From Gammaproteobacteria bacterium (GTDB lineage: Bacteria > Pseudomonadota > Gammaproteobacteria > HK1), in contig OZ244909.1 in NCBI GenBank assembly GCA_965221725.1, positions 2,629,925 through 2,693,924 of the forward strand: a DNA stretch of 64,000 bases, read 5' to 3'. Under the pieces are notes generated by a model. The model was not told the origin of the DNA and made no database searches. It worked only from the letters and a program-made list of their open reading frames with translations. The translations under genes and the position numbers were made by a program. The first letter of the stretch is position 1, and each line of letters begins with the position of its first letter. This document shows, piece after piece, positions 1 to 64,000 of the stretch.

Positions 1-1457
1 TCGGCGACACTTGAATCGAGGAAAGCGTTGCACTCCCCGAGCTCGCGCCGGGCCTCGGCCAGCGAACGCCAGTCGATAGCCGCAGTCCATCTCTGCGCGT
101 AGTCGAGCATGCGGACAAGTGGCTCGGGCCGGCCGGTCTGCGTCAACGCCTTGAGCGCGGAGAGATAGTTGGCGCGGTACACCGTGGGCACGATGATGCG
201 CTCTTCGCCGGCCGCGACCAGTTCCGCGTTCATCATGATTCGAGCAACCCGCCCGTTGCCGTCCACGAAGGGATGGACCTCGGCGACCAGGAACATCATG
301 AACACCGCACGGTGGAATGGTGTCTCCAGGCTGCGGTAGAGCTCAAAACCCCGGGCCAGGGTGCCGGTCACGAGGCCCGGCGCCACGAATACGGTGAGCC
401 CGGCCTGGTTGGCTGCCCGCTTGAAAGCGCCGGGCCGAGTGCCGGGACGACCCTCCATGACCGATGCATGACGGGCGGTCAGCAGCGCTTCCAGCGTCCT
501 GGAATCAGTGGGAGTCCGACGCATTTCCCCATCGTCGGAGACGATGCGCCAGGTGCCCAGGATATCGTGCGCATCCGCGGGCCGTTCATCGGGTACGGTG
601 CCCCGGAACACGATGTCGGCGGCCTCGTCGACGGCGAACTCGGTGCCCTCGATGAAGTTCGAGAAGTAGGCTTCGAAGAAGGCCAGCGTCGCACGGCTCT
701 CTTGCCCGCGGTCGGGCGCAATCCGGGAAAGTGGAGGATGATCGCGAAGCGCCGTATGCAGGACCCGGAACAACTCCAGGCGGTCCGGATCATGGGGCCG
801 ACCCTGACTACGGGCGACGGCTGATGGCGCCGAGAGTTGCGTTTTGCGGGTGCTGAGCAATGCTCCGATGGTCGCATCGAGCGCCGCCGCTTCCTCGATG
901 AGATCGAGGGCGGGTCCCAGGGCGCGGATCTCGTCACGTAGTCGGTTCACCGCATCCTCGCTGGAACGTCGAATCAGGGTATCCAGCCGTTCCTCGATCT
1001 CGACTCGCCCGAGCGTGCGAGCCACGAGTTCGCCGCGAGCGCGCGAAGGACGCATGTTTTCCAGGAAGGCACGGGCCGTGGAACACAGGAAGAGCTCGCC
1101 GAGAAAAGGCCGGTCGGCGGGGAGCGGCGCCACGCCGCGTCGAGGTCGAAGTGTGTGGCCAGGCAGCCTGATGTCCCGGCCGCGGGCGGCAATCAGGCAG
1201 ACCGAGCCGTCGCGCGCCGGGACGTTCTCCAGCGCCGTGCGATCGGCGATCAAGGCCCCCGGAAAGTACCCCGCGACGATGCTCCACAGGTTGCGCGCGA
1301 CGATTGCCTCGGGCGGATCGACCATGTTGCGGGAATAGAGCCGCGACGCCAGCTTGCGCAGCTTGCCGGCCTTGACTGCGCGCGATACCGCCCGCGTCAC
1401 CGACCTGTCGGAGACGAACACCTCGGGCATTTGATCCAGTGATTTCGCGGCGGACAT
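1..1457 (-). CDS. Fic-domain protein with long N-terminal extension (3' end runs off the window)
   Basis: Manual translation from ATG at 1457 (MSAAKSLDQMPEVF...). Canonical Fic motif HPFVDGNGRVAR at ~243-278 is in the same frame, and no stop was seen before position 1. Missing from the ORF track because it is open at the edge. Confidence 0.9.
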   Translation of the reverse strand, partial: MSAAKSLDQMPEVFVSDRSVTRAVSRAVKAGKLRKLASRLYSRNMVDPPEAIVARNLWSIVAGYFPGALIADRTALENVPARDGSVCLIAARGRDIRLPGHTLRPRRGVAPLPADRPFLGELFLCSTARAFLENMRPSRARGELVARTLGRVEIEERLDTLIRRSSEDAVNRLRDEIRALGPALDLIEEAAALDATIGALLSTRKTQLSAPSAVARSQGRPHDPDRLELFRVLHTALRDHPPLSRIAPDRGQESRATLAFFEAYFSNFIEGTEFAVDEAADIVFRGTVPDERPADAHDILGTWRIVSDDGEMRRTPTDSRTLEALLTARHASVMEGRPGTRPGAFKRAANQAGLTVFVAPGLVTGTLARGFELYRSLETPFHRAVFMMFLVAEVHPFVDGNGRVARIMMNAELVAAGEERIIVPTVYRANYLSALKALTQTGRPEPLVRMLDYAQRWTAAIDWRSLAEARRELGECNAFLDSSVA

Positions 1458-1615
1458 TTCCGATCTTAGTGGTCCATTGGGGTGGGAATACAGGATTTTT
1501 CCGGGGATAACTCAGGGATATTGAGATAAATATGGAATTAACGAAAGATTTCCAGATATGAATACGACAGTGAGCGAGGGTGCGGATTACGCAGCGGCTA
1601 GCGATCCCGAACGGA

Positions 1616-4600
1616 CTAAACAGTCATCAGTATCGCCGCGATCCGTCGGGCGGTGTCGGTGAAGTACTGGACTTCCTCTGGTCTGAGGGGGCGGCTGAGT
1701 ATGTCGCGCTCCCGGTAGGAGAGCCACTTCTTGAGGACCTGATAGCCGCCGAGCTTGTAGCGCCAGACGGCGGCGGGAACGTTGCGCCAGCAGGCGCGAT
1801 GGTTCAGGTAGATGTCGAAGGTGGTCTCGCCGACGGTGGGTATTGCGGCGCCCAAGGCGGCGCGTTCGTCGGGCGTCCAGACGCGCTCGACGGTTCGGCC
1901 TTGTCCCGGCATCACTGCGTCTCCGGCCCCGTAGTGTCCCCACCCGGCGGTCAGCGCGAAGTCATCGCCCGCCATGTTATGTCCGTCCGTTTTTTGGGGT
2001 ACGGCGATGACGACAAGCTCCGAGCGGAGCGGCGTTTCGGTGACCCCCGGTACGGGGGTGTCGGGGTCGAGCAAGGCCGCGAGTTCGCGCCCGCGCGCTG
2101 CCGACTCTGCGAGCGCCGCCGCCGCGCCCTCGGCCTCGCCGTCTGGCCAGTCGGGAAGGGGAATACGGGGCCATTCCATCCCGAGCGCACCCGCGTTTTC
2201 CGCGCGGTAGGTGGGGTCGTGGAGGGTAGCGAGGACATGGTGGAACAGGCCTTCCACGTCCATGCCCAAGCCGTCGAGATAGCGTCGAGCGGCAGCCGAG
2301 AGGTTGGCGCGGTGCGTGTTGTCGCCGTTCTGCCCAATCCCGTCATCACGTAGCCATGCCGGGAACATTGCCGCTCCCCGCTCTATCAGATGGAATGAAC
2401 CGACGTGTTTGGCGACACAGGCTTGCGGTTCCGATGCGCCCTTTCGGAGGTGCTGAGCGGAGGAAAGCCATACGTTCCCCTCGAAAACGTGCGTGATGTA
2501 GTCGGGCGCCGGAGCGGTCAGCAGTCGACGATCTGGCTCCCAGTAGAGTAAGCGATTGTCGAACGGTCGATAGGTGAGTTGAACGAATCCCCGCTCACTT
2601 GGTCCGCCGCGCGTGAGAAGAGCATCTCGCACCTTGCGGGCATCGGAGATCCTGAACGCGGAGGAGTTCCTCATCGCTGCCGGATAGCGTCGTTCGACCT
2701 TGTCGTGGCTCCAATCGGGGTCGAAATAGTTCGCGATCCGTCCTCGCAGGCGCTCCTCGTCGATATCAACAAGAAGGCGATCCCGTCCGGTGTGGATTCC
2801 TGGGAATGACACCGGGAAGAGCTCAGGTAGCGCTGGCCAGCCAAACCAGCAATCGTTGACGGCCATGTGCATGAACGGCAAACCGAGCGGCAATGTAGGG
2901 TGGATAACCTCGTAGATCGCACCCGGTTCCCCATCCGCCGTCTCGGCCAGTGCCTCGCGTTTCGCTTGGCCCCAGAGATGGCGGAATCCCACCTCTCCGG
3001 CGGGCGCGTGTTCGGCCTTGCGTACCAAGGTCGTGATCGCGGTGCCGACCTGGATGCCCACCGGATCGCCTTCCGTCGAGAAGATACTCGGATCGGGCGA
3101 GCCGTCCGGCGCGATCTTGCCGGTCTTGTACTTGTCGCCGTTCAGGCAGTCGATGCGGATCGCGTCAAATGCATCGAGATAGCGCTCCCGCATTCCCGCG
3201 AACGAGAGGCCGTCAAGCCACGAGTAGTTGGAGATGAAACAGACGACGCCTTGTCCGGTCTTCTCGGTGATCCGCCGTTCTGCCATGCGAAAGAAGCGGA
3301 CGTAGAGGTCGTTCAGGGCTCTCGGATCGGCCAAGCGAACCCGTCTTGGCCTGCGGTAAGCCTCCAGTAGCTGGTGTTCCTCGTCGACAGCTACGCCGGC
3401 GAAGCCGTTGTAGGGCGGATTGCCGAGAATGACGAGAATGGGGGTGTCCTGCTTCACCCGCTCCGCGCGGTCGCGTTCCTCCTCAAGCTCCGGGAAGGGC
3501 AGGGGCCGGGGCGTGCGCGGTTCCCAGCCGGTCAGCGCGTTGGTGAGGAAGATACCGGCGCGCTCGGCGCCGTCGTCGGCCAGCGACGCATCCAGGTCCT
3601 GCATGGTCAGGCCGACCTGAAGATGGGCGACCACGAAGGGCGCGGGCATGATTTCGAAGCCGAACACGCGCTCCGTCGCCGCCTGGCGAACCCGAGCGCC
3701 GGCGAGCGCCCCGAGGCCGCGCCCGCCGAGGTTGGCGGCGATGCGGCGCAGCACCTCGGCCAGATAGGCCCCGGTGCCGCAGCACGGGTCGAGCACGTAG
3801 ACGTTCTCCGCCGCGAGTCCGTCCGGGATGTCGAGGTCGTCCTTCAGCGCCCGATCCACGCGGGCGACCATGTAGCGCACGACTTCCGCCGGCGTGTACC
3901 AGACACCGAGCTGCTTGCGGAGCTCCGGGTCGAAGGCTTCGAGGAAGGGCTCGTAGAAGTACGGCACTGCCTCGCCCTCGTTGAAGCGGGAGAAGAACGC
4001 GTCCCGGTCCACGCGGTCGAGCGCCGCCGCCGTCCAGTCCAGCACCTCGACCAGGCCGAGCGGCTGGAGCCGGCCGGGGTCGGAGAGCTGCTGGAACAGC
4101 GCCCGCAGCACCGGGGCGCGCAGATGCCACACCGCTTCGCGCCAACTGAAGCGGGCGGTGCCGTAGCCCGCGTTCCCGGCGGGGTGCGGCGGGTCGCCAG
4201 TGTTGTTCGGGCCGGCGCCGACCCGCGCCCACAGCACCCAGGCGGAGAAGACGCCGTAGAACAGGGTCTGCACCAGGGTCGAATGGAAGAAGCGTGCGCC
4301 GCGTTCGCCCTCGAAGCGCACGCCCAGCGCATCTTCAAGGGCCGAGCGCACCGCCTTCAGCGACGGCGCGTCACCGGCCGCTTCGACCCGTGCGAGACCG
4401 TCGCGGGCGTAGGAGGCGAGCAGCCACGCCAGGTCCTTCGGCTCGGCCAGCGCGGCCCGGTGGGACAGTGCGCGCGCGAGATACTCGCCCAGGCCCGCGC
4501 CGATCGCCCGCGCGAAGGCGTGCGGATGCTCCAGCCGGCGGGCGAACGCCTCTTCGCTTTCGGCCAGCCGGAACGATTCCAGCATCGTCTCGCCACCGTC

Positions 4601-5008
4601 CGGGTCCGGGCCGATGAGGCCGAACTCGCGCAGGTTCGTCACCAGCACCAGGCGGTAGCGGCCCCAGTAGCGCGTCACCTGCTCGCGCACCGCCGGCGCC
4701 CGCAAGTCCTCGTGCGGAGACTTCACTTCGACGACGCCGCGCTCCGGCGTCTGTCCCTCGCGCGGGCGGCCGCGCTGGGTCTGCCTTGCGGTGTAGAGCC
4801 CGAAATCGGGATGGCCCGCGCCCTGGTCGGCGAGTTCGCCCACGCAGAACACCCTGGGCTTCAGCGTCGCGCCGACCGAATCGAGGAGATTCGCGAGCGG
4901 CCCGTAGCTCGACCGCTCTCCGGTGGCCCCGCCCGAGGCGCGGACCCGCCGCAGATCGTCGAGGTACGTCTCGACCGCCGTGGTCAGCTTCTTGTTCGTT
5001 CCGCCCAT
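1616..5008 (-). CDS. Single-chain type IIG/ISP-like restriction-modification enzyme (nuclease + N6-adenine methyltransferase + C-terminal specificity domain)
   Basis: N-terminal PDFGL...VVEVK PD-(D/E)xK-like motif, SAM motif DPCCGTG and catalytic GNPPY. The C-terminus (YKLGGYQVLKKWLSYRE) is typical of the type ISP C-terminal domain. Start trimmed to ATG 5008 (MGGTNKK); the upstream part of the listed ORF overlaps other gene remnants. Confidence 0.85.
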   Translation of the reverse strand: MGGTNKKLTTAVETYLDDLRRVRASGGATGERSSYGPLANLLDSVGATLKPRVFCVGELADQGAGHPDFGLYTARQTQRGRPREGQTPERGVVEVKSPHEDLRAPAVREQVTRYWGRYRLVLVTNLREFGLIGPDPDGGETMLESFRLAESEEAFARRLEHPHAFARAIGAGLGEYLARALSHRAALAEPKDLAWLLASYARDGLARVEAAGDAPSLKAVRSALEDALGVRFEGERGARFFHSTLVQTLFYGVFSAWVLWARVGAGPNNTGDPPHPAGNAGYGTARFSWREAVWHLRAPVLRALFQQLSDPGRLQPLGLVEVLDWTAAALDRVDRDAFFSRFNEGEAVPYFYEPFLEAFDPELRKQLGVWYTPAEVVRYMVARVDRALKDDLDIPDGLAAENVYVLDPCCGTGAYLAEVLRRIAANLGGRGLGALAGARVRQAATERVFGFEIMPAPFVVAHLQVGLTMQDLDASLADDGAERAGIFLTNALTGWEPRTPRPLPFPELEEERDRAERVKQDTPILVILGNPPYNGFAGVAVDEEHQLLEAYRRPRRVRLADPRALNDLYVRFFRMAERRITEKTGQGVVCFISNYSWLDGLSFAGMRERYLDAFDAIRIDCLNGDKYKTGKIAPDGSPDPSIFSTEGDPVGIQVGTAITTLVRKAEHAPAGEVGFRHLWGQAKREALAETADGEPGAIYEVIHPTLPLGLPFMHMAVNDCWFGWPALPELFPVSFPGIHTGRDRLLVDIDEERLRGRIANYFDPDWSHDKVERRYPAAMRNSSAFRISDARKVRDALLTRGGPSERGFVQLTYRPFDNRLLYWEPDRRLLTAPAPDYITHVFEGNVWLSSAQHLRKGASEPQACVAKHVGSFHLIERGAAMFPAWLRDDGIGQNGDNTHRANLSAAARRYLDGLGMDVEGLFHHVLATLHDPTYRAENAGALGMEWPRIPLPDWPDGEAEGAAAALAESAARGRELAALLDPDTPVPGVTETPLRSELVVIAVPQKTDGHNMAGDDFALTAGWGHYGAGDAVMPGQGRTVERVWTPDERAALGAAIPTVGETTFDIYLNHRACWRNVPAAVWRYKLGGYQVLKKWLSYRERDILSRPLRPEEVQYFTDTARRIAAILMTV

Positions 5009-5056
5009 CGTGCCGGTTGTCGTCGAGTACGGTCCGACATGCAAGTCCCGCCGCCG

Positions 5057-5256
5057 CCATCGAAGCTCCAATACAGCTTCGCCATCTCCGAGGCGAGTCG
5101 CTCGACAGTCACGTTGCCGCCCTTGTCTCCTCCGCCGTGTTTGCCGATGAGGACAGGCTGTGGCTCGACATCCTTCATCCGCAGGTGCGGCGCCAGCACG
5201 AGCTTGACGAACTCCTCCTCGGTGCGTCCTTCCACCGATACGGCGAGACGAATCAC
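5057..5256 (-). pseudogene. DUF4276-family protein, N-terminal fragment only (~66 aa)
   Basis: GTG start with GGAGG RBS; VIRLAVSVEGRTEEEFVKLVLAPHL...GGNVTVERLASEMAKLYWSFD, then the family-like sequence stops abruptly. Confidence 0.7.
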
Positions 5257-5655
5257 GGTCGTCCTCCAATGAGATTCTTCTGCCAGAGATCGCCGGACGT
5301 GAAGCTCTCTTCGAGCCAAAGCCGATATTCGCCGGGCTCGAGTGTGTGAAACCTCGTTTGTCCATCCACCAAATCCAGCACGAGGATCTCGTCGAGCTCG
5401 AACATATCGACGAGCAACGGCGACTGCGTCGCCACGATGATCTGTCTCTCCGTAGCCAGCGACTTGATCATGTCGCCGATCAGGGCGATGGCTGCCGGAT
5501 GCAGGCCGAGCTCTGGCTCGTCCAGCAGAAGCACATCCGGGAGCATCTCCGGCGGCAGGTTCAACAAGGTCACAAGGGCGAAGAATCGTAGCGAGCCATC
5601 GGATGTCCGCCAGGGATCTGAAGCCCCGGATGTGGACGGAGTCGATTCTGTTCAA
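5253..5655 (-). pseudogene. AAA/ABC-type ATPase with large internal deletion and frameshift
   Basis: N-terminal LNRIDSVHIRGFRSLAD is joined out of frame at ~5600-5608 directly to SDGSLRFFALVTLL...LLLDEPELGLHP (Walker B)...VATQSP. The Walker A region is absent. Confidence 0.8.
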
Positions 5656-5833
5656 CGATGTGTTCCCCCGATGTGACCACATGCCGATGATAGCGAAGCC
5701 GTGACAAGGCCTAACAAGCCACCGAATACAGGCGGTGTCGCCGAATGAACAACGCCTCGGGTCACCGCCGACCGGTGATCGGCGTGGATCGGATTCGGCC
5801 GCCGGTCCGGCGCGCGCCGGGGGGCGCGCTTCA

Positions 5834-6589
5834 TCAGGAGAGCTGCGCCAGCCAGTGCAATGCCTCCTCCGCGGTCTCGACGACGGGGCCCGGCTCTGCG
5901 GCCGGGCGGTCGATCATGATTACCGGGACACCGAGCGCACGGGCCGCGGCAAGTTTCGGGTAGGTGGCCGCACCGCCGCTGTTCTTGCTCACCAGCAACT
6001 CCACGCCGTGTTCGAGCAAGAGGGTGCGTTCATTCTCCAGTGCGAACGGCCCGCGGCCCGTGATCACCCGCGCTCGTGCGAGGGGCAGGGACATCGGGGG
6101 TGCGTCCACGCGCCGGACCAGGAACCTGATCTGCTTCAGTGGACCGAAGACCTCCAGGTCTCGCCCGCCGGTGGACAGGAACACGCAGCCCGGCGGGGGA
6201 ATCCGGACCTCCGCGACGGCTGCGGCCGCTGCCTTCAGGTCGGCGACAATGGTCCATCGGTCCCCCGCGACCGGGGACCAGGCGCGCCTTCGGAGTTGGA
6301 CTCGCGGGACCCGGAGCGCATCACACGCGAGCCTCGCGTGTCTGGAAATGGTCGCCGCGTAGGGATGGGTCGCATCCACGACCGCGGATACGCGCTCAGC
6401 CTCCAGGTAGGCGGACAGAGCTTCGATACCGCCAAACCCGCCGGAGCGCGTTCGGCCTGGAACCGCCGCCGGGTGGCGGGTTCGGCCCGCGAGCGAGGTG
6501 ATTGCGTCGAACTCCGTCTGCGACGCGAGCCGCCGTGCCACGCGCACCGCCTCGCCGGTGCCGCCCAGAATGAGAACCGTGCGCTTCAA
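5834..6589 (-). CDS. cobK: Precorrin-6A / cobalt-precorrin-6A reductase
   Basis: LILGGTGEA, GGFGG, VVDATHPYAATIS and VSKNSGG motifs. Confidence 0.93.
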   Translation of the reverse strand: MKRTVLILGGTGEAVRVARRLASQTEFDAITSLAGRTRHPAAVPGRTRSGGFGGIEALSAYLEAERVSAVVDATHPYAATISRHARLACDALRVPRVQLRRRAWSPVAGDRWTIVADLKAAAAAVAEVRIPPPGCVFLSTGGRDLEVFGPLKQIRFLVRRVDAPPMSLPLARARVITGRGPFALENERTLLLEHGVELLVSKNSGGAATYPKLAAARALGVPVIMIDRPAAEPGPVVETAEEALHWLAQLS

Positions 6590-6604
6590 GAATCCGTCCG
6601 GGTC

Positions 6605-6723
6605 TCCCGCCAGCCCGCCGGGAACCGTGGGTCTCGAAATTCCTTCGCTCTTCCCGTCGGTCCACTGAGAAGCGCGTGCCTGGAAGCGCGACCGATTTTC
6701 CCGCCAGCTCGCCGGGAACCGTG
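6605..6723. repeat. 25-bp direct repeat pair (period 94 bp) in the cbiD-cobK intergenic region
   Basis: TCCCGCCAGCCCGCCGGGAACCGTG at 6605-6629 and TCCCGCCAGCTCGCCGGGAACCGTG at 6699-6723 (1 mismatch). Confidence 0.8.
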
Positions 6724-6847
6724 CGCCAGGACCCGGAACAGAAGCTGCTCTGCGACGTGGACGCCTTCACTTCCCGACCACTTGCCGAGAGCCCTGCGTC
6801 CCGCAATCCGCCCGGTTTTCCCGCTCGCTCGTTGAGAGGCGTGCGCC

Positions 6848-7936
6848 TCAGAATCCATCCGCCCGGCCTGCCAACTCACCCTCACGGTCGAAGACCATGA
6901 CCTCGATCGCCGTCCCGCCGTCGAGCACCGACAGCGCCCGGGTGCGGGCTTCTCTCGCCACCCGATCGGCGAGCGGCAACCCGGCGGCGCCGGCCGCGTG
7001 CAGCACCTGGTTCGCGGTGTTCGCTCCTGTCACCTCATCGGCGAGTTCCGGGCTGCCGCCGAGGTCCCGCACCCACGCGGCCAGATGCGCGAGGTCCACC
7101 TGGCTGCGTCCGGAGTGGAGATCCATGTGTCCCATCGCGAGCTTGGAGAGCTTTCCGAACCCCCCGCCGATGGTCAGTCGCGGCACCGGATGGCGGCGCA
7201 GGTACTTGAGCAGTCCGCCCGCGAAGTCGCCCATATCGAGCATGGCAGTCTCCGGCAGGCCGTACAGTGCCTGCACCGCGCGTTCCGACGTGGAGCCGGT
7301 GCAGCCCGCGACATGCGGGTAGCCGGCCGCGCGCGCCACGTCGATCCCGCGATGGATGGAGTGGATCCAGGCCGAGCACGAGTAGGGCACCACCACGCCG
7401 GTGGTGCCGAGGATCGAGAGCCCGCCGACGATTCCGAGTCGCGGGTTCCAGGTCTGCTCCGCCAGCCGTTCGCCGTCGGTCACCGAGATCTCGACGATGA
7501 CGTCGGGGGCCGTTCCGGCCGCGGTGGCCACCTCCTCGACCACTGCGCGCATCATCCGGCGGGGAACCGGGTTGATGGCCGGCTCTCCGACCGCGACCGG
7601 AAGCCCCGGCAGGGTCACGGTTCCGACCCCGGGCCCAGCCCGGAATACCACCCCCTCGCCGGCCCCGGCTCGGCGGACCTTCGCGCAGATCAGTGCCTGG
7701 TGCGTCACGTCGGGGTCATCGCCGGCGTCCTTGACGACGCCGGCGAGGGCGGAGTCCGTATCAAGGCGTTCGGTGGCGAGAGCGAAGGCGGGTCGCTGCC
7801 CCTTCGGCAGCGTGATGCGCACGGGGTCCGGAAACTCGCCCGTCAGCAACGCGGTCCACGCTGCCTTGGTCGCCGCCGTTGCGCAGGCGCCGGTGGTCCA
7901 GCCTCGGCGCAGCGGTGCGGGTGGTTTGCGAGCCAT
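6848..7936 (-). CDS. cbiD: Cobalt-precorrin-5B C1-methyltransferase
   Basis: LRRGWTTGACATAA, VKDAGDDPDVTH, GEPAINPVPR and GGLSILGTTGVVVPYS motifs. Confidence 0.95.
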   Translation of the reverse strand: MARKPPAPLRRGWTTGACATAATKAAWTALLTGEFPDPVRITLPKGQRPAFALATERLDTDSALAGVVKDAGDDPDVTHQALICAKVRRAGAGEGVVFRAGPGVGTVTLPGLPVAVGEPAINPVPRRMMRAVVEEVATAAGTAPDVIVEISVTDGERLAEQTWNPRLGIVGGLSILGTTGVVVPYSCSAWIHSIHRGIDVARAAGYPHVAGCTGSTSERAVQALYGLPETAMLDMGDFAGGLLKYLRRHPVPRLTIGGGFGKLSKLAMGHMDLHSGRSQVDLAHLAAWVRDLGGSPELADEVTGANTANQVLHAAGAAGLPLADRVAREARTRALSVLDGGTAIEVMVFDREGELAGRADGF

Positions 7937-7962
7937 CCGGCATTGTAGACAGAATGCCGGCC

Positions 7963-9327
7963 ATGAGCCGGGGAATCATCATTGCCGCGCCCGGGTCGGG
8001 GAGCGGGAAGACCACGCTGACCCTGGCGTTGCTGCGAACTCTGCGTGACGCGGGTATCTCCGTCGCGTCCGGCAAGGTGGGGCCGGACTACATCGACCCC
8101 GCCTATCACGCCGCGGCCAGCGGGCGGACCTGCCACAACCTCGACACCTGGTCCATGTCGGACCGCACGCTGTCGGTGCTGATCGCGGACTTGCAGCGCG
8201 ATTCGGCCGTCGTCGTGGTCGAAGGAGTGATGGGGCTGTTCGACGGCGCTCCGGACGGGCGCGGTTCGGCCGCCGATCTCTCGCGTCGGACCGGGTGGCC
8301 GGTGGTGCTGGTGGTCGATGCCTCGGGTATGGCGGCGTCGGTGGCCGCGCTCGTGCACGGCTTCGCGAGCTTCGACCCCGGGGTGGAGGTCGCGGGCGTC
8401 ATTTTCAACCGCACCGGCAGCGCAAGACACGAGGCGTTGCTGCGTCGGGCCATGCAGCCGACGGGCATTCCGGTGTTCGGCTGCGTCATCCGCAGCGAAT
8501 GTCTGGCGCTGCCGGACCGGCATCTCGGTTTGGTGCAGGCGCGCGAGCACCCGGACCTTGGAGGCTTTCTCGCGCGTGCCGCCGCGCAGGTCGGCGCGGA
8601 GGTGGATACCGGCGCCCTGCTGGCCGCAGCGCGCCCGGCGCGCATCGCACCGCTGAAGGACGGACCCGGTCCGCCGGCGTTCGGTGGTCTGCCGATGCTC
8701 GGCCGGCGCATCGCGGTGGCCCGCGACGACGCGTTCGCGTTCTGCTATCCCTACGTGCTGGATAGCTGGCGCCGGGCCGGCTGCAAGCTTCGCTTATTCT
8801 CGCCGCTGGCCGACGAGTCGCCCGCCGATGACGCGGATGCGGTGTATCTCCCGGGCGGATACCCGGAGCTGCATGCCGCCCGGTTGGCCGCCGCCGGAAG
8901 GTTCAAGTCGGGCCTCGCGCGCTGTGCGGAGCGCGGCGCCGTCGTCTACGGCGAATGCGGCGGATACATGGTGCTGGGCGAGCGGCTCGTCGATGGCGCC
9001 GGTGTCTCGCACCGGATGGCGGGCCTGCTGCCGGTGGCGACGTCGTTCGAGTCACCACGCCTCAGTCTCGGCTACCGCGAGGTGGCACTGACGGAAGACG
9101 GTGGGCTCGGACGCAGCGGCGCCCGCTTTCGTGGCCACGAGTTCCACTTCGCGTCGGTGCTGACCGAAGCCCGGGGTGCGCCCCTGTTCCGAACATTCAA
9201 CGCGGAGCTGGAACCGCTGGGCGCCGCGGGTCTGCGGGCGGGTAACGTGATGGGGTCGTTCGTGCATTTGATGGATCGGTGCGGGGGATTCATTCGGCGC
9301 GATGGAACATCGGTAACCGAGTCGTAA
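7963..9327 (+). CDS. cobB: Cobyrinate/hydrogenobyrinate a,c-diamide synthase
   Basis: SGSGKTT, GKVGPDYIDP, VEGVMGLFDG, LPGGYPELH, YGECGGYM and GHEFH motifs. Start trimmed to MSRGII. Confidence 0.95.
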   Translation: MSRGIIIAAPGSGSGKTTLTLALLRTLRDAGISVASGKVGPDYIDPAYHAAASGRTCHNLDTWSMSDRTLSVLIADLQRDSAVVVVEGVMGLFDGAPDGRGSAADLSRRTGWPVVLVVDASGMAASVAALVHGFASFDPGVEVAGVIFNRTGSARHEALLRRAMQPTGIPVFGCVIRSECLALPDRHLGLVQAREHPDLGGFLARAAAQVGAEVDTGALLAAARPARIAPLKDGPGPPAFGGLPMLGRRIAVARDDAFAFCYPYVLDSWRRAGCKLRLFSPLADESPADDADAVYLPGGYPELHAARLAAAGRFKSGLARCAERGAVVYGECGGYMVLGERLVDGAGVSHRMAGLLPVATSFESPRLSLGYREVALTEDGGLGRSGARFRGHEFHFASVLTEARGAPLFRTFNAELEPLGAAGLRAGNVMGSFVHLMDRCGGFIRRDGTSVTES

Positions 9328-9336
9328 TGCGAATGC

Positions 9337-11391
9337 TCACTCCAGTAGAGCTTTGAGAAGTGCGTCAGGCGTATCCGAATAGAACAGGACGTTGATTCGC
9401 GTTGCCATGTCGTCGGAGAGCTCGAACAACTGCCGCCGCGCCGATACCGGCATCAGTACGACCGATGCTCCCTTCTCCACCGCAGCCTCCACGATTCCGA
9501 CGGCGTTCGCCAGCGGCTCCATCGAGCCACCAAGGTTCAACGCGCCGACCAGGATCAGGCCGCCCTTGATGTTCTTCTCCAGCAGACCGCTGCACAGCGC
9601 CATCAGCGCCGGCAACCCCATATCTGCGCCGGTGCGGTCGTTGTCCATGGCGCGGAGTTGTACCGAGAACTCATGGGCGCGGGGGTCTCGGTCTCCTACG
9701 AGTTCTTTCGCCCTGGTGTACAGGTTCTGCTCGGCGTACCGGACGCTCTCGCGAAAGGCAGGCGGAACCGGAGCATTCAGGATTCGGACCCCGCTGCCCT
9801 TGCCTGCGGTAACCTCGATTCGGTAGAGGCTCGGCCCCGTCTCCGGACTCCCCGGACCGATTCCCCAGACCTGTCCCGGCGGCAGGGGATCGGGATCGAT
9901 TGCTTCGTCACTGTGGAGCTCCGGTGTAACGACGAACTTCTCGACGCCGTCCTCCCCCATGGCGTAGCTGAAATGCGTGTTCCGAAACTCACTCCGGAAC
10001 ACCCGCTTCTGCTGCTCCTTGACCCTGCGCCGCGATTCGAGCGCGATGCGCACCAGCACCTCCAGCTCATCGTCCGGAACTTCCATCCCGGGGTCCGGAT
10101 ACAGCAGCTTGAGAAGTCCGCTCACTGTCTTGTTGACGGCGGTGATATCCCGGCCGCTCAGCGCGCCACCGAAGTGCACCCGCCCTTGCAGCGCCTGAAC
10201 CCGACTGCGGGTACGGAGGCGACTCCAGCACTCCGACAGGAAGTCGCTTACAAGGCCGAAGTGGTCCGTGAAGTGCTCGTTCGGATTGAGCTTGGGAAAG
10301 TCCCAGCCGGGGACATAGGCGTGGATGCGGTCCATGAACGCCGTGTCGTCCCGCATGTCCGCGGACAACGGACTCAGCAAGTGGCCGGCGCGCTGCTGAT
10401 CCTCGACCTCGACATCGAGGTTGCCCACCATGACCACACCACCTTCCGCCCGGATGCTCTCCTTGCCGCGCGAGAACTCGCCGGACTCCATGTAGCCCTT
10501 GAGGATGTTCACGCCGTCCTTCTGGTCGAAGGAGACGCCCGAAATCTCGTCGAAGCACACGACGTCGTACTGGCACACGAGTCCGCGCTGGCCGGAGGCG
10601 TTGTTGACGAACATCTTCGCCACCGTCGCCTTGCCGCCGGAAATCAGGTGCGCGTATGGTGAAATCTGCTGGAACAGGTGGCTCTTTCCGGTCCCGCGCG
10701 GTCCGAGCTCGACGAGGTTGTAGTTTTTCTCGACGAACGGCGCCATGCGGATCAGCGCGACGATCTGCGCCCGCTCCGACAGCGCCCCTGGCTCCAGCCC
10801 GACGCTGCGCAGCAGTAGCCGCCGCCACTCCTCGCTGGTCAGCGTCCGGCGTCCCCGAAAGAGCGTATCCAGGAGGTCGGCCTTCGAAAGCTGGATGGCA
10901 CGAAGGCTGTCGATTGCGAATGGTCGCCCGTTCTTCTCCAGCGCGATGGTCGCGTCGTAGCTCAACGTGACCTCGGCGTAGAAGCCGTCGGTGAGCATGC
11001 GCTCATGCTGCTTCACCAAGTCGTCGTCGACCCGCACGTCCTTGATGCCGAGGCTGGGAAGCTCCGCGATGAGCGAGTCAGTTCGCGCGTCCAGTCTCGC
11101 CCTGACGATGTCGATCAGCTTGATGGCGCCCCGCTCCCGGGCTCTCGCCTTGAACAGCTCCTCGTCACCGGTGCGCACCGTCCGGTCGGCGAGCTGCCGC
11201 TCGACGATCGCGAGTCCTTCCTCGATCTCCCGCCCGTCGGTGGTGGCGCAGTAGCGGCCGAGGAGAAACTCGACCACGTAGGTCGGTACCGGGTACTGCC
11301 GGGCGTATCTGCGAACCAGGTCCTTGCGGACGAGGTAGCCGTCGAATGCCTGCGCCGCCCGCTGGTCGAGACTGTCGAGCTCCAGCTTCAA
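9337..11391 (-). CDS. brxL: BREX system Lon-like AAA+ protein
   Basis: ELGPRGTGKSH Walker A, VCFDEI, GYMESGEFSRG and DTAFMDRIH, plus a Lon-like C-terminal domain. Last gene of the BREX operon. Confidence 0.92.
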   Translation of the reverse strand: MKLELDSLDQRAAQAFDGYLVRKDLVRRYARQYPVPTYVVEFLLGRYCATTDGREIEEGLAIVERQLADRTVRTGDEELFKARARERGAIKLIDIVRARLDARTDSLIAELPSLGIKDVRVDDDLVKQHERMLTDGFYAEVTLSYDATIALEKNGRPFAIDSLRAIQLSKADLLDTLFRGRRTLTSEEWRRLLLRSVGLEPGALSERAQIVALIRMAPFVEKNYNLVELGPRGTGKSHLFQQISPYAHLISGGKATVAKMFVNNASGQRGLVCQYDVVCFDEISGVSFDQKDGVNILKGYMESGEFSRGKESIRAEGGVVMVGNLDVEVEDQQRAGHLLSPLSADMRDDTAFMDRIHAYVPGWDFPKLNPNEHFTDHFGLVSDFLSECWSRLRTRSRVQALQGRVHFGGALSGRDITAVNKTVSGLLKLLYPDPGMEVPDDELEVLVRIALESRRRVKEQQKRVFRSEFRNTHFSYAMGEDGVEKFVVTPELHSDEAIDPDPLPPGQVWGIGPGSPETGPSLYRIEVTAGKGSGVRILNAPVPPAFRESVRYAEQNLYTRAKELVGDRDPRAHEFSVQLRAMDNDRTGADMGLPALMALCSGLLEKNIKGGLILVGALNLGGSMEPLANAVGIVEAAVEKGASVVLMPVSARRQLFELSDDMATRINVLFYSDTPDALLKALLE

Positions 11392-13766
11392 TCTTCACCT
11401 CCGATGATTGTCGATTGCCTCGCGACGACCGGACCGCTCGGATCCAGAACGACTACCGCGGCCGGCGTGCCTTCGAGCTCGTCGTCGGCGACCAGCAGGC
11501 TTGCCGCCCCCTCGGTATCCACCCGCCGCGCTCCGCTTGCGCTCGAGTCCGGGTCGTTGACGCGCGTCCGCAAGTCAACGGACAGTCCTGGCCGGGCGGG
11601 ATCGATGCGGACGCGGCACCGCAACCCGATCCAGGTCACTGCGGTGATGCTCGCATCCACAGTGGCGGAGGCCGCACCCGCGGTGACTCGAAGGACGGGA
11701 ATCAGGCTCTCCTGCAGGCTCAAGCCGCCGTGCGCGTACTCGTTGCCCGCGCCGAAGCAGGCGATTCCCGGGCCGACGGCGACCCGTTCCGCGGCGTTCC
11801 AGTACCAGGGAACGGTTGGCACCTGGACCGTGGAGTCCCCCTTGATGGAGGCGCAACGCGCCCAGCGGCTCCGAGTCAGGTACTTCGGCAGGTCCGCCTT
11901 GGGGAGTCCACCGGGAAGCCAGAGCCAGCCGTGGTCGGTGACGACACGGACCTCTCGCCAGCCGGCATCGAGGAGGGATTCGATGCGTTCGAGCAGCAAC
12001 GCGATCTGCTCGTTAATCCGCGCCGCCAGCTTCGCTTGCAGCGAATGGCCGAGCTTGTCGAGGTCGCCATACTCCGTCCAGGCCCGGCCGAAGGTTCCCC
12101 CCTCTCCCTCTGGGAGAGGGGACGGGGGTGAGGGTTCTCCTGTCTCGTCCGCGCTCAGGTACTGGTACCCGGATGCTTCGAGGAGCTTGCGGAACCGGTC
12201 CGTCGACAATGGACGTTTGATATCCGCATCCGCAGTGACGATCCGGAATTCCGCATCGAGCGATGCGCCCCCCAAGTGCTCGGATACCGGAGACACGGCC
12301 GGCTTTGCGGTCGCCGTCACCGTGGGATGGGCCGCCCACCGCGTGGATACTTCCACTGTGCGCCCTTTCGATTGCAGGCGTCCTACCAGACGCCGGGACA
12401 CATCCAGCCGGAGGCCGTCCGCGAAAAGGATGGCCGAGCCGGAATCGACACGCATGTCGTCCGCTTTCTGCTCGCTGTGGAGCGGCAGCGGCTCCTGGTC
12501 CGCCAATGCCTGAAGGTGACGCGCAGTCGCGTCCAGCCACGGCCGGTAGATGGCGTTCAGGGCACGGCTCACCGCGTTCGTATCCGCGGACGAGCTCACT
12601 TCGGCGAAGCAGGAAAGCGCTGCGGCGTCGATTGCCCAGGCACCCGCCGCGTACTGCGCGGCCATCTCGTCCGGGGAGATTCCCCCAAGCTCCCTCGACG
12701 TTCGCTCCGCGACTTCGGCCAAGTGCACGAGGGCGCGCGCGAGGGGGGCCAGGTCGAGCTTCGCCCATACCCATTCGCGCCTCGGGCCGTGGGTTTTCTC
12801 GAGCTTGATGACCTCTTCGCGTGCAGCCGATGGTGTCTTTCCCTTCAGGGCCTGGAGGGCTCGGCGCAGCTCCGCTTCACCCTTTTCATTGCTCTGAGGC
12901 CAGGAAGATGGCTGCTCGACGAACAGATCGTTCGGCATCGCCTTGCGCAGCATCCCCGGCAGGCCGGAATACAGCGCTGGGGACTCGGCGAATCGGCTCC
13001 ACACCGATCCCCACGATCCTTCGCGCCGGCCGAGGCGTTCCGCGGCAACCAGCGCGCCATCCTTGTCCGGGTCGAATCGGAAGTCGGACTTGCAACGCGA
13101 TGCAAAGGCGCTCCGCCGCCCGGCCTCCCAGCCCGCCGACACCGGTTCGGGCTCGCTGAGCCAGAGGAGCAAGTCCCTGATCGGGTCATCGGAGAAAAGT
13201 GCATCGAAATCGTTTGCTTCGAGGCGCCGGCCTTCCAGCAAGCGGATCGATGTGATGGCGAGTTCAGGGAGAGCCCCCAGCATGGACTGCCGAGTCGCCG
13301 TATCCCGAGCCACGTCCAGACCAAGGCCGCCATCGCTGGAGACCATGAATGCCTCCACCGTCCAGTCCCGGCCGTTCTTCTGCGTCCAGCACGTACCCCG
13401 GTACTGAAGCTCCACCAGCGGCTTCAGGTCGCTCGGACAGGCTTCCGCCGAACCGAGTGCCTTCCGACTCACGTCGGGCAGGTAGACCACGGGGGTAGTG
13501 TCGCTGGCGAGCCCTGGCAGTTCCAGCGCTCGATCGACCACGCACCGCAGCCAGATCGATGGTCCGGTCCGGTTCTCTGGTTCGTACTCGCCGAGAACCA
13601 GAAGCTGCGGCATCAATGCGCGGAGCCGCGTGAGAATGGGCCGCCACTGCCCGTCGTGGTCGGTCCAGAGAACCGCGATGGGTTTCTCGGCGTCGTTGGG
13701 GTTGTGGGCGGATGCGGACTCGAGCGACGCCTTCAGTCGCTCGACGACGGTACGACCGGAGTCCAT
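11388..13766 (-). CDS. pglZ: BREX phosphatase/nuclease PglZ (type B)
   Basis: ILFADGLRLD, PTVTATAKPAVSP, VVTDHGWL and YAHGGLSLQE alkaline-phosphatase-fold motifs; 4-bp overlap with brxL. Confidence 0.92.
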   Translation of the reverse strand: MDSGRTVVERLKASLESASAHNPNDAEKPIAVLWTDHDGQWRPILTRLRALMPQLLVLGEYEPENRTGPSIWLRCVVDRALELPGLASDTTPVVYLPDVSRKALGSAEACPSDLKPLVELQYRGTCWTQKNGRDWTVEAFMVSSDGGLGLDVARDTATRQSMLGALPELAITSIRLLEGRRLEANDFDALFSDDPIRDLLLWLSEPEPVSAGWEAGRRSAFASRCKSDFRFDPDKDGALVAAERLGRREGSWGSVWSRFAESPALYSGLPGMLRKAMPNDLFVEQPSSWPQSNEKGEAELRRALQALKGKTPSAAREEVIKLEKTHGPRREWVWAKLDLAPLARALVHLAEVAERTSRELGGISPDEMAAQYAAGAWAIDAAALSCFAEVSSSADTNAVSRALNAIYRPWLDATARHLQALADQEPLPLHSEQKADDMRVDSGSAILFADGLRLDVSRRLVGRLQSKGRTVEVSTRWAAHPTVTATAKPAVSPVSEHLGGASLDAEFRIVTADADIKRPLSTDRFRKLLEASGYQYLSADETGEPSPPSPLPEGEGGTFGRAWTEYGDLDKLGHSLQAKLAARINEQIALLLERIESLLDAGWREVRVVTDHGWLWLPGGLPKADLPKYLTRSRWARCASIKGDSTVQVPTVPWYWNAAERVAVGPGIACFGAGNEYAHGGLSLQESLIPVLRVTAGAASATVDASITAVTWIGLRCRVRIDPARPGLSVDLRTRVNDPDSSASGARRVDTEGAASLLVADDELEGTPAAVVVLDPSGPVVARQSTIIGGED
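12099..12134. repeat. REP-like palindromic element inserted in frame in pglZ (encodes PSPPSPLPEGEG)
   Basis: Perfect 10-bp inverted repeat CCCCTCTCCC-tct-GGGAGAGGGG (12099-12121) followed by acGGGGGTGAGGG. Confidence 0.85.
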
Positions 13767-14018
13767 CTCAATTCCCCACTGTTCCGGTCACGCACTGGCC
13801 GCGTGAATCGTCAGCAACAGCGGATGTGTCCGCAAGCAAATCGCGGCGAAGTGCCTCAATCGAAGCTCCTGCAAACCGGGCACCGGTGAAGTCCAGAATC
13901 CTGCTTTCACCCATCCGTATGTTGTTCAATAGTGATTCTGTGCTATCAGCCAATGGGGCGGTCGGCGACACGCTGGAGATGTTCACGACTCAATCCCTGC
14001 TCTCGATGCTACGAGTGG

Positions 14019-14231
14019 TCACCCCACCCGCGAATATGGATAGCTGTTCTTTATGTAGTAATTCAGAAACTGGCCCTTGGAGGATGCCTGCATGATCTGC
14101 TCATACATATGGTCAGGTACACCATAGTATTGGTACACGCGACCATTCAGAAATTCGACTTCCAACGTTTGCGCGCAAGTATCGTACCCAATCGAACTTA
14201 CATTCGATGATGCTACCGGACTCTTATTCAT
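14019..14231 (-). CDS. KTSC-domain protein
   Basis: MNKSPVASSNVSSIGYD...TLEVEFLNGRVYQYYGVP...SKGQFLN is a classic KTSC pattern. The ATG overlaps the herA stop region. Confidence 0.88.
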   Translation of the reverse strand: MNKSPVASSNVSSIGYDTCAQTLEVEFLNGRVYQYYGVPDHMYEQIMQASSKGQFLNYYIKNSYPYSRVG

Positions 14232-16074
14232 TATCGTTTCCCCTGTCTTCCGAGATGGTGTCATCTACCGGAATTCGTTGAATATTCAGATCTTGAGTCA
14301 CCGCAAGTGGTCTTTGTGCTCTCCAAGACGCTACGACTCGATCATAACCTTCGCCCCGTCTGTCCAAACGCCATTTCTCGCTTACCTCGGGGTCCCCACT
14401 TCGCGGCCGGTATCGTTCCTCCGGCAGCGTAACGCGGCAGCGCATTGGCAACTTTGCGGCCTCTCCGGTAACGATGGTTTCTCCGGTCCGCAGAATGGGC
14501 AAGACGTCGAGCAAACCGGCGAGTCCGTCCGGCAACGTCCCTTGAACGCGGGAGCGGTCCGAAGGGTTTGACAGCCGAAGGGCAAAGAAGGTACCGCACT
14601 GTGAAAGGACTGTTTCGTTCACTTCCGACGGACGTTGACTGATGACCATGGCGCCAACGCCATACTTGCGTCCTTCCTTAGCAATTCGCTGCACTACATC
14701 GGAGGCCAACTGGTCAGATTTCTCGGAGAGATAGCGATGTGCCTCTTCCATCACCACAAGCAGCGGTCTATTGATTCCACCTTCTGATTTTTCTCGGCTC
14801 CAGAACAGTGCCTCGTAGACGACCTTCAGAATCGAGCCGACGAGACGTTCGAGAACCGCACTCGGTACGCCCGATAGGTCAAGAATCGTGATGGGTTTTT
14901 CGCCGCCCAGCCACCGTCGCAAAATTCCGTCCAGATCCTCTTGGGTTCTCCCTGAGAGGTCGGGCTCCCATGGTCCTGGATGAAGAAGAAAATCATATCG
15001 TCGGTCCAGTAATCTGGACCGAAGCAGATTCAACGGCCTTTGAATTCCGACTGCTTGGTTGTTCAAGAATGGACCGGCAGCGCCCATGGCGTGGAGTTTG
15101 TATCTTGGAGGTACCAGTCTATCTGGATCACCTGCATTCTGACGAGTCGACTGATCTCTATTCGGCCCTTCGAATGTGGTGATCTCGAAATCGATCAGAT
15201 CGTACCAGAGGCGCTTGAGGCTGAAGGGCAAGGGCGTATCAACAGTAATGGAGGCGGAATCGACGCCAGGAAACTGTTGTGCCTCGTGGGATTTCAGCTT
15301 GAGTTCGAAAATCTTGTCAGTGAAAGCCGTCTCGCGATTGCCCTCCAGTCCACCGGTGAGAAACTCAAGCAGTTCACTCGTGTCCAGAGCCCAGTATGGG
15401 ATGAATAGCCGTTCTTCGCCATATTGCGGCTCGACACTGAACACCTGTGCCACGTCGGCGAGTGGTGCCGAGTATTCGCCGTGCACATCCAGCATCAATA
15501 CGCGTGCGCTGGGATACGACACATCACCCACCGGGGACGTGGTGATGGCTCTGAGGAGACTCGCAATCGTGGTCGACTTGCCGGAGCCCGTGGAACCCAG
15601 GACTGCGGAGTGACGCGTCACGAGCTCGTTGAGTGCGACCTTGGCGGAGATGCTTTCGGCGCTGGAAAGCGTTCCAATCGTTACGTGGCCTTGTCCCGGA
15701 ACATCGTACACTCGGCGCAAGTGTTCCTCGATGGCCAGGTGGACAGAGTCACCAATATTCGGATACTGACTGATCCCGCGCTCGAACATGCCTCCGACGA
15801 TCTCACCGACGAGTTCGATGGTCATCCAACGCCCCACGTCCTCGACGGTGTCCACGTGCTCCGGCACGGCCCCCGCGCCAACCGTGGCCACGATGCCCAG
15901 CAGGTCCTGATAGCCTTGCGGCACTCGAACGAAACTGCCGACTTGACCGACTCTGTACGTTCGTCCGTTGATGATGGACAGACCGGATGCGACCGACTGA
16001 GCAAGGTGGACGGTGAGTGCTGCTCCGGAGACAGATGCGATTCTGCCGAGATACGTCGGGTCGCGGCTAAGCAT
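14224..16074 (-). CDS. herA: HerA/FtsK-family ATPase (DUF87), partner of SIR2
   Basis: N-terminal HAS-barrel-like region, Walker A LGSTGSGKST, Walker B VVMEEAHRY, RIAKEGRKYG and SQRPSE. ATG 16074 overlaps the SIR2 stop. Confidence 0.9.
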   Translation of the reverse strand: MLSRDPTYLGRIASVSGAALTVHLAQSVASGLSIINGRTYRVGQVGSFVRVPQGYQDLLGIVATVGAGAVPEHVDTVEDVGRWMTIELVGEIVGGMFERGISQYPNIGDSVHLAIEEHLRRVYDVPGQGHVTIGTLSSAESISAKVALNELVTRHSAVLGSTGSGKSTTIASLLRAITTSPVGDVSYPSARVLMLDVHGEYSAPLADVAQVFSVEPQYGEERLFIPYWALDTSELLEFLTGGLEGNRETAFTDKIFELKLKSHEAQQFPGVDSASITVDTPLPFSLKRLWYDLIDFEITTFEGPNRDQSTRQNAGDPDRLVPPRYKLHAMGAAGPFLNNQAVGIQRPLNLLRSRLLDRRYDFLLHPGPWEPDLSGRTQEDLDGILRRWLGGEKPITILDLSGVPSAVLERLVGSILKVVYEALFWSREKSEGGINRPLLVVMEEAHRYLSEKSDQLASDVVQRIAKEGRKYGVGAMVISQRPSEVNETVLSQCGTFFALRLSNPSDRSRVQGTLPDGLAGLLDVLPILRTGETIVTGEAAKLPMRCRVTLPEERYRPRSGDPEVSEKWRLDRRGEGYDRVVASWRAQRPLAVTQDLNIQRIPVDDTISEDRGNDNE

Positions 16075-17314
16075 CGGGGCTGTCCGCCTTGTTCTGGGGC
16101 TCTGCGAGTTCTTCCGCATCAGGGCGCGATTGCGGCGCGGAGGATGACATCTGCTGAGCTTGAGTCAGCGCAAGAAATTCGGCCAGGCTGGCGAAGTCAC
16201 CGAGCAGAAATTCAGCCGGCCTGTCTGCGGCGGGAACACGCCAAAATGTCTGGCGGATGTTCTCCTTGTCCTCGTCAGAAGAATGGCTGGGTTGCCATCG
16301 CCCAATGACGCTACTGATGACGGCGCCGTCACGTGCGTAGACACTTAGATTGGGTCGCGATCGAGCAAGCTTGATCGCCGACTGTTCGTCATCGATTCGA
16401 CGGTACTGGAATGCGAATACGGCGGTATGGGAATTCGCGGCCAGTGACTCGTCCAGCACTGCGCAGATGTGAGCATCGAGAAATGAGAATCCCGTGCAGA
16501 TCAGCAGGGTGTCAGGCGTCGTCAAGAACTGCCGCAGCCGTTCGAACAATGCGGAGTAGGGCAGTCTCGTGACCTGATCGTACTTGAGGTGGTCAGGGTA
16601 AATCAGTTCCGTGGTTTCTCGCTGACCGGTTCTGACGACGGTGTCCCCCTTGACCTTCCAGCCAAGTGAACCGTGGAGCTTCCAGAGGCGGGACCAACGA
16701 GCTGGGAGCTCGTCCAGGGAAACGCTGGCCGGATCAAAGAAAGGGAAGTGTGATCCCGTAAACCCATCGAAGTAGGCGACTCTGGCTCTTTCAAAGGCCT
16801 CCTCGATGAGAAGGTCGTAGTTGGGCGTGAAAATCTCGACCGAGTGCTCCCTTTGTGTACCAGCGATCCATGAGACAAGTTGCGAGTAAGGATTGGATTG
16901 CTCCGGAAGGCGCGAGCGCACTTGGGCTCCGATTTCCGCACAAATACGTCGTCCGAGATCATCGTATCCGCCCCCATCCAATCCGTGAACGAATGCTGTT
17001 CCGATCGCCTGGGCGAGTTTACGTACTTGGGTCAATATCGCCTCGATGTTGCCGTTTCCCGGGATCTCGTTCTTCAGAACGTCGACTCGACTTCGGTCTT
17101 CGTCGGCAAGCGCGACAAGGACGGCGTCCGTGAGGCCGGCGACATCGGGTATGAGCGGTTTGCCATCCGGGACAATGCGGTTGTGGTCGTCGACGCGAAC
17201 TGCCGTCGGTGCCCCCGCGCCGATGAGGATGCCGATACGCTTTCGACCCTGCGACAGGATTTGGCGTAGATCGGCCATGTAGCGATCCGGGTTGTGAAGG
17301 GTGGCAGGAGGCAT
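16067..17314 (-). CDS. SIR2-like (SIR2_2) NADase of a SIR2-HerA anti-phage system
   Basis: LIGAGA, IFTPNYDLL and WKLHGSLGW motifs, plus LLICTGFSFLDAHI. ATG 17314 is preceded by GAGGA. Confidence 0.9.
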   Translation of the reverse strand: MPPATLHNPDRYMADLRQILSQGRKRIGILIGAGAPTAVRVDDHNRIVPDGKPLIPDVAGLTDAVLVALADEDRSRVDVLKNEIPGNGNIEAILTQVRKLAQAIGTAFVHGLDGGGYDDLGRRICAEIGAQVRSRLPEQSNPYSQLVSWIAGTQREHSVEIFTPNYDLLIEEAFERARVAYFDGFTGSHFPFFDPASVSLDELPARWSRLWKLHGSLGWKVKGDTVVRTGQRETTELIYPDHLKYDQVTRLPYSALFERLRQFLTTPDTLLICTGFSFLDAHICAVLDESLAANSHTAVFAFQYRRIDDEQSAIKLARSRPNLSVYARDGAVISSVIGRWQPSHSSDEDKENIRQTFWRVPAADRPAEFLLGDFASLAEFLALTQAQQMSSSAPQSRPDAEELAEPQNKADSPDA

Positions 17315-17352
17315 TTGTCGAATCCTCAATATGTCGTGGCGACATGCCGTGG

Positions 17353-17568
17353 CTACGCAACATCCGCGGCAAGCTGTCGAGTCTGTTCATCAAGGGTTCG
17401 AATCGCACCCTGGATGGCGTCAACCTCCCGTTCCTCGAAGAACGGCTCGCCGCACTGGCCGCAGACCCAGGCTGGTACGGCATCGAGCGCCAGGTGGTAT
17501 CCGTGCCGATCGACATGAAAGGGCACGGTCGAGCGTTTCATTACTCCTCTGCAGTGAAGGCATTCCAT
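17353..17568 (-). CDS. YgiT/MqsA-type zinc-finger protein (orphan antitoxin-like)
   Basis: CLHC...VPAWVCGQCGEPFF (two CxxC pairs), 71 aa; overlaps the pglX 3' end. Confidence 0.75.
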   Translation of the reverse strand: MECLHCRGVMKRSTVPFHVDRHGYHLALDAVPAWVCGQCGEPFFEEREVDAIQGAIRTLDEQTRQLAADVA

Positions 17569-20500
17569 TGCAGGTCGTTCCAGCGATTGCCGTCGAAGTC
17601 GGAACCTCCCGGGAAGTCGGTGCGGCCGGTCTGCGAACCCTCACCGGGGCAGTTCCAGAACCACGGATAGTCTTCCCGCGGCCGAAGCTCGTGGTCCTCG
17701 TCCACGTCCGTTGCTTCGTCGTCCTGCCGCCATGCAGGCTTCGACCGTTTGACCGGCTCGAGTACCTCCTTGCCTCGGTCCTTCTTCCACGAAATCTTGG
17801 GTCTGGTGCGGAGGATGCCCGCACCTTTCTTGCCGCCGGGGATGTCTTCGGCCATGAAGGGACGGATGTTGAGCCGTACACCGTCGTTGATGTCCGGCTC
17901 CCAGCCGATGGGTTGTTCGTGGATTGGCTTCCAGCGGACGAAGATGTCAAAGGGGGGGGCGCCTTCGAGGATGGCTTCGAGGCGCCTCTTGAGTTCATGC
18001 GCTGCCGCCAAACGGTCCTCTGCGCCCGCTTCACGACGCTGTGCGGCATCCCTCTGCCGCGTAATCCAGTCGCCGAGATAGCTGTAGGTGAGGGATTCCA
18101 GAAGTCGGCGACCCTTGCCGTCTCCCGCGGCCAGCTTGTGGTAGTTGACCAGCGCGTGAAAGCCGTCGCGGCGACGACCATCCCAGATGTGCCAGATGAA
18201 GGGACGATGGTGGAACACCTTGCAGTGCTGGTCGAAGAAGCGGTCGCGGAGCCACTCTTCGAGGCTGTTGCTGTCTACATTGGCGAGGATGGTAGTGAGA
18301 ACGGCGTCACTCCATGTGTCGCCGTATGCCGCCGCAAGCAGGCCAAGCAGTCGGTCCCAAGCCGGCGGTTCGCCTCGTACCGGTGGGATGCAGACGATGC
18401 CGTCCTCGTCCACCAATTTGAGAAGCGCCGTGGTGCGCCATACCCATTCACGCTGTTCGTCGGCCAACTCCATGTCGAAGTCCTGCTCTGCCGGCCATCG
18501 GTAGGCGAACAGACGGGCAACGGCGACGTGCAACACCGTCGGATCGGTCCGCAGTGGGCCGTGAACGATGTGTTTCCGCGTCTCGTCCCAGATTACTGAT
18601 CCACAGGGGTGACCGTGGAAGATCCACTGGGTCGGGTCGTCGGAGTAGGGTCGAGGGAGGCCGTTGGGGTACTGCTCGCTGGCCACATTCGTCCAGCGAT
18701 CGAGATCGAAGGGGACCTTGGCCAGTGTGGCGTTGGTGACGTTGAGCTTCTGATCGATGCGCCGGACTGCTTCGTTGTACTCGGGGGAGGAGCAGAAGCA
18801 CAACACAGGCAGGAGATGATCCGGATTCTTCGGAACAATCGGTACACAGCTAATGTCGAACAGATCTCCGCTGTAGAGAGTGGCCGGCAATTCACGCATC
18901 ACGCGGACTGCGATTCCCTGCTTCTCCCATACTGCTCTGCCCTTCACGTAGGCGTTTGGGTTTTCGTAATGTATGCGCCCGCCGTCCGCCCAGAAGAAAA
19001 CACGCTCCCGGCCGCCGTAGTGCATTGTCTCGTCTACCGGAGTCTGAAACCGACACCACAACGAGTTACCGAGCGCCACCTCCCAGAAATACATTCGAAA
19101 GCGTAGTGAGTCACCACCGTGCATGCCGTTCGGCGCAAGAGCGTATTTCTCCAGTAGTGCTGCGGACGAAGGTAGCTCCAGCGTGACCCGGGCATCCGGG
19201 TTCCCTAGTTGCTCGGCTTGCTCGACGCTCAGAGTCTCCGCGTCCCTCAGCCGCGCGGCTTTCTCGCTGGCCGTTCGGAAATTGGAGACATCCAGCCCAC
19301 GCATTGCAGGGGGAGTTGAAATGACAGCGGTCACTCCATCGAAACGACTGTGGGGATGCTCATGGCCCAGCGTGAGCAGAATCGCCTTGACCACTTCGCC
19401 AGTGACGGTTTCGAATGCCCCCGGACCCAAACGCGCGAGCATATGCCACGTCGCCGTCTTCAATAACCCTTGCCGGAGCTTACGGTACGAAGCAAGGAAC
19501 AACCAGTTCTGCGGAAGCACGAGACTGGCGGTTCCACCCTCCGTGCATAATTCCAGACAACGCTCCAGGAACGCGGTAGCCAAATCATGCTTGGCGCGGG
19601 GGTGGCGCCGTTCACAGAACGCGCGCAACGCCTGGCTCTGCTTGCCGCGCGCAAGGTAGGGCACGTTGGTGACGACAAGTGTGTACCGCTCGGACAGCAA
19701 CTGCGCGGCCCGCGCCATTCCACGTGCGGCCACCGCACGCTCGATTTCGTCGTCGCTCGTGCGCTCCTGTTCCAGCACGACGGCAAACAGTTCTCGAATC
19801 GACTCGAAATCGTGCTGGAAGAGATCTGCTTGAAGCGCGTGCGGGTCGATGAGCGAGCCGAGCACCGGCGCCTGCGAGAACAGCTCGTACAGGGTCTCCA
19901 TGCTGTTGCGGAGAGGCGCGGAGACCAGCGTGTCATCAACGTCGAACAAATCGCGACCCGGGGGAAGTCCGCTGGCGGCCGCAGCCCGCTCCGAAAGCGC
20001 CGTCCATTGCTCCTTGGTCGCATTGGGCGCCAAGCCGGAGCAGGCAAGGTTCATCTCGGGGAGGAGCCGATAGTCTTCGGTGCCCGAATAAGTCCAGGCC
20101 GCGAGCGCCAGGGCGAACGCCGCAACCTCGACGCAACGTGAGTCGAGTTCCAGGCCGTACAGGTTCTCCCGCAGCACCGCGTCCACGGCGTCCCGAGCAG
20201 AGAGCCCTTCCAGCTCCATGCGCATCGGAACGAGCATCGAGAAGGCGGCGACGAGAAAGTGCCCCGAGCCGCAGCAAGGGTCCAGAATGCGCAGCTCGCT
20301 CAATCGTTCCGGCCACCGGTCGAAGGCCCCCGCGGCCGGATGCCAGCGCCCTGGCTTCGCTTCATGCAAGTGACTCGCCTGACCGGGGTCGACGGCAACC
20401 GCGTCCGAACCGACAAGAGTCGACGACTCCCCCGACTCTGTGGCCGTCACACCCTCGCCGGCGCCTGTGTCCGCACCCGCGGACTTCGGTTCTGTCGCTT

Positions 20501-21332
20501 CGTTCTGGTCCCCGTGTCGAACGAACCGCAAGTACTCAAGCGGTACGCCGGGGATCGCTGCCTTGCGCCGAAGCTCCATTTCGCTGGTCGCACCGCTCAA
20601 TTCGTCGTCGCTCAGGCGGCGCGCCGCCCACCAAGCCCCCAACGTGTTGTCGAGCAGAAACGCCACCATGTAGGGCTCGGTGAAGAGCTGTGTCACCGCC
20701 GGCAGTTCGTCCGTTCCGATCTTGACCTCGGAGCGGTTGACCTCGTCCTTCTTCTTGGATTGCCAGAACTGATAGGCCCAGCCGAGCACGTCCGTCGCAA
20801 CGAATATGTCCACCGGCAAGCTCTCGATCAGTTCTTCCAGCTTCAGGCGGTGTTCACGTGCGAATCGAACCTCAAAGGCTGGATGTGCGGGCCTGAACAC
20901 CTGCGGCAACATCCGATGGGCGAAACGGGTAGCCATCGCCCATTTGCCGAGACCCTCGTCCTTCCCCAAATCTTCGCAGTCCTTCAGAGAGACCGAGACA
21001 TCTCCCCACTCAGACGCGATCAGCAGATTGTTCTCCGCCAGAAAACGCGCGAACAGCATGCCGTTCCAGTGCTCGTATGCGCATTCGATCACCAAGCGAT
21101 CGATTGACTGAGTTCCCAAGCGCGCATCCCGCCGATCTCCGAGCTGCCGTCCGTGAGCACGCAGCCGCCGGCGCAGATTTCGTTCCTCAGAACCCATGTG
21201 CTCGTACGGCTCGCGGTGGTGCACGGCCAACGACTCAAGCGCCGCTCTCGCGCCGGCTTCGGCCGCTTCCCTGGCGCCCAAAATGACTCGTTCGAGCCGT
21301 TTCCTCAGCTCCGCCGCAACGGTTGCGTTCAT
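17541..21332 (-). CDS. pglX: BREX adenine methyltransferase PglX
   Basis: PAVTQLFTEPYMV, LDPCCGSGHFL (SAM binding), TNVPY (motif IV variant) and RPFIWHIWDG; expected position between brxC and pglZ. Confidence 0.92.
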   Translation of the reverse strand: MNATVAAELRKRLERVILGAREAAEAGARAALESLAVHHREPYEHMGSEERNLRRRLRAHGRQLGDRRDARLGTQSIDRLVIECAYEHWNGMLFARFLAENNLLIASEWGDVSVSLKDCEDLGKDEGLGKWAMATRFAHRMLPQVFRPAHPAFEVRFAREHRLKLEELIESLPVDIFVATDVLGWAYQFWQSKKKDEVNRSEVKIGTDELPAVTQLFTEPYMVAFLLDNTLGAWWAARRLSDDELSGATSEMELRRKAAIPGVPLEYLRFVRHGDQNEATEPKSAGADTGAGEGVTATESGESSTLVGSDAVAVDPGQASHLHEAKPGRWHPAAGAFDRWPERLSELRILDPCCGSGHFLVAAFSMLVPMRMELEGLSARDAVDAVLRENLYGLELDSRCVEVAAFALALAAWTYSGTEDYRLLPEMNLACSGLAPNATKEQWTALSERAAAASGLPPGRDLFDVDDTLVSAPLRNSMETLYELFSQAPVLGSLIDPHALQADLFQHDFESIRELFAVVLEQERTSDDEIERAVAARGMARAAQLLSERYTLVVTNVPYLARGKQSQALRAFCERRHPRAKHDLATAFLERCLELCTEGGTASLVLPQNWLFLASYRKLRQGLLKTATWHMLARLGPGAFETVTGEVVKAILLTLGHEHPHSRFDGVTAVISTPPAMRGLDVSNFRTASEKAARLRDAETLSVEQAEQLGNPDARVTLELPSSAALLEKYALAPNGMHGGDSLRFRMYFWEVALGNSLWCRFQTPVDETMHYGGRERVFFWADGGRIHYENPNAYVKGRAVWEKQGIAVRVMRELPATLYSGDLFDISCVPIVPKNPDHLLPVLCFCSSPEYNEAVRRIDQKLNVTNATLAKVPFDLDRWTNVASEQYPNGLPRPYSDDPTQWIFHGHPCGSVIWDETRKHIVHGPLRTDPTVLHVAVARLFAYRWPAEQDFDMELADEQREWVWRTTALLKLVDEDGIVCIPPVRGEPPAWDRLLGLLAAAYGDTWSDAVLTTILANVDSNSLEEWLRDRFFDQHCKVFHHRPFIWHIWDGRRRDGFHALVNYHKLAAGDGKGRRLLESLTYSYLGDWITRQRDAAQRREAGAEDRLAAAHELKRRLEAILEGAPPFDIFVRWKPIHEQPIGWEPDINDGVRLNIRPFMAEDIPGGKKGAGILRTRPKISWKKDRGKEVLEPVKRSKPAWRQDDEATDVDEDHELRPREDYPWFWNCPGEGSQTGRTDFPGGSDFDGNRWNDLQWNAFTAEE

Positions 21333-21625
21333 TTACTTCCGCACTCCCATCGAGTGACGCGAAAGAAGATACTCGGCGACTATCCCCATGCACTCCGTGA
21401 CGGTCCTGGCTTCAGCCCGCGTAATGCTCGGGAGCCATGGGTGTCCATGGCCGGTACCTTGCTTGTTGCGAAGCTGATTGATACCACATGCCAGCTCGTA
21501 CATGGCCCTCTCGATTCGTTGCATTGGGTTCCCGCCGCTCGTAGCGCCGTGAAGAGTAGACAGATTGAGGGAAGAAAAAGCCTGCCCCAGGAGCGTTGGG
21601 AAGTTCGATGTTTGCGGATTGCCGA
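21333..21625 (-). pseudogene. Abortive-infection family (Abi_C/HEPN-like) C-terminal remnant
   Basis: NFPTLLGQAF...RIERAMYELACGINQLRNKQGTGHGHPWLPSIT...IVAEYLL has the RNxxGxGHG pattern of Abi_C proteins. It has no N-terminus or start of its own. The 5' boundary is approximate. Confidence 0.6.
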
Positions 21626-22073
21626 CATTCTTGTCTCTTCGTTCTCCGATCCCGATTCCACGAAATCCACATGTGCCATCTCTCCGCCGGTGCTGAAGTG
21701 TGCGTCCGACGTAATCGAGTCGGGATGTTCGGGCCTCAACTCCTCCGAGTTCACTCGAAACCGTTGGCCCCTTTACAAGAATGTCAATGTGTAGCGAAGT
21801 GCTCGCGTTTCGCCGTACGAGAGGACAACTTCGACTTGCGCGACACCTCCCGTCGCATCGCCCCGCCAGATCCAGCCGTGCACGCCGCCGCCCGTCACGA
21901 ATCGGAGCATGCAAGTCCCGCGGCGCTGCTTTCAGCAGTCCGATTGTTGCGATGAAATTCGACTTGCCGGATCCGTTTGGACCGATCAGAACGTTCAGCG
22001 GCTCGAGCTTCAACTCTTGCGCGCTTGAACCGAAAGAGAGCACGTCGGTCAGCGGGATGCGGTTGATCAGCAT
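21626..22073 (-). pseudogene. AAA-family ATPase N-terminal remnant (frameshift, nonsense codon, truncation)
   Basis: MLINRI...LNVLIGPNGSGKSNF (Walker A). A +1 frameshift near 21893 (GACGGGCGGCGGCGTG) continues as GGVHGWIWRG, with an in-frame TAA at ~21773. No Walker B. Confidence 0.75.
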
Positions 22074-22089
22074 GGCTCGTCCTCTTCTG

Positions 22090-25000
22090 TCAATCGATCA
22101 CGATAGGGCCGTGCTCGATCGCCTCCAAAAGGCGTTGCTCGGTCTGCCTGGTCCAAGTTTTCACGTCATCCGGGGTGCGAAGGGTAGAGCTCTCCAGCTT
22201 CAGGTGGCGGGTCGTCGGCTCGACAAGGCGGTCAGCTTCGGCACGGGCCTCCGTGAACCATTGCGGGAGTGCGGCGGTACGAGTTCGCCAATCGTCGAGT
22301 GAGATGCGCTCGATGGATTCCAGCACCTCCTGCTCGGTGCCGATGGTGCCCTTGGTCGCCTTCTCGATGCGCAAGTGGGCGAAGATGGCGTCGCGGCTCT
22401 CCGGTTCGATCGTTCGCCAGATCTCGGTGCCTTCCAGGCGTTGCCGCTCCGATTCGTAGGCTTGATGATGCCGTGACTCCGCTTCCACGATCGCGGTTCT
22501 GAGCGCGTCCACCAGCAACCTCCCGATCTCCGGTAGTGGGTCCGATGCGTCGAGCAGTCGACGGTTAGCGACGATTGCTTCGATCTGAGGCTTGGCTTCC
22601 TTTGCCGCATGCAGGCCATCCGCATGTCGGAGGAGCGCCTCCAGTCGCTGGAACGCAGGCAGTCGTTCCACGGCCAGCGTTCCCGCCGCCGCCCACTCAT
22701 TGGTGTTTGCGACGAGGACATCATGCCGATCCAGAATGGCGAGCAACTGCTCGTTGCCCGCAAGTGACGTCAGCTCCGACAGGTGCCGGGTATCGGGACA
22801 CTCCGGCAGCGGCGCGTCGCCACCCGCACCCCGAGCCAACTCGTCGAGGCGGTTCAGCAACCGTCCTGCGGCAGCGGCCTCCTCGTTCGGCTTGCAGTCG
22901 ATTCCGGCGGTCTGGAACAGGCTGCGCAGCTTCAGGCGCTGGCGGGTGCTGATGGTTGCGCTCTCGGTCCGGAAGTCCGTGCTCGGCACCTTCGCCTGAT
23001 CGAGTTGTCCCGGGTGCAGCGCCACGCCGTTCGCAGTAGCCCGAAGGTGACCGGCTCCGAACAGACTGATTAGTGCTGCATCAATGGCATCCCGCGGCCA
23101 ACCGCAGGGCGGGTCGGAGAAATGCGAACGCACGTCGCGTCCCCGCTTGCCGGCACCGACGAAGGTCAGGACGGCAGCGCATACCGGGTGCTCCTCGGTC
23201 TTGCCGCTGTAGGCGAGCACTTCGAGCGGATGTTCGGCCCCGGCGCGGGCCCGCTCGATCACCTTTGCCCACCGGTCGTAGTCCGCGTCGTTGAACTTGT
23301 GAAAGAGCCGGACCAGGGAGGCGTCGGCGGCCTCCCGGACCTTGTCGGACAGGTTCGACTCGGGCCGCTCGTTGCCGCCGCCCTGGATCACCCTGGCGCT
23401 GCCCACCACGTCGGCCACCACCGCCCGCAGGTAGTTCTCCGCCTCGGTCAGGCGGGTCTCCATGCCCTGGCGCGCCTCGATGCCTTCGGGCATCGATGGC
23501 ACTCCCTTGTATTCCAGAGTGGACTTCGCAGCGTCCCGATCAGCGATGAGACGCGCGAGACCTTCCGCCTGCGACTTCGGCACGAAAACATGGATGACCG
23601 GGCTGTCCGTTCCGGCCGCCCGCGCGTCGGCCACCACCGCACTCTCCCGGGCGCCCCACCCGTCGCGCACCCACATCGGGACGTCTCGGCCACCGTCCGC
23701 CGGTGGATCGGCGCCGAAGTGGAGGGAGAGCCTGCGCGGCTCCTTGCTCGCTCCGTGGGACAGCCTCGTGGAACCCACCGCCTTGTGTATCGCTTCGCCG
23801 AGGAGCGCGGCGCGTTCGGTCGCCATACGCGCGAGGTCGTTCGCGAGCCGGCTTTTCCGATTGCGGAACTCGGTTTCCCAATCGCTGCTTTCCCGGGTTT
23901 GCAGGCCGTACTCGTCGCTGAGCTTCAGCAACGTGCCGGCATCCACGAGCTCGTCCAGGAGCTTTGGCAACCGTCCTCGCAGCGTCGCCCCGTCACCAGC
24001 CAGGTTCTCGACCAGCAAGTCTGCCAATGTCTCCGTGTTCGCACGCACGCCGATGTCGGCCCCCGCTTCGCGCGGAAGCTTGCGGATCAGGAACACAAGG
24101 GCGCAGAGCCGAGATTTCAACGCTCCCTCCGGCGTGGAGTCGTCACGTTGCTTGACGATTGCCTCGTTGATCTCCCGGAGCAGCACGCCGGTCTGAAGCA
24201 GGTTGGCCGAGATCTCGTCGAACAGGAAATCCGCTGGTACCACCGTGCCTACGGGCTCTTCGGCGGTGCGGCGGATGGCGTCGTAGACGATGCGAAGCTG
24301 CGTGCGAAGCTGGCCGGCCATGCCCGCGCGGTCGACCGCGCGCAGCGTGTGTTCCCAGAAGCGCCGGCGAACCGGCAGCAACGGATAGTCATCGACCAGA
24401 ATGGACTTGTCCTCGCCGCGAGGGGCGATGCGGGTGGTGACCAGATGGCGATCGATCTCTCCAGCGCTCGCGTCGAGCGAGGACTGAATGTCCTGCACGC
24501 GATCCGGACGCTTCGCCAGCACCACCCGCCGGATCACGGTCTCGACGTCACGGTCCGAAAGCTCGACGTTGACCGTGAACCGACCCTGGAGTCGTTGCAG
24601 CGCAGGCGTGCCGGACAGCGCCGTCTGTCCGGTCCCGACAAAGAGAAGACGATTGCCGAACCGCTTGCTACACGCTTCGACAATCTCCTGTACGACGTAG
24701 GAACGGCCGGTGTCGTCTCCGATGTACTGCTGCACCTCGTCGAGGATGACGACGGTTCCCGGCATCTTGCCCTCCGGGGCGAGCGCATCCTGAAGCGCGG
24801 TGATGAACTCCTCGTTCGTGATGTCGTTCGGCTTGGGAAACTGGCTCCGCAGTGCCTGTCTCGCTTCCTTCTCGCCAGCGGCAAAGCTCGGGTCTGCGGC
24901 AAGCAGTGCGCCGGCGATGAGCGGACTCACGTAGAGGTCGTTCAGCTCTCGCCGAAAATCCCGGCCTCGCTCTTCGAGTGCTGTGCTCACCTGGTCGTAG

Positions 25001-25536
25001 ATTCCGTTTCTCTCGAGCCAGAGGCGGAAGCGCGCCTGGGGCAGCCCCTCGGGCAGACCCAGTGACTTGAACACGATACCAAGGAGGGCAAGTCTGACAC
25101 TGTCCCCGGTCCCGGTTTCGAGCGTTCCCGCCGCGGCGTGCAGACCGTGGCCTCGCCTCCCGATGGTGGAGATTTCCGTCAGCAGCTCGTGCACGTCGTT
25201 CGGCAGCCGCGCGAGTCCGCGGGCGCTGGCTTTGTCTTCGGGGAAGGTGTAGTCCGTCCAGAGGAAGCGCAGCATTTTCGCCAAGTGAGACTTGCCGCTG
25301 CCGAAGAAGCCGCTGATCCACGCGGCCGCTTGCTCGGGCTGATCCTGATGGTTTACGTAGGACTCCAGGATTCGAACCAGCCCGCTGCGATACTGACCCT
25401 CGCAGACGAAGTGCTCCAGCTCGAAGCGCAGCGTCTGGCGCTCGTTGGGGTCCAGAGCGTCGGTCATGGCCGCGACGCCGTTGTTAAGGAGCGTGATCCG
25501 ATCGGGATCCTTCCGATAGACCTCCCTGTTCTTCAT
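22090..25536 (-). CDS. brxC: BREX P-loop ATPase BrxC (DUF6079 family)
   Basis: WISGFFGSGKSHL Walker A, ILDEVQQYIG Walker B and YPLLP; 1148 aa. Confidence 0.92.
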   Translation of the reverse strand: MKNREVYRKDPDRITLLNNGVAAMTDALDPNERQTLRFELEHFVCEGQYRSGLVRILESYVNHQDQPEQAAAWISGFFGSGKSHLAKMLRFLWTDYTFPEDKASARGLARLPNDVHELLTEISTIGRRGHGLHAAAGTLETGTGDSVRLALLGIVFKSLGLPEGLPQARFRLWLERNGIYDQVSTALEERGRDFRRELNDLYVSPLIAGALLAADPSFAAGEKEARQALRSQFPKPNDITNEEFITALQDALAPEGKMPGTVVILDEVQQYIGDDTGRSYVVQEIVEACSKRFGNRLLFVGTGQTALSGTPALQRLQGRFTVNVELSDRDVETVIRRVVLAKRPDRVQDIQSSLDASAGEIDRHLVTTRIAPRGEDKSILVDDYPLLPVRRRFWEHTLRAVDRAGMAGQLRTQLRIVYDAIRRTAEEPVGTVVPADFLFDEISANLLQTGVLLREINEAIVKQRDDSTPEGALKSRLCALVFLIRKLPREAGADIGVRANTETLADLLVENLAGDGATLRGRLPKLLDELVDAGTLLKLSDEYGLQTRESSDWETEFRNRKSRLANDLARMATERAALLGEAIHKAVGSTRLSHGASKEPRRLSLHFGADPPADGGRDVPMWVRDGWGARESAVVADARAAGTDSPVIHVFVPKSQAEGLARLIADRDAAKSTLEYKGVPSMPEGIEARQGMETRLTEAENYLRAVVADVVGSARVIQGGGNERPESNLSDKVREAADASLVRLFHKFNDADYDRWAKVIERARAGAEHPLEVLAYSGKTEEHPVCAAVLTFVGAGKRGRDVRSHFSDPPCGWPRDAIDAALISLFGAGHLRATANGVALHPGQLDQAKVPSTDFRTESATISTRQRLKLRSLFQTAGIDCKPNEEAAAAGRLLNRLDELARGAGGDAPLPECPDTRHLSELTSLAGNEQLLAILDRHDVLVANTNEWAAAGTLAVERLPAFQRLEALLRHADGLHAAKEAKPQIEAIVANRRLLDASDPLPEIGRLLVDALRTAIVEAESRHHQAYESERQRLEGTEIWRTIEPESRDAIFAHLRIEKATKGTIGTEQEVLESIERISLDDWRTRTAALPQWFTEARAEADRLVEPTTRHLKLESSTLRTPDDVKTWTRQTEQRLLEAIEHGPIVID

Positions 25537-26150
25537 GCTTCTCCCTCACCCCATACCCCTCTCTCGGGGGGAGAGGGGCTTGCGTCGTACGCCCCCGGGT
25601 CTTCCTGCAAGGTGATCGGGACCGCAAGGTAGTTCCATCCGTCCCTTGCATCCAGCAGGCGATAGTTGCTGTCCACGTACTCACCGGGAAAGAACACCAC
25701 GATTCGGCCTCGCACGTCGCGTTCGATCGCCCGCATGACCTCCGAAACCCGAATGAACCCGAACAGCGATGCGATGCCGAACAGGGCGACGACTGACTCC
25801 TCGTCGGATTCGGGTGCGTTCAGAATCGTCCGCACTCGACCGACGGTGTGCTCGAGGAAATCATCCTCGATCTTGAGATCGAGGTCCCCCGGTGACTCGA
25901 AGTAACTCTCCCGATACTCAACCTTGTTGGTCATCCACTCCGCGAACGCATCGGTCAGATCGCACTCGATCCAGTGGTGGCCCGCACTGCTGGTCGCCAT
26001 CTTGAAGAGTGTCTTGCGTGCCCGTAGCCGCCGCTCATCGGCCTTGTCGTAGACGACGAATATCGCCCGCTGGGCTCCAGCGAGATCCTTCTCCCACGCG
26101 AGGGAGATGTGTCGCTCGTAGCGCTCAGCGAGTCTGTCGATGCGGCCCAC
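25533..26150 (-). CDS. brxB: BREX protein BrxB (DUF1788)
   Basis: VVYDKADERRLR...GRIVVFFPGEYVDSNYRLLDARDGWNYLAVPI; lies immediately upstream of brxC. Confidence 0.85.
   Translation of the reverse strand: MGRIDRLAERYERHISLAWEKDLAGAQRAIFVVYDKADERRLRARKTLFKMATSSAGHHWIECDLTDAFAEWMTNKVEYRESYFESPGDLDLKIEDDFLEHTVGRVRTILNAPESDEESVVALFGIASLFGFIRVSEVMRAIERDVRGRIVVFFPGEYVDSNYRLLDARDGWNYLAVPITLQEDPGAYDASPSPPERGVWGEGEA
25543..25578. repeat. Second copy (opposite orientation) of the REP-like palindrome, forming the brxB C-terminal tail
   Basis: CCCTCACCCCatac followed by CCCCTCTCTC-ggg-GGGAGAGGGG; reads SPSPPERGVWGEG in brxB. Confidence 0.8.
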
Positions 26151-26964
26151 GGGTCAGCTCCCATTCTCTCCTGGTAAACATCATCGGAAAGGACACGTCG
26201 AGCATCTGGCCCGAATGCTTGAGGTCGAGCAGCCCCAACCGATTTGCGTCGACGGCGCTGTCGACGAGAGCGCCGGGGGACGCATCGAGAATTGCGGTCC
26301 ACGGTGTCTCGAGCAGCAATCGGCCGCGACGACCTGTCGCGAACCCGACCAGCAATGCGAACGTCACCGCTGCCGCGGGCGCTGCGACGCGCTGCCTGGT
26401 CTTGCGCCCGCGGCCTCGAAGGTGGCCGGACTGTGTCCAGGAAGATGCGGCGTTGCGCACGACCTTGTCGAGCGTCGACCCGTTCAGGCGATCTCCGACG
26501 GATCCGACGAGTCCATCCTTCATGGCTTGTCGCCCGAACTCGTGGCCGATTGGCGTGGCGATCACCGCTCCGGCAGTAGCACGAAGCAAGGGGTCGCGGA
26601 CGAGGGCGAGAAGCAGCGCCAGCAGGGGCCGGCTGGACGAGTGGCGCCCCCACAGGCTCCTGAGCGCACGGAATAGAAGCAGCCGTCCATCCAGTCCGTA
26701 AAGCTCGGTCAGGCGCTGAAGCGAGAGCTGGCGAGTCGCTGCCGTTCGCTTCCCGAGACAGTTGTCGTGCGTGATGGCCTCGGCGTAGTCCTGACGGCGC
26801 GCCTCGCCCGGAACCGCGACCAGGAGTTGAGACAGCTCGTCGAGCATGATCGTGCGGCTGGTGTGGGTGCCGCGATCGCCGGAGCGAAAGCCCCAGAGGG
26901 AGGCCTGAAGTTCGGGCAGGCCAGCGATCCCGGGCTCGAAATTCAGGACGGAAATTGCGCGCAT
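26125..26964 (-). CDS. brxA: BrxA-like protein (first gene of the BREX operon)
   Basis: WGFRSGDRGTHTSRTIMLDEL...NCLGKRTAATR...VRNAASSWTQSGHL. Assigned mainly from position upstream of brxB-brxC; start uncertain. Confidence 0.65.
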   Translation of the reverse strand: MRAISVLNFEPGIAGLPELQASLWGFRSGDRGTHTSRTIMLDELSQLLVAVPGEARRQDYAEAITHDNCLGKRTAATRQLSLQRLTELYGLDGRLLLFRALRSLWGRHSSSRPLLALLLALVRDPLLRATAGAVIATPIGHEFGRQAMKDGLVGSVGDRLNGSTLDKVVRNAASSWTQSGHLRGRGRKTRQRVAAPAAAVTFALLVGFATGRRGRLLLETPWTAILDASPGALVDSAVDANRLGLLDLKHSGQMLDVSFPMMFTRREWELTRGPHRQTR

Positions 26965-27032
26965 GACGGGAAGGATAGAGGAGAGAAAGATGATGTCAAA
27001 TGTTCGCCGGCCAGTTTGCCGGCGGGTGTTCT

Positions 27033-27055
27033 CCTCTCTCTCCTCGGGAGAGAGG
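27033..27055. repeat. Degenerate third copy of the CTCTCCC/GGGAGAG hairpin upstream of brxA
   Basis: CTCTCTCC-tcg-GGAGAGAG perfect 8-bp stem (27036-27054). Confidence 0.55.
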
Positions 27056-27210
27056 CTTATCCGCATCCAGCGTGAAATGGCCCTGCCAAGCCGTGAGGGG
27101 GACTTCACCCGCATGCATATCCGACGCCGGATCGGCTGCTACTCGCCGGCGGTTCTGCTTGCAACGGTCGGGCCAGATGCGCCCACTCGCGGTGCGCGTC
27201 CCGCCCGAAG

Positions 27211-27891
27211 TCAACTCCCGACCGACGGATGCAGGTATCGGGCGACCAGGGCGATGGCGATGCCGATGATGACCGCCAGCGGGGGGAGCTCCATCAGCCC
27301 GCGCAGTGCGCCGCGGCCCGTGAACGGGATGAAGGGGGTGGCGGCGTGGAATCGTGCGAAGTGCGGGTCGCTTTCGGCGAGCTTGCGCCGGTCCTGGTGC
27401 CAGGAGCCGACGAGGACGAAGAGGATGATTCCGCCGTAGAACGCGACATCGCTCGCGAATCCGTCCGCGACGAGGTGGGCGAGGGCCCAGATCGCCAGGC
27501 CCATGAAGATCGCGTGGCGCGTGATGCGGTGTACGCCTCGCGGCTCGGCCCCGACCGCCCCCCCGACCATGGCCGGGCTCGGATTCATCACCCCGGCCAC
27601 CGTCAGCACGAAGCCGACCACGTTCGCGAGTACCAGCGCGAATTCGACGGCACCGGAGACCGGCACCGACCACAGCCGCGGCCCGGAGTGCAGGTGCGTG
27701 AAGTAGTAGTAGACGAGCGGCGCGAAGAACACCACCGCGACGATCGAGTACACGGCAGCGAACATCCGGTCCCCGAGCCGGGCCACCAGCGAGGCCCGTA
27801 TCGACCGGCTCGAGAGGATCATGTGGCTCGCCGCGAAGAGCAGCAGGAGTACGACGATGATGGCGGTGTCTTTTATCGGGTGACCTCCCAT
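27211..27891 (-). CDS. nnrU: NnrU-family membrane protein
   Basis: Hydrophobic; FAASHM, GVHRITRHAIFMGLAIWALAHL and HQDRRK...TPFIPF. Confidence 0.75.
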   Translation of the reverse strand: MGGHPIKDTAIIVVLLLLFAASHMILSSRSIRASLVARLGDRMFAAVYSIVAVVFFAPLVYYYFTHLHSGPRLWSVPVSGAVEFALVLANVVGFVLTVAGVMNPSPAMVGGAVGAEPRGVHRITRHAIFMGLAIWALAHLVADGFASDVAFYGGIILFVLVGSWHQDRRKLAESDPHFARFHAATPFIPFTGRGALRGLMELPPLAVIIGIAIALVARYLHPSVGS

Positions 27892-27906
27892 CGAATGATC
27901 TCGGGG

Positions 27907-28227
27907 TCATGCCTCGGCGTCGTGAACGAGGCGCTGGCGGGCGTGCTTGAGCTGTGAGCGCCGGCGCTTGTCCTCGAGCCGACGCCGCTTCGCGGCGGCG
28001 CTCGGCTTCGTGGGCGTTCGCGGTTTCTCCTCCACCGCGGCCCGGCGCACGAGCGTGACGAGCCGCTCCAGCGCATCCTCCCGGTTGCGTTCCCGGGTGC
28101 GGAACCGATGCGCGCTGATGACGATCTCGCCGTGCTTCGTCGCCCGCGTTCCCGCGAGCTCCAGCAATCGCGCGCGCACATCCTCGGGAAGTGACGGCGA
28201 GCCGCGGGCGTCGAAGCGAAGCTGCAC
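27907..28227 (-). pseudogene. arfB: Alternative ribosome-rescue peptidyl-tRNA hydrolase, 5'-truncated (GGQ motif lost)
   Basis: VQLRFDARGSPSLP...GEIVISAHRFRTRERNREDALERL...KPRTPTKPS...RRLEDKRRRS. The upstream GGQNVNK segment is absent. Confidence 0.8.
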
Positions 28228-29106
28228 CTCGGTGAGGACGCCCGGGACATCGACCGGCTGTGGGAACGGATGTGGTGGCACGTGCACTTCTGCGGGCGCG
28301 GGGGCGCCGCCGCGTTCGCCATCGCCGCCATCGACATCGCACTGTGGGATCTCGAAGGGCGGCGGCGCGGCGAGCCCCTGTGGCGGATGCTCGGTGGACA
28401 TCGGCGAAAGGTGCCGGCCTACGCGGGCGGTATCGACCTTTACTTCACCCTCGATGCGCTCCGGGAGCAGACCCGTGGATTTCTGGATCGCGGCTTCGGC
28501 GCGATCAAGATGAAGGTGGGACGCGAGCGGCTCGCGGAGGACGTGGAGCGGGTGGCGGCCGTGCGCGAGCTGGTCGGCCCGGACTTCCCGCTGATGGCGG
28601 ACGCGAACATGCGCTGGCAGGTGCATGAGGCGATCCGGGCGGCACGCGCCCTTGCGCCGTTCTCGCTGGTGTGGCTGGAGGAGCCGGTGATCCCCGACGA
28701 CGTGGACGGTCTCGCGCGGGTCGCGGTGGAGGGTGGGGTGCCGATCGCGACCGGTGAGAACCTGCACAGTGTCTACGAGTTCGAGCAGACCATCGCCCGG
28801 GGACGAGTGAGCTTTCCGGAGCCGGATGCGGCGACGCTCGGTGGCATCACCCCGTGGCTGCGGGTGGCGCGTCTCGCCGAGGCCCGCAACCTGCCGGTGA
28901 CCTCGCACGGTATCCACGACATCCACGTGCATCTGCTCGGCGCGGTCCCCAACGGCTCGTGGCTCGAGTTCCACGGCTTCGGGCTCGAACGCTTCCTGGC
29001 CGAGCCGCTACGGCTCGAAGATGGCGGCGCCGTCGCTCCGGACCGCCCCGGCCACGGCGTCGAGCTCGACTTCGACGCGCTGGATGCCCACCGCGTCCGG
29101 ACCTGA
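28228..29106 (+). pseudogene. Mandelate racemase/muconate lactonising enzyme family protein, 5'-truncated
   Basis: LGEDARDIDRLWERMWW...AIDIALWDL...IKMKVG...LMADAN...WLEEP...IATGEN. The N-terminal capping-domain strands and start are missing. Confidence 0.75.
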
Positions 29107-29119
29107 TGGTCGGTCGGCG

Positions 29120-30292
29120 TCAGGAATCGCTCCCGCCGGTTTGTTGGTCCGGGTCCTCGCTGGTCCGGGTCAGTTCGTCCATGCGTCGGGCGATGTAGTC
29201 CCGCTTGAACGACGGCAGTTCGTAGGCCCAGCCCTGCCAGCGCGCGTTCAGCCGAGCGGCTTCGGCGCGAACCTCGTCGAGCGGGAGGAGTGGTTCCGGT
29301 GGGTCCTTCGGCTGCGCACCGGGCTCACCATCGGACGTGTCGGCAGCGGCTCCGGCACCCGCTCCATCGGCAGCGGCTTTCTGCTCCGTCAGCCCTGCGT
29401 CGACCTCGGCCCGCAACCGCACCCAGGCGCTGTCGTCGCGCATCACGGAGTCGAGGCGCACGCGCAATCCGTCGAAGGTGGTGATTTCAAGGCGCTTGTC
29501 CACGGAACCGGCGAAATCCAGCGAGGATGCCGGCGCCACGTCCTCGAAGCGCAGATCTTCGAGGAAGCGCCCGATATCGTTGACGCGGTACTGGGAGTCG
29601 AGTTCTCGGCCCCCGGGCACGTCGCGCAGCCCGAAATCCCGGTCTGCGGACGTCTCTCTGGTCGCGGCGATGATTGCGCCGTCCGCGTGGGAGACCTCGG
29701 TGGTGCGCAGACGCTCGCGCTCGATGCGGGCGACGACACGGTCCAGCCAGTCGATGACCTTGTCTCCGCCGGGGACCGAGCCTTCGACGAGCCACGCCTG
29801 CGGGTCATCGGCGACGCGGATGTAGAGTTCGGTGCGACCGGCGTCGGCTTTCGAGGGGCGACGGTTTCCGAGCACCCAGTCCGCGAGCACGACGCCCGAG
29901 GTGTCCTCCAACACGAGCCGCACGGACTTCGCGTCCTCGCCGGTCGGGTCTTCGAGCCACAGCTTCGGGTAGCGCTCGGGGTTGCTCGTCTTCGGCTCGA
30001 GCCGCTTCATCCCCGCCGCGCCGAGAAGCAGCTTGTGAACCCGGTTCGGGTCGGCGCGATAGCCTTCCTTGTCTTCCACCACCCAGGCGTCGGCGTCGCG
30101 CGCCAGGGTGAATGTGCCCTCGCTGCCGGTCACGCGGACCCGCGCCACCGCATTCACCCGCTCCAGCAACTCGGGGAAGACGATATCCCCACCCGGCTCC
30201 GGCGCGTCCGATCCGCGTTCGATGAACAGCACCGCGCCGACGGCGACCAGGGTTACGAGACCGAGCACCGGAACCGCACGCGCGCCACGCAT
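29120..30292 (-). CDS. DUF4340-domain protein
   Basis: N-terminal TM segment, WVVEDKEGYRAD, LYIRVADDPQAWLV and GWAYELP; last gene of the GldAFG-like operon. Confidence 0.75.
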   Translation of the reverse strand: MRGARAVPVLGLVTLVAVGAVLFIERGSDAPEPGGDIVFPELLERVNAVARVRVTGSEGTFTLARDADAWVVEDKEGYRADPNRVHKLLLGAAGMKRLEPKTSNPERYPKLWLEDPTGEDAKSVRLVLEDTSGVVLADWVLGNRRPSKADAGRTELYIRVADDPQAWLVEGSVPGGDKVIDWLDRVVARIERERLRTTEVSHADGAIIAATRETSADRDFGLRDVPGGRELDSQYRVNDIGRFLEDLRFEDVAPASSLDFAGSVDKRLEITTFDGLRVRLDSVMRDDSAWVRLRAEVDAGLTEQKAAADGAGAGAAADTSDGEPGAQPKDPPEPLLPLDEVRAEAARLNARWQGWAYELPSFKRDYIARRMDELTRTSEDPDQQTGGSDS

Positions 30293-30320
30293 CGCCCTGG
30301 ACTCCTCAGAGATTTCCGGG

Positions 30321-32309
30321 CTAGGTGGCCGCGCCCGCGTCGCGCCGGCGTCGGACCTGTGCAAGGCCCGCCGCCAGTCCGACGAGGCCGATGAGGATCG
30401 GTACCAACCCGATGTTCGCGAACTTGAGCCAGGCTTCCAGCGCCTCGATGTCGGCGCGAAGCTGCCTGCGTACCTCGCGCAACTCCTTGCCGATCCGTAC
30501 CCGTTCCTGGCGGAACCGGACGAGTTCCTCGCGCTGCGCGTCGGTGAGCACGAGCGCGTCGTCGCCCTGACTGCTCTCCTCGAGCGCGACGAGCCGGCCC
30601 TCGGTTTCCGTGAGCTCGGCGATGAGCTCCTGCTCCTTGGCGCGGAAGGTGCGCTCGGCCTGTTGCCGGAGCGCTGCCACCCGGGTGAACGGCCGGGTGA
30701 ATGTGCCGCGGTTGCGCACGCTGATGAGGTCGCCCGATCCGGTGAGGTTGTCGAGGGCGTTGATCACGAGCGGGCCGTTGGCGGCGCTCGGGATCGCGAT
30801 CCGGTTGCCGAGGAACTCCTGCACCACCACCCAGAACCGGTCCGCAAGCATGTCGGCATCCGCGACCACGATGATCTGGGCGTCCTCGGTCGATTCCGAC
30901 AGATGCTCCGCCTTCGGCCCGGACTCGGCGTCCGTCTCGGCGCCCTCGGCGGCTGCTTCTCCGTGCGCGTCTCGCGCCGCCGTCTCGCTGGTGTCCTCGT
31001 CCCGGGGCGCCTCGCTCTGTGGGCGTCCGTCCGGGAACGCGGTGCGGACCTTGCCGGAGATGCGCGCCACCACTGTGTAGGGACGATCCTGCGAAGCGTA
31101 GTCATCGAGCAGGTCGTGGGGGTCCGTCGTTACCGCCGCAACCTGTGCGGTCGTGAATTGCGCCGCGCCGGCGGTGGTGGTCACCAGCGGCGTGAACGTG
31201 GTGGTCGCTCCCTCCACGGGTTCCAGGTACCCCGGGGTGCCGAACCCGAGGTTGGCGAGGCTGCCGGTGACGATGTCTTCCTGATCGAAGGTGGACGGCG
31301 TGATGTTCATCCACACCGGGTAGTCGAACGTCAGGATGCGGCCGCTTTGCTCCATGCGCACCTTGAGCGCGAGCCCGAGGTCGGCCACCACGTCATCGCC
31401 GAGGGTCACCCCCCACGCAGAGAGCAGATCGTCGATCTCGGAGCGACGCGACATCATCGGCGGCATCATCCCGCCGGCCATGGCCATGGCTTCCTGCTGG
31501 GCCTCGGAGTACGGGTCGGCGAACGCGACCACCCGGCCGCCGCGGAGCACGTACTGGTCGATGGCGTAGAGCGCTTCGCGCGGCAGGGTCTGCGGATGGA
31601 CCAGCATCAGGACGTCGACGTCGTCGGGGACTTCGTCGAGGCTCGGATGCAGCGAACGCAGCTCGAAGAGCTGGCGGATCTGATCGACCACCGTCCAGGG
31701 CGGCCCGGCCATTGCGCCCATCGCCGCTTGCATCGCTGGTCCCTGCCCCTCGATGGGGAGCGAGCTCAGCAAGCCGACGACCTTCTGCTGCGGACTCGAG
31801 AGGTTGTGGACGAGCTTGGTCACGTCGTATTCGAGGAACTGCTCGCGTTCCGTCGTGAAGAAGGGAATCACTTCCTCGTCGTCGACCGAGTTCGTTCCCA
31901 CGAGACCGAAGTAGAAGATCCCCTCGTCGAGCCCGAGCGGCACGCCCCGCAGGCCGAACCCGACCGCCCGATCCTCCTCGTCGGAGAACGGCTCGGGGTC
32001 GATTACGCGCAGGCTCAGCTTGCCGCCCGCGATGCGCTCATACTCTTCGAGGAGCGCCCGCACGCGGTCGGCGTAGCCCCCGATCCCCGGCGCCCGCTCC
32101 AGCTCGCGCCTGGAGAGGTAGAACCGCAGGGTCACCGGCTCATCGAGACCCGTGAGGATTGCGCGGGTGCCGGCCGATGGGGTGAACAGGCGGTGCTCGG
32201 TCAGATCGATGCGCACCGGGCCGAGGAGCCGGCTCGCGAGGATGTTCACCGCGAACAGGAGCACCACGGCAAGCACGACTCCGGTGGTGGTCATCATGCG
32301 GCTGGTCAT
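30321..32309 (-). CDS. GldG-family / ABC-type uncharacterised transport auxiliary protein
   Basis: RIDLTEHRLFT, IDPEPFSDEED, EQFLEYD, AIDQYVLRGG, IIVVADADML and VINALDNL; C-terminal coiled coil plus TM segment. Confidence 0.85.
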   Translation of the reverse strand: MTSRMMTTTGVVLAVVLLFAVNILASRLLGPVRIDLTEHRLFTPSAGTRAILTGLDEPVTLRFYLSRRELERAPGIGGYADRVRALLEEYERIAGGKLSLRVIDPEPFSDEEDRAVGFGLRGVPLGLDEGIFYFGLVGTNSVDDEEVIPFFTTEREQFLEYDVTKLVHNLSSPQQKVVGLLSSLPIEGQGPAMQAAMGAMAGPPWTVVDQIRQLFELRSLHPSLDEVPDDVDVLMLVHPQTLPREALYAIDQYVLRGGRVVAFADPYSEAQQEAMAMAGGMMPPMMSRRSEIDDLLSAWGVTLGDDVVADLGLALKVRMEQSGRILTFDYPVWMNITPSTFDQEDIVTGSLANLGFGTPGYLEPVEGATTTFTPLVTTTAGAAQFTTAQVAAVTTDPHDLLDDYASQDRPYTVVARISGKVRTAFPDGRPQSEAPRDEDTSETAARDAHGEAAAEGAETDAESGPKAEHLSESTEDAQIIVVADADMLADRFWVVVQEFLGNRIAIPSAANGPLVINALDNLTGSGDLISVRNRGTFTRPFTRVAALRQQAERTFRAKEQELIAELTETEGRLVALEESSQGDDALVLTDAQREELVRFRQERVRIGKELREVRRQLRADIEALEAWLKFANIGLVPILIGLVGLAAGLAQVRRRRDAGAAT

Positions 32310-32453
32310 GCGTGACTCCTCGCGGTCGGCACGCAGACATCACCGACTGGCGCCGCCGGTTCCGGCGCATTCGGGTTCATGGCCGTGAACCGCCGACTCC
32401 CCCGCGCGTCCGGCATCGTCATCGACATCATCCTCACGCCCCTCCCACGCTTC

Positions 32454-33188
32454 TCACGCCGCCTTGCGCCACTCGATCGCCACCGCGTTGACGAACAGCC
32501 AGAATGCGATGAGGGAGACGAAGTAGATGATGTCGCTCGCCTGCAGCACCCCCTTGCTGATGGCCTGGAAATGGGTCAGGAAGCTGAACGAGCGAACCGT
32601 GTCCACCACGATGGGCGGGGCGATGGCATCGACGAGTTCGAGCACCAGCGGGAAGCCGCTCAGCACGAAGCCCAGGCACACCACGCCGCTCACCACGAAG
32701 GCGATGACCTGATTGCGGGTCAGAGCCGAGATGCACGAGCCGATGGCGAGAAACGCCCCGGCCATCAGCAGGCTGCCGAGATAGCCGGCGAGGATGACGC
32801 CGTTGTCGGGGTCGCCGAGGTAGTTGACGGTGATCCAGAGCGGGAAGGTGAGCGCGAGCGCGATGGCGGTGAATATCCAGGCCGCGAGGAATTTCCCCAT
32901 CACCGCCTGGAACATGGTAATCGGCAGGGTGAACAGGAGCTCGATGGTGCCCGCTCGGCGCTCTTCGGCCCACAACCGCATCGCGAGCGCGGGGATCAGA
33001 AACAGGTAGAGCCAGGGATGGAACTGGAAGAAGGCGCGCAGATCAGCCTGCCCGCCATCGAAGAAGCCGCCGATGTAGAAGGCGAAGATGCCGCTCAGAA
33101 ACACGAAGATGGCGAGGAAGACATAGGCGATGGGAGTCCCGAAGTAGCCGGCGAGCTCCCGCACGCAGATGGTGCGGACGTTAGCCAT
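32454..33188 (-). CDS. ABC transporter permease (GldF-like)
   Basis: RELAGYFGTPIAY, PALAMRLWAEERRAGTIELLFTLP and SALTRNQVIAF. Confidence 0.9.
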   Translation of the reverse strand: MANVRTICVRELAGYFGTPIAYVFLAIFVFLSGIFAFYIGGFFDGGQADLRAFFQFHPWLYLFLIPALAMRLWAEERRAGTIELLFTLPITMFQAVMGKFLAAWIFTAIALALTFPLWITVNYLGDPDNGVILAGYLGSLLMAGAFLAIGSCISALTRNQVIAFVVSGVVCLGFVLSGFPLVLELVDAIAPPIVVDTVRSFSFLTHFQAISKGVLQASDIIYFVSLIAFWLFVNAVAIEWRKAA

Positions 33189-34149
33189 TGCGCGCAGCCT
33201 CCTCGCCGGTGGTCATTGCCCGGAACACGTCGTCGAGGCGGCCCCGCTCGACGTGCAATCCGGTCACATGCCATCCGTGCGCGTGCGCTGCGGTGCTCAC
33301 CGCACCGGCGAGGGGCTTCGTGCCGGCCGGGAGCGCAAGCAGCTCGAGCGTGCCGTCCGATCGTGAACTCACCTCGGCCTGCGACACCTCGGGCAGCGCC
33401 CGGAGTGTTTCCACCACGCGGCCCACCGTCGCTTCGTCCGGGTCGCTCATCGCGAGGGAAAGCCTGAGCGCGTTGTGCATGCGCGACCGGGACAGCAGCT
33501 CCTCCGGGGTCCCGTCGCTCACGATCCGTCCGCTCGCGATGATCGTCGCCCGCGTACACACCGCGTCCACCTCTTCCAGGATGTGAGTGGAGAGGATGAT
33601 CACCTTCTCCGCCGACATGCCCTTGATGAGGGAGCGCACCTCGTGCTTCTGGTTGGGGTCGAGGCCATCGGTGGGCTCGTCGAGGATGAGGATCCGGGGG
33701 TCATGGAGAATGGCCTGGGCGAGTCCGACCCGTCGCTTGAACCCTTTGGACAGCGTGTCGATCGGCATCTCCAGGACTGATTCCAGGCTCACCTTCTCCA
33801 CCACGTCCGCGATGCGGCGCTCGGCGTCCGCGCCCCTGAACCCGTGAATTCCGGCCACGAACCGCAGGAATCCCCGCGCTGTCATCTCTCCGTAGAGCGG
33901 CGCTCCTTCGGGCAGGTACCCGATCCATCGCCTGACCTCCACCGGGCTGGCGGCGATGTCCACGCCGCCGATGCGGATCGTGCCCCGGTCGGGTCTCAGG
34001 AAGCCGGTCACCATCTTCATGGTGGTCGATTTGCCCGCCCCGTTCGGCCCGAGAAAACCGAGCACCTCGCCGCGGCCGACGCTGAACGATACATCGTCCA
34101 CGGCGGTCACCGCCCCGAACCGCTTCGTGATGTTGCCGATCTCGATCAT
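33181..34149 (-). CDS. ABC transporter ATP-binding protein (GldA-like)
   Basis: GPNGAGKST, LSKGFKRRVG, ILDEPTDGLDP and LSTH. Confidence 0.93.
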   Translation of the reverse strand: MIEIGNITKRFGAVTAVDDVSFSVGRGEVLGFLGPNGAGKSTTMKMVTGFLRPDRGTIRIGGVDIAASPVEVRRWIGYLPEGAPLYGEMTARGFLRFVAGIHGFRGADAERRIADVVEKVSLESVLEMPIDTLSKGFKRRVGLAQAILHDPRILILDEPTDGLDPNQKHEVRSLIKGMSAEKVIILSTHILEEVDAVCTRATIIASGRIVSDGTPEELLSRSRMHNALRLSLAMSDPDEATVGRVVETLRALPEVSQAEVSSRSDGTLELLALPAGTKPLAGAVSTAAHAHGWHVTGLHVERGRLDDVFRAMTTGEEAARNG

Positions 34150-34221
34150 GCTCGCCGGAACCCTTCTGCGTTACGCCGCGCGCGCGAACCGGGTGCGGGC
34201 ACGTGCCGGAGCGACCATGCT

Positions 34222-34248
34222 CAATGGGGGTCCATCGGCGCATTTCAA
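34222..34248 (-). promoter_or_regulatory. Candidate sigma32 (RpoH) promoter for the ABC/GldG operon
   Basis: Minus strand TTGAAA (34248-34243)-N13-CCCCATTG, against consensus TTGAAA-N13/14-CCCCATnT. Confidence 0.5.
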
Positions 34249-34280
34249 CCCTGCGGCGTCGCGACCCCGGGAAGGGGCGA

Positions 34281-34307
34281 TTGAAATCGCCCGCCTCGCC
34301 CGCATGT
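34281..34307 (+). promoter_or_regulatory. Candidate sigma32 promoter for degQ
   Basis: TTGAAA (34281-34286)-N13-CCGCATGT, about 30 nt upstream of the ATG. Confidence 0.45.
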
Positions 34308-34335
34308 GCGGGTGATCTCCACCGGAGTTCCTTCG

Positions 34336-35760
34336 ATGAACGGACTGGCGAGATTGTGCCCCGGACCGGCGCGGCATGAGCGAGCGTTCCCCCGGCGATG
34401 GCGCGTCACTGGAGCGCTCGTCGCGGGATGCATCCTCTCGGTTGCGGCCGCGCAAGCGGCGACGCTGCCGCTGCCACTGCGCGACGGGGTCCCGACCCTT
34501 GCGCCCCTGCTTCGGGACGTCACCCCGGCCGTGGTCAACATATCGGTCGAGACCATGGTTCCCCAGCGCAACAACCCGTTGTTTCGCGATCCCTTCTTCC
34601 GCCGTTTCTTCGACCTGCCCGAAGGCGCCCCGGCGCGGCCCCGGCAAAGTGCAGGCTCGGGGGTGATCGTCGATGCCGAGCGCGGTTACGTGCTGTCCAA
34701 TCACCACGTCGTCGCCAGGGCCGAGTCGGTGACGGTCACTCTCAAGAACAACCGCCGCTACGAAGCCGAAGTGCTCGGCAGCGATCCAGGGACCGATATC
34801 GCGCTGCTCCGAATCGAGGCCGACGGGCTCGCCTCGATCCCGATCGGGGACAGCGATACGCTGGAGGTCGGGGACTTCGTCCTCGCCATCGGCAACCCGT
34901 TCGGGCTCGGGCAGACCGTCACCTCAGGCATTGTCAGCGCCCTCGGGCGCAGCGGCATCAACGTCGAGGGCTACGAGGACTTCATTCAGACCGATGCGTC
35001 GATCAACCCCGGCAACTCGGGCGGCGCGCTGGTCAACCTGCGCGGCGAGTTGGTGGGCATCAACACCGCGATCATCGGGCCCTCCGGGGGGAACGTGGGC
35101 ATCGGTTTCGCGGTGCCCGTCAGCATCGCGACCGCAGTGATGGACCAGCTCGCTGCGCACGGCGAGATGCAGCGCGGAAGAATCGGGGTGATGATTCAGG
35201 ATCTCACGCCGGATCTCGCCGAGGCCCTCGATCTGGAGATCCAGCACGGCGCCCTGGTCTCCCGCGTGGAAGCGGGCTCACCGGCGGAGGCGGCGGGACT
35301 CCAGGCCGGCGATGTCATCGTTGCCGTGGACGGGGTGAAGGTGGAGGGCTCGCGCGATCTCAGGAACGCCATCGGCCTGATTCGGGTCGGCGAGGAGGTC
35401 GAGATCGCGATCGAGCGCGAGAGTCGCCGCGCCCAGCTCACCGTGCGGGTCGGTGAAGCGCGGGACGACGCCCTCGCCACCGCGATGGAGGTTCCCCCCG
35501 CACTCGAAGGGGCGACGCTGCGGGACCTGGAGCAGGGCGATCCGGCGCATGGTCGCATCGAGGGGGTCATCGCCGCGGAGGTGGCGCCGGGGTCCCGCGC
35601 GGCGCGCAGCGGCATGAGGCCCGGCGACGTGATCGTGGCGCTGAACCGGCGCCGCGTACGCAACGCCGAGGAGTTGCAGAACGCGCTCGACCAGGCCGGT
35701 CAGGTTCTCGCGCTCAACATCGTGCGCGGCGACAGTCAGTTGTTCATCGTGATTCGCTGA
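34336..35760 (+). CDS. degQ: Do/DegQ-family periplasmic serine endoprotease with two PDZ domains
   Basis: Signal peptide, GSGVIVDA, SNHHV, DIALL and QTDASINPGNSGGAL; two PDZ-like repeats. Start uncertain. Confidence 0.93.
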   Translation: MNGLARLCPGPARHERAFPRRWRVTGALVAGCILSVAAAQAATLPLPLRDGVPTLAPLLRDVTPAVVNISVETMVPQRNNPLFRDPFFRRFFDLPEGAPARPRQSAGSGVIVDAERGYVLSNHHVVARAESVTVTLKNNRRYEAEVLGSDPGTDIALLRIEADGLASIPIGDSDTLEVGDFVLAIGNPFGLGQTVTSGIVSALGRSGINVEGYEDFIQTDASINPGNSGGALVNLRGELVGINTAIIGPSGGNVGIGFAVPVSIATAVMDQLAAHGEMQRGRIGVMIQDLTPDLAEALDLEIQHGALVSRVEAGSPAEAAGLQAGDVIVAVDGVKVEGSRDLRNAIGLIRVGEEVEIAIERESRRAQLTVRVGEARDDALATAMEVPPALEGATLRDLEQGDPAHGRIEGVIAAEVAPGSRAARSGMRPGDVIVALNRRRVRNAEELQNALDQAGQVLALNIVRGDSQLFIVIR

Positions 35761-35809
35761 CCGGATTCTCTGGCAGAATCGAATCTCCCCGAGAGGTGTT
35801 TCTTCGACC

Positions 35810-36208
35810 ATGACGGCACCCCTGTTCCACATGATCTCCGGCGGCGCCCGCCCGGTCGCTCCCTACAGTCACGCGGTGGAGGCGGACGGTTGGGTCTTCC
35901 TCACCGGGCAGGTTCCCAACCGCCCCGACGACGATACGCGGCCCCTTGCGCCGGATATCGAAGCCCAGACGCGCCGCGTGATGGACAATCTCGTCATCGT
36001 GCTCGAAGGCGTCGGGCTGACGCTCGAGCACGTGGTAGCGGGCCGCGTCTTCCTCACCCGTTTCGAGGAGGACTACGAGCGAATGAACCAGGTATATCTG
36101 TCGTACTTTGCGCCGGGTCGGCTGCCGGCGAGAACCTGTATCGGAGTGACGGCACTGGCGCGCGATGCCCGCATCGAGATCGACTTCATCGCGCGGCGTC
36201 CCGGATGA
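35810..36208 (+). CDS. RidA/YjgF-family protein
   Basis: PYSHAV, FLTGQVP and PARTCIGV...IEID. Confidence 0.9.
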   Translation: MTAPLFHMISGGARPVAPYSHAVEADGWVFLTGQVPNRPDDDTRPLAPDIEAQTRRVMDNLVIVLEGVGLTLEHVVAGRVFLTRFEEDYERMNQVYLSYFAPGRLPARTCIGVTALARDARIEIDFIARRPG

Positions 36209-37218
36209 CGCGGAGTTCGTCGTCGATCGACGCGCCCGGTATCCACACGGAGTCCACCACCCCTTCCCGGACGCCCCCGCGCATCCCCGTCGGTGTGAGC
36301 AGTTGTCTGCTCGGCGAAGCGGTGCGTTACGACGGCGGCCACAAGCATGACCGGTACGTGACGGGGGTGCTCGGGCGGTACTTCGAGTACGTCGCCTGGT
36401 GTCCGGAGGCACTGGCCGGACTCGGGGTGCCGCGGCCTCCGATCCGGCTCTCCGGAGATCCCCGCGCCCCCCGCGCAGTGCGGGTGACCGACCCGTTGGT
36501 CGACGTCACCGATGCCTTGCTCGCAATCGCCGACAGGGTCGTGTCGGACATGGGCGCATTGCGGGGATACATCTTCAAGCGGGGCTCTCCGAGCTGTGGC
36601 ATGGCGCGCGTCAAGGTCTACGGCGAGCCGGGGAAGTCCCCGCGGCTGGGGACGGGGGTGTTCGCCCGCGCCGTGATGCAGGCGCATCCGCTGCTCCCAT
36701 GCGAAGAGGAGGGCCGATTGAACGATGGGCCGTTGCGCGAGAGCTTCATCGAGCGCGTCTTCGCCTACGACCGCTGGTTGCGGACGATGGCCCCCGGGTT
36801 TACGCCGGGACGGTTGGTGACATTTCATACTCGGCACAAGTTTCTGCTGCTCTCGCACAGCGAGGTCCACTACCGGGCGGCGGGTCGGCTCGTCGCTGAT
36901 GCGGGCCGACGCGAGCCGGCCCGGCTTGCCCGCGAATACCTCTCGATCCTCATGGAGGGGATGGCGCACCGGGCCACCCCCCGGCGCCACGCCAACGTCC
37001 TGCAGCACCTCGCCGGATTTCTCAAGCGCTCCCTCGACGCCGGCGACCGGCGCGCGCTCGCAGACGTGATCGACGAATACCGCACCGGGTCCGTTCCCCT
37101 CGTGGTCCCCATCAGGTTCCTGCGCCATCACTTCCGGCGCGCTCCAGACCGCTACGTGGAGATGCAGCACTACCTGGAGCCGTATCCCGACGAACTCGGT
37201 CTCAGAAACAACCTCTGA
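36205..37218 (+). CDS. DUF523/DUF1722 (YbgA-family, 2-thiouracil desulfurase-like) protein
   Basis: GVSSCLLGEAVRYDGGH, WCPE, GYIFKRGSPSCG, PCEEEGRLND and FHTRHKFLLLSH; ATGA overlap with ridA. Confidence 0.88.
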   Translation: MTRSSSSIDAPGIHTESTTPSRTPPRIPVGVSSCLLGEAVRYDGGHKHDRYVTGVLGRYFEYVAWCPEALAGLGVPRPPIRLSGDPRAPRAVRVTDPLVDVTDALLAIADRVVSDMGALRGYIFKRGSPSCGMARVKVYGEPGKSPRLGTGVFARAVMQAHPLLPCEEEGRLNDGPLRESFIERVFAYDRWLRTMAPGFTPGRLVTFHTRHKFLLLSHSEVHYRAAGRLVADAGRREPARLAREYLSILMEGMAHRATPRRHANVLQHLAGFLKRSLDAGDRRALADVIDEYRTGSVPLVVPIRFLRHHFRRAPDRYVEMQHYLEPYPDELGLRNNL

Positions 37219-37332
37219 CCCGCACCAATCCGCGCCCGCAGGACTTGCTTCCGGGTGATGTGCGCCGGCGCGGAAGCGTCTGGATGGTCGGGAGCGTTCG
37301 CGGCGCCCGGACGCGAACCGGGCAATGGCCAG

Positions 37333-38619
37333 TCAGCGCATCGGCACCGGCCGGCCGTCGGCGCCATCCCATGCGACCCCGAGGAAGTCGAGGATGGTAG
37401 GCGCGATGTCCACCGCGCACGTGGGGGCCTCGATACGGTGCACCTCGCCGGAGCCGTCGTCGACAATCAGCATCGCATTCGTCTCGTAGCGGCCGAGGCC
37501 GCCATGCTGGCCGCGCCCCGGCCCGTCGATGCTCGAGAACCGGCAACCGGCGACGTGGGAGATCCCCGGGACGCCGAACCGGTTCGGGGCGTCCACCCTG
37601 GCCATCGAAAACGCGATGGCGAGACCACCGTCCTCGCGCTGTCCCACCCTGGCCAGGGCGTCGCCCGCGAACACCGGGCCGCACCACGGCTGGTGCTGGA
37701 GCCAGCCCACGATGTCGTCGCGTCGCGAGGCCGCGCGGTCGGCCAGGTAGACGAGTGCGCCCATGCCGCTCGATGCGAACACGACATCGGTCGATTCGGC
37801 GTCCGCCTTGAGTCCCGCCCCGATCATCAGGTTCTCGACGGGAACGACCCGATCCGTCGTCTCGTGCCCATGATCCGAGCAGACCACCAGCAGCACCTCC
37901 TCGCCCCGATCGCGCATGCGGCCGACCGCGGCGACAACGTCCGCCACATTCGCGTCCGCCGCATGCACCAGCGCGCGATGCTCGGGCGAGCCGAGCTCCA
38001 TGACGTGCTGGGAATGGTCGGGTTCGCAGAGCCAGAGCGTGTGCAGAGCATGTCCGCCGGGGGCGTCGAGCGCGGCGCAGAACCGGTGGGTGGTCTCACG
38101 GTCGCCAGCGGCGTCATAGGTGACGTCGAGATGCTCCGGCCCTTCCACCGGCGCGAAGCCCGGACGGTGCGAGCCGCTGCGGTGCAGCAGCAGACCGTGC
38201 CCGTTCGGATCCTGCATGTGGGCGGCGCCGGCCGAGGAGTTGAGCCAGCCCGCCGCTCCGCCGTGATCGCGAAGTCGCTCGCTCAGCGTGGGCCGGCGGA
38301 GCGTGCGTCCCGTCGCGCGGCGCAGCCGTTCGCGAAACGTTGATGGCCCCACCGGGACGGGAACGAGCCCGCTTCCTTCATCGAGGGCGATGACGTTGCC
38401 GTGCAGTCCGTGCGAGGCGGGAAAGCACCCGGTCGCGAGCGACGCGGAGTTCACCCGGGTCGCGGAGGGGAAGACGGAACGGTGATGCGGGTACCAGCGC
38501 GCGGCGGTCGCGAGCCGGTGCAGGTTGGGGGCGCGCGCTTCGTCCACATGGTCGCCGCGCAGACCGTCGACCACGACGTGAACCACACGCCGTTCGACCG
38601 AAGCGCGGGTACCGCCCAT
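37333..38619 (-). CDS. Alkaline phosphatase superfamily protein (type I phosphodiesterase/nucleotide pyrophosphatase)
   Basis: VVVDGLRGD, FPSATRVNSASLATG, EPDHSQH, CSDHGH and GQHGG. Confidence 0.85.
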   Translation of the reverse strand: MGGTRASVERRVVHVVVDGLRGDHVDEARAPNLHRLATAARWYPHHRSVFPSATRVNSASLATGCFPASHGLHGNVIALDEGSGLVPVPVGPSTFRERLRRATGRTLRRPTLSERLRDHGGAAGWLNSSAGAAHMQDPNGHGLLLHRSGSHRPGFAPVEGPEHLDVTYDAAGDRETTHRFCAALDAPGGHALHTLWLCEPDHSQHVMELGSPEHRALVHAADANVADVVAAVGRMRDRGEEVLLVVCSDHGHETTDRVVPVENLMIGAGLKADAESTDVVFASSGMGALVYLADRAASRRDDIVGWLQHQPWCGPVFAGDALARVGQREDGGLAIAFSMARVDAPNRFGVPGISHVAGCRFSSIDGPGRGQHGGLGRYETNAMLIVDDGSGEVHRIEAPTCAVDIAPTILDFLGVAWDGADGRPVPMR

Positions 38620-38627
38620 CCCGAAGC

Positions 38628-39932
38628 TCAGAAGAAACGCACCAACGCGAGCTGGATGTAGTCGTCCCGACGAAGCGGGGCCATCGGGTCGTCACGCTCG
38701 ACGCCGTTCCAGGCCCGTGCCTCCAGCTCGACCCTCCAGTCGTCGCGCACGCGCCGCGAGGCCTCGAGGGTGAGAGCGGTTGCATCGCCTTCGGCATCGG
38801 CGACGACCGCCGCCACGAGTTCGGTGCCCGCCTCGTCGTTGAGCCCGAGCCGCACGCCGGCGAAGAGGTCGTTCTCGAGAGGGTGCGGCGCGCGTCCCCC
38901 ACGCCCGTCGAACAGGTGCTCCACGAGCAGCCCCAGATCGCTGTCGCTCCCGCGGATGCCGAACCATGTGTATTCGAACCCGGCGACCCACGCGAGGTAG
39001 GCATCTCCCTGCCCCGACTGATGGAGCAGCTCCGCCTTCCACAGCATGGCTTCCTTCGTCGCCTGGAGATCGAGCGAAGTGCGCTGCACGACGTCGTAGT
39101 GGGGCGTCAGGACCACCTCCGCCGGAGACGCTGGCGACGATCCGGCGCCAGGGCACCCCGGCCGCGGCGCCGGTTGTCCATCGGCGCACAAGCTCAGGGG
39201 CAGCAGCCGCGGCTCGCGACTCGTGCCGTGGAAGTGCGCCACGCCGATATCGAAATCCCCGAACGCGTGCGACCAGCGCACCGCGAAGTCGACGCGCTCG
39301 CGGCCCGCCCCCGACTCATGGGTGGCGCGGCTCGTGTCGACGAAGGGCTCGGAACGCAGGCGCCCCTCGCGTCCCGGGTAGGTCCGCTCGCGGAATCCCG
39401 GGAGCACGAAGAGATCGAGCACGCCCCAGTCTCGGGCGAGGGAGAGGTTGACGAGCGGCTGGCCCAGCTTGTCTTCGAGGTCGACGTTCTCCACGAGGTC
39501 CGTCTGGTTGATGACGTCGACGAGATGGTAGGACTCGGTGACGCCCCAGAACACGCGACCGATGCCGGCGCGCAGTTCGAAGTCGTCGAAGACCCGCTGG
39601 TACATCAGCTCCCGCACGTCGAAGTGCGTGCGCCGGTCATCGGCCGAATCGACACGCAGGAACGGCGTGAACACCAGGCTCTGCGCGTCGTCGAAGGCGT
39701 GGTAGAGCTCCGGCTGGACCGCGAACGACAGGCCATGGTGCGTCTGGGGAGGATGTTCGGGTGCGTGCAGGAAGACGCGCGGCTCGATTTCCACCCGGCC
39801 GCTCATCTCGAGGGCGCCGAGCGGAGGTGTGATTGCCAGCAGCGAAACCGCGGCGAGCATGATCCGGGTCGGCGCCAAGCCCGACGCGAAGGTCCTGCGA
39901 GCGCCCCCCGACTCGGCATTCATGGCATGCAT
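38628..39932 (-). CDS. Putative outer-membrane beta-barrel protein (family usually found with MMPL + LolA-like genes)
   Basis: Signal-peptide-like N-terminus, RTHFDVREL, GIGRVFWGVTES, VDVINQTD, alternating amphipathic strands and a C-terminal Phe (LVRFF). Confidence 0.7.
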   Translation of the reverse strand: MHAMNAESGGARRTFASGLAPTRIMLAAVSLLAITPPLGALEMSGRVEIEPRVFLHAPEHPPQTHHGLSFAVQPELYHAFDDAQSLVFTPFLRVDSADDRRTHFDVRELMYQRVFDDFELRAGIGRVFWGVTESYHLVDVINQTDLVENVDLEDKLGQPLVNLSLARDWGVLDLFVLPGFRERTYPGREGRLRSEPFVDTSRATHESGAGRERVDFAVRWSHAFGDFDIGVAHFHGTSREPRLLPLSLCADGQPAPRPGCPGAGSSPASPAEVVLTPHYDVVQRTSLDLQATKEAMLWKAELLHQSGQGDAYLAWVAGFEYTWFGIRGSDSDLGLLVEHLFDGRGGRAPHPLENDLFAGVRLGLNDEAGTELVAAVVADAEGDATALTLEASRRVRDDWRVELEARAWNGVERDDPMAPLRRDDYIQLALVRFF

Positions 39933-40042
39933 TCCCGCCGTGCGCGGTGGCGAGCATGATCCGAGCCTGCGCCAGACCCGATGCGAGGTTCCTGCGAGCA
40001 CCCGCCGGCCTGGTAGTCATTGCATGCATTCCCGCCGCGCGC
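39852..40042. repeat. Imperfect tandem duplication, period 97 bp, covering the translation start and signal-peptide N-region of the OM protein gene
   Basis: GGCGAGCATGATCCG at 39852 and 39949; GCATGCATTCCCGCCG at 39925 and 40022. The copies encode MHAMNAESGGARRTFASGLAPTRIMLA and MHAMTTRPAGARRNLASGLAQARIMLA in different frames. Confidence 0.85.
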
Positions 40043-40158
40043 GTCCCGGATGCGCGCACACGGGAGTTGCGCGGCAGTCCTTGCGCGAGACACGGCCAGC
40101 GGATCGAACCCCGTTCCGCGCCGCGTCATCTCGGGAGCCATCTCGATCCCGGCAAACA

Positions 40159-40944
40159 TCACCGGGCTCGCTTGAGCGCGTTGCGATCGAAGTCCCGGTC
40201 GGTGAGTCCGGTGTTCAGACGGTAGTCTTTCCACTCGATCCGGGTGCTCTTGCCGGTCCGGTCGTTCGCCATGTGCATCACGTCGGGACGCCAGAACCGG
40301 TCGAGATACTGACGGTAGCCTTCGATCGTGAGCGTCTTCAGCAGCGTATTCCTGCGATCGTAATACTCTGTCTTGACGATCCGCCAGATCTCCTGGTCGA
40401 TCCATACCACCTGGCGGGTGTATCCGGAGTGTTCGTACTGGGGGAAGTACTCCACCACCATGGTCTGCCTCCCATCGAGCTCTTCGTCGCGCAGCCACTT
40501 GTAGCGAAACTTGTCCACCTCCTGTGACGCAAGGTCCTCGTAGGCGAATTCGCTGCCCATGAACGACCCCGACTTGTTTCTCGACGAGATCCGCTTGACC
40601 CGCTTCAGCGCCGGCAGGTAGAGCCACTGGTCGTCCGGCTTCGTGGCATGCGTATGGCTCAGGAAGGCGGTGCCCTTCACATCCCGCGGGCTTTCGAACC
40701 GGGACAGGCTCTTGTCCCCGTCGCCCTCGACCTCCAGGGTGCTGATGCGAAGCTCGCGACGGCTTTCCTGTCCCTGCCGGTTGCGCAGGGTCATGACCAG
40801 ACTGGCGCGCTGGTCCTTCCAGCCGCTGTCCCGGCGTTCCATCTCCGTGACGATCGCCAGGCCCTTCTCCTCCGGTGTCTGCGCATGTGCGGCGGGCACC
40901 GGAGCGACGGTAAGCAGCACGATCGGCAGAAGTATCGTCTTCAC
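40159..40944 (-). CDS. Outer-membrane lipoprotein-sorting (LolA-like, DUF1329) periplasmic protein
   Basis: GTG start with GGAGG, signal peptide, FESPRDVKGTAFL, DDQWLYLPALKRVKRIS and SFMGSEFAYEDL. Confidence 0.88.
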   Translation of the reverse strand: MKTILLPIVLLTVAPVPAAHAQTPEEKGLAIVTEMERRDSGWKDQRASLVMTLRNRQGQESRRELRISTLEVEGDGDKSLSRFESPRDVKGTAFLSHTHATKPDDQWLYLPALKRVKRISSRNKSGSFMGSEFAYEDLASQEVDKFRYKWLRDEELDGRQTMVVEYFPQYEHSGYTRQVVWIDQEIWRIVKTEYYDRRNTLLKTLTIEGYRQYLDRFWRPDVMHMANDRTGKSTRIEWKDYRLNTGLTDRDFDRNALKRAR

Positions 40945-41045
40945 TCCAGGCCTCCTTCGACAATCTCGAGTGTGGCAGCCGGCGTGCGCGGGCCGCGGAG
41001 CGCTGAACGCGCCGCAAGCGCGTGGATAGCGGGGAGTGGCGCGAA

Positions 41046-42119
41046 TCATCTTCCGATGCCCGAAGCCGCTGCCTGCCCGACGCGGGGAAGACCACGAGCA
41101 AAAGCCGCGAAGAGGAGCTTCAGGGCCGAGTCCGAGCGCACCAGAGCGCTGGTGACGATAACGACGCCCTTTACGCTGGTGCGCGAGATCTTCACCTCCT
41201 GGCCGTTGCTGAAGTGCGGCGTGGCATGAATCCGGCGCAGCGTCAGAACTGCCATGCCCAGTGCCCACAGGCAGTGGCGGCGAATTCCCGTCTCGTGAGC
41301 AGGAATGAGCAAGGTATACCGCAGCGCGTTCGCAAGGTGCTGGCGCGCAACGGCCACCAGTTCGAAGAGTCCCTTCACGAACCTCGGATCCGCCTGACCC
41401 GGAGACAACGAACTCAAATCGAACCCGAAGGAGGAAAAGACGTCCCGCGGCAACCAGCAGACGCCACGTTCGTGATCGTCCCACATGTCCTTGAGTATGT
41501 TGGTCATCTGCAACCCCTGCCCGAAGGATGTGGCCAACGCAAGCATCTCCTCGCGTCGAGCGCGGATCTCATCGGAATAATCGCAGAACAGTTCCGTGAG
41601 CATTTCACCGACCACGCCGGCGACGTGGTAGCAGTAGCGATCCATCTCGGGAAGATCGCTCAGACCCTCCAGGCTTGCCTCCTGCTGGAATTCCGCCATC
41701 CCGCGTTTCATGGTGCGCACGCAGCGCTCCATGGCGGCGCGCTGTGCCGAAGAGAATCCGTGGGTGATCCTCACCACGCGGTCGATGTTCGCGACGAGAT
41801 CCCGCTCGCTGCGGGTTGTCGCTGGTGACAAGAGTGCGGTCAGCTCTCGCGCGAACGCTTCCACATCGTCTTCGTGACCTTCCACGATGGTGATGAAGCG
41901 CTGGAAGTATTCCTCTTTCAACCCCGGTGACAACGCGGGTTCGTCCTCGATGGTGTCGGCGATTCTGCAAAGCAGGTAGGCATTCGCTACCGCATCGCGT
42001 AACGGGTTTGGCAGTTGCGGGATGGTGAAGGCGAACGTGCGGGAGACACCCTGCAGGATGTCCGTCTGGTAGGCGAGATCCCGCCCATGCGACGCGGTGC
42101 AGGAAGTGGCATTGGCCAT
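41046..42119 (-). CDS. sqs: Squalene synthase (single-enzyme, farnesyl-diphosphate farnesyltransferase type)
   Basis: [39 protein letters not shown] and [12 protein letters not shown] (SQS signature); sterol-gene context. Start taken at MANATS. Confidence 0.85.
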
Positions 42120-42287
42120 GAGCTTTTCGTCGTGAGAGATGCTTTCCGGATTCCGAGGTGCGCGTGCCAGCGGCCTCCGCCGGAGGTTCTCGAATCCGGC
42201 CCCTTCCGGTGCGGGCAGACCGATGGTTTCACGCACGAAAGAATACAGTCAAGGCACAGCACCCGACAACACCGATCCTGGCGAGCG

Positions 42288-42316
42288 TTGACAGGTTCCG
42301 ACCGCATGGATAGGGT
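42288..42316 (+). promoter_or_regulatory. Candidate sigma70 promoter for the MMPL gene
   Basis: TTGACA (42288-42293)-17 bp-TAGGGT (42311-42316), 50 nt upstream of ATG 42366. Confidence 0.5.
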
Positions 42317-42365
42317 TCGCAGACCTCCGCCTTCGCGGAGACACCGATCGGGCGGATTCTGCGCC

Positions 42366-44681
42366 ATGTCATTGAAATCGGATTTTTTCGATCTGGTCGT
42401 AGGCCGGCACTGGTTGACGACATTCGCCACTCTGGTGGTGGTCGCGATCCTTGCGGCGGGGATGCAGTACCTGATCGTTGTCGATGTAGGCATCCGAAAT
42501 CACTTCAGTGGCGATGATCCGCATTTGGTCAAGCTGGAAAACTTCGAAGAAACCTATGCGGTATCCGACAGCGTCCTGGTCGTTGCCGCCCCACCGGACG
42601 ACACGGTTTTCACCCGCGAGACGTTGGGTGCAATCGAGCGATTGACAGAGGCGCTGTGGCAGACGCCCTATGCGACTCGTGTCGATTCGATCACCAACTA
42701 CTCGCATTCGGAAGGAAATGAAGAAGGCCTGGTAGTCGAACCGTTGGTCGACGATGCCGCCTTGCTTGATGATGATCAACTCGACCGGGTGCGAACGATT
42801 GCCCTCACCACACAGGATACGGCCGGGCGCTTCGTCTCTCTCGACGGGCGCCTGGCCGGGCTGATCGTCAGTCTCATACTTCCCGATGACGGCCGGGAGC
42901 AGAAAAAAGCCGAAGTGGTCGACGCTCTCTACGACCTCGTCGACGCGCAGAGCACAGCCAATCCCGAAATCGAATATCACATCTATGGCGAGTTGTTGCT
43001 TGATCAAACCATTCGGGAGGCGCTGAATGAGGACATGTCAGTCCTTGCGCCGATTGCGTTTGCGACGATGATGCTGGTTGCCATTCTGGTGCTGCGTTCG
43101 GTATGGGGCGTTCTGGGAATTCTGGTGATGTTGATCGCCGTGATGATATCCGGTTTCGGATTTGCCGGTTGGTTCGGATTGAAATTCTACGGCGAGAGTG
43201 GCGCGGCACTATTCGTGCTGATGGCGATTGCCGTCGCCCATTCAGTCCATCTGATTCAGGGGGTGATGAACGGAATGCGTAGCGGGATGGAACGCAAGGC
43301 TGCGACGATTCATTCGCTGCAGATCAATGCCCGCCCCATCTTTCTGACTTCCGTGACCACCGCAATCGGTTTTCTGAGTCTGAATTTCTCGGAGATGCCG
43401 CCTTTCCGGGTGATGGGCAACATCGTTGCTTTTGGCGCCATGTGCGCATTCGTCTATGCGGTCACGCTTCTGCCGGCTCTGCTGTCGATGATGCCCATGC
43501 GGGCACCAGCCATGAAAAAGGAGGGAGTCGAGTTCTTAGAGCATCTGGGAAATTTCGTGACTTCCAACGGCACCATCCTGCTCTGGATTTTTGCCATTTT
43601 GTCGGTGGTCAGCGCAATCGGGGTTTCGAGAATCGAGCTGGACGACAACAATCTCCAGTTGCTGGAAGAAAGCTACGAACTGCGTCAGTCTGCTGATTTC
43701 ATCAGCGAAAATTTTTCAGGACTGGATACATTCGAATATTCGCTGAGTTCCGGGCGCGAAGGGGGAATTACCGACGTCTCGTACCTGAATCAGGTCGATG
43801 CATTCGCTGATTGGCTCCGCGACCAACCAGAGGTTTCCCACGTCACTGCGGTGACCGATGTGCTGAAGCGGTTGAATCGGAATCTGAACGGCGATGTGGA
43901 CGGCTCCTATATCCTCCCGGAAAGCTCGGATCTTGCGGCGCAATATCTGCTTCTCTACGAGTTTTCTCTCCCGGTGGGACTCGATCTGAACAATCTCATC
44001 GACTTTGACCGTTCAGCGACTCGCATGACGGTCGTGGTTGAAGCGATGTCGGTTAGAGAACAAATCGAATTCGACGAACGAGCCTCCGCCTGGTTGCGGG
44101 AGAACGCACCACAGATCGGAACCGGAGCAACCGGAGTGACCATCGTCAGTGCCTATTCGGTGATGAGGAATATCGTCAAGATGCTGATTGGCACCGTCAT
44201 TGCGATGTCAATTGTCTCGCTCATTCTCGTTTTTGTTTTCAAGAGCGTGTGGCTCGGACTCCTGAGCTTGATACCGAACTTCCTGCCGGCCATCATGGCG
44301 ATGGGGGTTTGGGGATACACTGTGGGAACCGTCAGTGTCGCAGCGTCGATTGTGACCGCGATCGCATTCGGCATCATCGTGGATGACACCATTCACTTGT
44401 TGTCCAAGTACCTGAGATCACGTGGTGAGGGCAAGTCACCCACGGAGGCAATCGTGCCGACCTTCAAGCTCGTCGGGAGGCCGTTGTTGACCACCACCTT
44501 GATTTTCGCGCTGGGGTTTCTGGTATTCGGCGCGTCGGGGCTTGCGACCAATCAGACCCTTGGGGTGCTGGTGGGGCTCACGGTCGTCATCGCGCTGATG
44601 GCGGACTTCCTCCTCTTTCCCCCCCTGCTGGTAGCCCTTGACAAGACCAAAGCATTGGTGACTCGCACAGCGACGCATTAG
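42366..44681 (+). CDS. MMPL-family RND transporter (candidate sterol exporter)
   Basis: Two repeats of TM + periplasmic domain + 5 TM; motifs TTAIGFLSL and GIIVDDTIH. Divergent from sqs, convergent with the DHCR24-like gene. Confidence 0.9.
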   Translation: MSLKSDFFDLVVGRHWLTTFATLVVVAILAAGMQYLIVVDVGIRNHFSGDDPHLVKLENFEETYAVSDSVLVVAAPPDDTVFTRETLGAIERLTEALWQTPYATRVDSITNYSHSEGNEEGLVVEPLVDDAALLDDDQLDRVRTIALTTQDTAGRFVSLDGRLAGLIVSLILPDDGREQKKAEVVDALYDLVDAQSTANPEIEYHIYGELLLDQTIREALNEDMSVLAPIAFATMMLVAILVLRSVWGVLGILVMLIAVMISGFGFAGWFGLKFYGESGAALFVLMAIAVAHSVHLIQGVMNGMRSGMERKAATIHSLQINARPIFLTSVTTAIGFLSLNFSEMPPFRVMGNIVAFGAMCAFVYAVTLLPALLSMMPMRAPAMKKEGVEFLEHLGNFVTSNGTILLWIFAILSVVSAIGVSRIELDDNNLQLLEESYELRQSADFISENFSGLDTFEYSLSSGREGGITDVSYLNQVDAFADWLRDQPEVSHVTAVTDVLKRLNRNLNGDVDGSYILPESSDLAAQYLLLYEFSLPVGLDLNNLIDFDRSATRMTVVVEAMSVREQIEFDERASAWLRENAPQIGTGATGVTIVSAYSVMRNIVKMLIGTVIAMSIVSLILVFVFKSVWLGLLSLIPNFLPAIMAMGVWGYTVGTVSVAASIVTAIAFGIIVDDTIHLLSKYLRSRGEGKSPTEAIVPTFKLVGRPLLTTTLIFALGFLVFGASGLATNQTLGVLVGLTVVIALMADFLLFPPLLVALDKTKALVTRTATH

Positions 44682-46345
44682 TCGTCGGCTTTCTCTCTGA
44701 TTTCAGCGATCAACCAACTTTCCGGCATGACCTTGTCGTAAACCTCGGGGAAAGCATTTTCCGCCTCGTACTTGCGCCGCATGGCGCGGTAGTTGCCGTG
44801 TTCGAAGGTCTGTTCGAATTCATCGCGCGTCATGCAGAGATCGGCATAGAGCATCAAGTAGCCGCCACATTCACGTACGAACTGCTCAAGACGTCGAGTT
44901 GCCGGCACTTGATGGTAGTGACCAGTGGCGGCGCTTGGCGGAATACCGTAGATGCCGAGATCGACGAACATTTGATGGGGTGCACCCTTGGCTGGGTTGC
45001 GAAGAAAACCCTCATTGGCTCCGTGATCGAACAGCCTGACCGGACAGACCCATAGCGGATGAATGTCGAAGAGTTCGTCGCTGATGTGGATCGAGTCGGC
45101 GAGGCATTCGATAGGTATCAAGATATCGTGCGCGACACGATTTGCAAAAGCCTTTCGTCGCACATCCGGCGTCTGCGTCAGCTTCATGAGCGAGATCTTG
45201 GGTGCGCCCATCCATGCCCACAGATAGCGGTACCACACAGAATTGGCGAAGCCGATGAGATCCTTGATCTGAAAAAAAACGGAGGGTGTATGACGGTGGA
45301 AGTAATGGCGAGCTGGAATGTAGTCGGTGAACTTTCCAATTTCTAGACTTTGCGCAGCATGGCTGTAAAACCAGGGTTTATGAAACCTGTTGATGTGATT
45401 GACGCGTACTCCGGGGGGAGGGGAGGCGAATTCACCCTTCAGGATGACGCCCGAGTTTTCGGAAAATATCAATCCCTCGATAAAGCGGGGAGCGTTGGGA
45501 TCGGCGGTAAGTTCTTCCAGTCGGGCACAAAAACCTTCCAGAGAGTGAAATGGCTCGTAATTGAGCTTGACGTGCGGTTGAATTGGCACAATGCGTAACT
45601 CGACCGCTACGAGGAACCCCAACGTACCATGCGACCAGGGTAGCGCGTGGAACAGATCGGCGTTTTCTTCACGCGTGGCTCGAATCAGTTCGCCATTGGC
45701 AACGACGACCTCGAATGCCTCGACCGTTTCGTGCAGAAAACCTTCGCGATGGCTTGTGGTTTCGATGCCGACACCCATGCAGAGTCCGCCCAGTGTCAGG
45801 TCGTCCATCTCCGCCAGAACGGTGAGCGCGTATCCTCTGGGGACGAGAAAATGCGTGATATCCCCCATTGTCACCATCGGTTCGGCGCGCACGATGCCCC
45901 GTACTTCATCCACTTCCAGAACATTGCGGAGATCGATGTGCACCTGATGCATGCTTTCCTTAAAGTCCGGGTTGCGCGGTGTCATCGACTTCCAGGGCTT
46001 GCGTGCCGTGCACATGCGCTTTCCACTGGCATAACCGTCCCGGACTTGCGACTGAATCGCGCGTACGGCGGCGGCATGCCTGGCGTCGGTGTTCCGGAAA
46101 GTGCGATAGAACCACTTGCCAAGATCTTCAATCTTTTGGTAGACGAAGCTGGCCGGCACCGCGAAGCCCGCAATGACGAACTCACGGTGGTGGAACATGA
46201 AATCGGTGAAGGACTTCGGGACCTTCATCACATCAATGTACTCCCTGTCGAAATCTGCTGTTTTCCCCGACTCTGAGTCAGCCCGGAAAACCGCTAATCC
46301 CGAATACAGGGAGGTCTTGTCGCACGGGGAAGTTAATTTTTTCAA
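44678..46345 (-). CDS. Delta24-sterol reductase-like FAD oxidoreductase (DHCR24/DWF1 family)
   Basis: RMCTARKPW, VRAEPMVTMG, LTLGGLCMGVGIETTSH, FHALPWSHGTLGFL, YFHRHTPSVF, PLWVCP and AFPEVYDKV. Start is TTG 46345 (TTGA overlap) or ATG 46228. Confidence 0.88.
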   Translation of the reverse strand: MKKLTSPCDKTSLYSGLAVFRADSESGKTADFDREYIDVMKVPKSFTDFMFHHREFVIAGFAVPASFVYQKIEDLGKWFYRTFRNTDARHAAAVRAIQSQVRDGYASGKRMCTARKPWKSMTPRNPDFKESMHQVHIDLRNVLEVDEVRGIVRAEPMVTMGDITHFLVPRGYALTVLAEMDDLTLGGLCMGVGIETTSHREGFLHETVEAFEVVVANGELIRATREENADLFHALPWSHGTLGFLVAVELRIVPIQPHVKLNYEPFHSLEGFCARLEELTADPNAPRFIEGLIFSENSGVILKGEFASPPPGVRVNHINRFHKPWFYSHAAQSLEIGKFTDYIPARHYFHRHTPSVFFQIKDLIGFANSVWYRYLWAWMGAPKISLMKLTQTPDVRRKAFANRVAHDILIPIECLADSIHISDELFDIHPLWVCPVRLFDHGANEGFLRNPAKGAPHQMFVDLGIYGIPPSAATGHYHQVPATRRLEQFVRECGGYLMLYADLCMTRDEFEQTFEHGNYRAMRRKYEAENAFPEVYDKVMPESWLIAEIREKADD

Positions 46346-48360
46346 GCAGGCAGTTCGTGCAACCGATTCGCAATATGGACTTTCAGCTTTTCGGACACCG
46401 ACAAGGTAGGAAAAGGACTGATTTTCAGTTTGTAGTTGCCGGGGATCGGAGAAAAATCAAAATAATAAGCAATCATCAGCATGGTAACGATCATCTGCAT
46501 GTTCATCCAATCGTACCCCACGCACATGTGGGTACCCAGCCCATACGGGGCGTATCCGTAACTCCGGTGCTCCTTGCGTGGCAACAGATAACGATCGATA
46601 TCGAATTTGAAAGGATCCGGAAAACTGTCACTCATGTAATGTGCTGCGGTTTGCATGATGTGTACCCGTTCCCCTAGCGGCAGTGCGTAGTCTTCCACCA
46701 CGCAGGAATTCGCCACATTTCGAACCTGCATGCTGACAACGGGATACATTCGCAGGCACTCCATGAGAAAACGAAGTGTCACGTCATAGTTTTCCGGGAT
46801 GAACTTCTCCCTGTCGGGATTGCCGTTATCGAAAATTGCGGTTGCCTCCTCCCGAATTCTCGCCGCAAGCTCCGGGTGTCTGGCCATCTCGAAAAGTGCA
46901 AATCCGAGGAGATCACCGACGTAGATACTTTGAAGTATTGGTGCGGCTGCCAGCATGAAGGGGAGGTTCTGCTCCGGCAGAAATTGCGGGTCACTGCTGT
47001 GCAGGCTGATGAGATCGTCCGCCAATTCTCGGACTGCTCCCGCCCGCTGGAAGGGCGTATGGCTTTGCTCTATTCGTCGCACGAAGGTACCGAGAAGTCC
47101 GAAACGTTTCTTCATGGCTGGAGTGCGGGCCATGAATTTCGGCATGATATGTCCGACATAACAGTTGGATGCCGTTTCCTTCCATTTCACCAATTCCTCG
47201 AAGATGTCCTGCGTGTCCGTGCTGACGGTAATCATGGTCATTTGCATATTGATCATCAGCCGAGTATCGCGCTTTACATCGATCTCCGAGTTATTTTGCC
47301 ACTTTCGGTTCGACATGAACTGTCGGGTCAGCCGACATATGTCGTCCAGTCTTTCGTTGAATTTGTCCGTTGAGTAGACGCCTCTCATCACTTTGCGAAG
47401 TCGGAAGTGATCAGCACCATCCAGGGACGTGATCAAACCTTGTGCGCCACAGGCCTGCTCCAGCTCACGAAAATAATTCCCGGAAGTCAGGTACATTCGA
47501 GCATTTCTATGTATCCATCGATTCGCCTTTTCTCCCGCCACAAAAGTCATTGGTTTCTGAAATGGTAGTCCTATCTGGAAAACCGGGCCGTATTGCTCGG
47601 TTATACTTGCAAATAACGCGGGAATGTTGCCATTCCAGAGATGCCGGTTCGACAGAAATTTCTTGATGGAAACTCTGGGAATTTTCTTTCTCAGAGGTGT
47701 GCTTTGTAAAGTAGGCGCGATAATTGTCTGTTCGACGCCGGAAGCAATTGTTCGATTAATCAACTCTACTTTGCAAATCCACTCGATTCGATCTTCCGTT
47801 TCCTTGTCCAGATCAAAAATAAAGCGAACGACATCACATGCATTCAAAAGACCGATAATAAGTGAATCTCGCGGATTGGGTATGATATCCGCGAAGAGCA
47901 CTTCTCCAATTCTTTCCTTGATGTACAGACCTGCGGGATCCTGGATGGCGTATTCCCTTAGTTCCGCATGCCAATCGGAGTAGTTCATTGTGTAGAACCC
48001 TCCATCATGGTGCTGCAGAATTCCCATTCGGACCAAGCGCTGCAATGAGGTATCAATGATGGTTTCCGAATGAACCGCAAGCCGCTCTATCCAGTAACGC
48101 GCTTCCTGCGAACCGGAATGAGACGCAATCTCTTCCAGGCACAGATCCAGAACCGAATCGCCTGTTTTGGTCGAATCGATCAGGAAAAGAGATTTTTCAT
48201 CCGTATCAATGCGTGATTTCAGGGAGAGGTCCGCCAGAACTGCCCCGATGAAGGCACAGTTCAGGGTCCAGCCTTCTACTTGATAGAAATATCCGGTCTG
48301 ATCGTTGAGAAGCATCACAACGAGTTCCTCCGGAACATTCAGCGCATACTTCGAGGTCAT
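46342..48360 (-). CDS. GPP34 (GOLPH3-like) domain - cytochrome P450 fusion protein
   Basis: The N-terminal ~205 aa (EELVVMLLNDQTG...GAVLADLSLKSRIDTD...TKTGDSVLD...WIERL...LQRLVRMGIL) fit the GPP34 pattern. The C-terminal P450 has ExxR (ECLR), DPFKFDIDR and heme motif YGLGTHMCVG. Confidence 0.8.
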   Translation of the reverse strand: MTSKYALNVPEELVVMLLNDQTGYFYQVEGWTLNCAFIGAVLADLSLKSRIDTDEKSLFLIDSTKTGDSVLDLCLEEIASHSGSQEARYWIERLAVHSETIIDTSLQRLVRMGILQHHDGGFYTMNYSDWHAELREYAIQDPAGLYIKERIGEVLFADIIPNPRDSLIIGLLNACDVVRFIFDLDKETEDRIEWICKVELINRTIASGVEQTIIAPTLQSTPLRKKIPRVSIKKFLSNRHLWNGNIPALFASITEQYGPVFQIGLPFQKPMTFVAGEKANRWIHRNARMYLTSGNYFRELEQACGAQGLITSLDGADHFRLRKVMRGVYSTDKFNERLDDICRLTRQFMSNRKWQNNSEIDVKRDTRLMINMQMTMITVSTDTQDIFEELVKWKETASNCYVGHIMPKFMARTPAMKKRFGLLGTFVRRIEQSHTPFQRAGAVRELADDLISLHSSDPQFLPEQNLPFMLAAAPILQSIYVGDLLGFALFEMARHPELAARIREEATAIFDNGNPDREKFIPENYDVTLRFLMECLRMYPVVSMQVRNVANSCVVEDYALPLGERVHIMQTAAHYMSDSFPDPFKFDIDRYLLPRKEHRSYGYAPYGLGTHMCVGYDWMNMQMIVTMLMIAYYFDFSPIPGNYKLKISPFPTLSVSEKLKVHIANRLHELPA

Positions 48361-48420
48361 GTCAACGGCATCCTTGGCTCGACCTGAAGCACTCCGGTTG
48401 CGGCAGCATCGGATGGCGAG

Positions 48421-51400
48421 TCAGACGGAAGCCAGCTCGATCCGGGGTGGTATCGTGTCTGTGGTGCTACCGGTGTTAGCGAGATTCTCCATTCGGCTCC
48501 GGCGGCGTTGCTCGTAGAGACCAAGAGCGTGCAGAGGAAAGTACTGCCGATAGAGGACATAGTCCAGAAGTGCGGTTCGGAAGAACACCCCTGCCATGTC
48601 CTGCTTGGGCCATGTTCCGTCGGGGCGTTGCATGTCGAGCAGGAAGTGGGCGCCGTGCGAAATCGCGGTCCAGTTGGATTCTCCCGCCTCGATGAGCGCG
48701 ATCAGCGCCCATGCGGTCTGGATCACCTGGCTTTCCTCGTGCTGAACGTATCGGCCGGTCAGGCATCCGCTGTGGTGCTCGCCCCATCCGCCGTCTTCCC
48801 GCTGGCGCCCCAGCAGCCAGTGACAGGCCGAACGAAGCGCCGGATCGCCGGGCTGGACCCCGGCGGCGAGGAGACCTCTGATCCCGAAGAGGGTGCCGTA
48901 AATGAACTGAATTCCCCATACGCCGCGCCACGATCCGTCTCTCTTCTGGGTTCGACGAAGCCAGACGGCAGCCCGAGAGACGGCTCTGGAGATAATATCC
49001 GTCATTATATCATCCGCTATCTCCGGCACATGCTCTCGACAAGCCGAGAGTGCCGCCAAGCAGGACCCCGTACATTCGACGAAGGAGTGCTCGGTCATCG
49101 ATTCGCCGAACATTTCGGCCGGGTTCAGCCACTCCAGACCGACGAGCGAGCGTCGTGCCTCGTAGCTGCCAAAGCCGCCATCGCGGTTTTGGCGGCGCAA
49201 CATGAACCTGACCGCTTCGCTCAGCGCGGCCGGATTCGATCTACCGCGTCCGGCGGCGACGATTCCGAGCACCGCCTCTGCGGTACAGTCGCTCACCGGC
49301 CACCCATGCCATCCGCCGGGGAAACACCAGCCGCCTTTGGGATCGGACCGATAGGCATCGCGGAATCCGTCGAAGCTGGTGCCGATCTGCTCTCTGAGCA
49401 GGAATTCGGCGCCGCGCTCAAGGGCATCCCGAGCCCCGTCGAACGTGGGAACCTCAGCCAGCGCCTGCAGCGCGAACCCGCTGTCCCATGAGGCACTTCT
49501 CGCTCCGGTGACACGCGCCCCCTGCTCCTCATCCTCCCAGATCCAGCCGTCCATTCGCGCCAGTGCCTGGTCGAGGTCGGCATCGTCCGGATCGCGCAGC
49601 CACAGGGCAAGCATGTTGAGAAGACCGCTGACTGGAGAGATGCTCGTATGATCGGTGGTCCGCAGCTCCCATTTGATCTGTCGGAGGATCTCTTCGGTGC
49701 ATCGGGCGCGCAAGCGCTCGCCGTGGAAGCGGTCTAACAGCCGCGCGAATCCGTACCCCGCCTTGAGCCACACACTCGGCCGCGCGAACAGATCCGCCTC
49801 CCGCAGGCACCCGCGGGCAGCGGAGAAATCCGCGCTGGCGAATCCTCGGGGGAACAGCTCTTCGCGTAGCGACGCGATCAAGGGGGTGACGGGCGCCTGG
49901 AACCGGTGCGCATAGATCACCGCCATCGCCATGTAGATGAGCCGCGTATGGCAGTACCAGTTCGAGGGGTGCAAGGGGACCCAGCGCGGCAGGCCCCACA
50001 GTTCCGGCAGGATGGCGTTGACTCCACGCCAGTCGTAGAGGTTGAGGAGCGCGAGCCAGAATTTCCCCCAGCTCGGAATCCCGATAATTCCTTCGGCCTG
50101 TATGAATCGAAGGGCCGGCCCGACCAGAGGGTCGTCTCGTTCGACGCCAAGCGACCGTGCCGCGACGTACACCAGCGCGGTGACGAAGAGCTGGGGCGGC
50201 GAGTGCTCGTGCATGCCCCACGCTCCCCCTTCGAGCCGACTCTGTTCGAAGAAGCGAAGCACATGCCGACGCCGGGTGGGTTCGAGCGGACGGCCGATGA
50301 TATGGTGCAGCAGCACATATTGCGCGGTCAGCATGGGACACCAGACCATCTCGCCCTCCCAGCCTCCGTCCTTGCTCTGAAGACTCAGAAGGCGATCGGC
50401 CGCGCTGCGCAATGCCGGACCGGCATCGGGCGATTCAACCTCCTTCGGCCGGTCGGACCTGGAGGCAACTCTCTCCGAGGCCATGGAGTGCAGAAACGCG
50501 CGGGCAAGATTGTACCGTACGCTCTCTTCCCTTTCCTTGCGCCCGGCTCTCACCTTGCGCAATTGCAGGGCCCCGCACATGAACCACCAGATACGGACGG
50601 TGAGCGCACGGAAGACGGTACTGAACCGATGCAAGGTGAGGCGGGGGGGACGGGACAGTGAAACTTCCCTGGCCAGTGCCCGGATCGCGGTTCCGGAAAA
50701 AGCGAGACTCATGCCGGCCACGGATCGGTCTTCGCATGCGAGGATCCGCGTGGTTCGATCGCGGTACCGAGCACTTGTCCGCCACCCCATATAGACGGCG
50801 TGTCGTAGTGCGTGCGCCTCGGCTCGATAATCGGCGAAGACTTCGTAGAGCCCCATGGCGAGCAACTCCGGCATGTGGGTATCCCGGAGCCGCCGGTTGG
50901 TGAAGTCGCGAAAGCTCTCGCTCTCGGCGAGGGCAAGCGCATCGCCGAAACCCAGGGTCATGCCGACCGCAGTCATGGGATGGTAGTGCCCGGCCGCGTC
51001 ACCGATCAGTACTCGATGCGAGTTCCCGTAGGCAGCGCGCGGCCGGAGTTGATTGGCCGCAAAGTGGAACTGCCTTGCCCGAATTGCTTCGACGAACTTC
51101 GATCTGAGCGCCTCCGGCATGAGATCGGCATAGGATTCCGTCAGAAAACCGACCCGGTCCCGTTTTGCCCAGCAATCCAACGGAACATCGATGATGATTC
51201 GGACGCAGCCATCCGCCACACTGTACGCGAGCACCGGGCCTGGTCCGCCGAGCAGTACATGGCCCTGGCCCTCGAAGGGCAAGTTCCCCCCCGTCAACGT
51301 GACCCCGACCATTCGCGAACAGTGAATGGGGTCTGTCGACAGCCCGAGCGATCGACGCACGGTCGAAGCCCGGCCGTCGGCGCCGACGATTCGCGCCGCG

Positions 51401-51873
51401 TTCAGGGTGTGCAAGGCGCCGTTGCAGCTATAGGTCAGCCGCTGGTCTTCAACCGCGGTGACCCGTGCCCTGGTGACAAAATCTATCGCCGCCTCGTCTT
51501 CGATGGCTTCCCGCAACTTCGAGACGAGCAACGTATGCTCGCATACCAGACCCTGGGAGCCTTTGGGGTAGGGAAGTGCGATCGGTTCCGATCCGTCTTC
51601 CGGGAACACCACGAATCCATTGCCGGCGGCGCTGCGGGGCAAGGTGTCGAGATCGATCCCGAGGTTACGCAGTATCCGCACGGCCGGCGGATGCAGCCAT
51701 TCGCCCGCCATGCGCTCGGCCGCCTTGGGGTTCGCCTCCAGCAGAGCGACGCGAGCGCCTCTTTGCGCGTGGGCCAGTGCACACACGTTCCCCACCGGCC
51801 CCGCGCCGACGATGACCACGTCGTAACACCGCGAAGCGGCGCCGTTCTCGGGAAGATGTCCGGCCGTGTTCAA
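48421..51873 (-). CDS. osc: Squalene epoxidase - oxidosqualene cyclase fusion (~1150 aa)
   Basis: FAD domain: VIVGAGPVG, GEWLHP and GDAAGHYHPMTAVGM. Cyclase: QW repeats (QSKDGGW, QNRDGGF, QKRDGSW, QREDGGWGE, QRPDGTW) and the OSC catalytic DCTAE (49276-49290). True start taken as TTG 51873 overlapping the cyp51 TGA. Confidence 0.92.
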   Translation of the reverse strand: MNTAGHLPENGAASRCYDVVIVGAGPVGNVCALAHAQRGARVALLEANPKAAERMAGEWLHPPAVRILRNLGIDLDTLPRSAAGNGFVVFPEDGSEPIALPYPKGSQGLVCEHTLLVSKLREAIEDEAAIDFVTRARVTAVEDQRLTYSCNGALHTLNAARIVGADGRASTVRRSLGLSTDPIHCSRMVGVTLTGGNLPFEGQGHVLLGGPGPVLAYSVADGCVRIIIDVPLDCWAKRDRVGFLTESYADLMPEALRSKFVEAIRARQFHFAANQLRPRAAYGNSHRVLIGDAAGHYHPMTAVGMTLGFGDALALAESESFRDFTNRRLRDTHMPELLAMGLYEVFADYRAEAHALRHAVYMGWRTSARYRDRTTRILACEDRSVAGMSLAFSGTAIRALAREVSLSRPPRLTLHRFSTVFRALTVRIWWFMCGALQLRKVRAGRKEREESVRYNLARAFLHSMASERVASRSDRPKEVESPDAGPALRSAADRLLSLQSKDGGWEGEMVWCPMLTAQYVLLHHIIGRPLEPTRRRHVLRFFEQSRLEGGAWGMHEHSPPQLFVTALVYVAARSLGVERDDPLVGPALRFIQAEGIIGIPSWGKFWLALLNLYDWRGVNAILPELWGLPRWVPLHPSNWYCHTRLIYMAMAVIYAHRFQAPVTPLIASLREELFPRGFASADFSAARGCLREADLFARPSVWLKAGYGFARLLDRFHGERLRARCTEEILRQIKWELRTTDHTSISPVSGLLNMLALWLRDPDDADLDQALARMDGWIWEDEEQGARVTGARSASWDSGFALQALAEVPTFDGARDALERGAEFLLREQIGTSFDGFRDAYRSDPKGGWCFPGGWHGWPVSDCTAEAVLGIVAAGRGRSNPAALSEAVRFMLRRQNRDGGFGSYEARRSLVGLEWLNPAEMFGESMTEHSFVECTGSCLAALSACREHVPEIADDIMTDIISRAVSRAAVWLRRTQKRDGSWRGVWGIQFIYGTLFGIRGLLAAGVQPGDPALRSACHWLLGRQREDGGWGEHHSGCLTGRYVQHEESQVIQTAWALIALIEAGESNWTAISHGAHFLLDMQRPDGTWPKQDMAGVFFRTALLDYVLYRQYFPLHALGLYEQRRRSRMENLANTGSTTDTIPPRIELASV

Positions 51874-53279
51874 CTGAATACACTCGGTTGCGCGCGGCGA
51901 CGGTAGGACACCCGGCACGGTGTCACTGGTCCTGTTACCCAGGTCCCGTAGTTCGGGGCAGGAAACTCCACCATCGGTTCGAAATCGAAGCGGTCGAGCA
52001 AGACCGTCCAGATCGCCTTGAGTTGCATCACGGCAAATTTCTCCCCCATGCACCGATGCTTCCCCCCGCCAAAGCCGATCAGGGTGTAGTGGTGCTGCTT
52101 GCCCTCGCTCCGGGGGGGGGCGAACCGCTCCGGATCGAAGCGTTCCGGATCGGCAAACACGTCGGACAGGCGATGCGACACCGCCGGAGAGATCATGGCC
52201 AGGGTCCCGGCCGGCACGGTGTGACCCGCATACTGCAACGATCGACGCACCTTGCGGACCAGCACGATCAGCGGCGGGTGCAGGCGCTCGCACTCGCGCA
52301 CCGTGCATTCGAGTGCCGTCTGCTTCTTGAGGCTCGCGAGACTCATGGCGCCTTCCTCTGCGTAGACCTCACGCATTTCGCCGCGGATCCGGGCTATCCA
52401 GTCCGGCGCACGGAACATCTCGAGCCCCATCCAGCTCGCAAGCACGGCGCTGGTATGCTGGCCGGCAAACAGCACTGTCAGCAAAAGCCCGATAATCTCG
52501 TCTTCGCTCAAGGCCCGACCATCCTTGTAACGGGCCTGCATGAGTGCCTGCATGAAATCTTCGGCTACGGTACCGGCCTCCCGGCGCCTCCTGATGATTC
52601 CGCCGAGGATCTCCGCAATCTTGCGTCGGGCCCGGTCACGTTTTCGATGCGCCGGGATAGGCAACCTCGGGAAGAAGAACCCGAGGAGGTTGATGCCCTC
52701 CTGTAGATCGTGATAGGCCTCGGCGAACCCCGAGTCCACCTGATCGCGGACTTCCTGGCCAAGCAGGCTGCGGCTGGCGATGTTGACGGTGAGCTTGTTC
52801 AGCGCCACCGGCAGGTCGATGGTCCCCTCCTCTCCGAGCGCATCGGCAAACCGACTGGCTTCGTCGTGCATGATGTGAGCATAGTTGCGCATCGGCGCGT
52901 CTCGCAGCGCCGGATACAGCAATGCCAACTGCTCCGCCATGACCTCGGGCGCGACATCGTAGGCGACACCACGTCCGAAGACGGGCACCGTGAACTGGTA
53001 GACGGCCCTGGCATCAAGCTGGTCCGCCGGCGCCCGGAAATAGCAATCGTGGGCCTCCAGCCCCGCAAACAGCACAAACCGGCGGGGGCCGAGCCTGAAG
53101 CTGACAAGCTCACCGTGTTCATGCTGGCAACGGTCGAGCATGGCTACCGGATCCTTTTGAAACTCCGGCAGGTGGCCGAGCAACGGCCAGCCACCGGAGA
53201 GTTCCGGAATCGATTTCCCCGTCGAGGAGGCGGACTGCGCTGAGCGCAGAGGCACTGCGATGTCGGACCGATTTGCCAT
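51870..53279 (-). CDS. cyp51: Sterol 14alpha-demethylase
   Basis: YQFTVPVFGRGVAYD (SRS1), LFAGQHTS (CYP51 I-helix), ECERLHPP and GFGGGKHRCMGE. Start taken at MANRSD. Confidence 0.93.
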   Translation of the reverse strand: MANRSDIAVPLRSAQSASSTGKSIPELSGGWPLLGHLPEFQKDPVAMLDRCQHEHGELVSFRLGPRRFVLFAGLEAHDCYFRAPADQLDARAVYQFTVPVFGRGVAYDVAPEVMAEQLALLYPALRDAPMRNYAHIMHDEASRFADALGEEGTIDLPVALNKLTVNIASRSLLGQEVRDQVDSGFAEAYHDLQEGINLLGFFFPRLPIPAHRKRDRARRKIAEILGGIIRRRREAGTVAEDFMQALMQARYKDGRALSEDEIIGLLLTVLFAGQHTSAVLASWMGLEMFRAPDWIARIRGEMREVYAEEGAMSLASLKKQTALECTVRECERLHPPLIVLVRKVRRSLQYAGHTVPAGTLAMISPAVSHRLSDVFADPERFDPERFAPPRSEGKQHHYTLIGFGGGKHRCMGEKFAVMQLKAIWTVLLDRFDFEPMVEFPAPNYGTWVTGPVTPCRVSYRRRAQPSVFS

Positions 53280-53287
53280 CTCTGTTC

Positions 53288-54400
53288 TCAATAGACAAAG
53301 GGGACCAGCGACCAGGGCACGCGCTTTCGGTAGCGCCCCCACAGCTCCCCGTACTTGGCGCGGCAGCGCCGCTCATCACGGCGCGCACGATGCCACAACA
53401 AACTTGCAAGCCACGCCGGCAACAGGAAGGGGATCCAGGACGCAAAACTGGTGGTCAGCACGAACGCGAGGTAGATGCAGATCTCGCCCGTGTAGTTGAG
53501 ATGTCGTGCGATCCCCCAGAACCCGGATACAAGCAGGCGCCCGTCGAGAGCTTGGGCGGGTTTGCCCCAGATCGTGATGGACGGGTCACGCTTGAAGCGA
53601 TGCTTTTGCCCGTTGGCGCCTCGGAACAACCAGAAGCCGAGCACGTACAGGAGCATGATCGCGACGGCCGCGAAAGGGCTCAACGGGGGACCGGATGCGT
53701 CGACCAGCCACCAGCCAGCGATGCAGTAGAAGAAGGGCACGAGCACGTAATCACCCCAGACGAGCATCCACCCGAAACGCTCGCTGACGATGTCCCAGGT
53801 ATGGATCATTCCGCCCTCGAACAGGAAGTAATTCAGTATGTACGCTATCGTCAGGAGCTGGTATAGGGCCATCGCCAGGGTCAGGTGGCCGTAGGTTTCG
53901 TATTGCACCACCGCGAAAGAAGCATTGAACAATGCCAGCCCGATGAGGGACGGGCGGTAGCTGAACAGCTTGAGATCGACCCCGAACCAGGCAGGGTTGA
54001 GTTCCACGCCGTAGAAGGCCCCGCGCCAGAATCCCGGCGGAGATTCGGTCTGCTCTCGGAGCTGCTTGCGGGTGCCTTGCCAATACAGCCAGCCGGAAAT
54101 CGCGAACGCGAACAGGTTTGCAGCCACGAAGAGCGCGAAGAAATGCGTATACAGGGACGACAGGGAGAACACGTCCAAGACCTGTGCAATGCCTGCCACC
54201 AGCGCGGTGAGCAGCAGCAGCGTCAGGCCGTTGAGCTTGTAGGTGACCGATATTCCGCCGAGGTCCGGCCCCTTGACCCGGCGCCCCGGCAGGAGCGCCG
54301 AGCCCACGAACAAGGCCCCGATGAAGACGGCTGTCATCACCGCCGCCTCGATCAGCAGCCCGCCCGAAAGGGGGGGGATCGGCAGAGGCAGATTAGGCAT
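53288..54400 (-). CDS. ERG4/ERG24-family sterol reductase (probably Delta14-reductase)
   Basis: YKLNG, GVELNP, DIVSERFGWMLVWGD, VPFFY, ANGQKHRFK, LLVSGFWGIARHLNYTGE and HRARRDERRCRAKYG. Confidence 0.9.
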   Translation of the reverse strand: MPNLPLPIPPLSGGLLIEAAVMTAVFIGALFVGSALLPGRRVKGPDLGGISVTYKLNGLTLLLLTALVAGIAQVLDVFSLSSLYTHFFALFVAANLFAFAISGWLYWQGTRKQLREQTESPPGFWRGAFYGVELNPAWFGVDLKLFSYRPSLIGLALFNASFAVVQYETYGHLTLAMALYQLLTIAYILNYFLFEGGMIHTWDIVSERFGWMLVWGDYVLVPFFYCIAGWWLVDASGPPLSPFAAVAIMLLYVLGFWLFRGANGQKHRFKRDPSITIWGKPAQALDGRLLVSGFWGIARHLNYTGEICIYLAFVLTTSFASWIPFLLPAWLASLLWHRARRDERRCRAKYGELWGRYRKRVPWSLVPFVY

Positions 54401-54410
54401 CGGTGTTTCC

Positions 54411-55532
54411 TTATGCGACCTCTGCCACCGCCGGTTCGGGGCTCGGCACCGCGCTCTTCTTCTCCCTGTCCAGATACTCCTGCCACTTGCGCACCGTCAC
54501 ATGCTGAAACGCAGGCACCACCCGGTTGAATTCGAGGGTACGGGCGTCCCAGTGCTGCTCATACCCCTCCTGTTCGGCTTCCAGCGCGAACCCGTCCTCG
54601 CAGAGCAGCGGACCGATGAGCACCCGGTTGGAGATCCTCATCACCACGTCCATTGCGAACCGGGGGATATGTATCGGCACCAGCGGGATCTTCAGGGACT
54701 TGAAATAGAACAGAAAGAATGCCCGCGTGGTGCGCTCGTTGATGGGCAGGACGAAGAGCCAGTGCTTGATCGCCTCATCGGTGTTCGACCACTGGTAGGG
54801 ATATTCGTAGCAGAGCTTCATCGAATTGGTGTCGATTCGGTTGCGATCGACGAACAATCCGGAAATGCGGCCGCGACCGACGCTCGTGTCGTAATCGACA
54901 TGCACGTTGTCGCCGATCGTCTCGCATCTCGTGAGCTGGGCGCCTTCGAACGGACGGTAGCGGCGGTGCAGCCAGGCGTGACTGAAGTCGCTGACGTTGT
55001 CGATCACCATCGAGTGGTGGGCCGACCAAGTGAAATTCAGTGGTACACAGGCCCACCGACCGGGACCTTCAAGCTCGGGAATCTCGGGAATACGGCGTAT
55101 TTCGGCGAGTTCCGGATTCCCGGGAAACATCCAGACCAGTCCGTAGCGCACTTTCACGGGATAGGTTCGGATGGAGACGTCCGGCAAGCCTCGCTCGGGG
55201 AGTTCGTGTGCGGCTTCGGCCAGCTTTCCGTCCGGACCGTACTTCCATCCGTGGTAGGCGCATACGAGCCGGCAGCCCTCTACCGCGCCGATTGAAAGCT
55301 TTAGCTGGCGATGTGCGCAGCGATTGTCCATGGCGTGAAACGAACCATCCGTGGCCCGAAACAGCGCAATCGAGTGCTTCCAGAAAATGACTTCGACGAC
55401 GGTCCCCGGCTTCATGTTGCGCACTTCCTCGACCGCATACCAGTAGTCGGGATCCATACCCGTGGCACGCACCTTCTGGCGTAGGTTGCTGGCTTCCTCG
55501 AAGCCGGGCGGACGCGATGATACGGGGGTCAT
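54411..55532 (-). CDS. sdmA: Rieske-type sterol C4-methyl oxygenase (SdmA-like)
   Basis: Rieske CAH...CAYHGW, mononuclear Fe DNVSDFSHAWLH...ED, and YPYQ...HWLFVLP..ERTTRAFF. Resembles Methylococcus SdmA as recalled; paired with an SdmB-like gene. Confidence 0.82.
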   Translation of the reverse strand: MTPVSSRPPGFEEASNLRQKVRATGMDPDYWYAVEEVRNMKPGTVVEVIFWKHSIALFRATDGSFHAMDNRCAHRQLKLSIGAVEGCRLVCAYHGWKYGPDGKLAEAAHELPERGLPDVSIRTYPVKVRYGLVWMFPGNPELAEIRRIPEIPELEGPGRWACVPLNFTWSAHHSMVIDNVSDFSHAWLHRRYRPFEGAQLTRCETIGDNVHVDYDTSVGRGRISGLFVDRNRIDTNSMKLCYEYPYQWSNTDEAIKHWLFVLPINERTTRAFFLFYFKSLKIPLVPIHIPRFAMDVVMRISNRVLIGPLLCEDGFALEAEQEGYEQHWDARTLEFNRVVPAFQHVTVRKWQEYLDREKKSAVPSPEPAVAEVA

Positions 55533-56683
55533 GACGCACCTCCATCGGCTGTCATGTGTGGATGAGAGTCCGGCGCGGCATCCTCCGCCCGAGCTTTGCC
55601 GTTCGCACGGGGGAGGGGCTTCTTTGCCCGCGGATTGGTGATCGCCTTGCGCTCATGATAGTGGAACGCATACGCCTCGTGCACGGCGGCACGGATGGTC
55701 GTCGGCTGGTAGCCGAGTTCCCGTTTCGCCTTGTCCAGGTTGGCGTGACGGCACTTTTGCAGGAGCCGGATGGCGCCTGGTGTGAGTCGCTGGGGAAAGT
55801 CCGGGTGGAACCGGCTGAGATAGAAACTCGCCGCCTCCGAAAAGACATACATCAGGCCGGCTGGCATCCGCCGCCGAGGCCGCGGTTGTCCGGAGACCTC
55901 CTCGTACAGGTTCAGCAGATCGGAGATGGTCTTGTATTCGGTGCTGAAAATATATTTTTCGCCGGATCGGCCACGGTGCATGCAAAGCACATGTCCCGCG
56001 ACGATGTCCCCGACGGCAACGAACTCGAAGCCGCCATCGACGTACGCACGCAGCTTCCCGTTCGTGTAGTCGCACAACGTCCTTCCAAGACGCGACGGAG
56101 AGAAATCCGCGCCTCCGACGACTGCGCAGCAGGTTGCGACGACGATATCCTGCCCCTTCGCTGCGGCATGCCAGCATTCGTGCTCGACGAGCGACTTGCT
56201 TCGCTCGTAGGGCATCGTGCGTTCCATTGGATAGAACGGCATCGTCTCGTTGCTGGGAGCGGAAGGATTGTCCGGATCGTAGCCGACGGCGCTGAACGAG
56301 CCGGTGACCACCACCCGTCCGGCGTCCACTTCCCGGGCCGCCAGCAGCACGTTGCGGGTGCCGAGGACGTTGCACTCGAAGATCTCGCGTTGATGAGCGC
56401 GATTGCCCTCGATCGTGGAGATCTTTGCCGCGACATGATAGACGCCCCGGCAGCCCTTGATTGCACTCCGGGTGGCGTCAAGGTCCCGGAGATCACCGAA
56501 GGCGCGCTCCACTTCCAGACCTTCCATCGCCTGATTGTTGCTCTCGGGCCTCAGCAGCACGCGCACGCGAATACCGTCGGCGAGCAGGCGACGCACGAGG
56601 TTGGCGCCCACATGTCCGGTCGCACCGGTCACGAAGACTGGGGGTTCGGCCGAGTGGTGGATCTTGTTCAGCTCTGATTTCAA
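55529..56683 (-). CDS. sdmB: NAD(P)-dependent SDR, sterol C4 decarboxylase/3-ketoreductase (SdmB-like)
   Basis: VTGATGHVGANLVR, GDLRD, YxxxK (YERSK) and SRLGRT...LRAYV.GGFEFV; ATGA overlap with sdmA. Confidence 0.8.
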   Translation of the reverse strand: MKSELNKIHHSAEPPVFVTGATGHVGANLVRRLLADGIRVRVLLRPESNNQAMEGLEVERAFGDLRDLDATRSAIKGCRGVYHVAAKISTIEGNRAHQREIFECNVLGTRNVLLAAREVDAGRVVVTGSFSAVGYDPDNPSAPSNETMPFYPMERTMPYERSKSLVEHECWHAAAKGQDIVVATCCAVVGGADFSPSRLGRTLCDYTNGKLRAYVDGGFEFVAVGDIVAGHVLCMHRGRSGEKYIFSTEYKTISDLLNLYEEVSGQPRPRRRMPAGLMYVFSEAASFYLSRFHPDFPQRLTPGAIRLLQKCRHANLDKAKRELGYQPTTIRAAVHEAYAFHYHERKAITNPRAKKPLPRANGKARAEDAAPDSHPHMTADGGAS

Positions 56684-56742
56684 GTTTCTGATCCTACTGT
56701 GTTTTTCAGTCCCGGAGACGAAACCCGACTTCGTCCCTGCGT

Positions 56743-57973
56743 CAGGGTGACCGCATATAAAGTCATTGTCCCATCAACAACTTATCTCGGAAGGCATCGT
56801 TCAGAGCGGCCCGGACTCTCTTGCGCCTATAGCTCATTTTCGTCTTCTCGCGCTTGAGTAGGTTCATCGCCATGTGACGAATCACCCCGATGTTGTGAGG
56901 CGCATTGCCTCGACGAATCCGGCTTGCGTCTTCGCGAAACGTCACGTCCAACCGCCAGTGCAACCCGTTCTCGATACTCCAATGTGAACGCACCGCCCGT
57001 TGAAACACCTTCACGTCATCAAGCGAGGTGATGTAGTAGCGCCGCTCAACACTGACACGCCCTCCACAATGACGTTCCGACTCCACCATTCCCATCGCTT
57101 TCAGTCCCTTCCACTTCCCGACACCCGACAACGCACCAAGGTCCGTGGACAAGAAATAGCTCCGGTGCTCAATCCGCCCGTGACCTTCGTCGCAAGTCGC
57201 CTCGTGCCCCATCTCCGAACCGCCAAAGTCGCACCGCTCCGCCGCCTCGAAATACGCCCGAACCTCGCGCTCCAATTCCGGCTGATTGCGCTTCAGCGCC
57301 AACACGTAATCCCCACCGCCTTTCTTGACCTGCTTCGCGATCGCGCGTTGGCACCCCATCGCATCCAGCGTCACGATACACCCCTTCAATTGAAGCTTCT
57401 CCAGCAACTCCGGCACCGCCACGATCTCGTTCGACTTCTCGTCGGTTTTCACCTGCCCAAGCACCACCCCATTGCGACACGCCCAGGCACTGACCATATG
57501 CAGCGCCTTCACCCCTCGCTTGCGATCATGGGTGCGTCGATGCGTCTTGCCATCGAGCGCAATGATCTCACCGTCGCTGAGCTTGACCACGTCCTCCATC
57601 CAACTGAGAAAGCACGCCTGAAACCCACTGACCGACAACGCCGAGATGATGCGGGCAATCGTGTCATCGACCGGGACCCCATTGGCCAGCGGGACATAAC
57701 GACGTAACCAGTCCAGCTTTGCGCGACCGAACTCCTCGATGTCGCACCAACCTTCGGCCCCACTGAGCACCGCGCACACGCACAGCACGATGACATCAAT
57801 CAACTCATGCTTCTTGTTCCGGTCGACGCGCGGGTCTTCCAACTTCGAGAAATGTTCGATCAGACCCTCGGGGGCACTGTTGTCCATTGCTGATCACGTT
57901 CCTCTCCTTGGCCAGAGTGGCATTAGATCACAGAATGCACTGATTTACATGGGATTTTAGTGATCTTGCCCTG
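56743..57973 (-). mobile_element. Complete ISAs1-family insertion sequence (1231 bp) with 10-bp target-site duplication
   Basis: Ends CAGGGTGACC... (56743) and ...TCTTGCCCTG (57973). Flanking direct repeat GTCCCTGCGT at 56733-56742 and 57974-57983. Confidence 0.95.
56763..57887 (-). CDS. ISAs1-family transposase (intact, 374 aa)
   Basis: HFSKLEDPR, IIALDGKT, DEKSNEI, IVTLDAMGCQ, VRSHWSIENGLHWRLDVTFRED. Confidence 0.96.
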   Translation of the reverse strand: MDNSAPEGLIEHFSKLEDPRVDRNKKHELIDVIVLCVCAVLSGAEGWCDIEEFGRAKLDWLRRYVPLANGVPVDDTIARIISALSVSGFQACFLSWMEDVVKLSDGEIIALDGKTHRRTHDRKRGVKALHMVSAWACRNGVVLGQVKTDEKSNEIVAVPELLEKLQLKGCIVTLDAMGCQRAIAKQVKKGGGDYVLALKRNQPELEREVRAYFEAAERCDFGGSEMGHEATCDEGHGRIEHRSYFLSTDLGALSGVGKWKGLKAMGMVESERHCGGRVSVERRYYITSLDDVKVFQRAVRSHWSIENGLHWRLDVTFREDASRIRRGNAPHNIGVIRHMAMNLLKREKTKMSYRRKRVRAALNDAFRDKLLMGQ

Positions 57974-58032
57974 GTCCCTGCGTCGGGCCGCATCGCGCCC
58001 CCGACCTGTTTTGGAGTCGGCTACGCAAGCGT

Positions 58033-58062
58033 AGTGTAGAGACGAGAAAACGTAAAATCCAA
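58033..58062 (-). promoter_or_regulatory. Candidate native sigma70 promoter of the sterol operon, now separated from it by ISAs1
   Basis: AT-rich patch; minus strand TTGGAT-18 bp-TACACT. Adjacent palindrome TATCGG-g-CCGATA (58074-58086). Confidence 0.3.
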
Positions 58063-58227
58063 TACTACATTCATATCGGGCCGATAATTTTTTGTTATAT
58101 CCGGTGTCTGCTGGTGCCTCCTCTCGGGGGCGAAACACGATTATGCGCCCATCATGCGGATCGGCGATGCAGCGAACGAGTCCCGCGCGGGAGCGCCGTC
58201 CCCGGCGCCGCCCTGATGTTCCCCTGC

Positions 58228-59019
58228 TTACCAGCGGTTCCTCAGCTCGCGCAACCTCAGGAAGACGGTCTTCGGGTCGAGCGGTCCGGACAGGTCGGGG
58301 AACGCTTCGCGCAGTCTGGCAATGATGACGGGGCTCTCGAGACGGAAGAACGTGTTGATCTCCTTCTCCAGCGCCAGTGTCGACACCGGGGCGTCGTCGG
58401 GGGCGCGCCCGTCCACCTCGCCGAGCAGCTCGGCCGCCCGTGTGTTGCCGGGCTCGCGATCGAGGGTGAAGCGGAGGTTGTTCTCCAGGTAGTCGTGGCC
58501 GGGGTAGATGCGGGTCGCATCCGGCAGCTTCGCAAGCTGCCGGACGAACGTCTGGTACAGCTCGTGGGGATGGCCGCCGTTGTGGCAGTTGCCCGCACCG
58601 GCGTTGAACAGCGTGTCGCCGCAGAACAGCGCCGGGGTGTCGGTGTGCGAGAGCAGGCAGACATGGCTCATCGTATGGCCCGGGGTGTCGAGCGCTTCGA
58701 GTTCCACGGTGCGGCCGACTCTGACTACGTCCCCGGCCTCGAGCCCTTCGTCCATGTTCGGAATGCGTGCCCCCGCGTTCGCATGGGCCAGGATCTTCGC
58801 CCCCGTCGCCTCCACCATGGGGCCGTTGCCGCCGATGTGGTCGCCGTGCTCGTGGGTGTTGAGGATCTGCGTGATCTCGAATCCCCGAGCCCGAGCCGTG
58901 GCAAGGCACTTGCGGTGATCGAGCGGATCGACGGCGAGCGCCTCCCCGGTGTCAGGGCATGCGATGAGGTAGTTGAAGTTGCGGTAGGCGTTCGCAGTCC
59001 AGATCTGTTCGACGATCAT
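58228..59019 (-). CDS. gloB: Hydroxyacylglutathione hydrolase (glyoxalase II)-like metallo-beta-lactamase
   Basis: NFNYLI, LNTHEHGDHIGGN, DTPGHTMSH, FCGDTLFNAGAG and YPGHDY. Start at MIVEQIW. Confidence 0.82.
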   Translation of the reverse strand: MIVEQIWTANAYRNFNYLIACPDTGEALAVDPLDHRKCLATARARGFEITQILNTHEHGDHIGGNGPMVEATGAKILAHANAGARIPNMDEGLEAGDVVRVGRTVELEALDTPGHTMSHVCLLSHTDTPALFCGDTLFNAGAGNCHNGGHPHELYQTFVRQLAKLPDATRIYPGHDYLENNLRFTLDREPGNTRAAELLGEVDGRAPDDAPVSTLALEKEINTFFRLESPVIIARLREAFPDLSGPLDPKTVFLRLRELRNRW

Positions 59020-59132
59020 GGTGCGTCTCCGGAGGTGGGGCGAGGGTGGCAGTCTACCGTCCCACCGCGGGCGCATGGGGACGGGGTGCGGGCGATCGCG
59101 CCACCCTGGCGCCGGCGGGGCCTGACCGCCGG

Positions 59133-59753
59133 TCAGTACAGCATCTCGGGAAGGGTTTCGCGGAGCCTGCGGTCGATCGCCTCGCCGTCGGACCGGCCGG
59201 TGTGGTCGGCGAGCATCTGCCCGAACGACGCCAGCGCGCTCTCGCGATCCACCCGCGACTCGTCCGCCCAGAGCCGTGAGCGCACGAGCGCCTTCGTGCA
59301 CTGGAGAAAGACCTCTTCCACCTCGATCAGAAGGCCGCTCTGCGGTGCCCGGCCATTGATGGCGAGCGGTTCGAGCCGTGCCGGGTCCGTGGTCAGGATC
59401 GCGCGGCCGTTGAGCCGAAGCGTCTCGTTCGCGCCGGGGATCATGAACAGCAGCCCCACATGGGGATTCTCGAGGATGTTCCTCAGTGAATCGGTGCGGT
59501 TGTTGCCGCGGCGATCCGGCAGGAGGATGGTTCGGTCGTCGAGGACGGCGACGAAGCCCGGGGGGTCGCCGCGCGGCGAGCAGTCCGCCCGCCCGTCCGC
59601 CCCCGAGGTGGCGAGCACCACGAACGGAGAGAGTGCGATGAACCGGCGGCAGTGCCGGTCCAGGCGGTCGAGCGACTTCCTCACCGCGTTCTCGCTCGGC
59701 TCGCCGTAGCGGCTTCGGAGATCCTCCGCTGTTTCGATGAGGTGCTGCGCCAC
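59133..59753 (-). CDS. Pyridoxamine 5'-phosphate oxidase-family FMN-binding protein
   Basis: FIALSPFVVLAT, DCSPRGDPPGFV, LPDRRGNNRTDS and GLLFMIPG..ETLRLNG; GTG start with GGAG RBS. Confidence 0.88.
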   Translation of the reverse strand: MAQHLIETAEDLRSRYGEPSENAVRKSLDRLDRHCRRFIALSPFVVLATSGADGRADCSPRGDPPGFVAVLDDRTILLPDRRGNNRTDSLRNILENPHVGLLFMIPGANETLRLNGRAILTTDPARLEPLAINGRAPQSGLLIEVEEVFLQCTKALVRSRLWADESRVDRESALASFGQMLADHTGRSDGEAIDRRLRETLPEMLY

Positions 59754-59841
59754 TGGTCGCTCCGTTCGTGTCGGCCCACCCGGGCCTGCGCCGATCATGC
59801 GCCACGCGGGGCCGGGGTCTCAAGGGAGAGCCGTGGCCCGG

Positions 59842-60015
59842 CAGGACCATTTTTTGTCGGGAGCGAGTGCCGACGACCGGTGCGCAGATGCCCTCAATGC
59901 CGTCGAAAGCAGCTCCATGCGGCCCGAACGGACACCCAGACAACGAAACTCTCTCCCCGAAATGACCCGTTGGACGCGCTCACATCAACCGCTGCCGGAC
60001 AAAAAACGAGCCCTG
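59842..60015. mobile_element. 174-bp non-coding MITE with imperfect terminal inverted repeats and 10-bp target-site duplication
   Basis: Left end CAGGACCATTTTTTGTCGG; right end (revcomp) CAGGGCTCGTTTTTTGTCCGG. Perfect flanking direct repeat CGTGGCCCGG at 59832-59841 and 60016-60025. Confidence 0.75.
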
Positions 60016-60160
60016 CGTGGCCCGGTTTTGCGAGCGTCGGACGCGCTCGATTCCAGGGGCGCCATCCGCCGCGGGCGGCGGCATTCCGGCTTGCGCCCCG
60101 GTCGCGGCCGGGGTCTCCGATCGGGCGAACGTGCGGCTCGACGACGACCGAAACCGGACC

Positions 60161-61375
60161 CTACCGTGCGTGCTCCTGCTTCCCCGCCCAACGCATGGCC
60201 GCGAAGGTGGCCGCCCCGAAGACGGCAAACGCCCCGATCTGCGCGTACATGGTGCCGTCGAAGCCCCGGCCCACCAGCGCTCCGAGCGGGACGGACAGGA
60301 AGGTCGAGAGCGATGCGACCACCGCCGCCCCCACGCCGGCGATGTGCCCGAGGGGCTCCATCGCCAGTGCATTGAGGTTGCCGAACAGAAGGCCGATGAA
60401 CACGAAGACGACCATCAGGTACGTCATGAACAGCCACAGCGGCGGCAGCCCGTCGAACGCGAACACCCCCGCCCACGCCGCCACCGAGAGAAGCGCGATG
60501 GAGCCGGCTGCAATCTTCGACAGCCGGCGCATCCCGTGCCGCATCACGAGCCGGCTGTTCAGGAGCGACGCGACGCCGATGGCGAGGGCCAGGGCGCCGA
60601 AGTACACCGGGAAGAGGGCGCCGGTCCGATATGCCTCCTGAAAGATCTGCTGGGACGTGGCGAGGTAGGCGACGAAGGGAGCGAAGATGCACCCCTGCGC
60701 CAGGGTATATCCCAGGGCGGCGCGGATGCGCAGGATCTCCAGCAATGCCTGACCGACGGTCCGGGGCCGTAACGGCCGCCGCCGTTCCACCGGTAGGGTC
60801 TCCGGCTGGCGCAGCGCCAGCCACGCGAAGGCCAGCGCCGCGATCAACAGGAAGGCCGTGAAGATCGTGCGCCAGTTGCCCAGCCACAGGATCCCCTGTC
60901 CGAACGCGGGAGCGATGGCCGGCACGAGGATGAACACCGACATCACGAACGACATGAGGCGAGCCATCCGGCGCCCCTCGTACTGATCGCGCACCAGAGC
61001 CACCGTCACCACGCGCGGTCCCGCAACCCCGATCCCCTGCAGGATGCGGCCTGCGATCATCGCCTCGAAGGTGGTCGCGAAGATGGATACCACACACCCG
61101 ATCGCGAAGACCGCAAGGCCGGCATGGATCGCCGGTTTGCGCCCGATCTGGTCGGAGAGCGGGCCGAAGAGAATCTGGCCGAGCCCGAGCCCCACGAACA
61201 GCGAGGTGATGACGAGCTGCACGTCGTTCGCGTGCGTCGCGCCGAGGTCGCGACCGATGTCCGGCAGTGCGGGCAGCATCGCATCGATCGAGAGCGCGAC
61301 CAGCGACATCAGCAGCGCGACGAGGGGAACGAACTCGGCGGTGCGAAGTGCCGGTCCGGCCTGCATCGTGTTCAT
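60161..61375 (-). CDS. Bcr/CflA-family multidrug efflux MFS transporter
   Basis: ALSIDAMLPALP, GPLSDQIGRKP, GRILQG, LVRDQYEG..MARLMS and PETLP. Confidence 0.92.
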   Translation of the reverse strand: MNTMQAGPALRTAEFVPLVALLMSLVALSIDAMLPALPDIGRDLGATHANDVQLVITSLFVGLGLGQILFGPLSDQIGRKPAIHAGLAVFAIGCVVSIFATTFEAMIAGRILQGIGVAGPRVVTVALVRDQYEGRRMARLMSFVMSVFILVPAIAPAFGQGILWLGNWRTIFTAFLLIAALAFAWLALRQPETLPVERRRPLRPRTVGQALLEILRIRAALGYTLAQGCIFAPFVAYLATSQQIFQEAYRTGALFPVYFGALALAIGVASLLNSRLVMRHGMRRLSKIAAGSIALLSVAAWAGVFAFDGLPPLWLFMTYLMVVFVFIGLLFGNLNALAMEPLGHIAGVGAAVVASLSTFLSVPLGALVGRGFDGTMYAQIGAFAVFGAATFAAMRWAGKQEHAR

Positions 61376-61424
61376 CCCGGCTGCTCCCGTGTCGAAGGAG
61401 CTCGCACGATGACTGCTTGCAGGT

Positions 61425-63059
61425 TCAGAGCGATTTCGCCCGATCGCGCAGCACGAACTTCTGAATCTTGCCGGTCGAGGTCTTCGGCAGCGGGCCGAAC
61501 ACCACGGTGCGCGGCATCTTGTAGCGCGCGATGCGCTCGCGGCACCACGCCATGACCTGCTTCTCGCCGAGGTCGTCGGCGCCGTCGCGAGGGGTCACGA
61601 ACGCGCAGACGGTCTCGCCCCAGTGATCGTCGGGTCGGGCGACCACCGCCGCTTCCATGATGTCGGGGTGCCGGAACAGGCATTCCTCGACCTCCAGGCT
61701 CGAGATGTTCTCGCCGCCGCTGATGATGATGTCCTTGGCGCGATCCTTCACTTCCACGTAGCCGTCGGGGTGACGCACCGCGAGGTCGCCGGTGTGGAAC
61801 CAGCCGCCGCGGAACGCCTCTTCCGTAGCTTCCTGATTCTTGAGGTAGCCGCGCATCACGGTATTGCCGCGCAGCATCAGCTCGCCGATGGTCTCGCCGT
61901 CGCGCGGGGTCTCGGCCATGGTCTCGCCGTCGGCCACCATCATCGCGTGCATGGTGTGGTAAGGGACGCCCTGGCGGGCCATTCGTTCCGCGCGCCCTTC
62001 CATGTCGAGCACATCCCATGCGTCTTGCCACGCGCACACGGTGGCCGGGCCGTAGGTCTCGGTGAGGCCGTAGAGATGGGTGACGTTGAACCCCATCCTC
62101 GACATCCCCTCGATCACCGCGCTCGGCGGTGCCGCCCCGCCGGTCGCCACCTCGACCACATGCCCGAACCGGCGCTTCACCGACTCCGGCGCATGCAGCA
62201 GCAGGTTGAGCACGACCGGCGCACCGCACATGTGAGTCACCCCGTGCTCCTCGATGAGCCCGAAGACGAGCGCGGGGTCGATGGCCCGCAGGCACACGTG
62301 GGTGCCTCCCGCCGCGGTCACCCCCCAGGTGTACGTCCAGCCGTTGCAGTGGAACATCGGCAGCGTCCACAGGTAGCGCGACCGGGCGCCGATGCCGAAC
62401 GCGAGCATCTGGCCGCTGGCATTGAGGTACGCGCCGCGGTGGTGGGAGACGACGCCCTTGGGGTTGCCGGTGGTGCCCGACGTGTAGCCGAGACTGATCG
62501 CCTGCCATTCGTCGTCCGGGAGGCGGTAGCCGTAGTCCGGCGATCCCTCGTCGAGGAAGGCCTCGTAGTCCGTCTCTCCGATCCGGTCGCCGCTCTCGCA
62601 CAGGGGGTCGTCGATGTCGATCACGATCGGCGGCGCGCGCATCCCTTCGAGTGCCCGCGCGATGACCGGCGAGAACTCGCGGTCGGTGATGAGCACCTTC
62701 GTCTCGGCGTGGCCCAGGATGAACCGGATGGTGGCGGCGTCCAGCCGGTAGTTCAGCGCGTTGAGGACCGCGCCGCACATCGGCACCCCGAAGTGGGCCT
62801 CGAGCATCTCGGGGATGTTCGGGGCCATGAGCGAGACGGTGTCGCCGACGCCGATGCCGCGCCTGGCCAGCGCGCCGGCGAGGCGCCGGCAGCGCGCGTG
62901 CAGCTCCGCGTAGGTGTGCCGGCGCGGTCCGTGCACCACGGCCGTCTTGTCGGGGTAGACCATCGCGGACCGCTCCAGGAAGCTGATCGGCGAGAGCGGC
63001 ACGAAGTTCGCGGGTCGCTTGTCGAGGCCCTGCTCGTAGGGGTTGCCGGTTACGGTCAT
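61425..63059 (-). CDS. Acyl-CoA synthetase (AMP-forming)
   Basis: YTSGTTGNPKG, LPMFHCNGW, YGLTETYGP, GWFHTGD, DRAKDIIISGGENISS and PKTSTGKIQK. Confidence 0.93.
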   Translation of the reverse strand: MTVTGNPYEQGLDKRPANFVPLSPISFLERSAMVYPDKTAVVHGPRRHTYAELHARCRRLAGALARRGIGVGDTVSLMAPNIPEMLEAHFGVPMCGAVLNALNYRLDAATIRFILGHAETKVLITDREFSPVIARALEGMRAPPIVIDIDDPLCESGDRIGETDYEAFLDEGSPDYGYRLPDDEWQAISLGYTSGTTGNPKGVVSHHRGAYLNASGQMLAFGIGARSRYLWTLPMFHCNGWTYTWGVTAAGGTHVCLRAIDPALVFGLIEEHGVTHMCGAPVVLNLLLHAPESVKRRFGHVVEVATGGAAPPSAVIEGMSRMGFNVTHLYGLTETYGPATVCAWQDAWDVLDMEGRAERMARQGVPYHTMHAMMVADGETMAETPRDGETIGELMLRGNTVMRGYLKNQEATEEAFRGGWFHTGDLAVRHPDGYVEVKDRAKDIIISGGENISSLEVEECLFRHPDIMEAAVVARPDDHWGETVCAFVTPRDGADDLGEKQVMAWCRERIARYKMPRTVVFGPLPKTSTGKIQKFVLRDRAKSL

Positions 63060-63185
63060 CGCGTATGCTCGGTGAGTCGTCGGCGGTGGAAATGCAGCGT
63101 AGTGTGTCCGGGCTATCCCACCATCGAAAGCGCCGCACACGCTCGGATCGGGCGCGGCGTTGGAATCGAACGCATCGTTTACGGG

Positions 63186-64000
<815 letters not shown>

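Follow-up and report, generated by a model that had tools for sequence, protein, structure and literature searches.

A GPP34-P450 fusion, probably sterol-tailoring, in an exchangeable cassette of a sponge-symbiont sterol cluster

The 64-kb stretch of DNA analysed here (the window) carries a sterol biosynthesis cluster whose last operon part is an exchangeable cassette, which comprises MMPL, DHCR24 and GPP34-P450 genes in the window and a single sterol methyltransferase (SMT) gene in a sister strain. Judged from domain content and gene neighbourhood, the GPP34-P450 is probably a membrane-peripheral sterol-tailoring P450 that is coupled to trans-envelope sterol trafficking.

The locus, its host and the predicted sterol core

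Pfam and NCBIfam searches showed that all of the gene families named in the initial annotation were present and intact at positions 38628-56683, namely SQS, the SE-OSC fusion, CYP51, ERG24, SdmA-like, SdmB-like, DHCR24, GPP34-P450 and the MMPL/HAE3 transporter (Table 1). These gene identities bore out the proposal that the genes make up a cluster for sterol biosynthesis to which an RND/MMPL transporter is linked. Two additional genes, for a periplasmic DUF1329/LolA-like protein and for an outer-membrane protein of DUF1302-like type, occupy the left end (38628-41000), which does not encode sqs. The genes from sdmB through DHCR24 lie on a single strand with overlaps or short gaps, as had been described, and the TTG start of the SE-OSC gene overlaps the cyp51 stop codon (TTGA). 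The longest ORFs overran the true genes for SE-OSC, MMPL, SQS, DHCR24 and the LolA-like protein and were trimmed against the gene calls of locus L001. The SQS ORF reaches 42236, with a likely start near 42116 that gives 356 aa, as in the L001 and L082 gene calls.

Table 1. Features of the sterol cluster and its border (positions in the window)
Feature	Position	Strand	Basis
Outer-membrane protein candidate, divergent DUF1302-like, 434 aa	38628..39932	-	N-terminal signal-like segment, C-terminal ...VRFF
LolA-like/DUF1329 (TP_0789-like) periplasmic protein, about 260 aa	40159..40941	-	Pfam LolA_like 1.2e-64, DUF1329 8.9e-11
Squalene synthase (SQS)	41046..42236	-	SQS_PSY 1.5e-59; motif DTIED and a further motif of 10 residues
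Variable 6-kb cassette: MMPL, DHCR24, GPP34-P450	42360..48364		GC 0.53 vs 0.68
RND transporter, MMPL/HAE3 family, 771 aa, HpnN/BstA-like, convergent with DHCR24	42366..44681	+	Pfam MMPL 1.4e-32
DHCR24-type Delta24-sterol reductase, 516 aa	44678..46228 (ORF to 46345)	-	FAD_binding_4 6.7e-12
GPP34-P450 fusion, 672 aa, published GPP34_L family member	46342..48360	-	Pfam GPP34 5.3e-24, p450 4.5e-30
Squalene epoxidase-oxidosqualene cyclase fusion (SE-OSC), about 1150 aa	48421..51873	-	Pfam SE, FAD_binding_3, SQHop_cyclase_N, SQHop_cyclase_C; TIGR03463 2.8e-220
CYP51 sterol 14alpha-demethylase, about 470 aa, without ferredoxin fusion	51870..53282	-	p450 7.4e-61
ERG24-type Delta14-sterol reductase	53288..54400	-	ERG4_ERG24 7.4e-73; PDB 4quv 3.5e-70
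SdmA-like Rieske oxygenase (C-4 methyl oxidation)	54411..55532	-	Rieske and VanA_C domains
SdmB-like NAD(P)-dependent SDR (C-4 decarboxylating dehydrogenase/reductase)	55529..56683	-	Epimerase and 3Beta_HSD domains
ISAs1-type DDE transposase, borders the cluster	56763..57887	-	DDE_Tnp_1_assoc 3.8e-32, DDE_Tnp_1 6.3e-20

The assembly is genuine: both cassette junctions were crossed, with no differences, by contigs of three independent runs (X1, X3 and X5). The dN/dS values were 0.10-0.25 for all nine of the nine window genes compared with L001, and the word depth of the cluster was 246-536x in independent samples. Nothing of the locus was found in the one metatranscriptome searched. The host is an uncultured high-GC gammaproteobacterial sponge symbiont and is neither a myxobacterium nor a methanotroph. 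The flanking DegP was 100% identical to a protein on a 670-kb ENA contig, DegP relatives were named as Thiotrichales or Gammaproteobacteria MAGs, and runs labelled as sponge metagenomes contained related k-mers. The best relatives of every cluster gene were MAGs whose names and isolate labels are of the kind used in sponge-microbiome studies.

Host genes had a GC3 of 0.85, whereas values were 0.75-0.82 for the core sterol genes and 0.57-0.69 for the cassette. In blastn against the sister contig L082, identity dropped from 97.6% over the flank to 89% over SE-OSC. Together with the transposase at the edge, the GC3 gradient and this fall in identity indicate that a cluster of the sponge-symbiont type (msb/CSG) was acquired horizontally and set in the host chromosome. 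Its core order, sdmB-sdmA-erg24-cyp51-SE/OSC, is the same as that of the 'msb' locus (2020) and of the Ircinia 'CSGs' (2022), and the SE-OSC fusion has been described previously as MsbE (PMC7074536). Extensive sterol pathways had been considered rare in bacteria; in the sponge habitat they are not rare, 115 of the 537 MAGs from Ircinia sponges, in 10 phyla, having been reported to carry CSGs (PMC9531527). The window cluster is of an already described kind. The initial annotation had named a characterised cluster and product identical to these as grounds for rejecting it; near-identical cluster types have indeed been published as genomic predictions, but no product has been characterised.

The sterol core was predicted from the established functions of the enzyme families. 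SQS would form squalene, which the SE-OSC fusion would epoxidise and then cyclise to lanosterol; CYP51 would remove the 14alpha-methyl group, ERG24 would reduce Delta14, the SdmA/SdmB-like pair would demethylate C-4 and DHCR24 would saturate Delta24. The expected core product is a 4-methyl- or 4-desmethyl-cholest-8-enol, in agreement with the earlier reading of the enzyme set, in which a lanosterol-type sterol would undergo 14-demethylation, Delta14 reduction, C4 demethylation and Delta24 reduction. The PDB matches of SE-OSC were human lanosterol synthase (1w6k, 1.6e-126) and human squalene monooxygenase (6c6n, 2.6e-25), and CYP51 had its best match in the M. capsulatus CYP51 (6mcw, 4.8e-107), ahead of CYP51s from mycobacteria and eukaryotes. 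SdmA-like matched NF052579 SdmA at 1.1e-120 (402.9 bits, under the 600-bit equivalog cut-off) and SdmB-like matched NF052578 SdmB at 7.9e-89 (298.6 bits, under the 600-bit cut-off). DHCR24 homologues at 47-61% identity carry the JGI name delta24-sterol reductase, and a fungal protein was 46% identical. In agreement with the initial annotation, no SMT, Delta8-7 isomerase, C5-desaturase or DHCR7 was found anywhere in the 64-kb window, as judged from Pfam scans and the sister-contig gene calls.

The exchangeable cassette and the transport genes

In L082 one SMT gene replaces the MMPL-DHCR24-GPP34-P450 cassette. The blastn match to the window was 97.6% identical up to 42359 and resumed at 48365, so that the junctions lie at ORF edges, the left one 6 nt upstream of the MMPL start codon and the right one 4 nt beyond that of the P450. 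The cassette would therefore decide the fate of the sterol side chain, the outcome being either Delta24 reduction and P450 oxidation or C-24 methylation. This exchange between the cassette and SMT in a 97.6%-identical sister contig appears to be new.

The MMPL/HAE3 protein matched TIGR00921 HAE3 (3.4e-50) and HpnN (2.7e-32), each under cut-off, and gave weak Patched and sterol-sensing-domain matches in Pfam; both HpnN and BstA belong to the lipid transporters of the MMPL family (PMC10942540). The signal peptide of the LolA-like protein (258 aa in the L001 gene call) ends with ...AHA before QTPEEK. For the outer-membrane candidate of the window no Pfam or NCBIfam family and no DUF1302 match was found, and its PDB profile search was empty; weak DUF1302 matches were present in eight of 10 members of its family (best E 1.3e-4), and in nine loci its gene was in synteny with those for the LolA-like protein and the MMPL transporter. 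At this locus the sister strain has no MMPL gene but has kept those for the DUF1329 and DUF1302-like proteins. With HAE3, DUF1329 and DUF1302-like genes, the transporter set seems similar to the Ame-type HAE3 system, AmeABCD having the architecture HAE3, DUF1329 and DUF1302 (PMC6394551); this likeness appears to be new.

The GPP34-P450 fusion and its neighbourhoods

The GPP34-P450, which had been singled out as the one unexplained tailoring enzyme, belongs to the large published GPP34_L family, which comprises 656 proteins, each of them from a sponge symbiont (PMC11706023). It consists of a GPP34 domain (about residues 1-215) and a P450 domain (about residues 235-672), and the AF2 two-domain model had a pLDDT of 85.4 and a pTM of 0.82. 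A total of 993 homologues was found, and at least 580 among GTDB species genomes; the heme Cys613 and the ExxR residues E534/R537 were invariant. The gene had a dN/dS of 0.098, and no other gene of the window was more foreign in composition; it shares its strand with its neighbours and is separated from SE-OSC by 60 bp and from DHCR24 by about 113 bp. Neither a signal peptide nor a TM segment was present at the N-terminus, and no ferredoxin or reductase gene was found in the cluster. PDB and Foldseek searches returned generic E-class P450s alone (CYP51, CYP120, CYP184A1, CYP3A and BM3; 15-19% identity over the Foldseek alignments), so the regiochemistry cannot be inferred.

The 10-kb neighbourhoods of 81 GPP34-P450 loci from about ten phyla were surveyed (Alpha- and Gammaproteobacteria, Acidobacteriota, Binatia, Latescibacterota, Chloroflexota, Gemmatimonadota, Nitrospirota, Actinobacteriota and Bacteroidota). 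A sterol-specific gene was located within 10 kb in 49/81 loci, an RND transporter in 67/81 and either in 74/81; 32/81 loci had no sterol-specific gene inside this distance. SMT was within 500 bp in 27/81 loci and SE-OSC in 7/81, and a KshA-like Rieske oxygenase was present in 37/81. In 33 loci an MMPL gene (56-80% identity) lay no more than 10 kb from the P450, and in 19 the distance was at most 500 bp. Linkage of the P450 to DHCR24 was not general. A span of 22 kb makes up about 0.5% of a 4-Mb genome, so genes would rarely be co-located by chance. The association of GPP34-P450 with sterol and RND genes over the 81 loci appears to be new.

Weighing the function of the GPP34-P450

The protein would be a cytoplasmic haem monooxygenase that the GPP34 domain may hold at the inner membrane face, like a eukaryotic P450 membrane anchor, where it could oxidise a membrane-embedded sterol. 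The product would then pass from the HAE3/MMPL pump to the DUF1329 LolA-like periplasmic carrier and the DUF1302-like outer-membrane protein, and might end in the outer membrane or the sponge mesohyl. This sterol-tailoring role was favoured over the published one, in host manipulation, because the gene sits among sterol-synthesis and lipid-export genes. In the published view (2025) the GPP34-P450 is a secreted eukaryote-like effector that, through its GPP34 domain, binds host PI4P and keeps phagosomes from maturing, and its place in a sterol cluster would reflect hitch-hiking on a mobile 'symbiosis' region, unrelated to sterols. The family is reported to be exclusive to sponge symbionts and expressed in situ (PMC11706023), the domain is homologous to Vps74/GOLPH3 (Pfam as in Table 1; 2zii E 0.003), and the gene is clearly mobile, foreign in composition and without a sterol-specific neighbour in the 32 loci noted above. 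However, the sequence lacks a signal peptide, an electron-dependent haem P450 would be strange secretion cargo, and in a marginal alignment W88 of the Vps74 PI4P pocket falls in a segment absent here and R97 is opposite a variable Glu. The tight same-strand placement and the sterol gene or RND lipid pump in most loci, with SMT close by in 27 of the 81, also argue against an effector, which we regard as improbable. The earlier idea of an undescribed steroid as a possible product of the P450 gains support from the neighbourhood evidence.

The GPP34-P450 and its RND partner might instead form a module for uptake, modification or degradation of host-derived sterols, as opposed to completion of the symbiont's own sterol, and be merely parked beside the biosynthetic genes in the window. 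Sponge hosts are rich in sterols, RND transport may run either way, and many loci contain P450, SMT, KshA-like Rieske oxygenase, amine-oxidase-type flavoprotein and MMPL genes with no cyclase inside 10 kb. At L002 the P450 and MMPL genes adjoin steroid-catabolism-like genes, with a Rieske ring-hydroxylase, enoyl-CoA hydratase, thiolase and ChsH2-like genes as neighbours. Such a module was nevertheless considered unlikely, although less so than an effector: the GPP34-P450 is embedded in or beside a full de novo pathway in the window and in L001, L004, L006, L012, L022, L068 and L076, SE-OSC is its immediate neighbour in the seven loci given above, and none of the 9,10-seco pathway genes (KstD, HsaA-D) was seen in the window. 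The missing cyclases may sit elsewhere in such genomes, CSGs having been reported in the same phyla (PMC9531527). It is very improbable that the cluster makes a triterpenoid other than a sterol, or that it is inactive or in decay, with a cyclase or P450 that gives an unrelated product or none. Such a reading would be consistent with the Ala at 381 and His at 449 of the OSC (human numbering), which differ from the lanosterol-type set and also from the full cycloartenol-type set. Against it, every ORF is intact, with the dN/dS values and word depth reported above, and CYP51, ERG24, SdmAB and DHCR24 each need a lanosterol- or cycloartenol-type tetracycle. Furthermore, the catalytic motif of the cyclase, which had been called atypical, is canonical: VSDCTAE (DCTAE at 49276-49290) is intact, as are Val at human position 453, the lanosterol type, and several QW motifs.

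Gene content and predicted products of the cluster

Gene identities on 38628-56683 were established from the open reading frame (ORF) listing and from Pfam and NCBIfam profile searches. All of the genes that the initial annotation had named there were present and their coordinates held; two transport-related genes that it had left unnamed, encoding a DUF1329/LolA-like and a DUF1302-like protein, were found as well. Its interpretation was supported in part: the region is a sterol cluster, but the pathway is not rare or unique, similar clusters having already been published. An ORF at the left end (38628-40001) was rejected as the squalene synthase (SQS) gene; it carried no SQS_PSY domain, and SQS was located at 41046-42236.

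Genes of the sterol synthesis and transport cluster and of its edge (window positions)
Feature	Coordinates	Strand	Remarks
ISAs1-type DDE transposase	56763-57887	-	directly upstream of sdmB, at the cluster edge
SdmB-like SDR	55529-56683	-	
SdmA-like Rieske oxygenase	54411-55532	-	
ERG24-type Delta14-reductase	53288-54400	-	PDB 4quv, 3.5e-70
CYP51 (predicted)	51870-53282	-	best PDB match Methylococcus capsulatus CYP51 6mcw, 4.8e-107
Squalene epoxidase-oxidosqualene cyclase fusion (SE-OSC)	48421-51873	-	
GPP34-P450 fusion	46342-48360	-	
DHCR24-type flavoprotein	44678-46228	-	
MMPL/HAE3 RND transporter	42366-44681	+	convergent with DHCR24
Squalene synthase	41046-42236	-	DTIED and a second, ten-residue motif
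DUF1329/LolA-like periplasmic protein	40159-40941	-	signal peptide
DUF1302-like protein, 434 aa	38628-39932	-	own sequence matches no family; relatives match DUF1302 weakly

The sdmB-like, sdmA-like, ERG24, CYP51 and lanosterol synthase genes were co-linear on the - strand, from 56683 down to 48421, with overlaps or short gaps. The same order was found in L001, a JGI metagenome contig with the window arrangement, and in the compared loci L004, L006, L012 and L076. The predicted CYP51 was assigned by full-length similarity to characterised 14alpha-demethylases; it aligned with 6mcw over residues 45-487, and the next matches were mycobacterial, protist and human CYP51s. The SdmA- and SdmB-like proteins scored 402.9 and 298.6 bits, below the NCBIfam equivalog cut-offs of 600, although these models were the top matches by a wide margin and with full-length coverage; both proteins are therefore regarded as homologues, below the equivalog level of the Methylococcales-trained models. 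The product of the DHCR24 gene (about 516 aa, with a FAD_binding_4 domain) is a predicted Delta24-sterol reductase by the annotation of its homologues: those named delta24-sterol reductase were 47-61% identical and a fungal protein was 46% identical.

The cyclase had been described as atypical, but its catalytic motifs were canonical when aligned to human lanosterol synthase (1w6k): VSDCTAE, Val453 and at least four Q-x3-G-x-W motifs were present, with Ala and His at positions 381 and 449 (human numbering). A Val at position 453 is conventionally taken to mark cyclases that make lanosterol and not cycloartenol (PMC10152446), and the motifs predict a lanosterol-type oxidosqualene cyclase. A single ORF carried the SE/FAD_binding_3 domain (residues ~13-360; 2.6e-25 against human squalene monooxygenase for the N-terminal part) and the OSC domain (~490-1120), and the gene call in L001 was 1146 aa. 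The likely start was a TTG codon overlapping the cyp51 stop as TTGA. SE-OSC is unusual only as a fusion, and the fusion has already been published as MsbE (PMC7074536).

From the enzyme families, FPP would be converted through squalene and oxidosqualene to lanosterol, from which CYP51 would yield 4,4-dimethylcholesta-8,14,24-trienol and ERG24 the 8,24-dienol; the SdmAB-like enzymes would remove one or two methyl groups at C-4, and DHCR24 would reduce Delta24. No EBP, C-5 desaturase or DHCR7 was found in the window and no redox partner gene in the cluster, and a promoter and terminator scan returned no more sites than shuffled sequence. Two tandem copies of a 97-bp unit (82% match) were observed at 39852-40043, spanning the DUF1302-like gene start and the spacer ahead of it; L001 and L082, a sister contig, had both copies as well.

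Published sterol clusters, host and cassette exchange

The cluster is a variant of the msb/CSG type. The value of the finding lies in two points, the connection of GPP34-P450 with sterol synthesis and export, and the exchange of a sterol methyltransferase (SMT) gene for a cassette. The msb locus (MT026193), which belongs to a gammaproteobacterium living in symbiosis with the sponge Melophlus sarasinorum (Mohanty et al. 2020, PMC7074536), encodes in order an NAD(P) oxidoreductase, a Rieske oxygenase, an integral-membrane sterol reductase, CYP51, an SE/lanosterol cyclase fusion and SMT. It resembled the window in gene order and content (compared by published description), in the lanosterol-type Val and in its gammaproteobacterial sponge-symbiont host. 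The msb locus ends in the SMT gene msbF, as does L082, and has SQS on another scaffold, whereas in the window MMPL-DHCR24-GPP34-P450 stood in place of SMT and was followed by the SQS, DUF1329 and DUF1302-like genes.

Ircinia CSGs were reported in 115 of 537 MAGs from 10 phyla, with horizontal transfer and purifying selection, and were absent from Tara Oceans MAGs (Kelly et al. 2022, PMC9531527). Their core is ERG24-CYP51-LSS; ahead of it lie a 'DFR' gene and one for a hypothetical protein, and after it, on the opposite strand, comes SMT or FDFT1. The two upstream genes are the equivalents of SdmB and SdmA, which the authors did not annotate (PMC9531527). The same phylum spread and constraint were seen in our loci, but GPP34-P450, MMPL, DUF1329, DUF1302-like and DHCR24 genes and the cassette swap are not described in the CSG paper (PMC9531527).

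The myxobacterial cholesterol pathways of Enhygromyxa salina, Minicystis and Sandaracinus (PMC12004948) were similar to that of the window in being long and in having CYP51, a C-14 reductase, SdmAB and a C-24 reduction step. They differed in host phylum and habitat, and in the use by some Myxococcota of a GGR homologue for C-24 reduction (PMC12004948) instead of the eukaryote-type DHCR24. M. capsulatus shares with the window a related CYP51 and SdmAB-type C-4 demethylation enzymes; however, the window had ERG24 rather than the NTF2-type 8,14-Bsr (PMC13277303), a CYP51 without a ferredoxin fusion, fused SE and OSC, and an additional DHCR24 and P450.

A myxobacterial or methanotroph origin was rejected, since the flanking DegP and the sister contig pointed to sponge-associated Gammaproteobacteria. 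A 670-kb ENA contig encoded a protein with 100% identity to this DegP, and the relatives of DegP at ~80% identity were named as Thiotrichales or Gammaproteobacteria MAGs. Relatives at 59-82% identity occurred in MAGs of about 10 phyla, with a sponge habitat judged from the names or isolate labels of many; with the k-mer recovery and the GC3 shift given below, this agrees with a cluster that sponge-associated bacteria carry and have shared horizontally across phyla. Between 98 and 100% of the cluster k-mers were recovered from some sequencing runs and 5% from runs labelled 'sponge metagenome'. Contigs from three runs covered 40000-52000 without differences, at word depths of 246x and 536x. This excludes an artefact of assembly as the source of the arrangement and indicates that the bacterium was abundant in those samples. 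The one metatranscriptome examined, a very small data set, contained nothing from the locus.

The cluster is foreign and mosaic. GC3 was 0.85 in host genes, the DUF1329 and DUF1302-like genes included, and dropped stepwise to 0.75-0.82 for SQS and the core sterol genes, then to 0.69 for MMPL, 0.65 for DHCR24 and 0.57 for GPP34-P450. L082 was 97.6% identical to the window over 28229-42359, and one SMT gene (343 aa, Sterol_MT_C domain), on the opposite strand and exactly in the cassette position, then replaced window 42360-48364; MMPL was absent from this locus in L082. The left breakpoint lay 6 nt before the start codon of MMPL (window) or SMT (L082), and the right one 4 nt past the P450 start codon (window) or 7 nt past the SMT stop (L082). 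SMT and MMPL-DHCR24-GPP34-P450 have thus been exchanged as cassettes between conserved flanks. The alignment resumed at 48365, with an identity of only 89% in SE-OSC (window 48365-50699 against L082 19080-21425). Because identity fell from 97.6% to 89% inside this gene, the recombination tract that brought the cassette probably extends into the core sterol genes. In L001 the genes were arranged as in the window along 16.4 kb, with a nucleotide identity of 90% (92.8% for SE-OSC in the full alignment), and the dN/dS values of all nine genes compared were 0.10-0.25.

A recurrent unit of DHCR24 and GPP34-P450 was not supported, the two being paired only in L001 and L037. DHCR24 occurred alone in L083 (10001-11560) and L084 (10001-11563), which are other genomes of the same ENA samples; these orthologues (72-83% identity) lay singly among housekeeping genes, beside the ATP synthase operon or aconitase, and DHCR24 therefore also spreads as a single gene.

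The GPP34-P450 protein and its genomic neighbourhoods

GPP34-P450 had 993 homologues at E<=1e-10 and at least 580 relatives among GTDB species genomes; an exact-sequence look-up of the window protein returned no identical record. Coverage was full-length in 119 of the top 120 homologues, all 119 with both domains; in the window protein, Pfam placed GPP34 at residues 10-193 and p450 at 485-655. The haem ligand C613 (YGLGTHMCVG), E534-x-x-R537 and the PERF-like R590 were invariant in 61 sequences, and the I-helix acid-alcohol pair was Q477-S478 rather than E/D-T. By its Cys ligand, ExxR motif and PERF-like Arg, the protein is a predicted functional cytochrome P450. An AlphaFold model formed a confident two-domain unit (pLDDT 85.4, pTM 0.82). 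PDB sequence and Foldseek searches returned only generic E-class P450s (CYP51, CYP120, CYP184A1, CYP3A, BM3 and CYP11B2), at 15-19% identity in the Foldseek alignments; by this measure the protein represents a new CYP family, its regiochemistry is not readable from homology, and its assignment to a known steroid-hydroxylase family (CYP125/142/124, CYP46, CYP11 or CYP7) was rejected on the same matches.

To compare neighbourhoods, tblastn and a de novo clustering of adjacent ORFs were applied to 81 loci, with distances counted from the fusion. The best 80 of the at least 580 relatives were from MAGs of Alpha- and Gammaproteobacteria, Acidobacteriota, Binatia, Latescibacterota, Chloroflexota, Gemmatimonadota, Nitrospirota, Actinobacteriota and Bacteroidota; for a large share of them, a sponge habitat was judged from a name or isolate label of the kind used in sponge-microbiome work.

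Genes near the GPP34-P450 fusion in the 81 loci compared
Neighbour	Loci within 10 kb	Loci within 500 bp
Sterol-specific gene or RND transporter	74	
Any RND transporter	67	
Any sterol-specific gene	49	
MMPL	33	
SMT	31	27
Divergent MMPL with sterol-sensing-domain match	20	
SE-OSC	15	7
AcrB-type transporter	14	
ERG24	8	
SdmA	7	
SdmB	7	
CYP51	5	
DHCR24	2	

This association was judged, by reasoning rather than by a formal test, to be far beyond chance, because the 22-kb span represents about half a percent of a genome. No sterol-specific neighbour was found within 10 kb in 32 loci. By Pfam, a KshA-like Rieske oxygenase was present in 37 of the 81 loci and an amine-oxidase-type flavoprotein in 23. 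Proteobacterial loci showed the recurrent series P450, DUF1329, DUF1302-like, MMPL, and those of Chloroflexota the series flavoprotein, Rieske, P450, SMT, MMPL.

The latter formed a five-gene module at ~10001-12000 in L042, L047, L048, L053, L059, L067, L081 and other Chloroflexota loci, consisting of the amine-oxidase-type flavoprotein, the KshA-like Rieske oxygenase, GPP34-P450, SMT and an MMPL with a sterol-sensing-domain match; some of these loci had two ERG24-like paralogues (31-36% identity) upstream. Two Arenicellales genomes carried paired GPP34-P450 paralogues, 50-66% identical to the window protein (L006, 1946-3955 and 10001-12007; L076, 7282-9300 and 10001-12019), each region also having MMPL and an sdmB-sdmA-erg24-cyp51 block.

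What appears to be new here is the link of the sponge-specific GPP34-P450 family to sterol synthesis and export genes, together with the swap of SMT for a cassette. GPP34-P450 fusions have been published as GPP34_L, with 656 proteins, all from sponge symbionts of many phyla, and with expression in Aplysina aerophoba metatranscriptomes (Microbiome 2025, PMC11706023); they share the two-domain architecture and length class of the window protein. The words sterol and MMPL occur zero times in that paper, whereas here the gene lay inside sterol operons and beside RND lipid pumps. Among the papers searched, none connected GPP34 and sterols in a sponge context, and P450 and MMPL go unmentioned in the supplements of Brown et al.

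Proposed export and function, and rival explanations

The sterol genes of M. capsulatus are accompanied by the transport proteins BstA, BstB and BstC (Zhai et al. 2024, PMC10942540). In both systems an MMPL-family, HpnN-like inner-membrane transporter is encoded with the sterol genes and an outer-membrane route is proposed, but the partners differ, being DUF1329/LolA-like and DUF1302-like proteins in the window and the Phosphonate-bd protein BstB and BstC in M. capsulatus. The window had an MMPL transporter, but with a LolA_like/DUF1329 periplasmic partner rather than PF12974, and no BstC-like gene was found in it, so that it does not qualify as a BstABC system. Comparison was also made with the HAE3 efflux system AmeABCD of Castellaniella defragrans (PMC6394551) and with a co-fitness group of DUF1302, DUF1329 and an RND pump in Pseudomonas (bioRxiv 10.1101/2020.07.04.188060). 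These combine an HAE3-family RND protein with a periplasmic DUF1329 protein of the LolA superfamily and an outer-membrane protein of the DUF1302 type, to all of which the window has candidate counterparts, and they are linked to hydrophobic isoprenoid or lipid substrates; their cargo is monoterpenes or fatty esters, whereas that of the window is presumed to be a sterol. HAE3 was the best NCBIfam match of the window MMPL, at 170.9 bits against a cut-off of 351.9, and the DUF1329 protein was recognised as such. Weak DUF1302 matches came from 8 of 10 relatives; the window protein gave none, and for it a profile search of the PDB was likewise without a match. No AmeC/BNR-type fourth component was present.

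In the mechanism that we propose, the GPP34 domain would tether the soluble P450 to the inner membrane face, where the P450 would oxidise a sterol, and the HAE3 pump, the DUF1329 carrier and the DUF1302-like protein would move the product across the envelope. The transport step is proposed by analogy with HpnN, BstA (PMC10942540), AmeABCD (PMC6394551) and the Pseudomonas co-fitness group. From the cassette swap, strain variants would treat Delta24 alternatively, by SMT methylation or by DHCR24 reduction and P450 oxidation.

Sponge sterols serve as the oldest animal biomarkers, and it is disputed whether symbiotic bacteria make or remodel them. Until now, the literature has treated the GPP34-P450 fusion apart from the sterol clusters of sponge symbionts. 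Our tentative proposal, to which we assign a low probability, is that GPP34-P450, spread horizontally among sponge symbionts of more than ten phyla and confined to them, makes a symbiont-specific oxidised sterol that is placed on the surface or released by the RND/DUF1329/DUF1302 proteins and lets sponge cells recognise or tolerate their symbionts, with cassette swaps (SMT against DHCR24 and P450) tuning the signal. The more general hypothesis that the fusion acts on sterols is made testable by its presence in sterol operons, by the SMT or RND lipid pump that usually adjoins it and by the exchange with SMT as a cassette in one lineage. From these observations, the sterol side chains of symbionts may differ between strains, and HAE3, DUF1329 and DUF1302-like proteins are proposed as a new trans-envelope sterol trafficking set. 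If the P450 acts on sterols, it would define a new CYP family whose membrane-targeting domain has no precedent; an oxysterol signal, if true, would bring together the sterol clusters, GPP34_L and the debate on where unusual sponge sterols and sterane biomarkers come from.

Two other explanations were weighed against the proposed mechanism, which is limited by the 32 loci that lack a sterol-specific neighbour and by the usual lack of a DHCR24 linked to GPP34-P450. A role of GPP34-P450 in remodelling host sterols, which we consider unlikely, is favoured by L002 (GCA_900197615.1, FZLR01000001.1; 1-9100), where GPP34-P450 and MMPL adjoin steroid-catabolism-like genes for a Rieske ring hydroxylase, an enoyl-CoA hydratase, a thiolase and a ChsH2-type zf/OB-SDR protein. 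The published hypothesis, that GPP34_L is a secreted PI4P-binding effector that blocks phagosome maturation and so evades phagocytosis (PMC11706023), appears distinctly improbable to us. The GPP34 domain was distantly like Vps74 (HMMER E 0.003), whose PI4P pocket consists of W88, R97, K178 and R181 (PMC2806290). In this marginal alignment, which leaves K178 and R181 outside, W88 fell in an 8-residue segment absent from the window protein and R97 corresponded to E29 in a variable column, which may speak weakly against a canonical PI4P site. The N-terminus of GPP34-P450 had neither a signal peptide nor a TM segment.

Elsewhere in the window, an 18-kb defence island (9284-27210) that is absent from L082, and in which GC dips to 0.55-0.62, contained a complete type I BREX system (BrxL, PglZ, PglX, BrxC, BrxB and BrxA). 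In it, a SIR2-HerA pair is inserted between the PglZ and PglX genes, and a short AAA/Abi_C gene separates PglX from BrxC. A 1249-aa Type IIG / Type ISP restriction-modification enzyme was encoded at 1616-5365 (- strand), as identified by the Pfam domains Type_ISP_C and N6_Mtase and by PADLOC (REase_MTase_IIG, 1.1e-78).

Follow-up and report, generated by a model that had tools for sequence, protein, structure and literature searches.

We analyzed a 64,000-nucleotide stretch of a gammaproteobacterial genome (GCA_965221725.1, OZ244909.1:2629925-2693924; here, the window), probably from a sponge-associated bacterium, in which a squalene synthase (SQS) gene is flanked by a divergent MMPL/RND transporter gene and, on its own strand, by genes for a LolA-like carrier and an outer-membrane (OM) barrel (Table 1). 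[quoted passage not shown] All four genes were recovered by open reading frame (ORF) and Pfam or fold checks, and the divergent arrangement was borne out, with 246 bp separating MMPL and SQS. The synthase matched PF00494 (E = 1.5e-59) and was TIGR01559-like in NCBIfam. RNA runs gave no coverage of the locus genes.

Table 1. Features of the sterol locus and its surroundings (positions counted from the first nucleotide of the window)
Feature	Position	Strand	Remarks
Type I phosphodiesterase (alkaline-phosphatase superfamily) gene	37333-38619	-	PF01663
OM beta-barrel gene	38628-39923	-	431 aa; backbone; no named family
LolA-like carrier gene	40159-40941	-	260 aa; PF17131/TP_0789-like; backbone
Squalene synthase (SQS) gene	41046-42119	-	PF00494; last gene of sterol block
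Divergent intergenic region	42120-42365	.	Common to SQS and first cassette gene
Clade-B MMPL/RND transporter gene	42366-44681	+	771 aa; PF03176
VAO-family FAD oxidoreductase gene	44678-46345	-	PF01565; cassette member
GPP34-cytochrome P450 fusion gene	46342-48360	-	672 aa; PF05719 + PF00067; first cassette gene after SE-OSC
Accessory cassette, ~6 kb (MMPL-B, FAD, GPP34-P450)	42360-48364	.	Variable slot between SE-OSC and SQS
Core sterol cluster: SdmB, SdmA, ERG24, CYP51, squalene epoxidase-oxidosqualene cyclase fusion (SE-OSC)	48421-56683	-	Pfam

The transporter ORF extends over 42015-44681 (+), with ATG 42366 as its likely start. The protein matched PF03176 in two stretches (E = 1.4e-32; 113.4 bits, gathering threshold 20.5) and gave weak Patched/SSD matches in Pfam. 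The top NCBIfam model was HAE3 (TIGR00921), at 171.8 bits under its curated cut-off of 351.9; HpnN models were also among the best matches, yet far under their cut-offs (112.4 against 751.85 and 32.2 against 1100 for TIGR03480/NF052374). Kyte-Doolittle analysis, a crude method, placed hydrophobic segments at residues 10-30, 222-426, and 599-747 and loops at ~31-221 and ~427-598 (~190 and ~170 aa), which fits the RND topology of TM1, a periplasmic loop, TM2-6, a second loop, and TM7-12. Homologues were 59 to 79% identical, and dN/dS values of 0.07 to 0.14 were obtained. A neighbor-joining tree resolved two clean MMPL clades, clade A being the cognate transporter of a MMPL, LolA-like, barrel operon (see below) and clade B (MMPL-B) that of the window; the median identity of the window protein to the MMPLs of the 80 loci retrieved with the LolA query, nearly all of them operon MMPLs, was 39.6%.

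The LolA-like gene starts with GTG, preceded by a strong GAAGGAGG ribosome-binding site, and its product carries a cleavable type I signal peptide. It matched PF17131 (LolA_like) over profile positions 2-184 of 184 (E = 1.2e-64; 217.9 bits, gathering threshold 30) and is 62% identical to the solved Vibrio structure 3bk5; the LolA-like label originally given to it stands, while DUF1329 turned out to be a secondary, partial Pfam match. In the tree it falls in the main, MMPL-A-associated LolA clade, and its dN/dS is 0.16 to 0.31. Canonical LolA carries lipoproteins in concert with LolCDE and LolB; no LolCDE gene was found among the window ORFs scanned. The barrel protein has a signal peptide and a C-terminus ending in ...VRFF, and no sequence match in Pfam, NCBIfam, or the PDB; none of its 3,708 homologues has a Pfam domain. 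Its AlphaFold model, of only moderate confidence (pLDDT 64.8), is all-beta with ~20 strands, the top Foldseek matches being porins and AlgE (TM ~0.45 to 0.5). Assignment to DUF1302 was rejected (hhalign probability of 0.3% against the DUF1302 protein of locus L092, and no Pfam match). The barrel gene (dN/dS of 0.19 to 0.31) is followed after 8 bp by the phosphodiesterase gene, with which it is probably co-transcribed and which is kept, by synteny, only in family-level relatives (L002, L004 to L007, and L009).

Homologues of the carrier and barrel genes form part of a widespread operon. A co-directional MMPL gene ends ≤600 bp upstream of the LolA-like gene in 61 of 70 genome loci, and the LolA-like gene is directly followed by a homologous barrel gene in 57 of 64, an order with which the window agrees; in L039 and L075 the operon ORFs overlap by 44 nt. 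The operon MMPLs (clade A) are ~40% identical to that of the window, and the hosts include Gammaproteobacteria, Nitrospinota, and Desulfobacterales, among others. Pairs of MMPL and LolA-like genes also occur beside pathways for other lipids; one such pair follows a type I PKS on a Sulfitobacter plasmid. Upstream of the window LolA-like gene the co-directional clade-A MMPL is absent; SQS is found there, and the only MMPL is the divergent one of clade B. The window carrier and barrel represent the conserved tail of the clade-A operon and are not sterol-specific. This runs against the sterol-dedicated role first assigned to them: sterol genes are present in only 1 of 80 LolA-like loci, and in the sterol-less loci L007, L009, and L010 carrier and barrel are conserved alongside an MMPL that belongs to another clade. 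For these two genes, this is the pattern that the original prediction had itself named as refuting it.

Synteny indicates how this tail came to lie beside a sterol cluster. The backbone order in sterol-less relatives is HAGH, MMPL-A, LolA, and barrel (seen in L006, L007, and L009), and in the window, L002, and L005 the sterol block stands in place of MMPL-A, between HAGH and LolA. SQS, directly upstream of the LolA-like gene, thus holds the MMPL-A position of other genomes, and shares 95, 92, and 86% identity with its counterparts at this position in L002, L005, and L004, respectively. Inserts at the MMPL-A/LolA junction were also found in L004 (GPP34-P450, 3bHSD, steroid reductase, Rieske, and SQS) and L006 (MMPL-B, a second LolA-like gene, LolA2, and GPP34-P450). 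The closest relatives, L002 and L005, keep the series sterol cluster, SQS, LolA, and barrel, yet their 20-kb loci lack an MMPL, so that carrier and barrel have a function independent of MMPL-B. Both genes are still under purifying selection after the loss of the adjacent MMPL-A (dN/dS of 0.16 to 0.28 against L002 and L005).

The accessory cassette is missing in both of these relatives, the slot being occupied by a sterol methyltransferase (SMT) in L002 and empty in L005. The core sterol cluster shows ~90% nucleotide identity to both, and blastn places the homology break with L002 at 42359/42360; in the alignment, a 5' sequence common to both genomes runs right up to the start codon, that of the MMPL in the window and that of the SMT in L002. 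An IS element lies at the edge of the sterol block. Cassette acquisition is recent, as the original prediction had supposed for the assembly, since the relatives without it are 97.6% and 90% identical in backbone DNA. The original claim on composition holds only in part: carrier and barrel share the high GC3 of the backbone (0.84 to 0.86; LolA 0.84), as first claimed, but the MMPL (0.685) does not resemble the core sterol genes (0.72 to 0.82). Together with the FAD gene (0.644) and GPP34-P450 (0.569) it forms a third, lower-GC stratum, the cassette having a GC content of 0.48 to 0.59 against 0.62 to 0.71 in its flanks.

The GPP34-P450 gene, two genes away from the clade-B MMPL and overlooked at first, is the consistent partner of that transporter. 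It encodes both domains in one polypeptide (PF05719 at residues 10-193 and PF00067 at 485-655), and the nearest solved relatives of its P450 are, weakly, CYP51s. Sponge symbionts are the only reported source of this two-domain fusion (GPP34_L), for which an effect on host phagocytosis has been proposed (PMC11706023); that paper mentions neither MMPL nor sterol, whereas here the fusion lies consistently beside clade-B MMPLs and often beside sterol genes. The nearest solved structures to the FAD oxidoreductase are FAD-linked oxidases and cytokinin dehydrogenases; no homologue was found in six clade-B loci tested (L001, L089 to L091, L093, and L094), and among the loci sampled it occurs only in the window genome.

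Across 14 clade-B loci, which are phylogenetically non-independent and derive in several cases from the same sponge-type metagenomes, sterol- or squalene-pathway genes lie ≤10 kb from the MMPL in 10, in at least six different arrangements; GPP34-P450 does so in 11, and one or the other in all 14. These contexts include SE-OSC clusters (L089, L090, and L094), SMT, Rieske-KshA_C, or ERG24-like genes (L085 to L087 and L092), and an alphaproteobacterial Aestuariivita contig (L091) with SQS, barrel, and LolA, where SQS adjoins the latter two in a different gene order. Two clade-B MMPLs have a LolA-like partner of their own, in the orders SE-OSC, divergent from GPP34-P450, MMPL-B, LolA-like (L094) and MMPL-B, LolA-like (L006); LolA2 forms a separate clade in the tree. 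Because clade-B loci are tied to sterol genes or GPP34-P450, the window MMPL is, by genomic association, a good candidate exporter of sterols or steroid lipids. Its originally proposed link to sterols is upheld by these counts, and the route from MMPL to a LolA-like carrier is a real architecture; what fell was the sterol specificity of the carrier and barrel next to it. Within 10 kb of the transporter, five clade-B loci (L001, L089, L090, L093, and L095) lack both LolA and barrel, so neither is needed nearby. Three of them, L001, L093, and L095, combine MMPL-B and GPP34-P450 but carry no sterol gene in that span, so that a lipid of another kind could be the substrate.

Among known systems, BstABC of Methylococcus capsulatus likewise has an MMPL-family RND gene in a neighborhood of sterol genes that includes sdmA/sdmB and osc, and its proposed route crosses the periplasm from the inner to the outer membrane (PMC10942540); in the window, SdmA, SdmB, and SE-OSC are all found no more than 12 kb from the MMPL. 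The candidate partners differ, being a LolA-fold protein and a beta-barrel instead of BstB (PF12974) and BstC (TPAT T-component), neither of which had a match in the window ORFs scanned, as originally noted. The periplasmic domains of BstA (residues 54-277 and 510-732; PMC10942540) are, comparing domain boundaries only, longer than the loops of the window MMPL, which, at 771 aa, is the smaller protein. HpnN, an RND lipid exporter like BstA (PMC10942540), is also an MMPL/HAE3-like RND protein whose periplasmic loops are short and whose gene is part of a triterpenoid biosynthesis cluster; it needs no co-encoded partners (PMC6394551). The HpnN structure in the PDB was not among the phmmer matches of the window MMPL at E ≤ 1e-3. 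AmeABCD of Castellaniella defragrans, whose genes accompany those of isoprenoid metabolism, effluxes monoterpenes by means of an HAE3-type RND protein, a periplasmic protein of the LolA superfamily, and an OM protein (PMC6394551). Unlike the window, Ame uses DUF1302 (OM), a 450-aa DUF1329 protein, and a BNR protein; the window carrier shares only 23% identity with a DUF1329 protein, and there is no AmeC-type BNR/Ycf48-like ORF near the window genes. The carrier and barrel are orthologous members of the operon type of Thalassolituus oleivorans TOL_3187/3188, that example being matched by description; the operon is uncharacterized apart from its proteomic induction on a long-chain alkane (PMC6304351). 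Its cognate clade-A MMPL is missing here, and the adjacent MMPL is divergent and of the other clade.

The locus is a mosaic, and transporter, carrier, and barrel are not one inherited system. Sterol export from it is plausible; carrier and barrel are leftovers of a different, widespread lipid-export operon. The reading we favor, at a probability of about 0.55, has three layers, with the clade-B MMPL as the putative sterol-linked component and the resident carrier and barrel perhaps co-opted. The backbone operon would, from its architecture, pass a hydrophobic cargo from a proton-driven RND pump to a LolA-fold periplasmic carrier and on to an OM barrel, and its distal part survives here as LolA-like, barrel, and phosphodiesterase genes. 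The sterol cluster (SdmB to SE-OSC and SQS) stands exactly at the place of MMPL-A, between HAGH and LolA, and the slot between SE-OSC and SQS has recently received GPP34-P450, the FAD oxidoreductase, and MMPL-B. [quoted passage not shown] Where MMPL-B has a LolA-like carrier of its own (L094 and L006), that carrier is likely to take the lipid onward, and in the window the resident carrier and barrel may have been recruited for this step. Gene identities, clade membership, synteny, cassette limits, association statistics, and purifying selection are directly shown by the analysis; substrate, direction of transport, and any cooperation among the three proteins are inferred.

The carrier and barrel could instead be coincidental neighbors that work on an unrelated cargo together with an MMPL-A from another part of the genome, the junction being an insertion hot spot and MMPL-B acting alone in the manner of HpnN. 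The rarity of sterol genes at LolA loci (1/80), the persistence of carrier and barrel without MMPL-B in L002 and L005, the five MMPL-B loci lacking both, the IS element at the border, and the self-sufficiency of HpnN (PMC6394551) are all in keeping with this. Three different lipid or sterol cargos at the same junction (L004, L006, and the window lineage), SQS beside LolA and barrel in another order in L091, and the LolA-like genes that accompany MMPL-B in L094 and L006 speak against it, and we consider such coincidence possible but somewhat unlikely.

It is still less probable that GPP34-P450 modifies a non-sterol, perhaps host-derived or phosphoinositide-related, lipid whose product MMPL-B exports, with sterol genes adjacent because mobile islands are shared in sponge symbionts. 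Reports of the fusion from such symbionts alone and its proposed role in host phagocytosis (PMC11706023) fit this idea, as do the three loci with MMPL-B and GPP34-P450 but no sterol genes (L001, L093, and L095), in which IS elements are often close by. Against it stand the sterol-pathway genes in 10/14 loci, the loci L085 to L087, where MMPL-B is accompanied by SMT, Rieske, and ERG24-like genes and the fusion is missing, the insertion of the cassette in the slot held by SMT in L002, and the kinship, weak as it is, of the P450 with CYP51 sterol demethylases. Characterized RND/MMPL pumps (HpnN, MmpL3/4/5, and AmeD) move substrates outward, and the window genes belong to a biosynthetic, not catabolic, cluster; both points make it very improbable that MMPL, carrier, and barrel serve the uptake of host sterols, hydrocarbons, or other hydrophobic substrates, in spite of the strong induction on C28 alkane of an MMPL-LolA-like fusion and an adjacent porin-like protein in T. 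oleivorans (PMC6304351).

Beyond the three-layer mosaic, a mobile module of MMPL-B and GPP34-P450 using LolA-fold carriers and a barrel might constitute a second, undescribed bacterial sterol-trafficking system in sponge-associated bacteria, a tentative proposal that we rate as rather unlikely. If true, the module would bring bacterial sterols, which may be oxidized or alkylated on the side chain, to the surface of the cell or to the host, and GPP34-P450 would have to be seen as an enzyme acting on sterols or lipids, not as a secreted phagosome effector.

Open reading frame (ORF) listing together with Pfam and NCBIfam scans of the window gave the gene order on both strands shown in the table, and therefore confirmed the four genes and their orientations from which the original prediction had drawn a sterol export route: an MMPL transporter divergent from squalene synthase (SQS), which is followed on its own strand by a LolA-like carrier and an outer-membrane barrel. 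GC content is 0.62 to 0.71 apart from a few islands, one of which, at 42 to 48 kb, falls to 0.48 to 0.59. By GC3, three strata were distinguished, the backbone (0.84 to 0.89, with the LolA-like gene at 0.84 and the barrel at 0.86), the core sterol genes (0.72 to 0.82, with SQS at 0.76), and a low-GC cassette (0.57 to 0.69) that includes the MMPL gene. The squalene epoxidase and oxidosqualene cyclase form one polypeptide of ca. 1,150 amino acids (SE-OSC) in the sponge-type loci (the window, L002, L089, L090, and L094), and on the side of the HAGH gene the sterol cluster is bordered by a DDE transposase of the IS type. The only exact metatranscriptome contig in the region covers this transposase (X23, 56743-56957). 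In three metatranscriptome runs bearing the same organism label, the coverage of the MMPL, LolA-like, and barrel genes was zero, and the matches were limited to part of a transposase and a short stretch resembling CYP51.

Features of the window and of the compared loci (L numbers), with positions counted within each locus
Locus	Feature	Position	Strand	Basis
Window	Type IIG restriction-modification enzyme	1616-5365	-	
Window	Type 1 BREX system	9337-27114	-	
Window	SIR2-HerA defense pair	14224-17329		
Window	Type I phosphodiesterase	37333-38619	-	
Window	431-aa protein, no family (putative barrel)	38628-39923	-	
Window	LolA-barrel spacer with direct repeat	39935-40055		
Window	LolA_like/PF17131 protein	40159-40941	-	
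Window	Squalene synthase	41046-42119	-	
Window	MMPL transporter	42366-44681	+	
Window	VAO-type FAD oxidoreductase	44678-46345	-	
Window	GPP34-P450 fusion	46342-48360	-	
Window	Squalene epoxidase-oxidosqualene cyclase fusion (ORF)	48421-52308	-	Pfam/NCBIfam scan
Window	CYP51	51870-53342	-	Pfam/NCBIfam scan
Window	ERG24	53288-54400	-	Pfam/NCBIfam scan
Window	SdmA	54411-55532	-	Pfam/NCBIfam scan
Window	SdmB	55529-56683	-	Pfam/NCBIfam scan
Window	IS-type DDE transposase	56763-57887	-	
Window	SE-OSC/SQS slot	48365-42359		Comparison of close relatives
L002	SE-OSC/SQS slot	7525-8563		Comparison of close relatives
L005	SE-OSC/SQS slot	8343-8643		Comparison of close relatives
L004	Rieske-KshA_C oxygenase	7299-8366		
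L085	Rieske-KshA_C oxygenase	5082-6125		
L086	Rieske-KshA_C oxygenase	12408-13451		
L087	Rieske-KshA_C oxygenase	2987-4027		
L092	Rieske-KshA_C oxygenase	18041-19123		

A scan of the genome collection with the window's LolA-like protein as query returned 80 loci, from Gammaproteobacteria (Thiotrichales, Chromatiales, Arenicellales, and others) as well as from Nitrospinota, Nitrospirota, Desulfobacterales, Gemmatimonadota, Deferribacteres, and one alphaproteobacterium. Where enough upstream sequence was available, a co-directional MMPL ended at most 600 bp from the LolA-like gene in 61 of 70 loci, with an ORF overlap of 44 nt in some; where enough downstream sequence was available, a barrel homologue came next in 57 of 64. 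Of the 80 loci, L005 alone, which is closely related to the window, carried sterol genes. Thus, MMPL, LolA-like gene, and barrel make up a widespread and conserved operon with no tie to sterols. The operon MMPLs, with a median identity of 39.6% to that of the window, formed a separate clade in a neighbor-joining (NJ) tree (MMPL-A, as opposed to MMPL-B for the clade of the window's gene). MMPL and LolA-like pairs were also found on plasmids of cultured Pseudoalteromonas and Sulfitobacter; on that of Sulfitobacter sp. DSM 110093 (L097, 1-6783), the two genes come immediately after a type I polyketide synthase, and the pair has therefore been recruited to other lipid pathways too. Taken as a whole, the operon resembles a generic path for lipid export across the envelope. 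Since it is conserved with a clade A MMPL where sterol genes are missing, the LolA-like carrier and the barrel could not be kept as members of a sterol triad.

To reconstruct how the window's arrangement arose, we compared its DNA with that of its relatives and their gene tables. The relatives have a common backbone (HAGH, MMPL-A, LolA-like, barrel, phosphodiesterase, DUF1722, DegP, and ABC genes), the order of which is intact in the sterol-less L006, L007, and L009. In the window, L002, and L005 (a Thiotrichales MAG), the entire sterol block lies between HAGH and the LolA-like gene, and MMPL-A is missing there. The backbone DNA of L002 and L005 is 97.6% and 90% identical to that of the window, respectively. 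Other cargo is found at the MMPL-A/LolA junction of L004 (GPP34-P450, 3-beta-HSD, a steroid reductase, a Rieske oxygenase with a KshA_C domain, and SQS) and L006 (a clade B MMPL, a second LolA-like gene, and GPP34-P450). When the window (30168-55873) was compared with L002, dS was 0.02 to 0.05 in the backbone versus 0.29 in the sterol genes, so that the history of the sterol cluster differs from that of its flank. The intermediate values of SQS (0.125) and the LolA-like gene (0.076) point to recombination near their border.

Within the sterol block, homology with L002 ends at 48364/48365 and 42359/42360, and the 6-kb interval in between contains exactly the GPP34-P450, FAD, and MMPL genes. Among these close relatives, the slot between SE-OSC and SQS is occupied by a sterol methyltransferase (SMT) in L002, by nothing in L005, and by the cassette in the window. 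One common 5' sequence upstream of the SQS gene abuts the start codon of the MMPL in the window and that of the SMT in L002, so that the MMPL sits where L002 has a bona fide gene of sterol tailoring. The window's MMPL thus belongs to a cassette of its own, acquired very recently. Neither direct nor inverted repeats were found flanking the borders. The FAD oxidoreductase could be assigned to the VAO family level, and a sterol delta-24-reductase-like role is a guess. The third gene fuses a GPP34 (GOLPH3-like) domain to a cytochrome P450 whose nearest solved relatives are the CYP51 sterol demethylases (E value of about 1e-15).

The window's MMPL has hundreds of homologues at 63 to 79% identity, some of them labeled Rhodobacteraceae, Aestuariivita, Chromatiales, or Gammaproteobacteria. 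We took one by one the contexts of 14 clade B loci, including the window (a metagenome scan with the MMPL gave four loci). GPP34-P450 was inside the locus in 11 of them, and sterol or squalene-pathway genes in 10, namely SE-OSC clusters (the window, L089, L090, and L094), SQS (L004 and L091), and SMT, Rieske-KshA_C, and/or ERG4/24-like genes (L085, L086, L087, and L092). None of the 14 lacked both, and at least six gene orders were represented. The adjacency of GPP34-P450 to an RND lipid pump in the window and 10 other loci suggests that its role is in lipid metabolism. The window's MMPL-B, with dN/dS of about 0.07 to 0.14 and saturated dS, is under strong purifying selection, and its topology is that expected of an RND protein, with short loops. 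Its weak Pfam matches to Patched and sterol-sensing domains were rejected as evidence, because clade A MMPLs give the same ones. Beside clade B MMPL and SMT genes, a Rieske-KshA_C oxygenase recurs in conserved form (61 to 66% identity between groups); it may oxygenate or desaturate the ring or the side chain of sterols.

Some clade B pumps are accompanied by carriers of the LolA type. L094 has the order SE-OSC, divergent from GPP34-P450, MMPL-B, and LolA-like gene, and its LolA-like protein grouped in an NJ tree with the extra copy of L006 as a distinct clade (LolA2). In L091, an Aestuariivita-labeled contig, MMPL-B and GPP34-P450 lie ca. 6 kb from a LolA-like, barrel, and SQS series. No LolA-like or barrel gene was found within 10 kb of the clade B MMPL in L001, L089, L090, L093, and L095.

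The window's own LolA-like gene begins with GTG, preceded by GAAGGAGG, and encodes a cleavable signal peptide of the non-lipoprotein type and a protein that shares 62% identity with 3bk5, a solved structure from Vibrio. The putative barrel has a signal peptide, a C-terminal end in ...VRFF, and a medium-confidence AlphaFold model (mean pLDDT of 64.8) that is all-beta, with ca. 20 strands, and best matches general porins and AlgE (TM of about 0.45 to 0.5), all of which makes the predicted outer-membrane barrel a reasonable assignment, within a family that has no name. Against PDB sequences it had no match even at an E value of ≤1. The spacer upstream contains a short direct repeat, ggcgggaatgcatgc[a/c]atga, in two copies ca. 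95 bp apart, immediately before the start of the barrel gene. Versus L002 and L005, the dN/dS of both genes was 0.16 to 0.28, similar to that of neighboring genes; they are still under purifying selection in a lineage without an adjacent MMPL-A. An alkaline-phosphatase-superfamily phosphodiesterase starts 8 bp after the barrel gene, a synteny that extends to family-level relatives only, and may be an addition to the operon that acts on lipid head groups in the periplasm.

To our knowledge, BstABC of methanotrophs is the only bacterial sterol transport system described, and we know of no account of sterol movement in other producers. In line with the original prediction, no BstB-like (PF12974) or BstC-like match appeared among the window ORFs scanned, a difference from that system; the window's MMPL is not HpnN either and scores below the cutoff of the HAE3 model. 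The nearest experimentally studied architecture to the window's pump, carrier, and barrel is AmeABCD, an HAE3 RND with a LolA-superfamily protein and an outer-membrane protein for monoterpene efflux (PMC6394551). An Ame-type DUF1329 protein is only 23% identical to the window's carrier, and DUF1302, the family of the Ame-type outer-membrane protein, was rejected for the window's barrel, no relation being found. In Thalassolituus, growth on C28 alkane appears to induce the operon type of the window's LolA-like and barrel genes (PMC6304351).

The export route stands in part: the MMPL clade is linked to sterols only by gene neighborhood, with substrate and direction inferred, but the three genes were not inherited together as a sterol system. 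Instead, a sterol-linked pump cassette has recently come to lie beside what is left of a generic operon for lipid export. On the best-supported reading, the clade B MMPL would be an RND exporter of lipids associated with sterol clusters, in analogy with HpnN (hopanoids) and BstA (4-methylsterols; PMC10942540). Transfer from MMPL-B to a carrier of the LolA fold is supported by L094 and L006; in the window, the resident LolA-like carrier and barrel may serve this step.

GPP34-P450 fusions have been reported from sponge symbionts only, as proposed phagosome effectors (PMC11706023), and sterol clusters are common in symbionts of the sponge Ircinia (PMC9531527). As runs labeled "sponge metagenome" also share sequence words with the window, its source is likely a sponge-associated gammaproteobacterium. 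The window also carries a type IIG restriction-modification enzyme and a complete type 1 BREX system (BrxA, BrxB, BrxC, PglX, PglZ, and BrxL), with a SIR2-HerA defense pair (GC of 0.53 to 0.58) inserted between PglX and PglZ.

In the literature searched, we found no link of GPP34-P450 to MMPL or sterols, nor of LolA-like proteins with RND pumps to bacterial sterols; the sterol link of this MMPL clade, its partnership with GPP34-P450, and its occasional LolA-like carriers appear to be new, and are testable. The MMPL, LolA-like, and barrel operon is very widespread, essentially unstudied, and a recurrent landing site for lipid-pathway genes. The candidate supplied for sterol export is an MMPL clade set apart from the others, which goes together with genes of the sterol pathway and with the sponge-symbiont-specific GPP34-P450, sometimes with a LolA-like partner of its own. 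For sponge sterols as biomarkers, the sterol methyltransferases of the symbionts are a complication, and whether such sterols are exported therefore matters for both symbiosis and geochemistry.

Follow-up and report, generated by a model that had tools for sequence, protein, structure and literature searches.

We favour, with modest confidence, the view that the GPP34–cytochrome P450 fusion gene in the 64,000-nucleotide stretch of DNA analysed here (the window) specifies a P450 that belongs to the GPP34_L family of sponge symbionts and acts in the cytoplasm as an accessory sterol-tailoring enzyme. The two-domain architecture is already known; what looks new is the set of sterol-modifying and sterol-transport genes that adjoin it across many lineages. 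As judged from the sequences, this neighbour pattern points to sterol tailoring rather than to the published proposal of a secreted phosphoinositide-binding effector. The relevant features of the window are as follows.

41046–42236, minus strand: squalene synthase (SQS_PSY; Pfam, 202 bits)
42283–48409, no strand: 6.1-kb low-GC accessory cassette holding the RND, FAD enzyme and GPP34–P450 genes (blastn collinearity break, per-gene GC)
42366–44681, plus strand: RND/MMPL transporter with a sterol-sensing-domain (SSD) signature, HpnN/HAE3-like, in the cassette (Pfam MMPL, Patched and Sterol-sensing; NCBIfam HAE3 and HpnN)
44678–46228, minus strand: FAD_binding_4 flavoenzyme, 516 aa, in the cassette; the 'DHCR24-like' gene of the sequence-only reading (Pfam; L085 orthologue, 516 aa)
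46342–48360, minus strand: GPP34–P450 fusion gene, 672 aa, GPP34_L family member (open reading frame and translation; Pfam PF05719 and PF00067)
46345–47685, minus strand: complete cytochrome P450 domain, approximately residues 226–672, basic (pI 9.1) (profile alignment to Methylococcus capsulatus CYP51, Foldseek)
46516–46551, minus strand: heme-binding loop, Y-G-L-G-T-H-M-C-V-G, proximal ligand Cys613 (C613, H611 and G615 invariant)
46750–46761, minus strand: K-helix ExxR, E534-C-L-R537 (invariant in 45/45 sequences)
46912–46941, minus strand: I-helix segment, residues 474–483, P-I-L-Q-S-I-Y-V-G-D (alignment to the CYP51 I-helix, column counts)
47782–48333, minus strand: GPP34/GOLPH3-fold domain, residues 10–193, acidic (pI 4.6), with the PI4P-binding residues mostly gone (Pfam, Foldseek, profile alignment to GOLPH3, charge and conservation)
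48421–51873, minus strand: squalene monooxygenase–oxidosqualene cyclase (SQMO-OSC) fusion gene, about 1150 aa (Pfam SE, SQHop_cyclase_N and SQHop_cyclase_C; TIGR03463, 733 bits)
51870–53279, minus strand: canonical CYP51 (sterol 14-alpha-demethylase), 469 aa (362 bits, E 5e-107 to M. capsulatus CYP51; start codon)
53288–54400, minus strand: ERG4/ERG24-family sterol reductase (Pfam PF01222, 246 bits)
54411–55532, minus strand: SdmA-like Rieske 4-methylsterol monooxygenase (NCBIfam NF052579, 403 bits; Pfam Rieske and VanA_C)
55529–56683, minus strand: SdmB-like SDR / 3-beta-HSD (Pfam Epimerase and 3Beta_HSD)

The fusion gene is a single unbroken open reading frame that carries both Pfam domains, and contigs from independent public runs show zero differences over 42067–48760. 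The in-frame fusion proposed from the letters alone therefore holds and is not an assembly artefact; a frameshift origin was likewise dismissed, given these identical contigs and an architecture common to homologous clusters. Neither a signal peptide nor a transmembrane segment was found in the protein. The gene does lie between a cyclase and the 'DHCR24-like' gene, as the sequence-only reading had it, although the cyclase is actually the SQMO-OSC fusion (its TTG start overlaps the CYP51 stop, and its orthologues have 1129–1152 aa) and the other neighbour matches only generic FAD-linked oxidases in the PDB, which holds no DHCR24 entry. The 4-bp overlap between the fusion and this downstream FAD gene is probably spurious: start-codon context and the L085 orthologue favour an ATG at 46228, approximately 113 nt downstream of the fusion gene, over the TTG start, and translational coupling through the overlap was dropped. 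Promoter and terminator scanning of the cluster gave counts not above those of shuffled controls, and the RNA runs searched for the locus contained an IS element only.

The sterol operon is complete without the cassette (SQS, SQMO-OSC, CYP51, ERG24-like, SdmA and SdmB), which is inserted between the SQMO-OSC and squalene-synthase genes and has a lower GC content (per-gene GC of 0.49–0.55 versus 0.60–0.64). Both the window and L085 carry the cassette; it is missing from L093, which is otherwise collinear and approximately 90% identical (blastn). Its absence from this relative makes the GPP34–P450 accessory to the core sterol pathway, so that the sterol-operon context seen earlier stands, whereas membership of the core pathway does not. 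No terminal repeats or att-like sites were found at the cassette ends. The core genes resemble the sponge-symbiont sterol clusters described by Brown et al. 2023 (PMC10070321), which also comprise SdmAB, ERG24, CYP51 and an SQMO-OSC gene with ERG1 and ERG7 matches. Unlike those clusters, that of the window has no methyltransferase, and the GPP34–P450, KshA-like Rieske, flavin oxidase and RND genes were not counted there as pathway members.

The P450 domain scores 105 bits against PF00067, and its family profile aligns residues 244–644 to residues 27–427 of M. capsulatus CYP51, a span that shows it to be complete. C613, the ExxR residues E534 and R537, and a PERF-like R590-Y591 are invariant in both homologue sets (32 and 45 sequences), so the FxxGxxxCxG-type Cys loop, ExxR and PERF-like motifs are all present and the earlier claim of a complete P450 with heme Cys and ExxR is borne out. 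Structural matches extend to CYP51, CYP102 and CYP46A1 (TMt 0.76–0.81; human CYP51, 0.81; Foldseek), with only approximately 17% identity to any solved P450. Neither NCBIfam nor the PDB placed the domain in a named CYP family, the matches being weak and non-specific. CYP51 (M. capsulatus CYP51fx, PDB 6mcw) is the best PDB profile match (E 1e-23), barely ahead of non-sterol P450s, and shares with the fusion P450 a sterol-operon context and a similar B'-region pattern (Y-x-R...G-x-x-G-L/V); in contrast, the fusion P450 falls far short of the >40% identity and the I-helix and B' signatures that define the CYP51 family, and has QSIYL where the CYP51 I-helix reads AGxHT. The operon moreover contains a bona fide CYP51 that the first reading overlooked, which makes the fusion P450 an extra one; the possibility that it supplies a missing 14-demethylase was discarded on the same ground (canonical gene at 51870–53279). 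With its low identity, its altered I-helix and a true CYP51 two genes upstream, it belongs to another CYP family and presumably catalyses another reaction.

The I-helix lacks the acid–alcohol pair (A/G-G-x-D/E-T). In the window clade, S478, Y480, G482 and D483 are invariant, giving S-x-Y-(L/V)-G-D in place of A-G-x-(D/E)-T. At the Thr position, this clade has L/V and all relatives have A/V; at the acid position, the clade has Y, divergent fusions have D and stand-alone relatives have T. This derived S-x-Y-L-G-D segment suggests a non-standard mode of oxygen activation. P450 BM3/CYP102, the CYP51–ferredoxin fusion and CYP116B are likewise P450s covalently joined to a helper domain; their partner, however, is a C-terminal redox domain, whereas here it is an N-terminal, cofactor-less adaptor fold, which cannot supply electrons. 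No redox partner gene is encoded near the fusion.

That no characterised GPP34–P450 fusion was known, as had been stated, remains correct for biochemistry, but the architecture itself had been catalogued as GPP34_L, with 656 proteins in sponge symbionts (Microbiome 2025, PMC11706023). The window protein belongs to this family: it shares the domain order, the length (approximately 670 aa) and the monophyletic architecture of the described clade, with N-terminal GPP34 and C-terminal P450. What distinguishes it is that a mobile cassette carries it within a sterol operon; sterols and the flanks of GPP34_L genes were outside the scope of that paper, which proposed a secreted PI4P-binding effector and gave no biochemical function. 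More than 120 homologous clusters at 90% identity have the same two-domain architecture, and both Pfam domains were found in all 117 full-length matches among the 120 listed. With the P450 domain as query, 171 clusters at 50% identity were recovered at E ≤ 1e-30; among the 150 matches listed, 44 have 630–720 aa, and most full-length ones carry an N-terminal extension of approximately 220 aa (annotated as GPP34 in the four looked up). Homologues that are 45–92% identical originate from sponge metagenomes and MAGs, including Spongia_Bin9 and contigs from A. aerophoba and P. ficiformis; the nearest are from a Thiotrichales MAG and JGI metagenome 3300009898.

We surveyed neighbours within 10 kb at 60 non-redundant homologous loci. 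SSD-type RND/MMPL transporters were the commonest (31 loci), followed by KshA-like Rieske oxygenases (23), sterol methyltransferases (22), flavin amine oxidases (12) and SQMO-OSC (5); at least one RND, sterol methyltransferase, Rieske or OSC gene was present in 49 of the 60. Where both flanks extended for at least 5 kb, 28 of 30 loci had one of these or a flavin amine oxidase. Family assignments rest on Sterol_MT_C for the C-24 methyltransferases, Rieske and KshA_C (E 3e-24 to KshA), MMPL and SSD, and similarity to LkcE for the flavin oxidases, and the four types adjoin homologues in several phyla. Whole sterol operons neighbour family members at 92% (L085), 72% (L002, L004 and L006), 60% (L008), 51% (L020/L070) and 29% identity (L086, a tandem pair), and in the reverse check, starting from SQMO-OSC homologues, two of four loci held the fusion. 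L020/L070 reproduce the published layout (PMC10070321), the fusion adjoining a methyltransferase, and have the gene order of the A. aerophoba contig that encodes methyltransferases with demonstrated sterol-methylating activity. GPP34–Rieske and GPP34–PotA fusions, reported together with in situ expression (PMC11706023), fit the oxygenase and transporter neighbours. The idea that the fusion might be common outside sterol clusters thus receives a split answer, with OSC genes nearby at few loci and sterol-type genes at most of them, while the recurrence of these genes and operons lends strong comparative support to the sterol-tailoring step suggested earlier.

Other substrates seem unlikely to account for this pattern. 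If the family handled lipophiles or xenobiotics in general, the fusion would oxidize another hydrophobic sponge metabolite or a membrane lipid, an efflux pump would export the product, and sterol genes would be neighbours in some lineages only. Some distant members fit, adjoining OEP–MFP–AcrB (L088) or MacB/FtsX (L090) genes with no sterol gene; AcrB-type pumps occur at 7 of the 60 loci, and 1–6 copies per genome suggest diversified substrates. The clade of the window protein (≥45% identity), however, has specifically sterol-type neighbours: Sterol_MT_C, KshA_C, SSD and OSC operons.

Catabolism of host steroids is, in our estimate, improbable. Here the P450 would be a CYP125/CYP142-like side-chain hydroxylase that, with a KshA-like 9-alpha-hydroxylase and flavin/SDR dehydrogenases, starts the degradation of sponge sterols for carbon, with the RND protein serving uptake. 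The KshA-like genes, which also adjoin split or short GPP34 genes, the SDR and flavin oxidase neighbours, and the frequency of the family in symbionts with no OSC nearby are all compatible with this. Sterol methyltransferases, which are anabolic, are nevertheless equally common neighbours; ring-cleavage enzymes, KstD and a beta-oxidation set were not found among the recurrent neighbour families, and the beta-oxidation-type genes seen were few and stood singly in the flanks (3HCDH and ECH in L090). Furthermore, at least five lineages have the gene within biosynthetic operons, and HpnN-type RND pumps are exporters.

The N-terminal domain bears on the published effector hypothesis. Its identification as GPP34 was confirmed by profile search (PF05719 on residues 10–193, 85.8 bits, E 5e-24, gathering cut-off 29.1) and by an AlphaFold model of residues 1–215 (pLDDT 87.7) that matched nothing in the PDB significantly except GOLPH3 (TMq 0.76 and 0.70) and Vps74 (best E 4e-8, Foldseek). 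The domain shares with eukaryotic GOLPH3 and yeast Vps74 the fold (TMq 0.63–0.76) and a Trp, W31, which is invariant and aligns with GOLPH3 W81 (a placement that is ambiguous in the Vps74 alignment). Identity, in contrast, is approximately 16–20%, the basic N-terminal extension is absent, the domain is fused to an enzyme, and bacteria have no Golgi, coatomer or glycosyltransferase context. Of the four PI4P-binding residues of the human protein (W81, R90, R171 and R174), three are lost in the profile alignment, with R90, R171 and R174 corresponding to I38, E99 and I102; over 32 sequences, these columns hold I/V/A/T, E/Q/N/H/D (27 E) and I/V/M, respectively. The domain is also strongly acidic (pI 4.55; net charge about −16 to −17), with median net charges of −16 in the 32 close homologues and −11 in divergent fusions, so that sequence charge and pI give no sign of an electropositive membrane-binding surface. 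The suggested GOLPH3-style anchoring to phosphoinositides or anionic membranes is therefore unlikely.

A secreted effector that uses its GPP34 domain to bind phosphatidylinositol-4-phosphate of the host phagosome and to stop phagosome maturation, with the P450 as an unspecified helper, would suit the GOLPH3 fold, the retained Trp and the near-confinement of GPP34_L to sponge (and coral) symbionts with expression in situ (PMC11706023), but is very improbable given the missing arginines, the negative charge, the absent signal peptide, the location on the coding strand of a cytoplasmic sterol-enzyme operon in a cassette with an inner-membrane transporter, and the oddity of a secreted heme P450 that depends on a redox partner.

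In the sterol-tailoring reading, the P450 would oxidize a sterol that comes from the operon itself or, in the numerous symbionts that lack a neighbouring OSC, from the sponge host, and the neighbouring RND transporter may move the substrate or product. The GPP34 domain would keep a conserved hydrophobic and acidic pocket rather than a PI4P anchor, and would most likely be an adaptor, either docking the basic P450 on a membrane partner (for example, the transporter) or presenting the lipid. More tentatively, the GPP34–P450, KshA-like Rieske, sterol C-24 methyltransferase(s), LkcE-like flavin oxidase and SSD-type RND protein could form a horizontally mobile sterol-remodelling module that plugs into de novo sterol operons, as in the window, or uses host sterols, with the GPP34 fold as a sterol- or transporter-docking adaptor and not a phosphoinositide reader. 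Such a module would account for the place of GPP34 among the gene families most specific to symbiosis in sponge microbiomes, and would imply that the unusual sterol (and sterane-biomarker) repertoire of sponges is shaped by bacteria.

GPP34_L is found in 60–100% of sponge-symbiont genomes from many phyla, and PI4P-based phagosome manipulation is the sole published hypothesis for it. The link to sterol methyltransferases, steroid-type Rieske oxygenases, SSD transporters and whole sterol operons provides an alternative that is directly testable. It bears on which organisms make or remodel unusual sponge sterols, a question that matters for debates on 24-isopropylcholestane and related biomarkers, on the role of bacterial GOLPH3-fold domains and on how soluble bacterial P450s gain access to membrane sterols. 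For the cassette, the window and L085 on one side and L093 on the other form a natural presence/absence pair.

The GPP34–P450 gene (46342-48360, minus strand) is one ORF without interruption that encodes 672 aa, and contigs of independent public runs cover 42067-48760 with zero differences. Residues 10–193 constitute a GPP34 domain (Pfam PF05719, 85.8 bits, E 5e-24; cut-off 29.1) and the C-terminal part a cytochrome P450 (PF00067, 105 bits). An AlphaFold model of residues 1–215 (pLDDT 87.7, pTM 0.86) matched GOLPH3 (TMq 0.76 and 0.70, E 4e-8) and Vps74 and nothing else; the full-length model (pLDDT 82.3, pTM 0.73) matched P450 structures only, with human CYP51 at the top (TMt 0.81), then CYP102A5 (0.80) and CYP46A1 (0.78). 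The P450 domain is complete, given that residues 244–644 align to residues 27–427 of Methylococcus capsulatus CYP51 (profile of 32 homologues). The Cys ligand C613 (Y-G-L-G-T-H-M-C-V-G), the ExxR residues E534/R537 and the PERF-like R590-Y591 show no variation among 32 close homologues or among 45 divergent ones. The protein has neither a signal peptide nor a transmembrane helix. The in-frame joining of an N-terminal GPP34 domain to a complete P450 with heme Cys and ExxR, proposed in the sequence-only reading, is thus borne out far beyond chance by both the HMM search and structure prediction.

The architecture itself is not new. More than 120 protein clusters (50–92% identity) carry both Pfam domains, and 171 clusters (50% level) match the P450 domain of the fusion at E ≤ 1e-30; the full-length P450-domain matches among those listed (44 of 150, 630–720 aa) mostly have an N-terminal extension of ~220 aa, annotated as GPP34 in all four looked up. 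The fusion, a member of Pfam families GPP34 and P450, had been taken for an architecture uncharacterized in the literature; such proteins were named GPP34_L in a 2025 paper (n = 656), where their function was left unassigned (PMC11706023). That paper found GPP34_L only in sponge symbionts (60–100% of symbiont genomes, many phyla), demonstrated its expression and suggested that GPP34 is secreted, binds PI4P and, as an effector, blocks the maturation of phagosomes; sterols are mentioned nowhere in it, and flanking genes were analysed for the short form alone (PMC11706023). No paper found in our literature search links GPP34 to bacterial sterols. Relative to the literature searched, three things appear to be new: the family's sterol context, the location of this gene on an accessory cassette of its operon, and the sequence evidence against PI4P binding. 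With them, an abundant symbiosis-specific family of unassigned function becomes experimentally tractable, and the sterol context bears on the debate over who makes sponge sterols. Paralogous copies, in tandem or nearby, are common among loci fetched from other genomes and metagenomes (L086/L087, L088, L039, L048, L053 and L091), and the copy in L004 (10001-12813) is broken by ~830 bp, its two matching parts being 10001-11356 and 12187-12813. L088, from a TARA-labelled sample, is a contig on which two GPP34–P450 genes, both divergent, flank an OEP-MFP-AcrB pump; given this sample label, the family may not be strictly limited to sponges.

In the window, the gene lies in a sterol operon whose minus-strand order runs from an SdmB-like SDR to a FAD_binding_4 gene.

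Genes of the sterol operon and adjoining genes, in window positions
55529-56683, minus strand, SdmB-like SDR
54411-55532, minus strand, SdmA-like Rieske protein (NF052579, 403 bits)
53288-54400, minus strand, ERG4/ERG24-family reductase
51870-53279, minus strand, canonical CYP51 (362 bits to M. capsulatus CYP51)
48421-51873, minus strand, squalene monooxygenase–oxidosqualene cyclase (SQMO-OSC) fusion, one ORF of ~1150 aa whose TTG start overlaps the CYP51 stop
46342-48360, minus strand, GPP34–P450
44678-46228, minus strand, FAD_binding_4 gene, 516 aa
42366-44681, plus strand, sterol-sensing-domain (SSD)-type RND/MMPL transporter
41046-42236, minus strand, squalene synthase, followed on the same strand by a LolA-like lipoprotein gene

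The position reported earlier, between the cyclase and a gene read as DHCR24-like (the FAD gene), stands, but the cyclase is an SQMO-OSC fusion and the CYP51 had been missed because it was hidden under a spurious N-terminal extension of a 1295-aa ORF; a longest-ORF reading overlooks it. Given this canonical CYP51, the P450 of the fusion is an extra one, and its candidacy as the pathway's demethylase was rejected. The 4-bp overlap of the fusion with the downstream FAD gene is probably only apparent: the TTG start on which it depends is unlikely, the L085 orthologue (from a relative) begins ~110 nt further downstream than that TTG, and an ATG at 46228 is preceded by GGGAG. SQMO-OSC fusions are common to at least 120 protein clusters (67–91% identity) and occur in MAGs labelled Thiotrichales, Rhodospirillales, Nitrospira and Acidimicrobiia, which suggests that the operon has passed across phyla among sponge symbionts. 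Brown et al. 2023 assign ERG1 and ERG7 to a single gene id in their supplementary data (PMC10070321).

A Thiotrichales MAG contig (L093) matches the window collinearly, with ~90% nucleotide identity, over segments 32727-42282 and 48410-56746, and the stretch between them (42283-48409), 6.1 kb in the window, is ~300 bp there. The gene content of this block is the RND transporter, FAD enzyme and GPP34–P450 and nothing else (GC 0.55, 0.55 and 0.49, respectively, versus 0.60–0.64 for the flanking sterol genes). L085 (89.8% identity) has the cassette, so the core sterol operon exists with and without it; the fusion does sit within the operon, as had been claimed, but on an accessory cassette that collinear L093 lacks. 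The block looks horizontally acquired, and flanking repeats, looked for at its ends, were not found. A deletion in L093 is the less likely alternative.

The linkage recurs across the family. Of 84 loci fetched around homologues, with ORFs clustered, 60 were left after removal of near-duplicates.

Gene types around the homologues (loci of 60)
MMPL/RND transporter with Patched/sterol-sensing-domain matches, 31
Rieske oxygenase with KshA_C (E 3e-24 to 3-ketosteroid 9-alpha-hydroxylase), 23
methyltransferase with a Sterol_MT_C domain (SMT), 22
LkcE-like flavin amine oxidase, 12
SQMO-OSC gene, 5

In 49 of the 60 loci an RND, SMT, Rieske or OSC gene was present within 10 kb, and where both flanks reached at least 5 kb, 28 of 30 loci had such a gene or the flavin amine oxidase. 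All identity bins between 45% and above 60% show this pattern. Complete sterol operons adjoin the fusions of L085 (92% identity), L002, L004 and L006 (72%), L008 (60%), L020/L070 (51%) and L086/L087 (29%, P450 domain), the last with two tandem fusions, a methyltransferase and SdmB-SdmA-ERG24-CYP51-SQMO/OSC in one contiguous run. L020/L070 have the same layout as an Aplysina aerophoba contig whose methyltransferases were experimentally shown to alkylate sterols (PMC10070321), and the fusion directly adjoins one methyltransferase. When SQMO-OSC homologues were picked irrespective of GPP34, two of four loci held a fusion (L096 and L094, the latter from a Nitrospira sponge MAG), each time beside a flavin oxidase and methyltransferases. 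In Ca. Poriferisodalis and Ca. Palauibacter, GPP34 genes that are short or split adjoin a KshA-like Rieske gene plus a P450 or RND pump, and the rare GPP34-Rieske and GPP34-PotA fusions reported previously (PMC11706023) fit this oxygenase-plus-transporter theme. The census thus extends the linkage to sterol-type genes well beyond the window, but less so to the cyclase itself: the majority of loci have no OSC within 10 kb. The LkcE-like flavin amine oxidase (cluster c5) directly adjoins GPP34–P450 within the sterol clusters of L094 and L096; it also resembles a fatty-acid double-bond isomerase (PDB 2b9w) and is a candidate sterol enzyme.

On balance we lean towards sterol tailoring as the function of the fusion, the earlier proposal being favoured by the recurrent sterol-type neighbours and operons and weakened by the many loci without a nearby OSC. 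The P450 would oxidize a sterol, be it the operon's own product or one obtained from the host, and the RND pump would carry the substrate or product. Handling of a non-sterol lipophile coupled to efflux is rather unlikely: some distant members do have AcrB- or MacB-type pumps as neighbours and lack sterol genes nearby, but the family is recurrently linked, across phyla, to sterol-specific enzymes. Catabolism of host steroids seems a little less probable again. As to the chemistry, the CYP51 I-helix stretch A-G-H-H-T aligns to Q-S-I-Y-L in the clade of the fusion, where S478, Y480, G482 and D483 are invariant, to A-G-L-D-(A/V) in divergent fusions and to A-G-L-T-V in stand-alone relatives. The canonical Thr position is therefore aliphatic family-wide, with a derived Tyr at the acid position in this clade. 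The fusion P450 is not a CYP51, and it lacks the acid–alcohol pair that is a hallmark of P450s generally, which hints at unusual oxygen activation.

The GPP34 domain lacks two functional hallmarks of GOLPH3, its PI4P ligands and its basic surface. In a profile-to-GOLPH3 alignment, W81 corresponds to an invariant W31, a mapping that is uncertain because the Vps74 alignment, which agrees at R97, puts the Trp elsewhere; R90 is replaced by I38 (I/V/A/T among homologues), R171 by E99 (E in 27 of 32) and R174 by I102 (I/V/M). About half of the divergent fusions keep Arg at position 102, and none has the full ligand set. The domain is strongly acidic (pI 4.55, net −17; close homologues, median pI 4.6 and net −16; divergent fusions, median net −11), and the P450 domain is basic (pI 9.1; family median 9.2). 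With the ligands mostly replaced and this charge, GOLPH3-style electrostatic or PI4P anchoring is unlikely, also as a basis for the membrane targeting suggested in the sequence-only reading. A secreted PI4P effector (PMC11706023) is highly improbable on the same grounds and given that no signal peptide was found. The most conserved GPP34 stretch lines the former pocket (G23-Y-F, G30-W31, N34-C35, G39, D52/D54, W90-x-E-R93 and D103), from which we infer that the site still binds some putative ligand or partner. Any specific role for the domain is doubtful; within sterol tailoring, it would be an adaptor or presentation module rather than a phosphoinositide reader. GOLPH3 binds the basic tails of Golgi enzymes, and by loose analogy the acidic domain may use basic cytoplasmic segments of a membrane partner as its docking site.

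A DDE_Tnp_1 IS element (56747-58020; transposase ORF 56763-57887, minus strand) has inserted where the sterol operon ends and is absent from L093; its depth in metagenome runs is ~10 times that of its neighbours, and it is the only piece of the region detected in an RNA run. Adjoining the cluster, all on the minus strand, are genes for the LolA-like lipoprotein (40159-~40935), a 457-aa protein without a Pfam match (38628-40001) and a type I phosphodiesterase (37333-38619). The first two recur by sterol genes or an SSD-type RND transporter in L008, L009, L022, L024, L085 and L093, accompanied by the phosphodiesterase in L093, and the three may form an envelope lipid-trafficking set.
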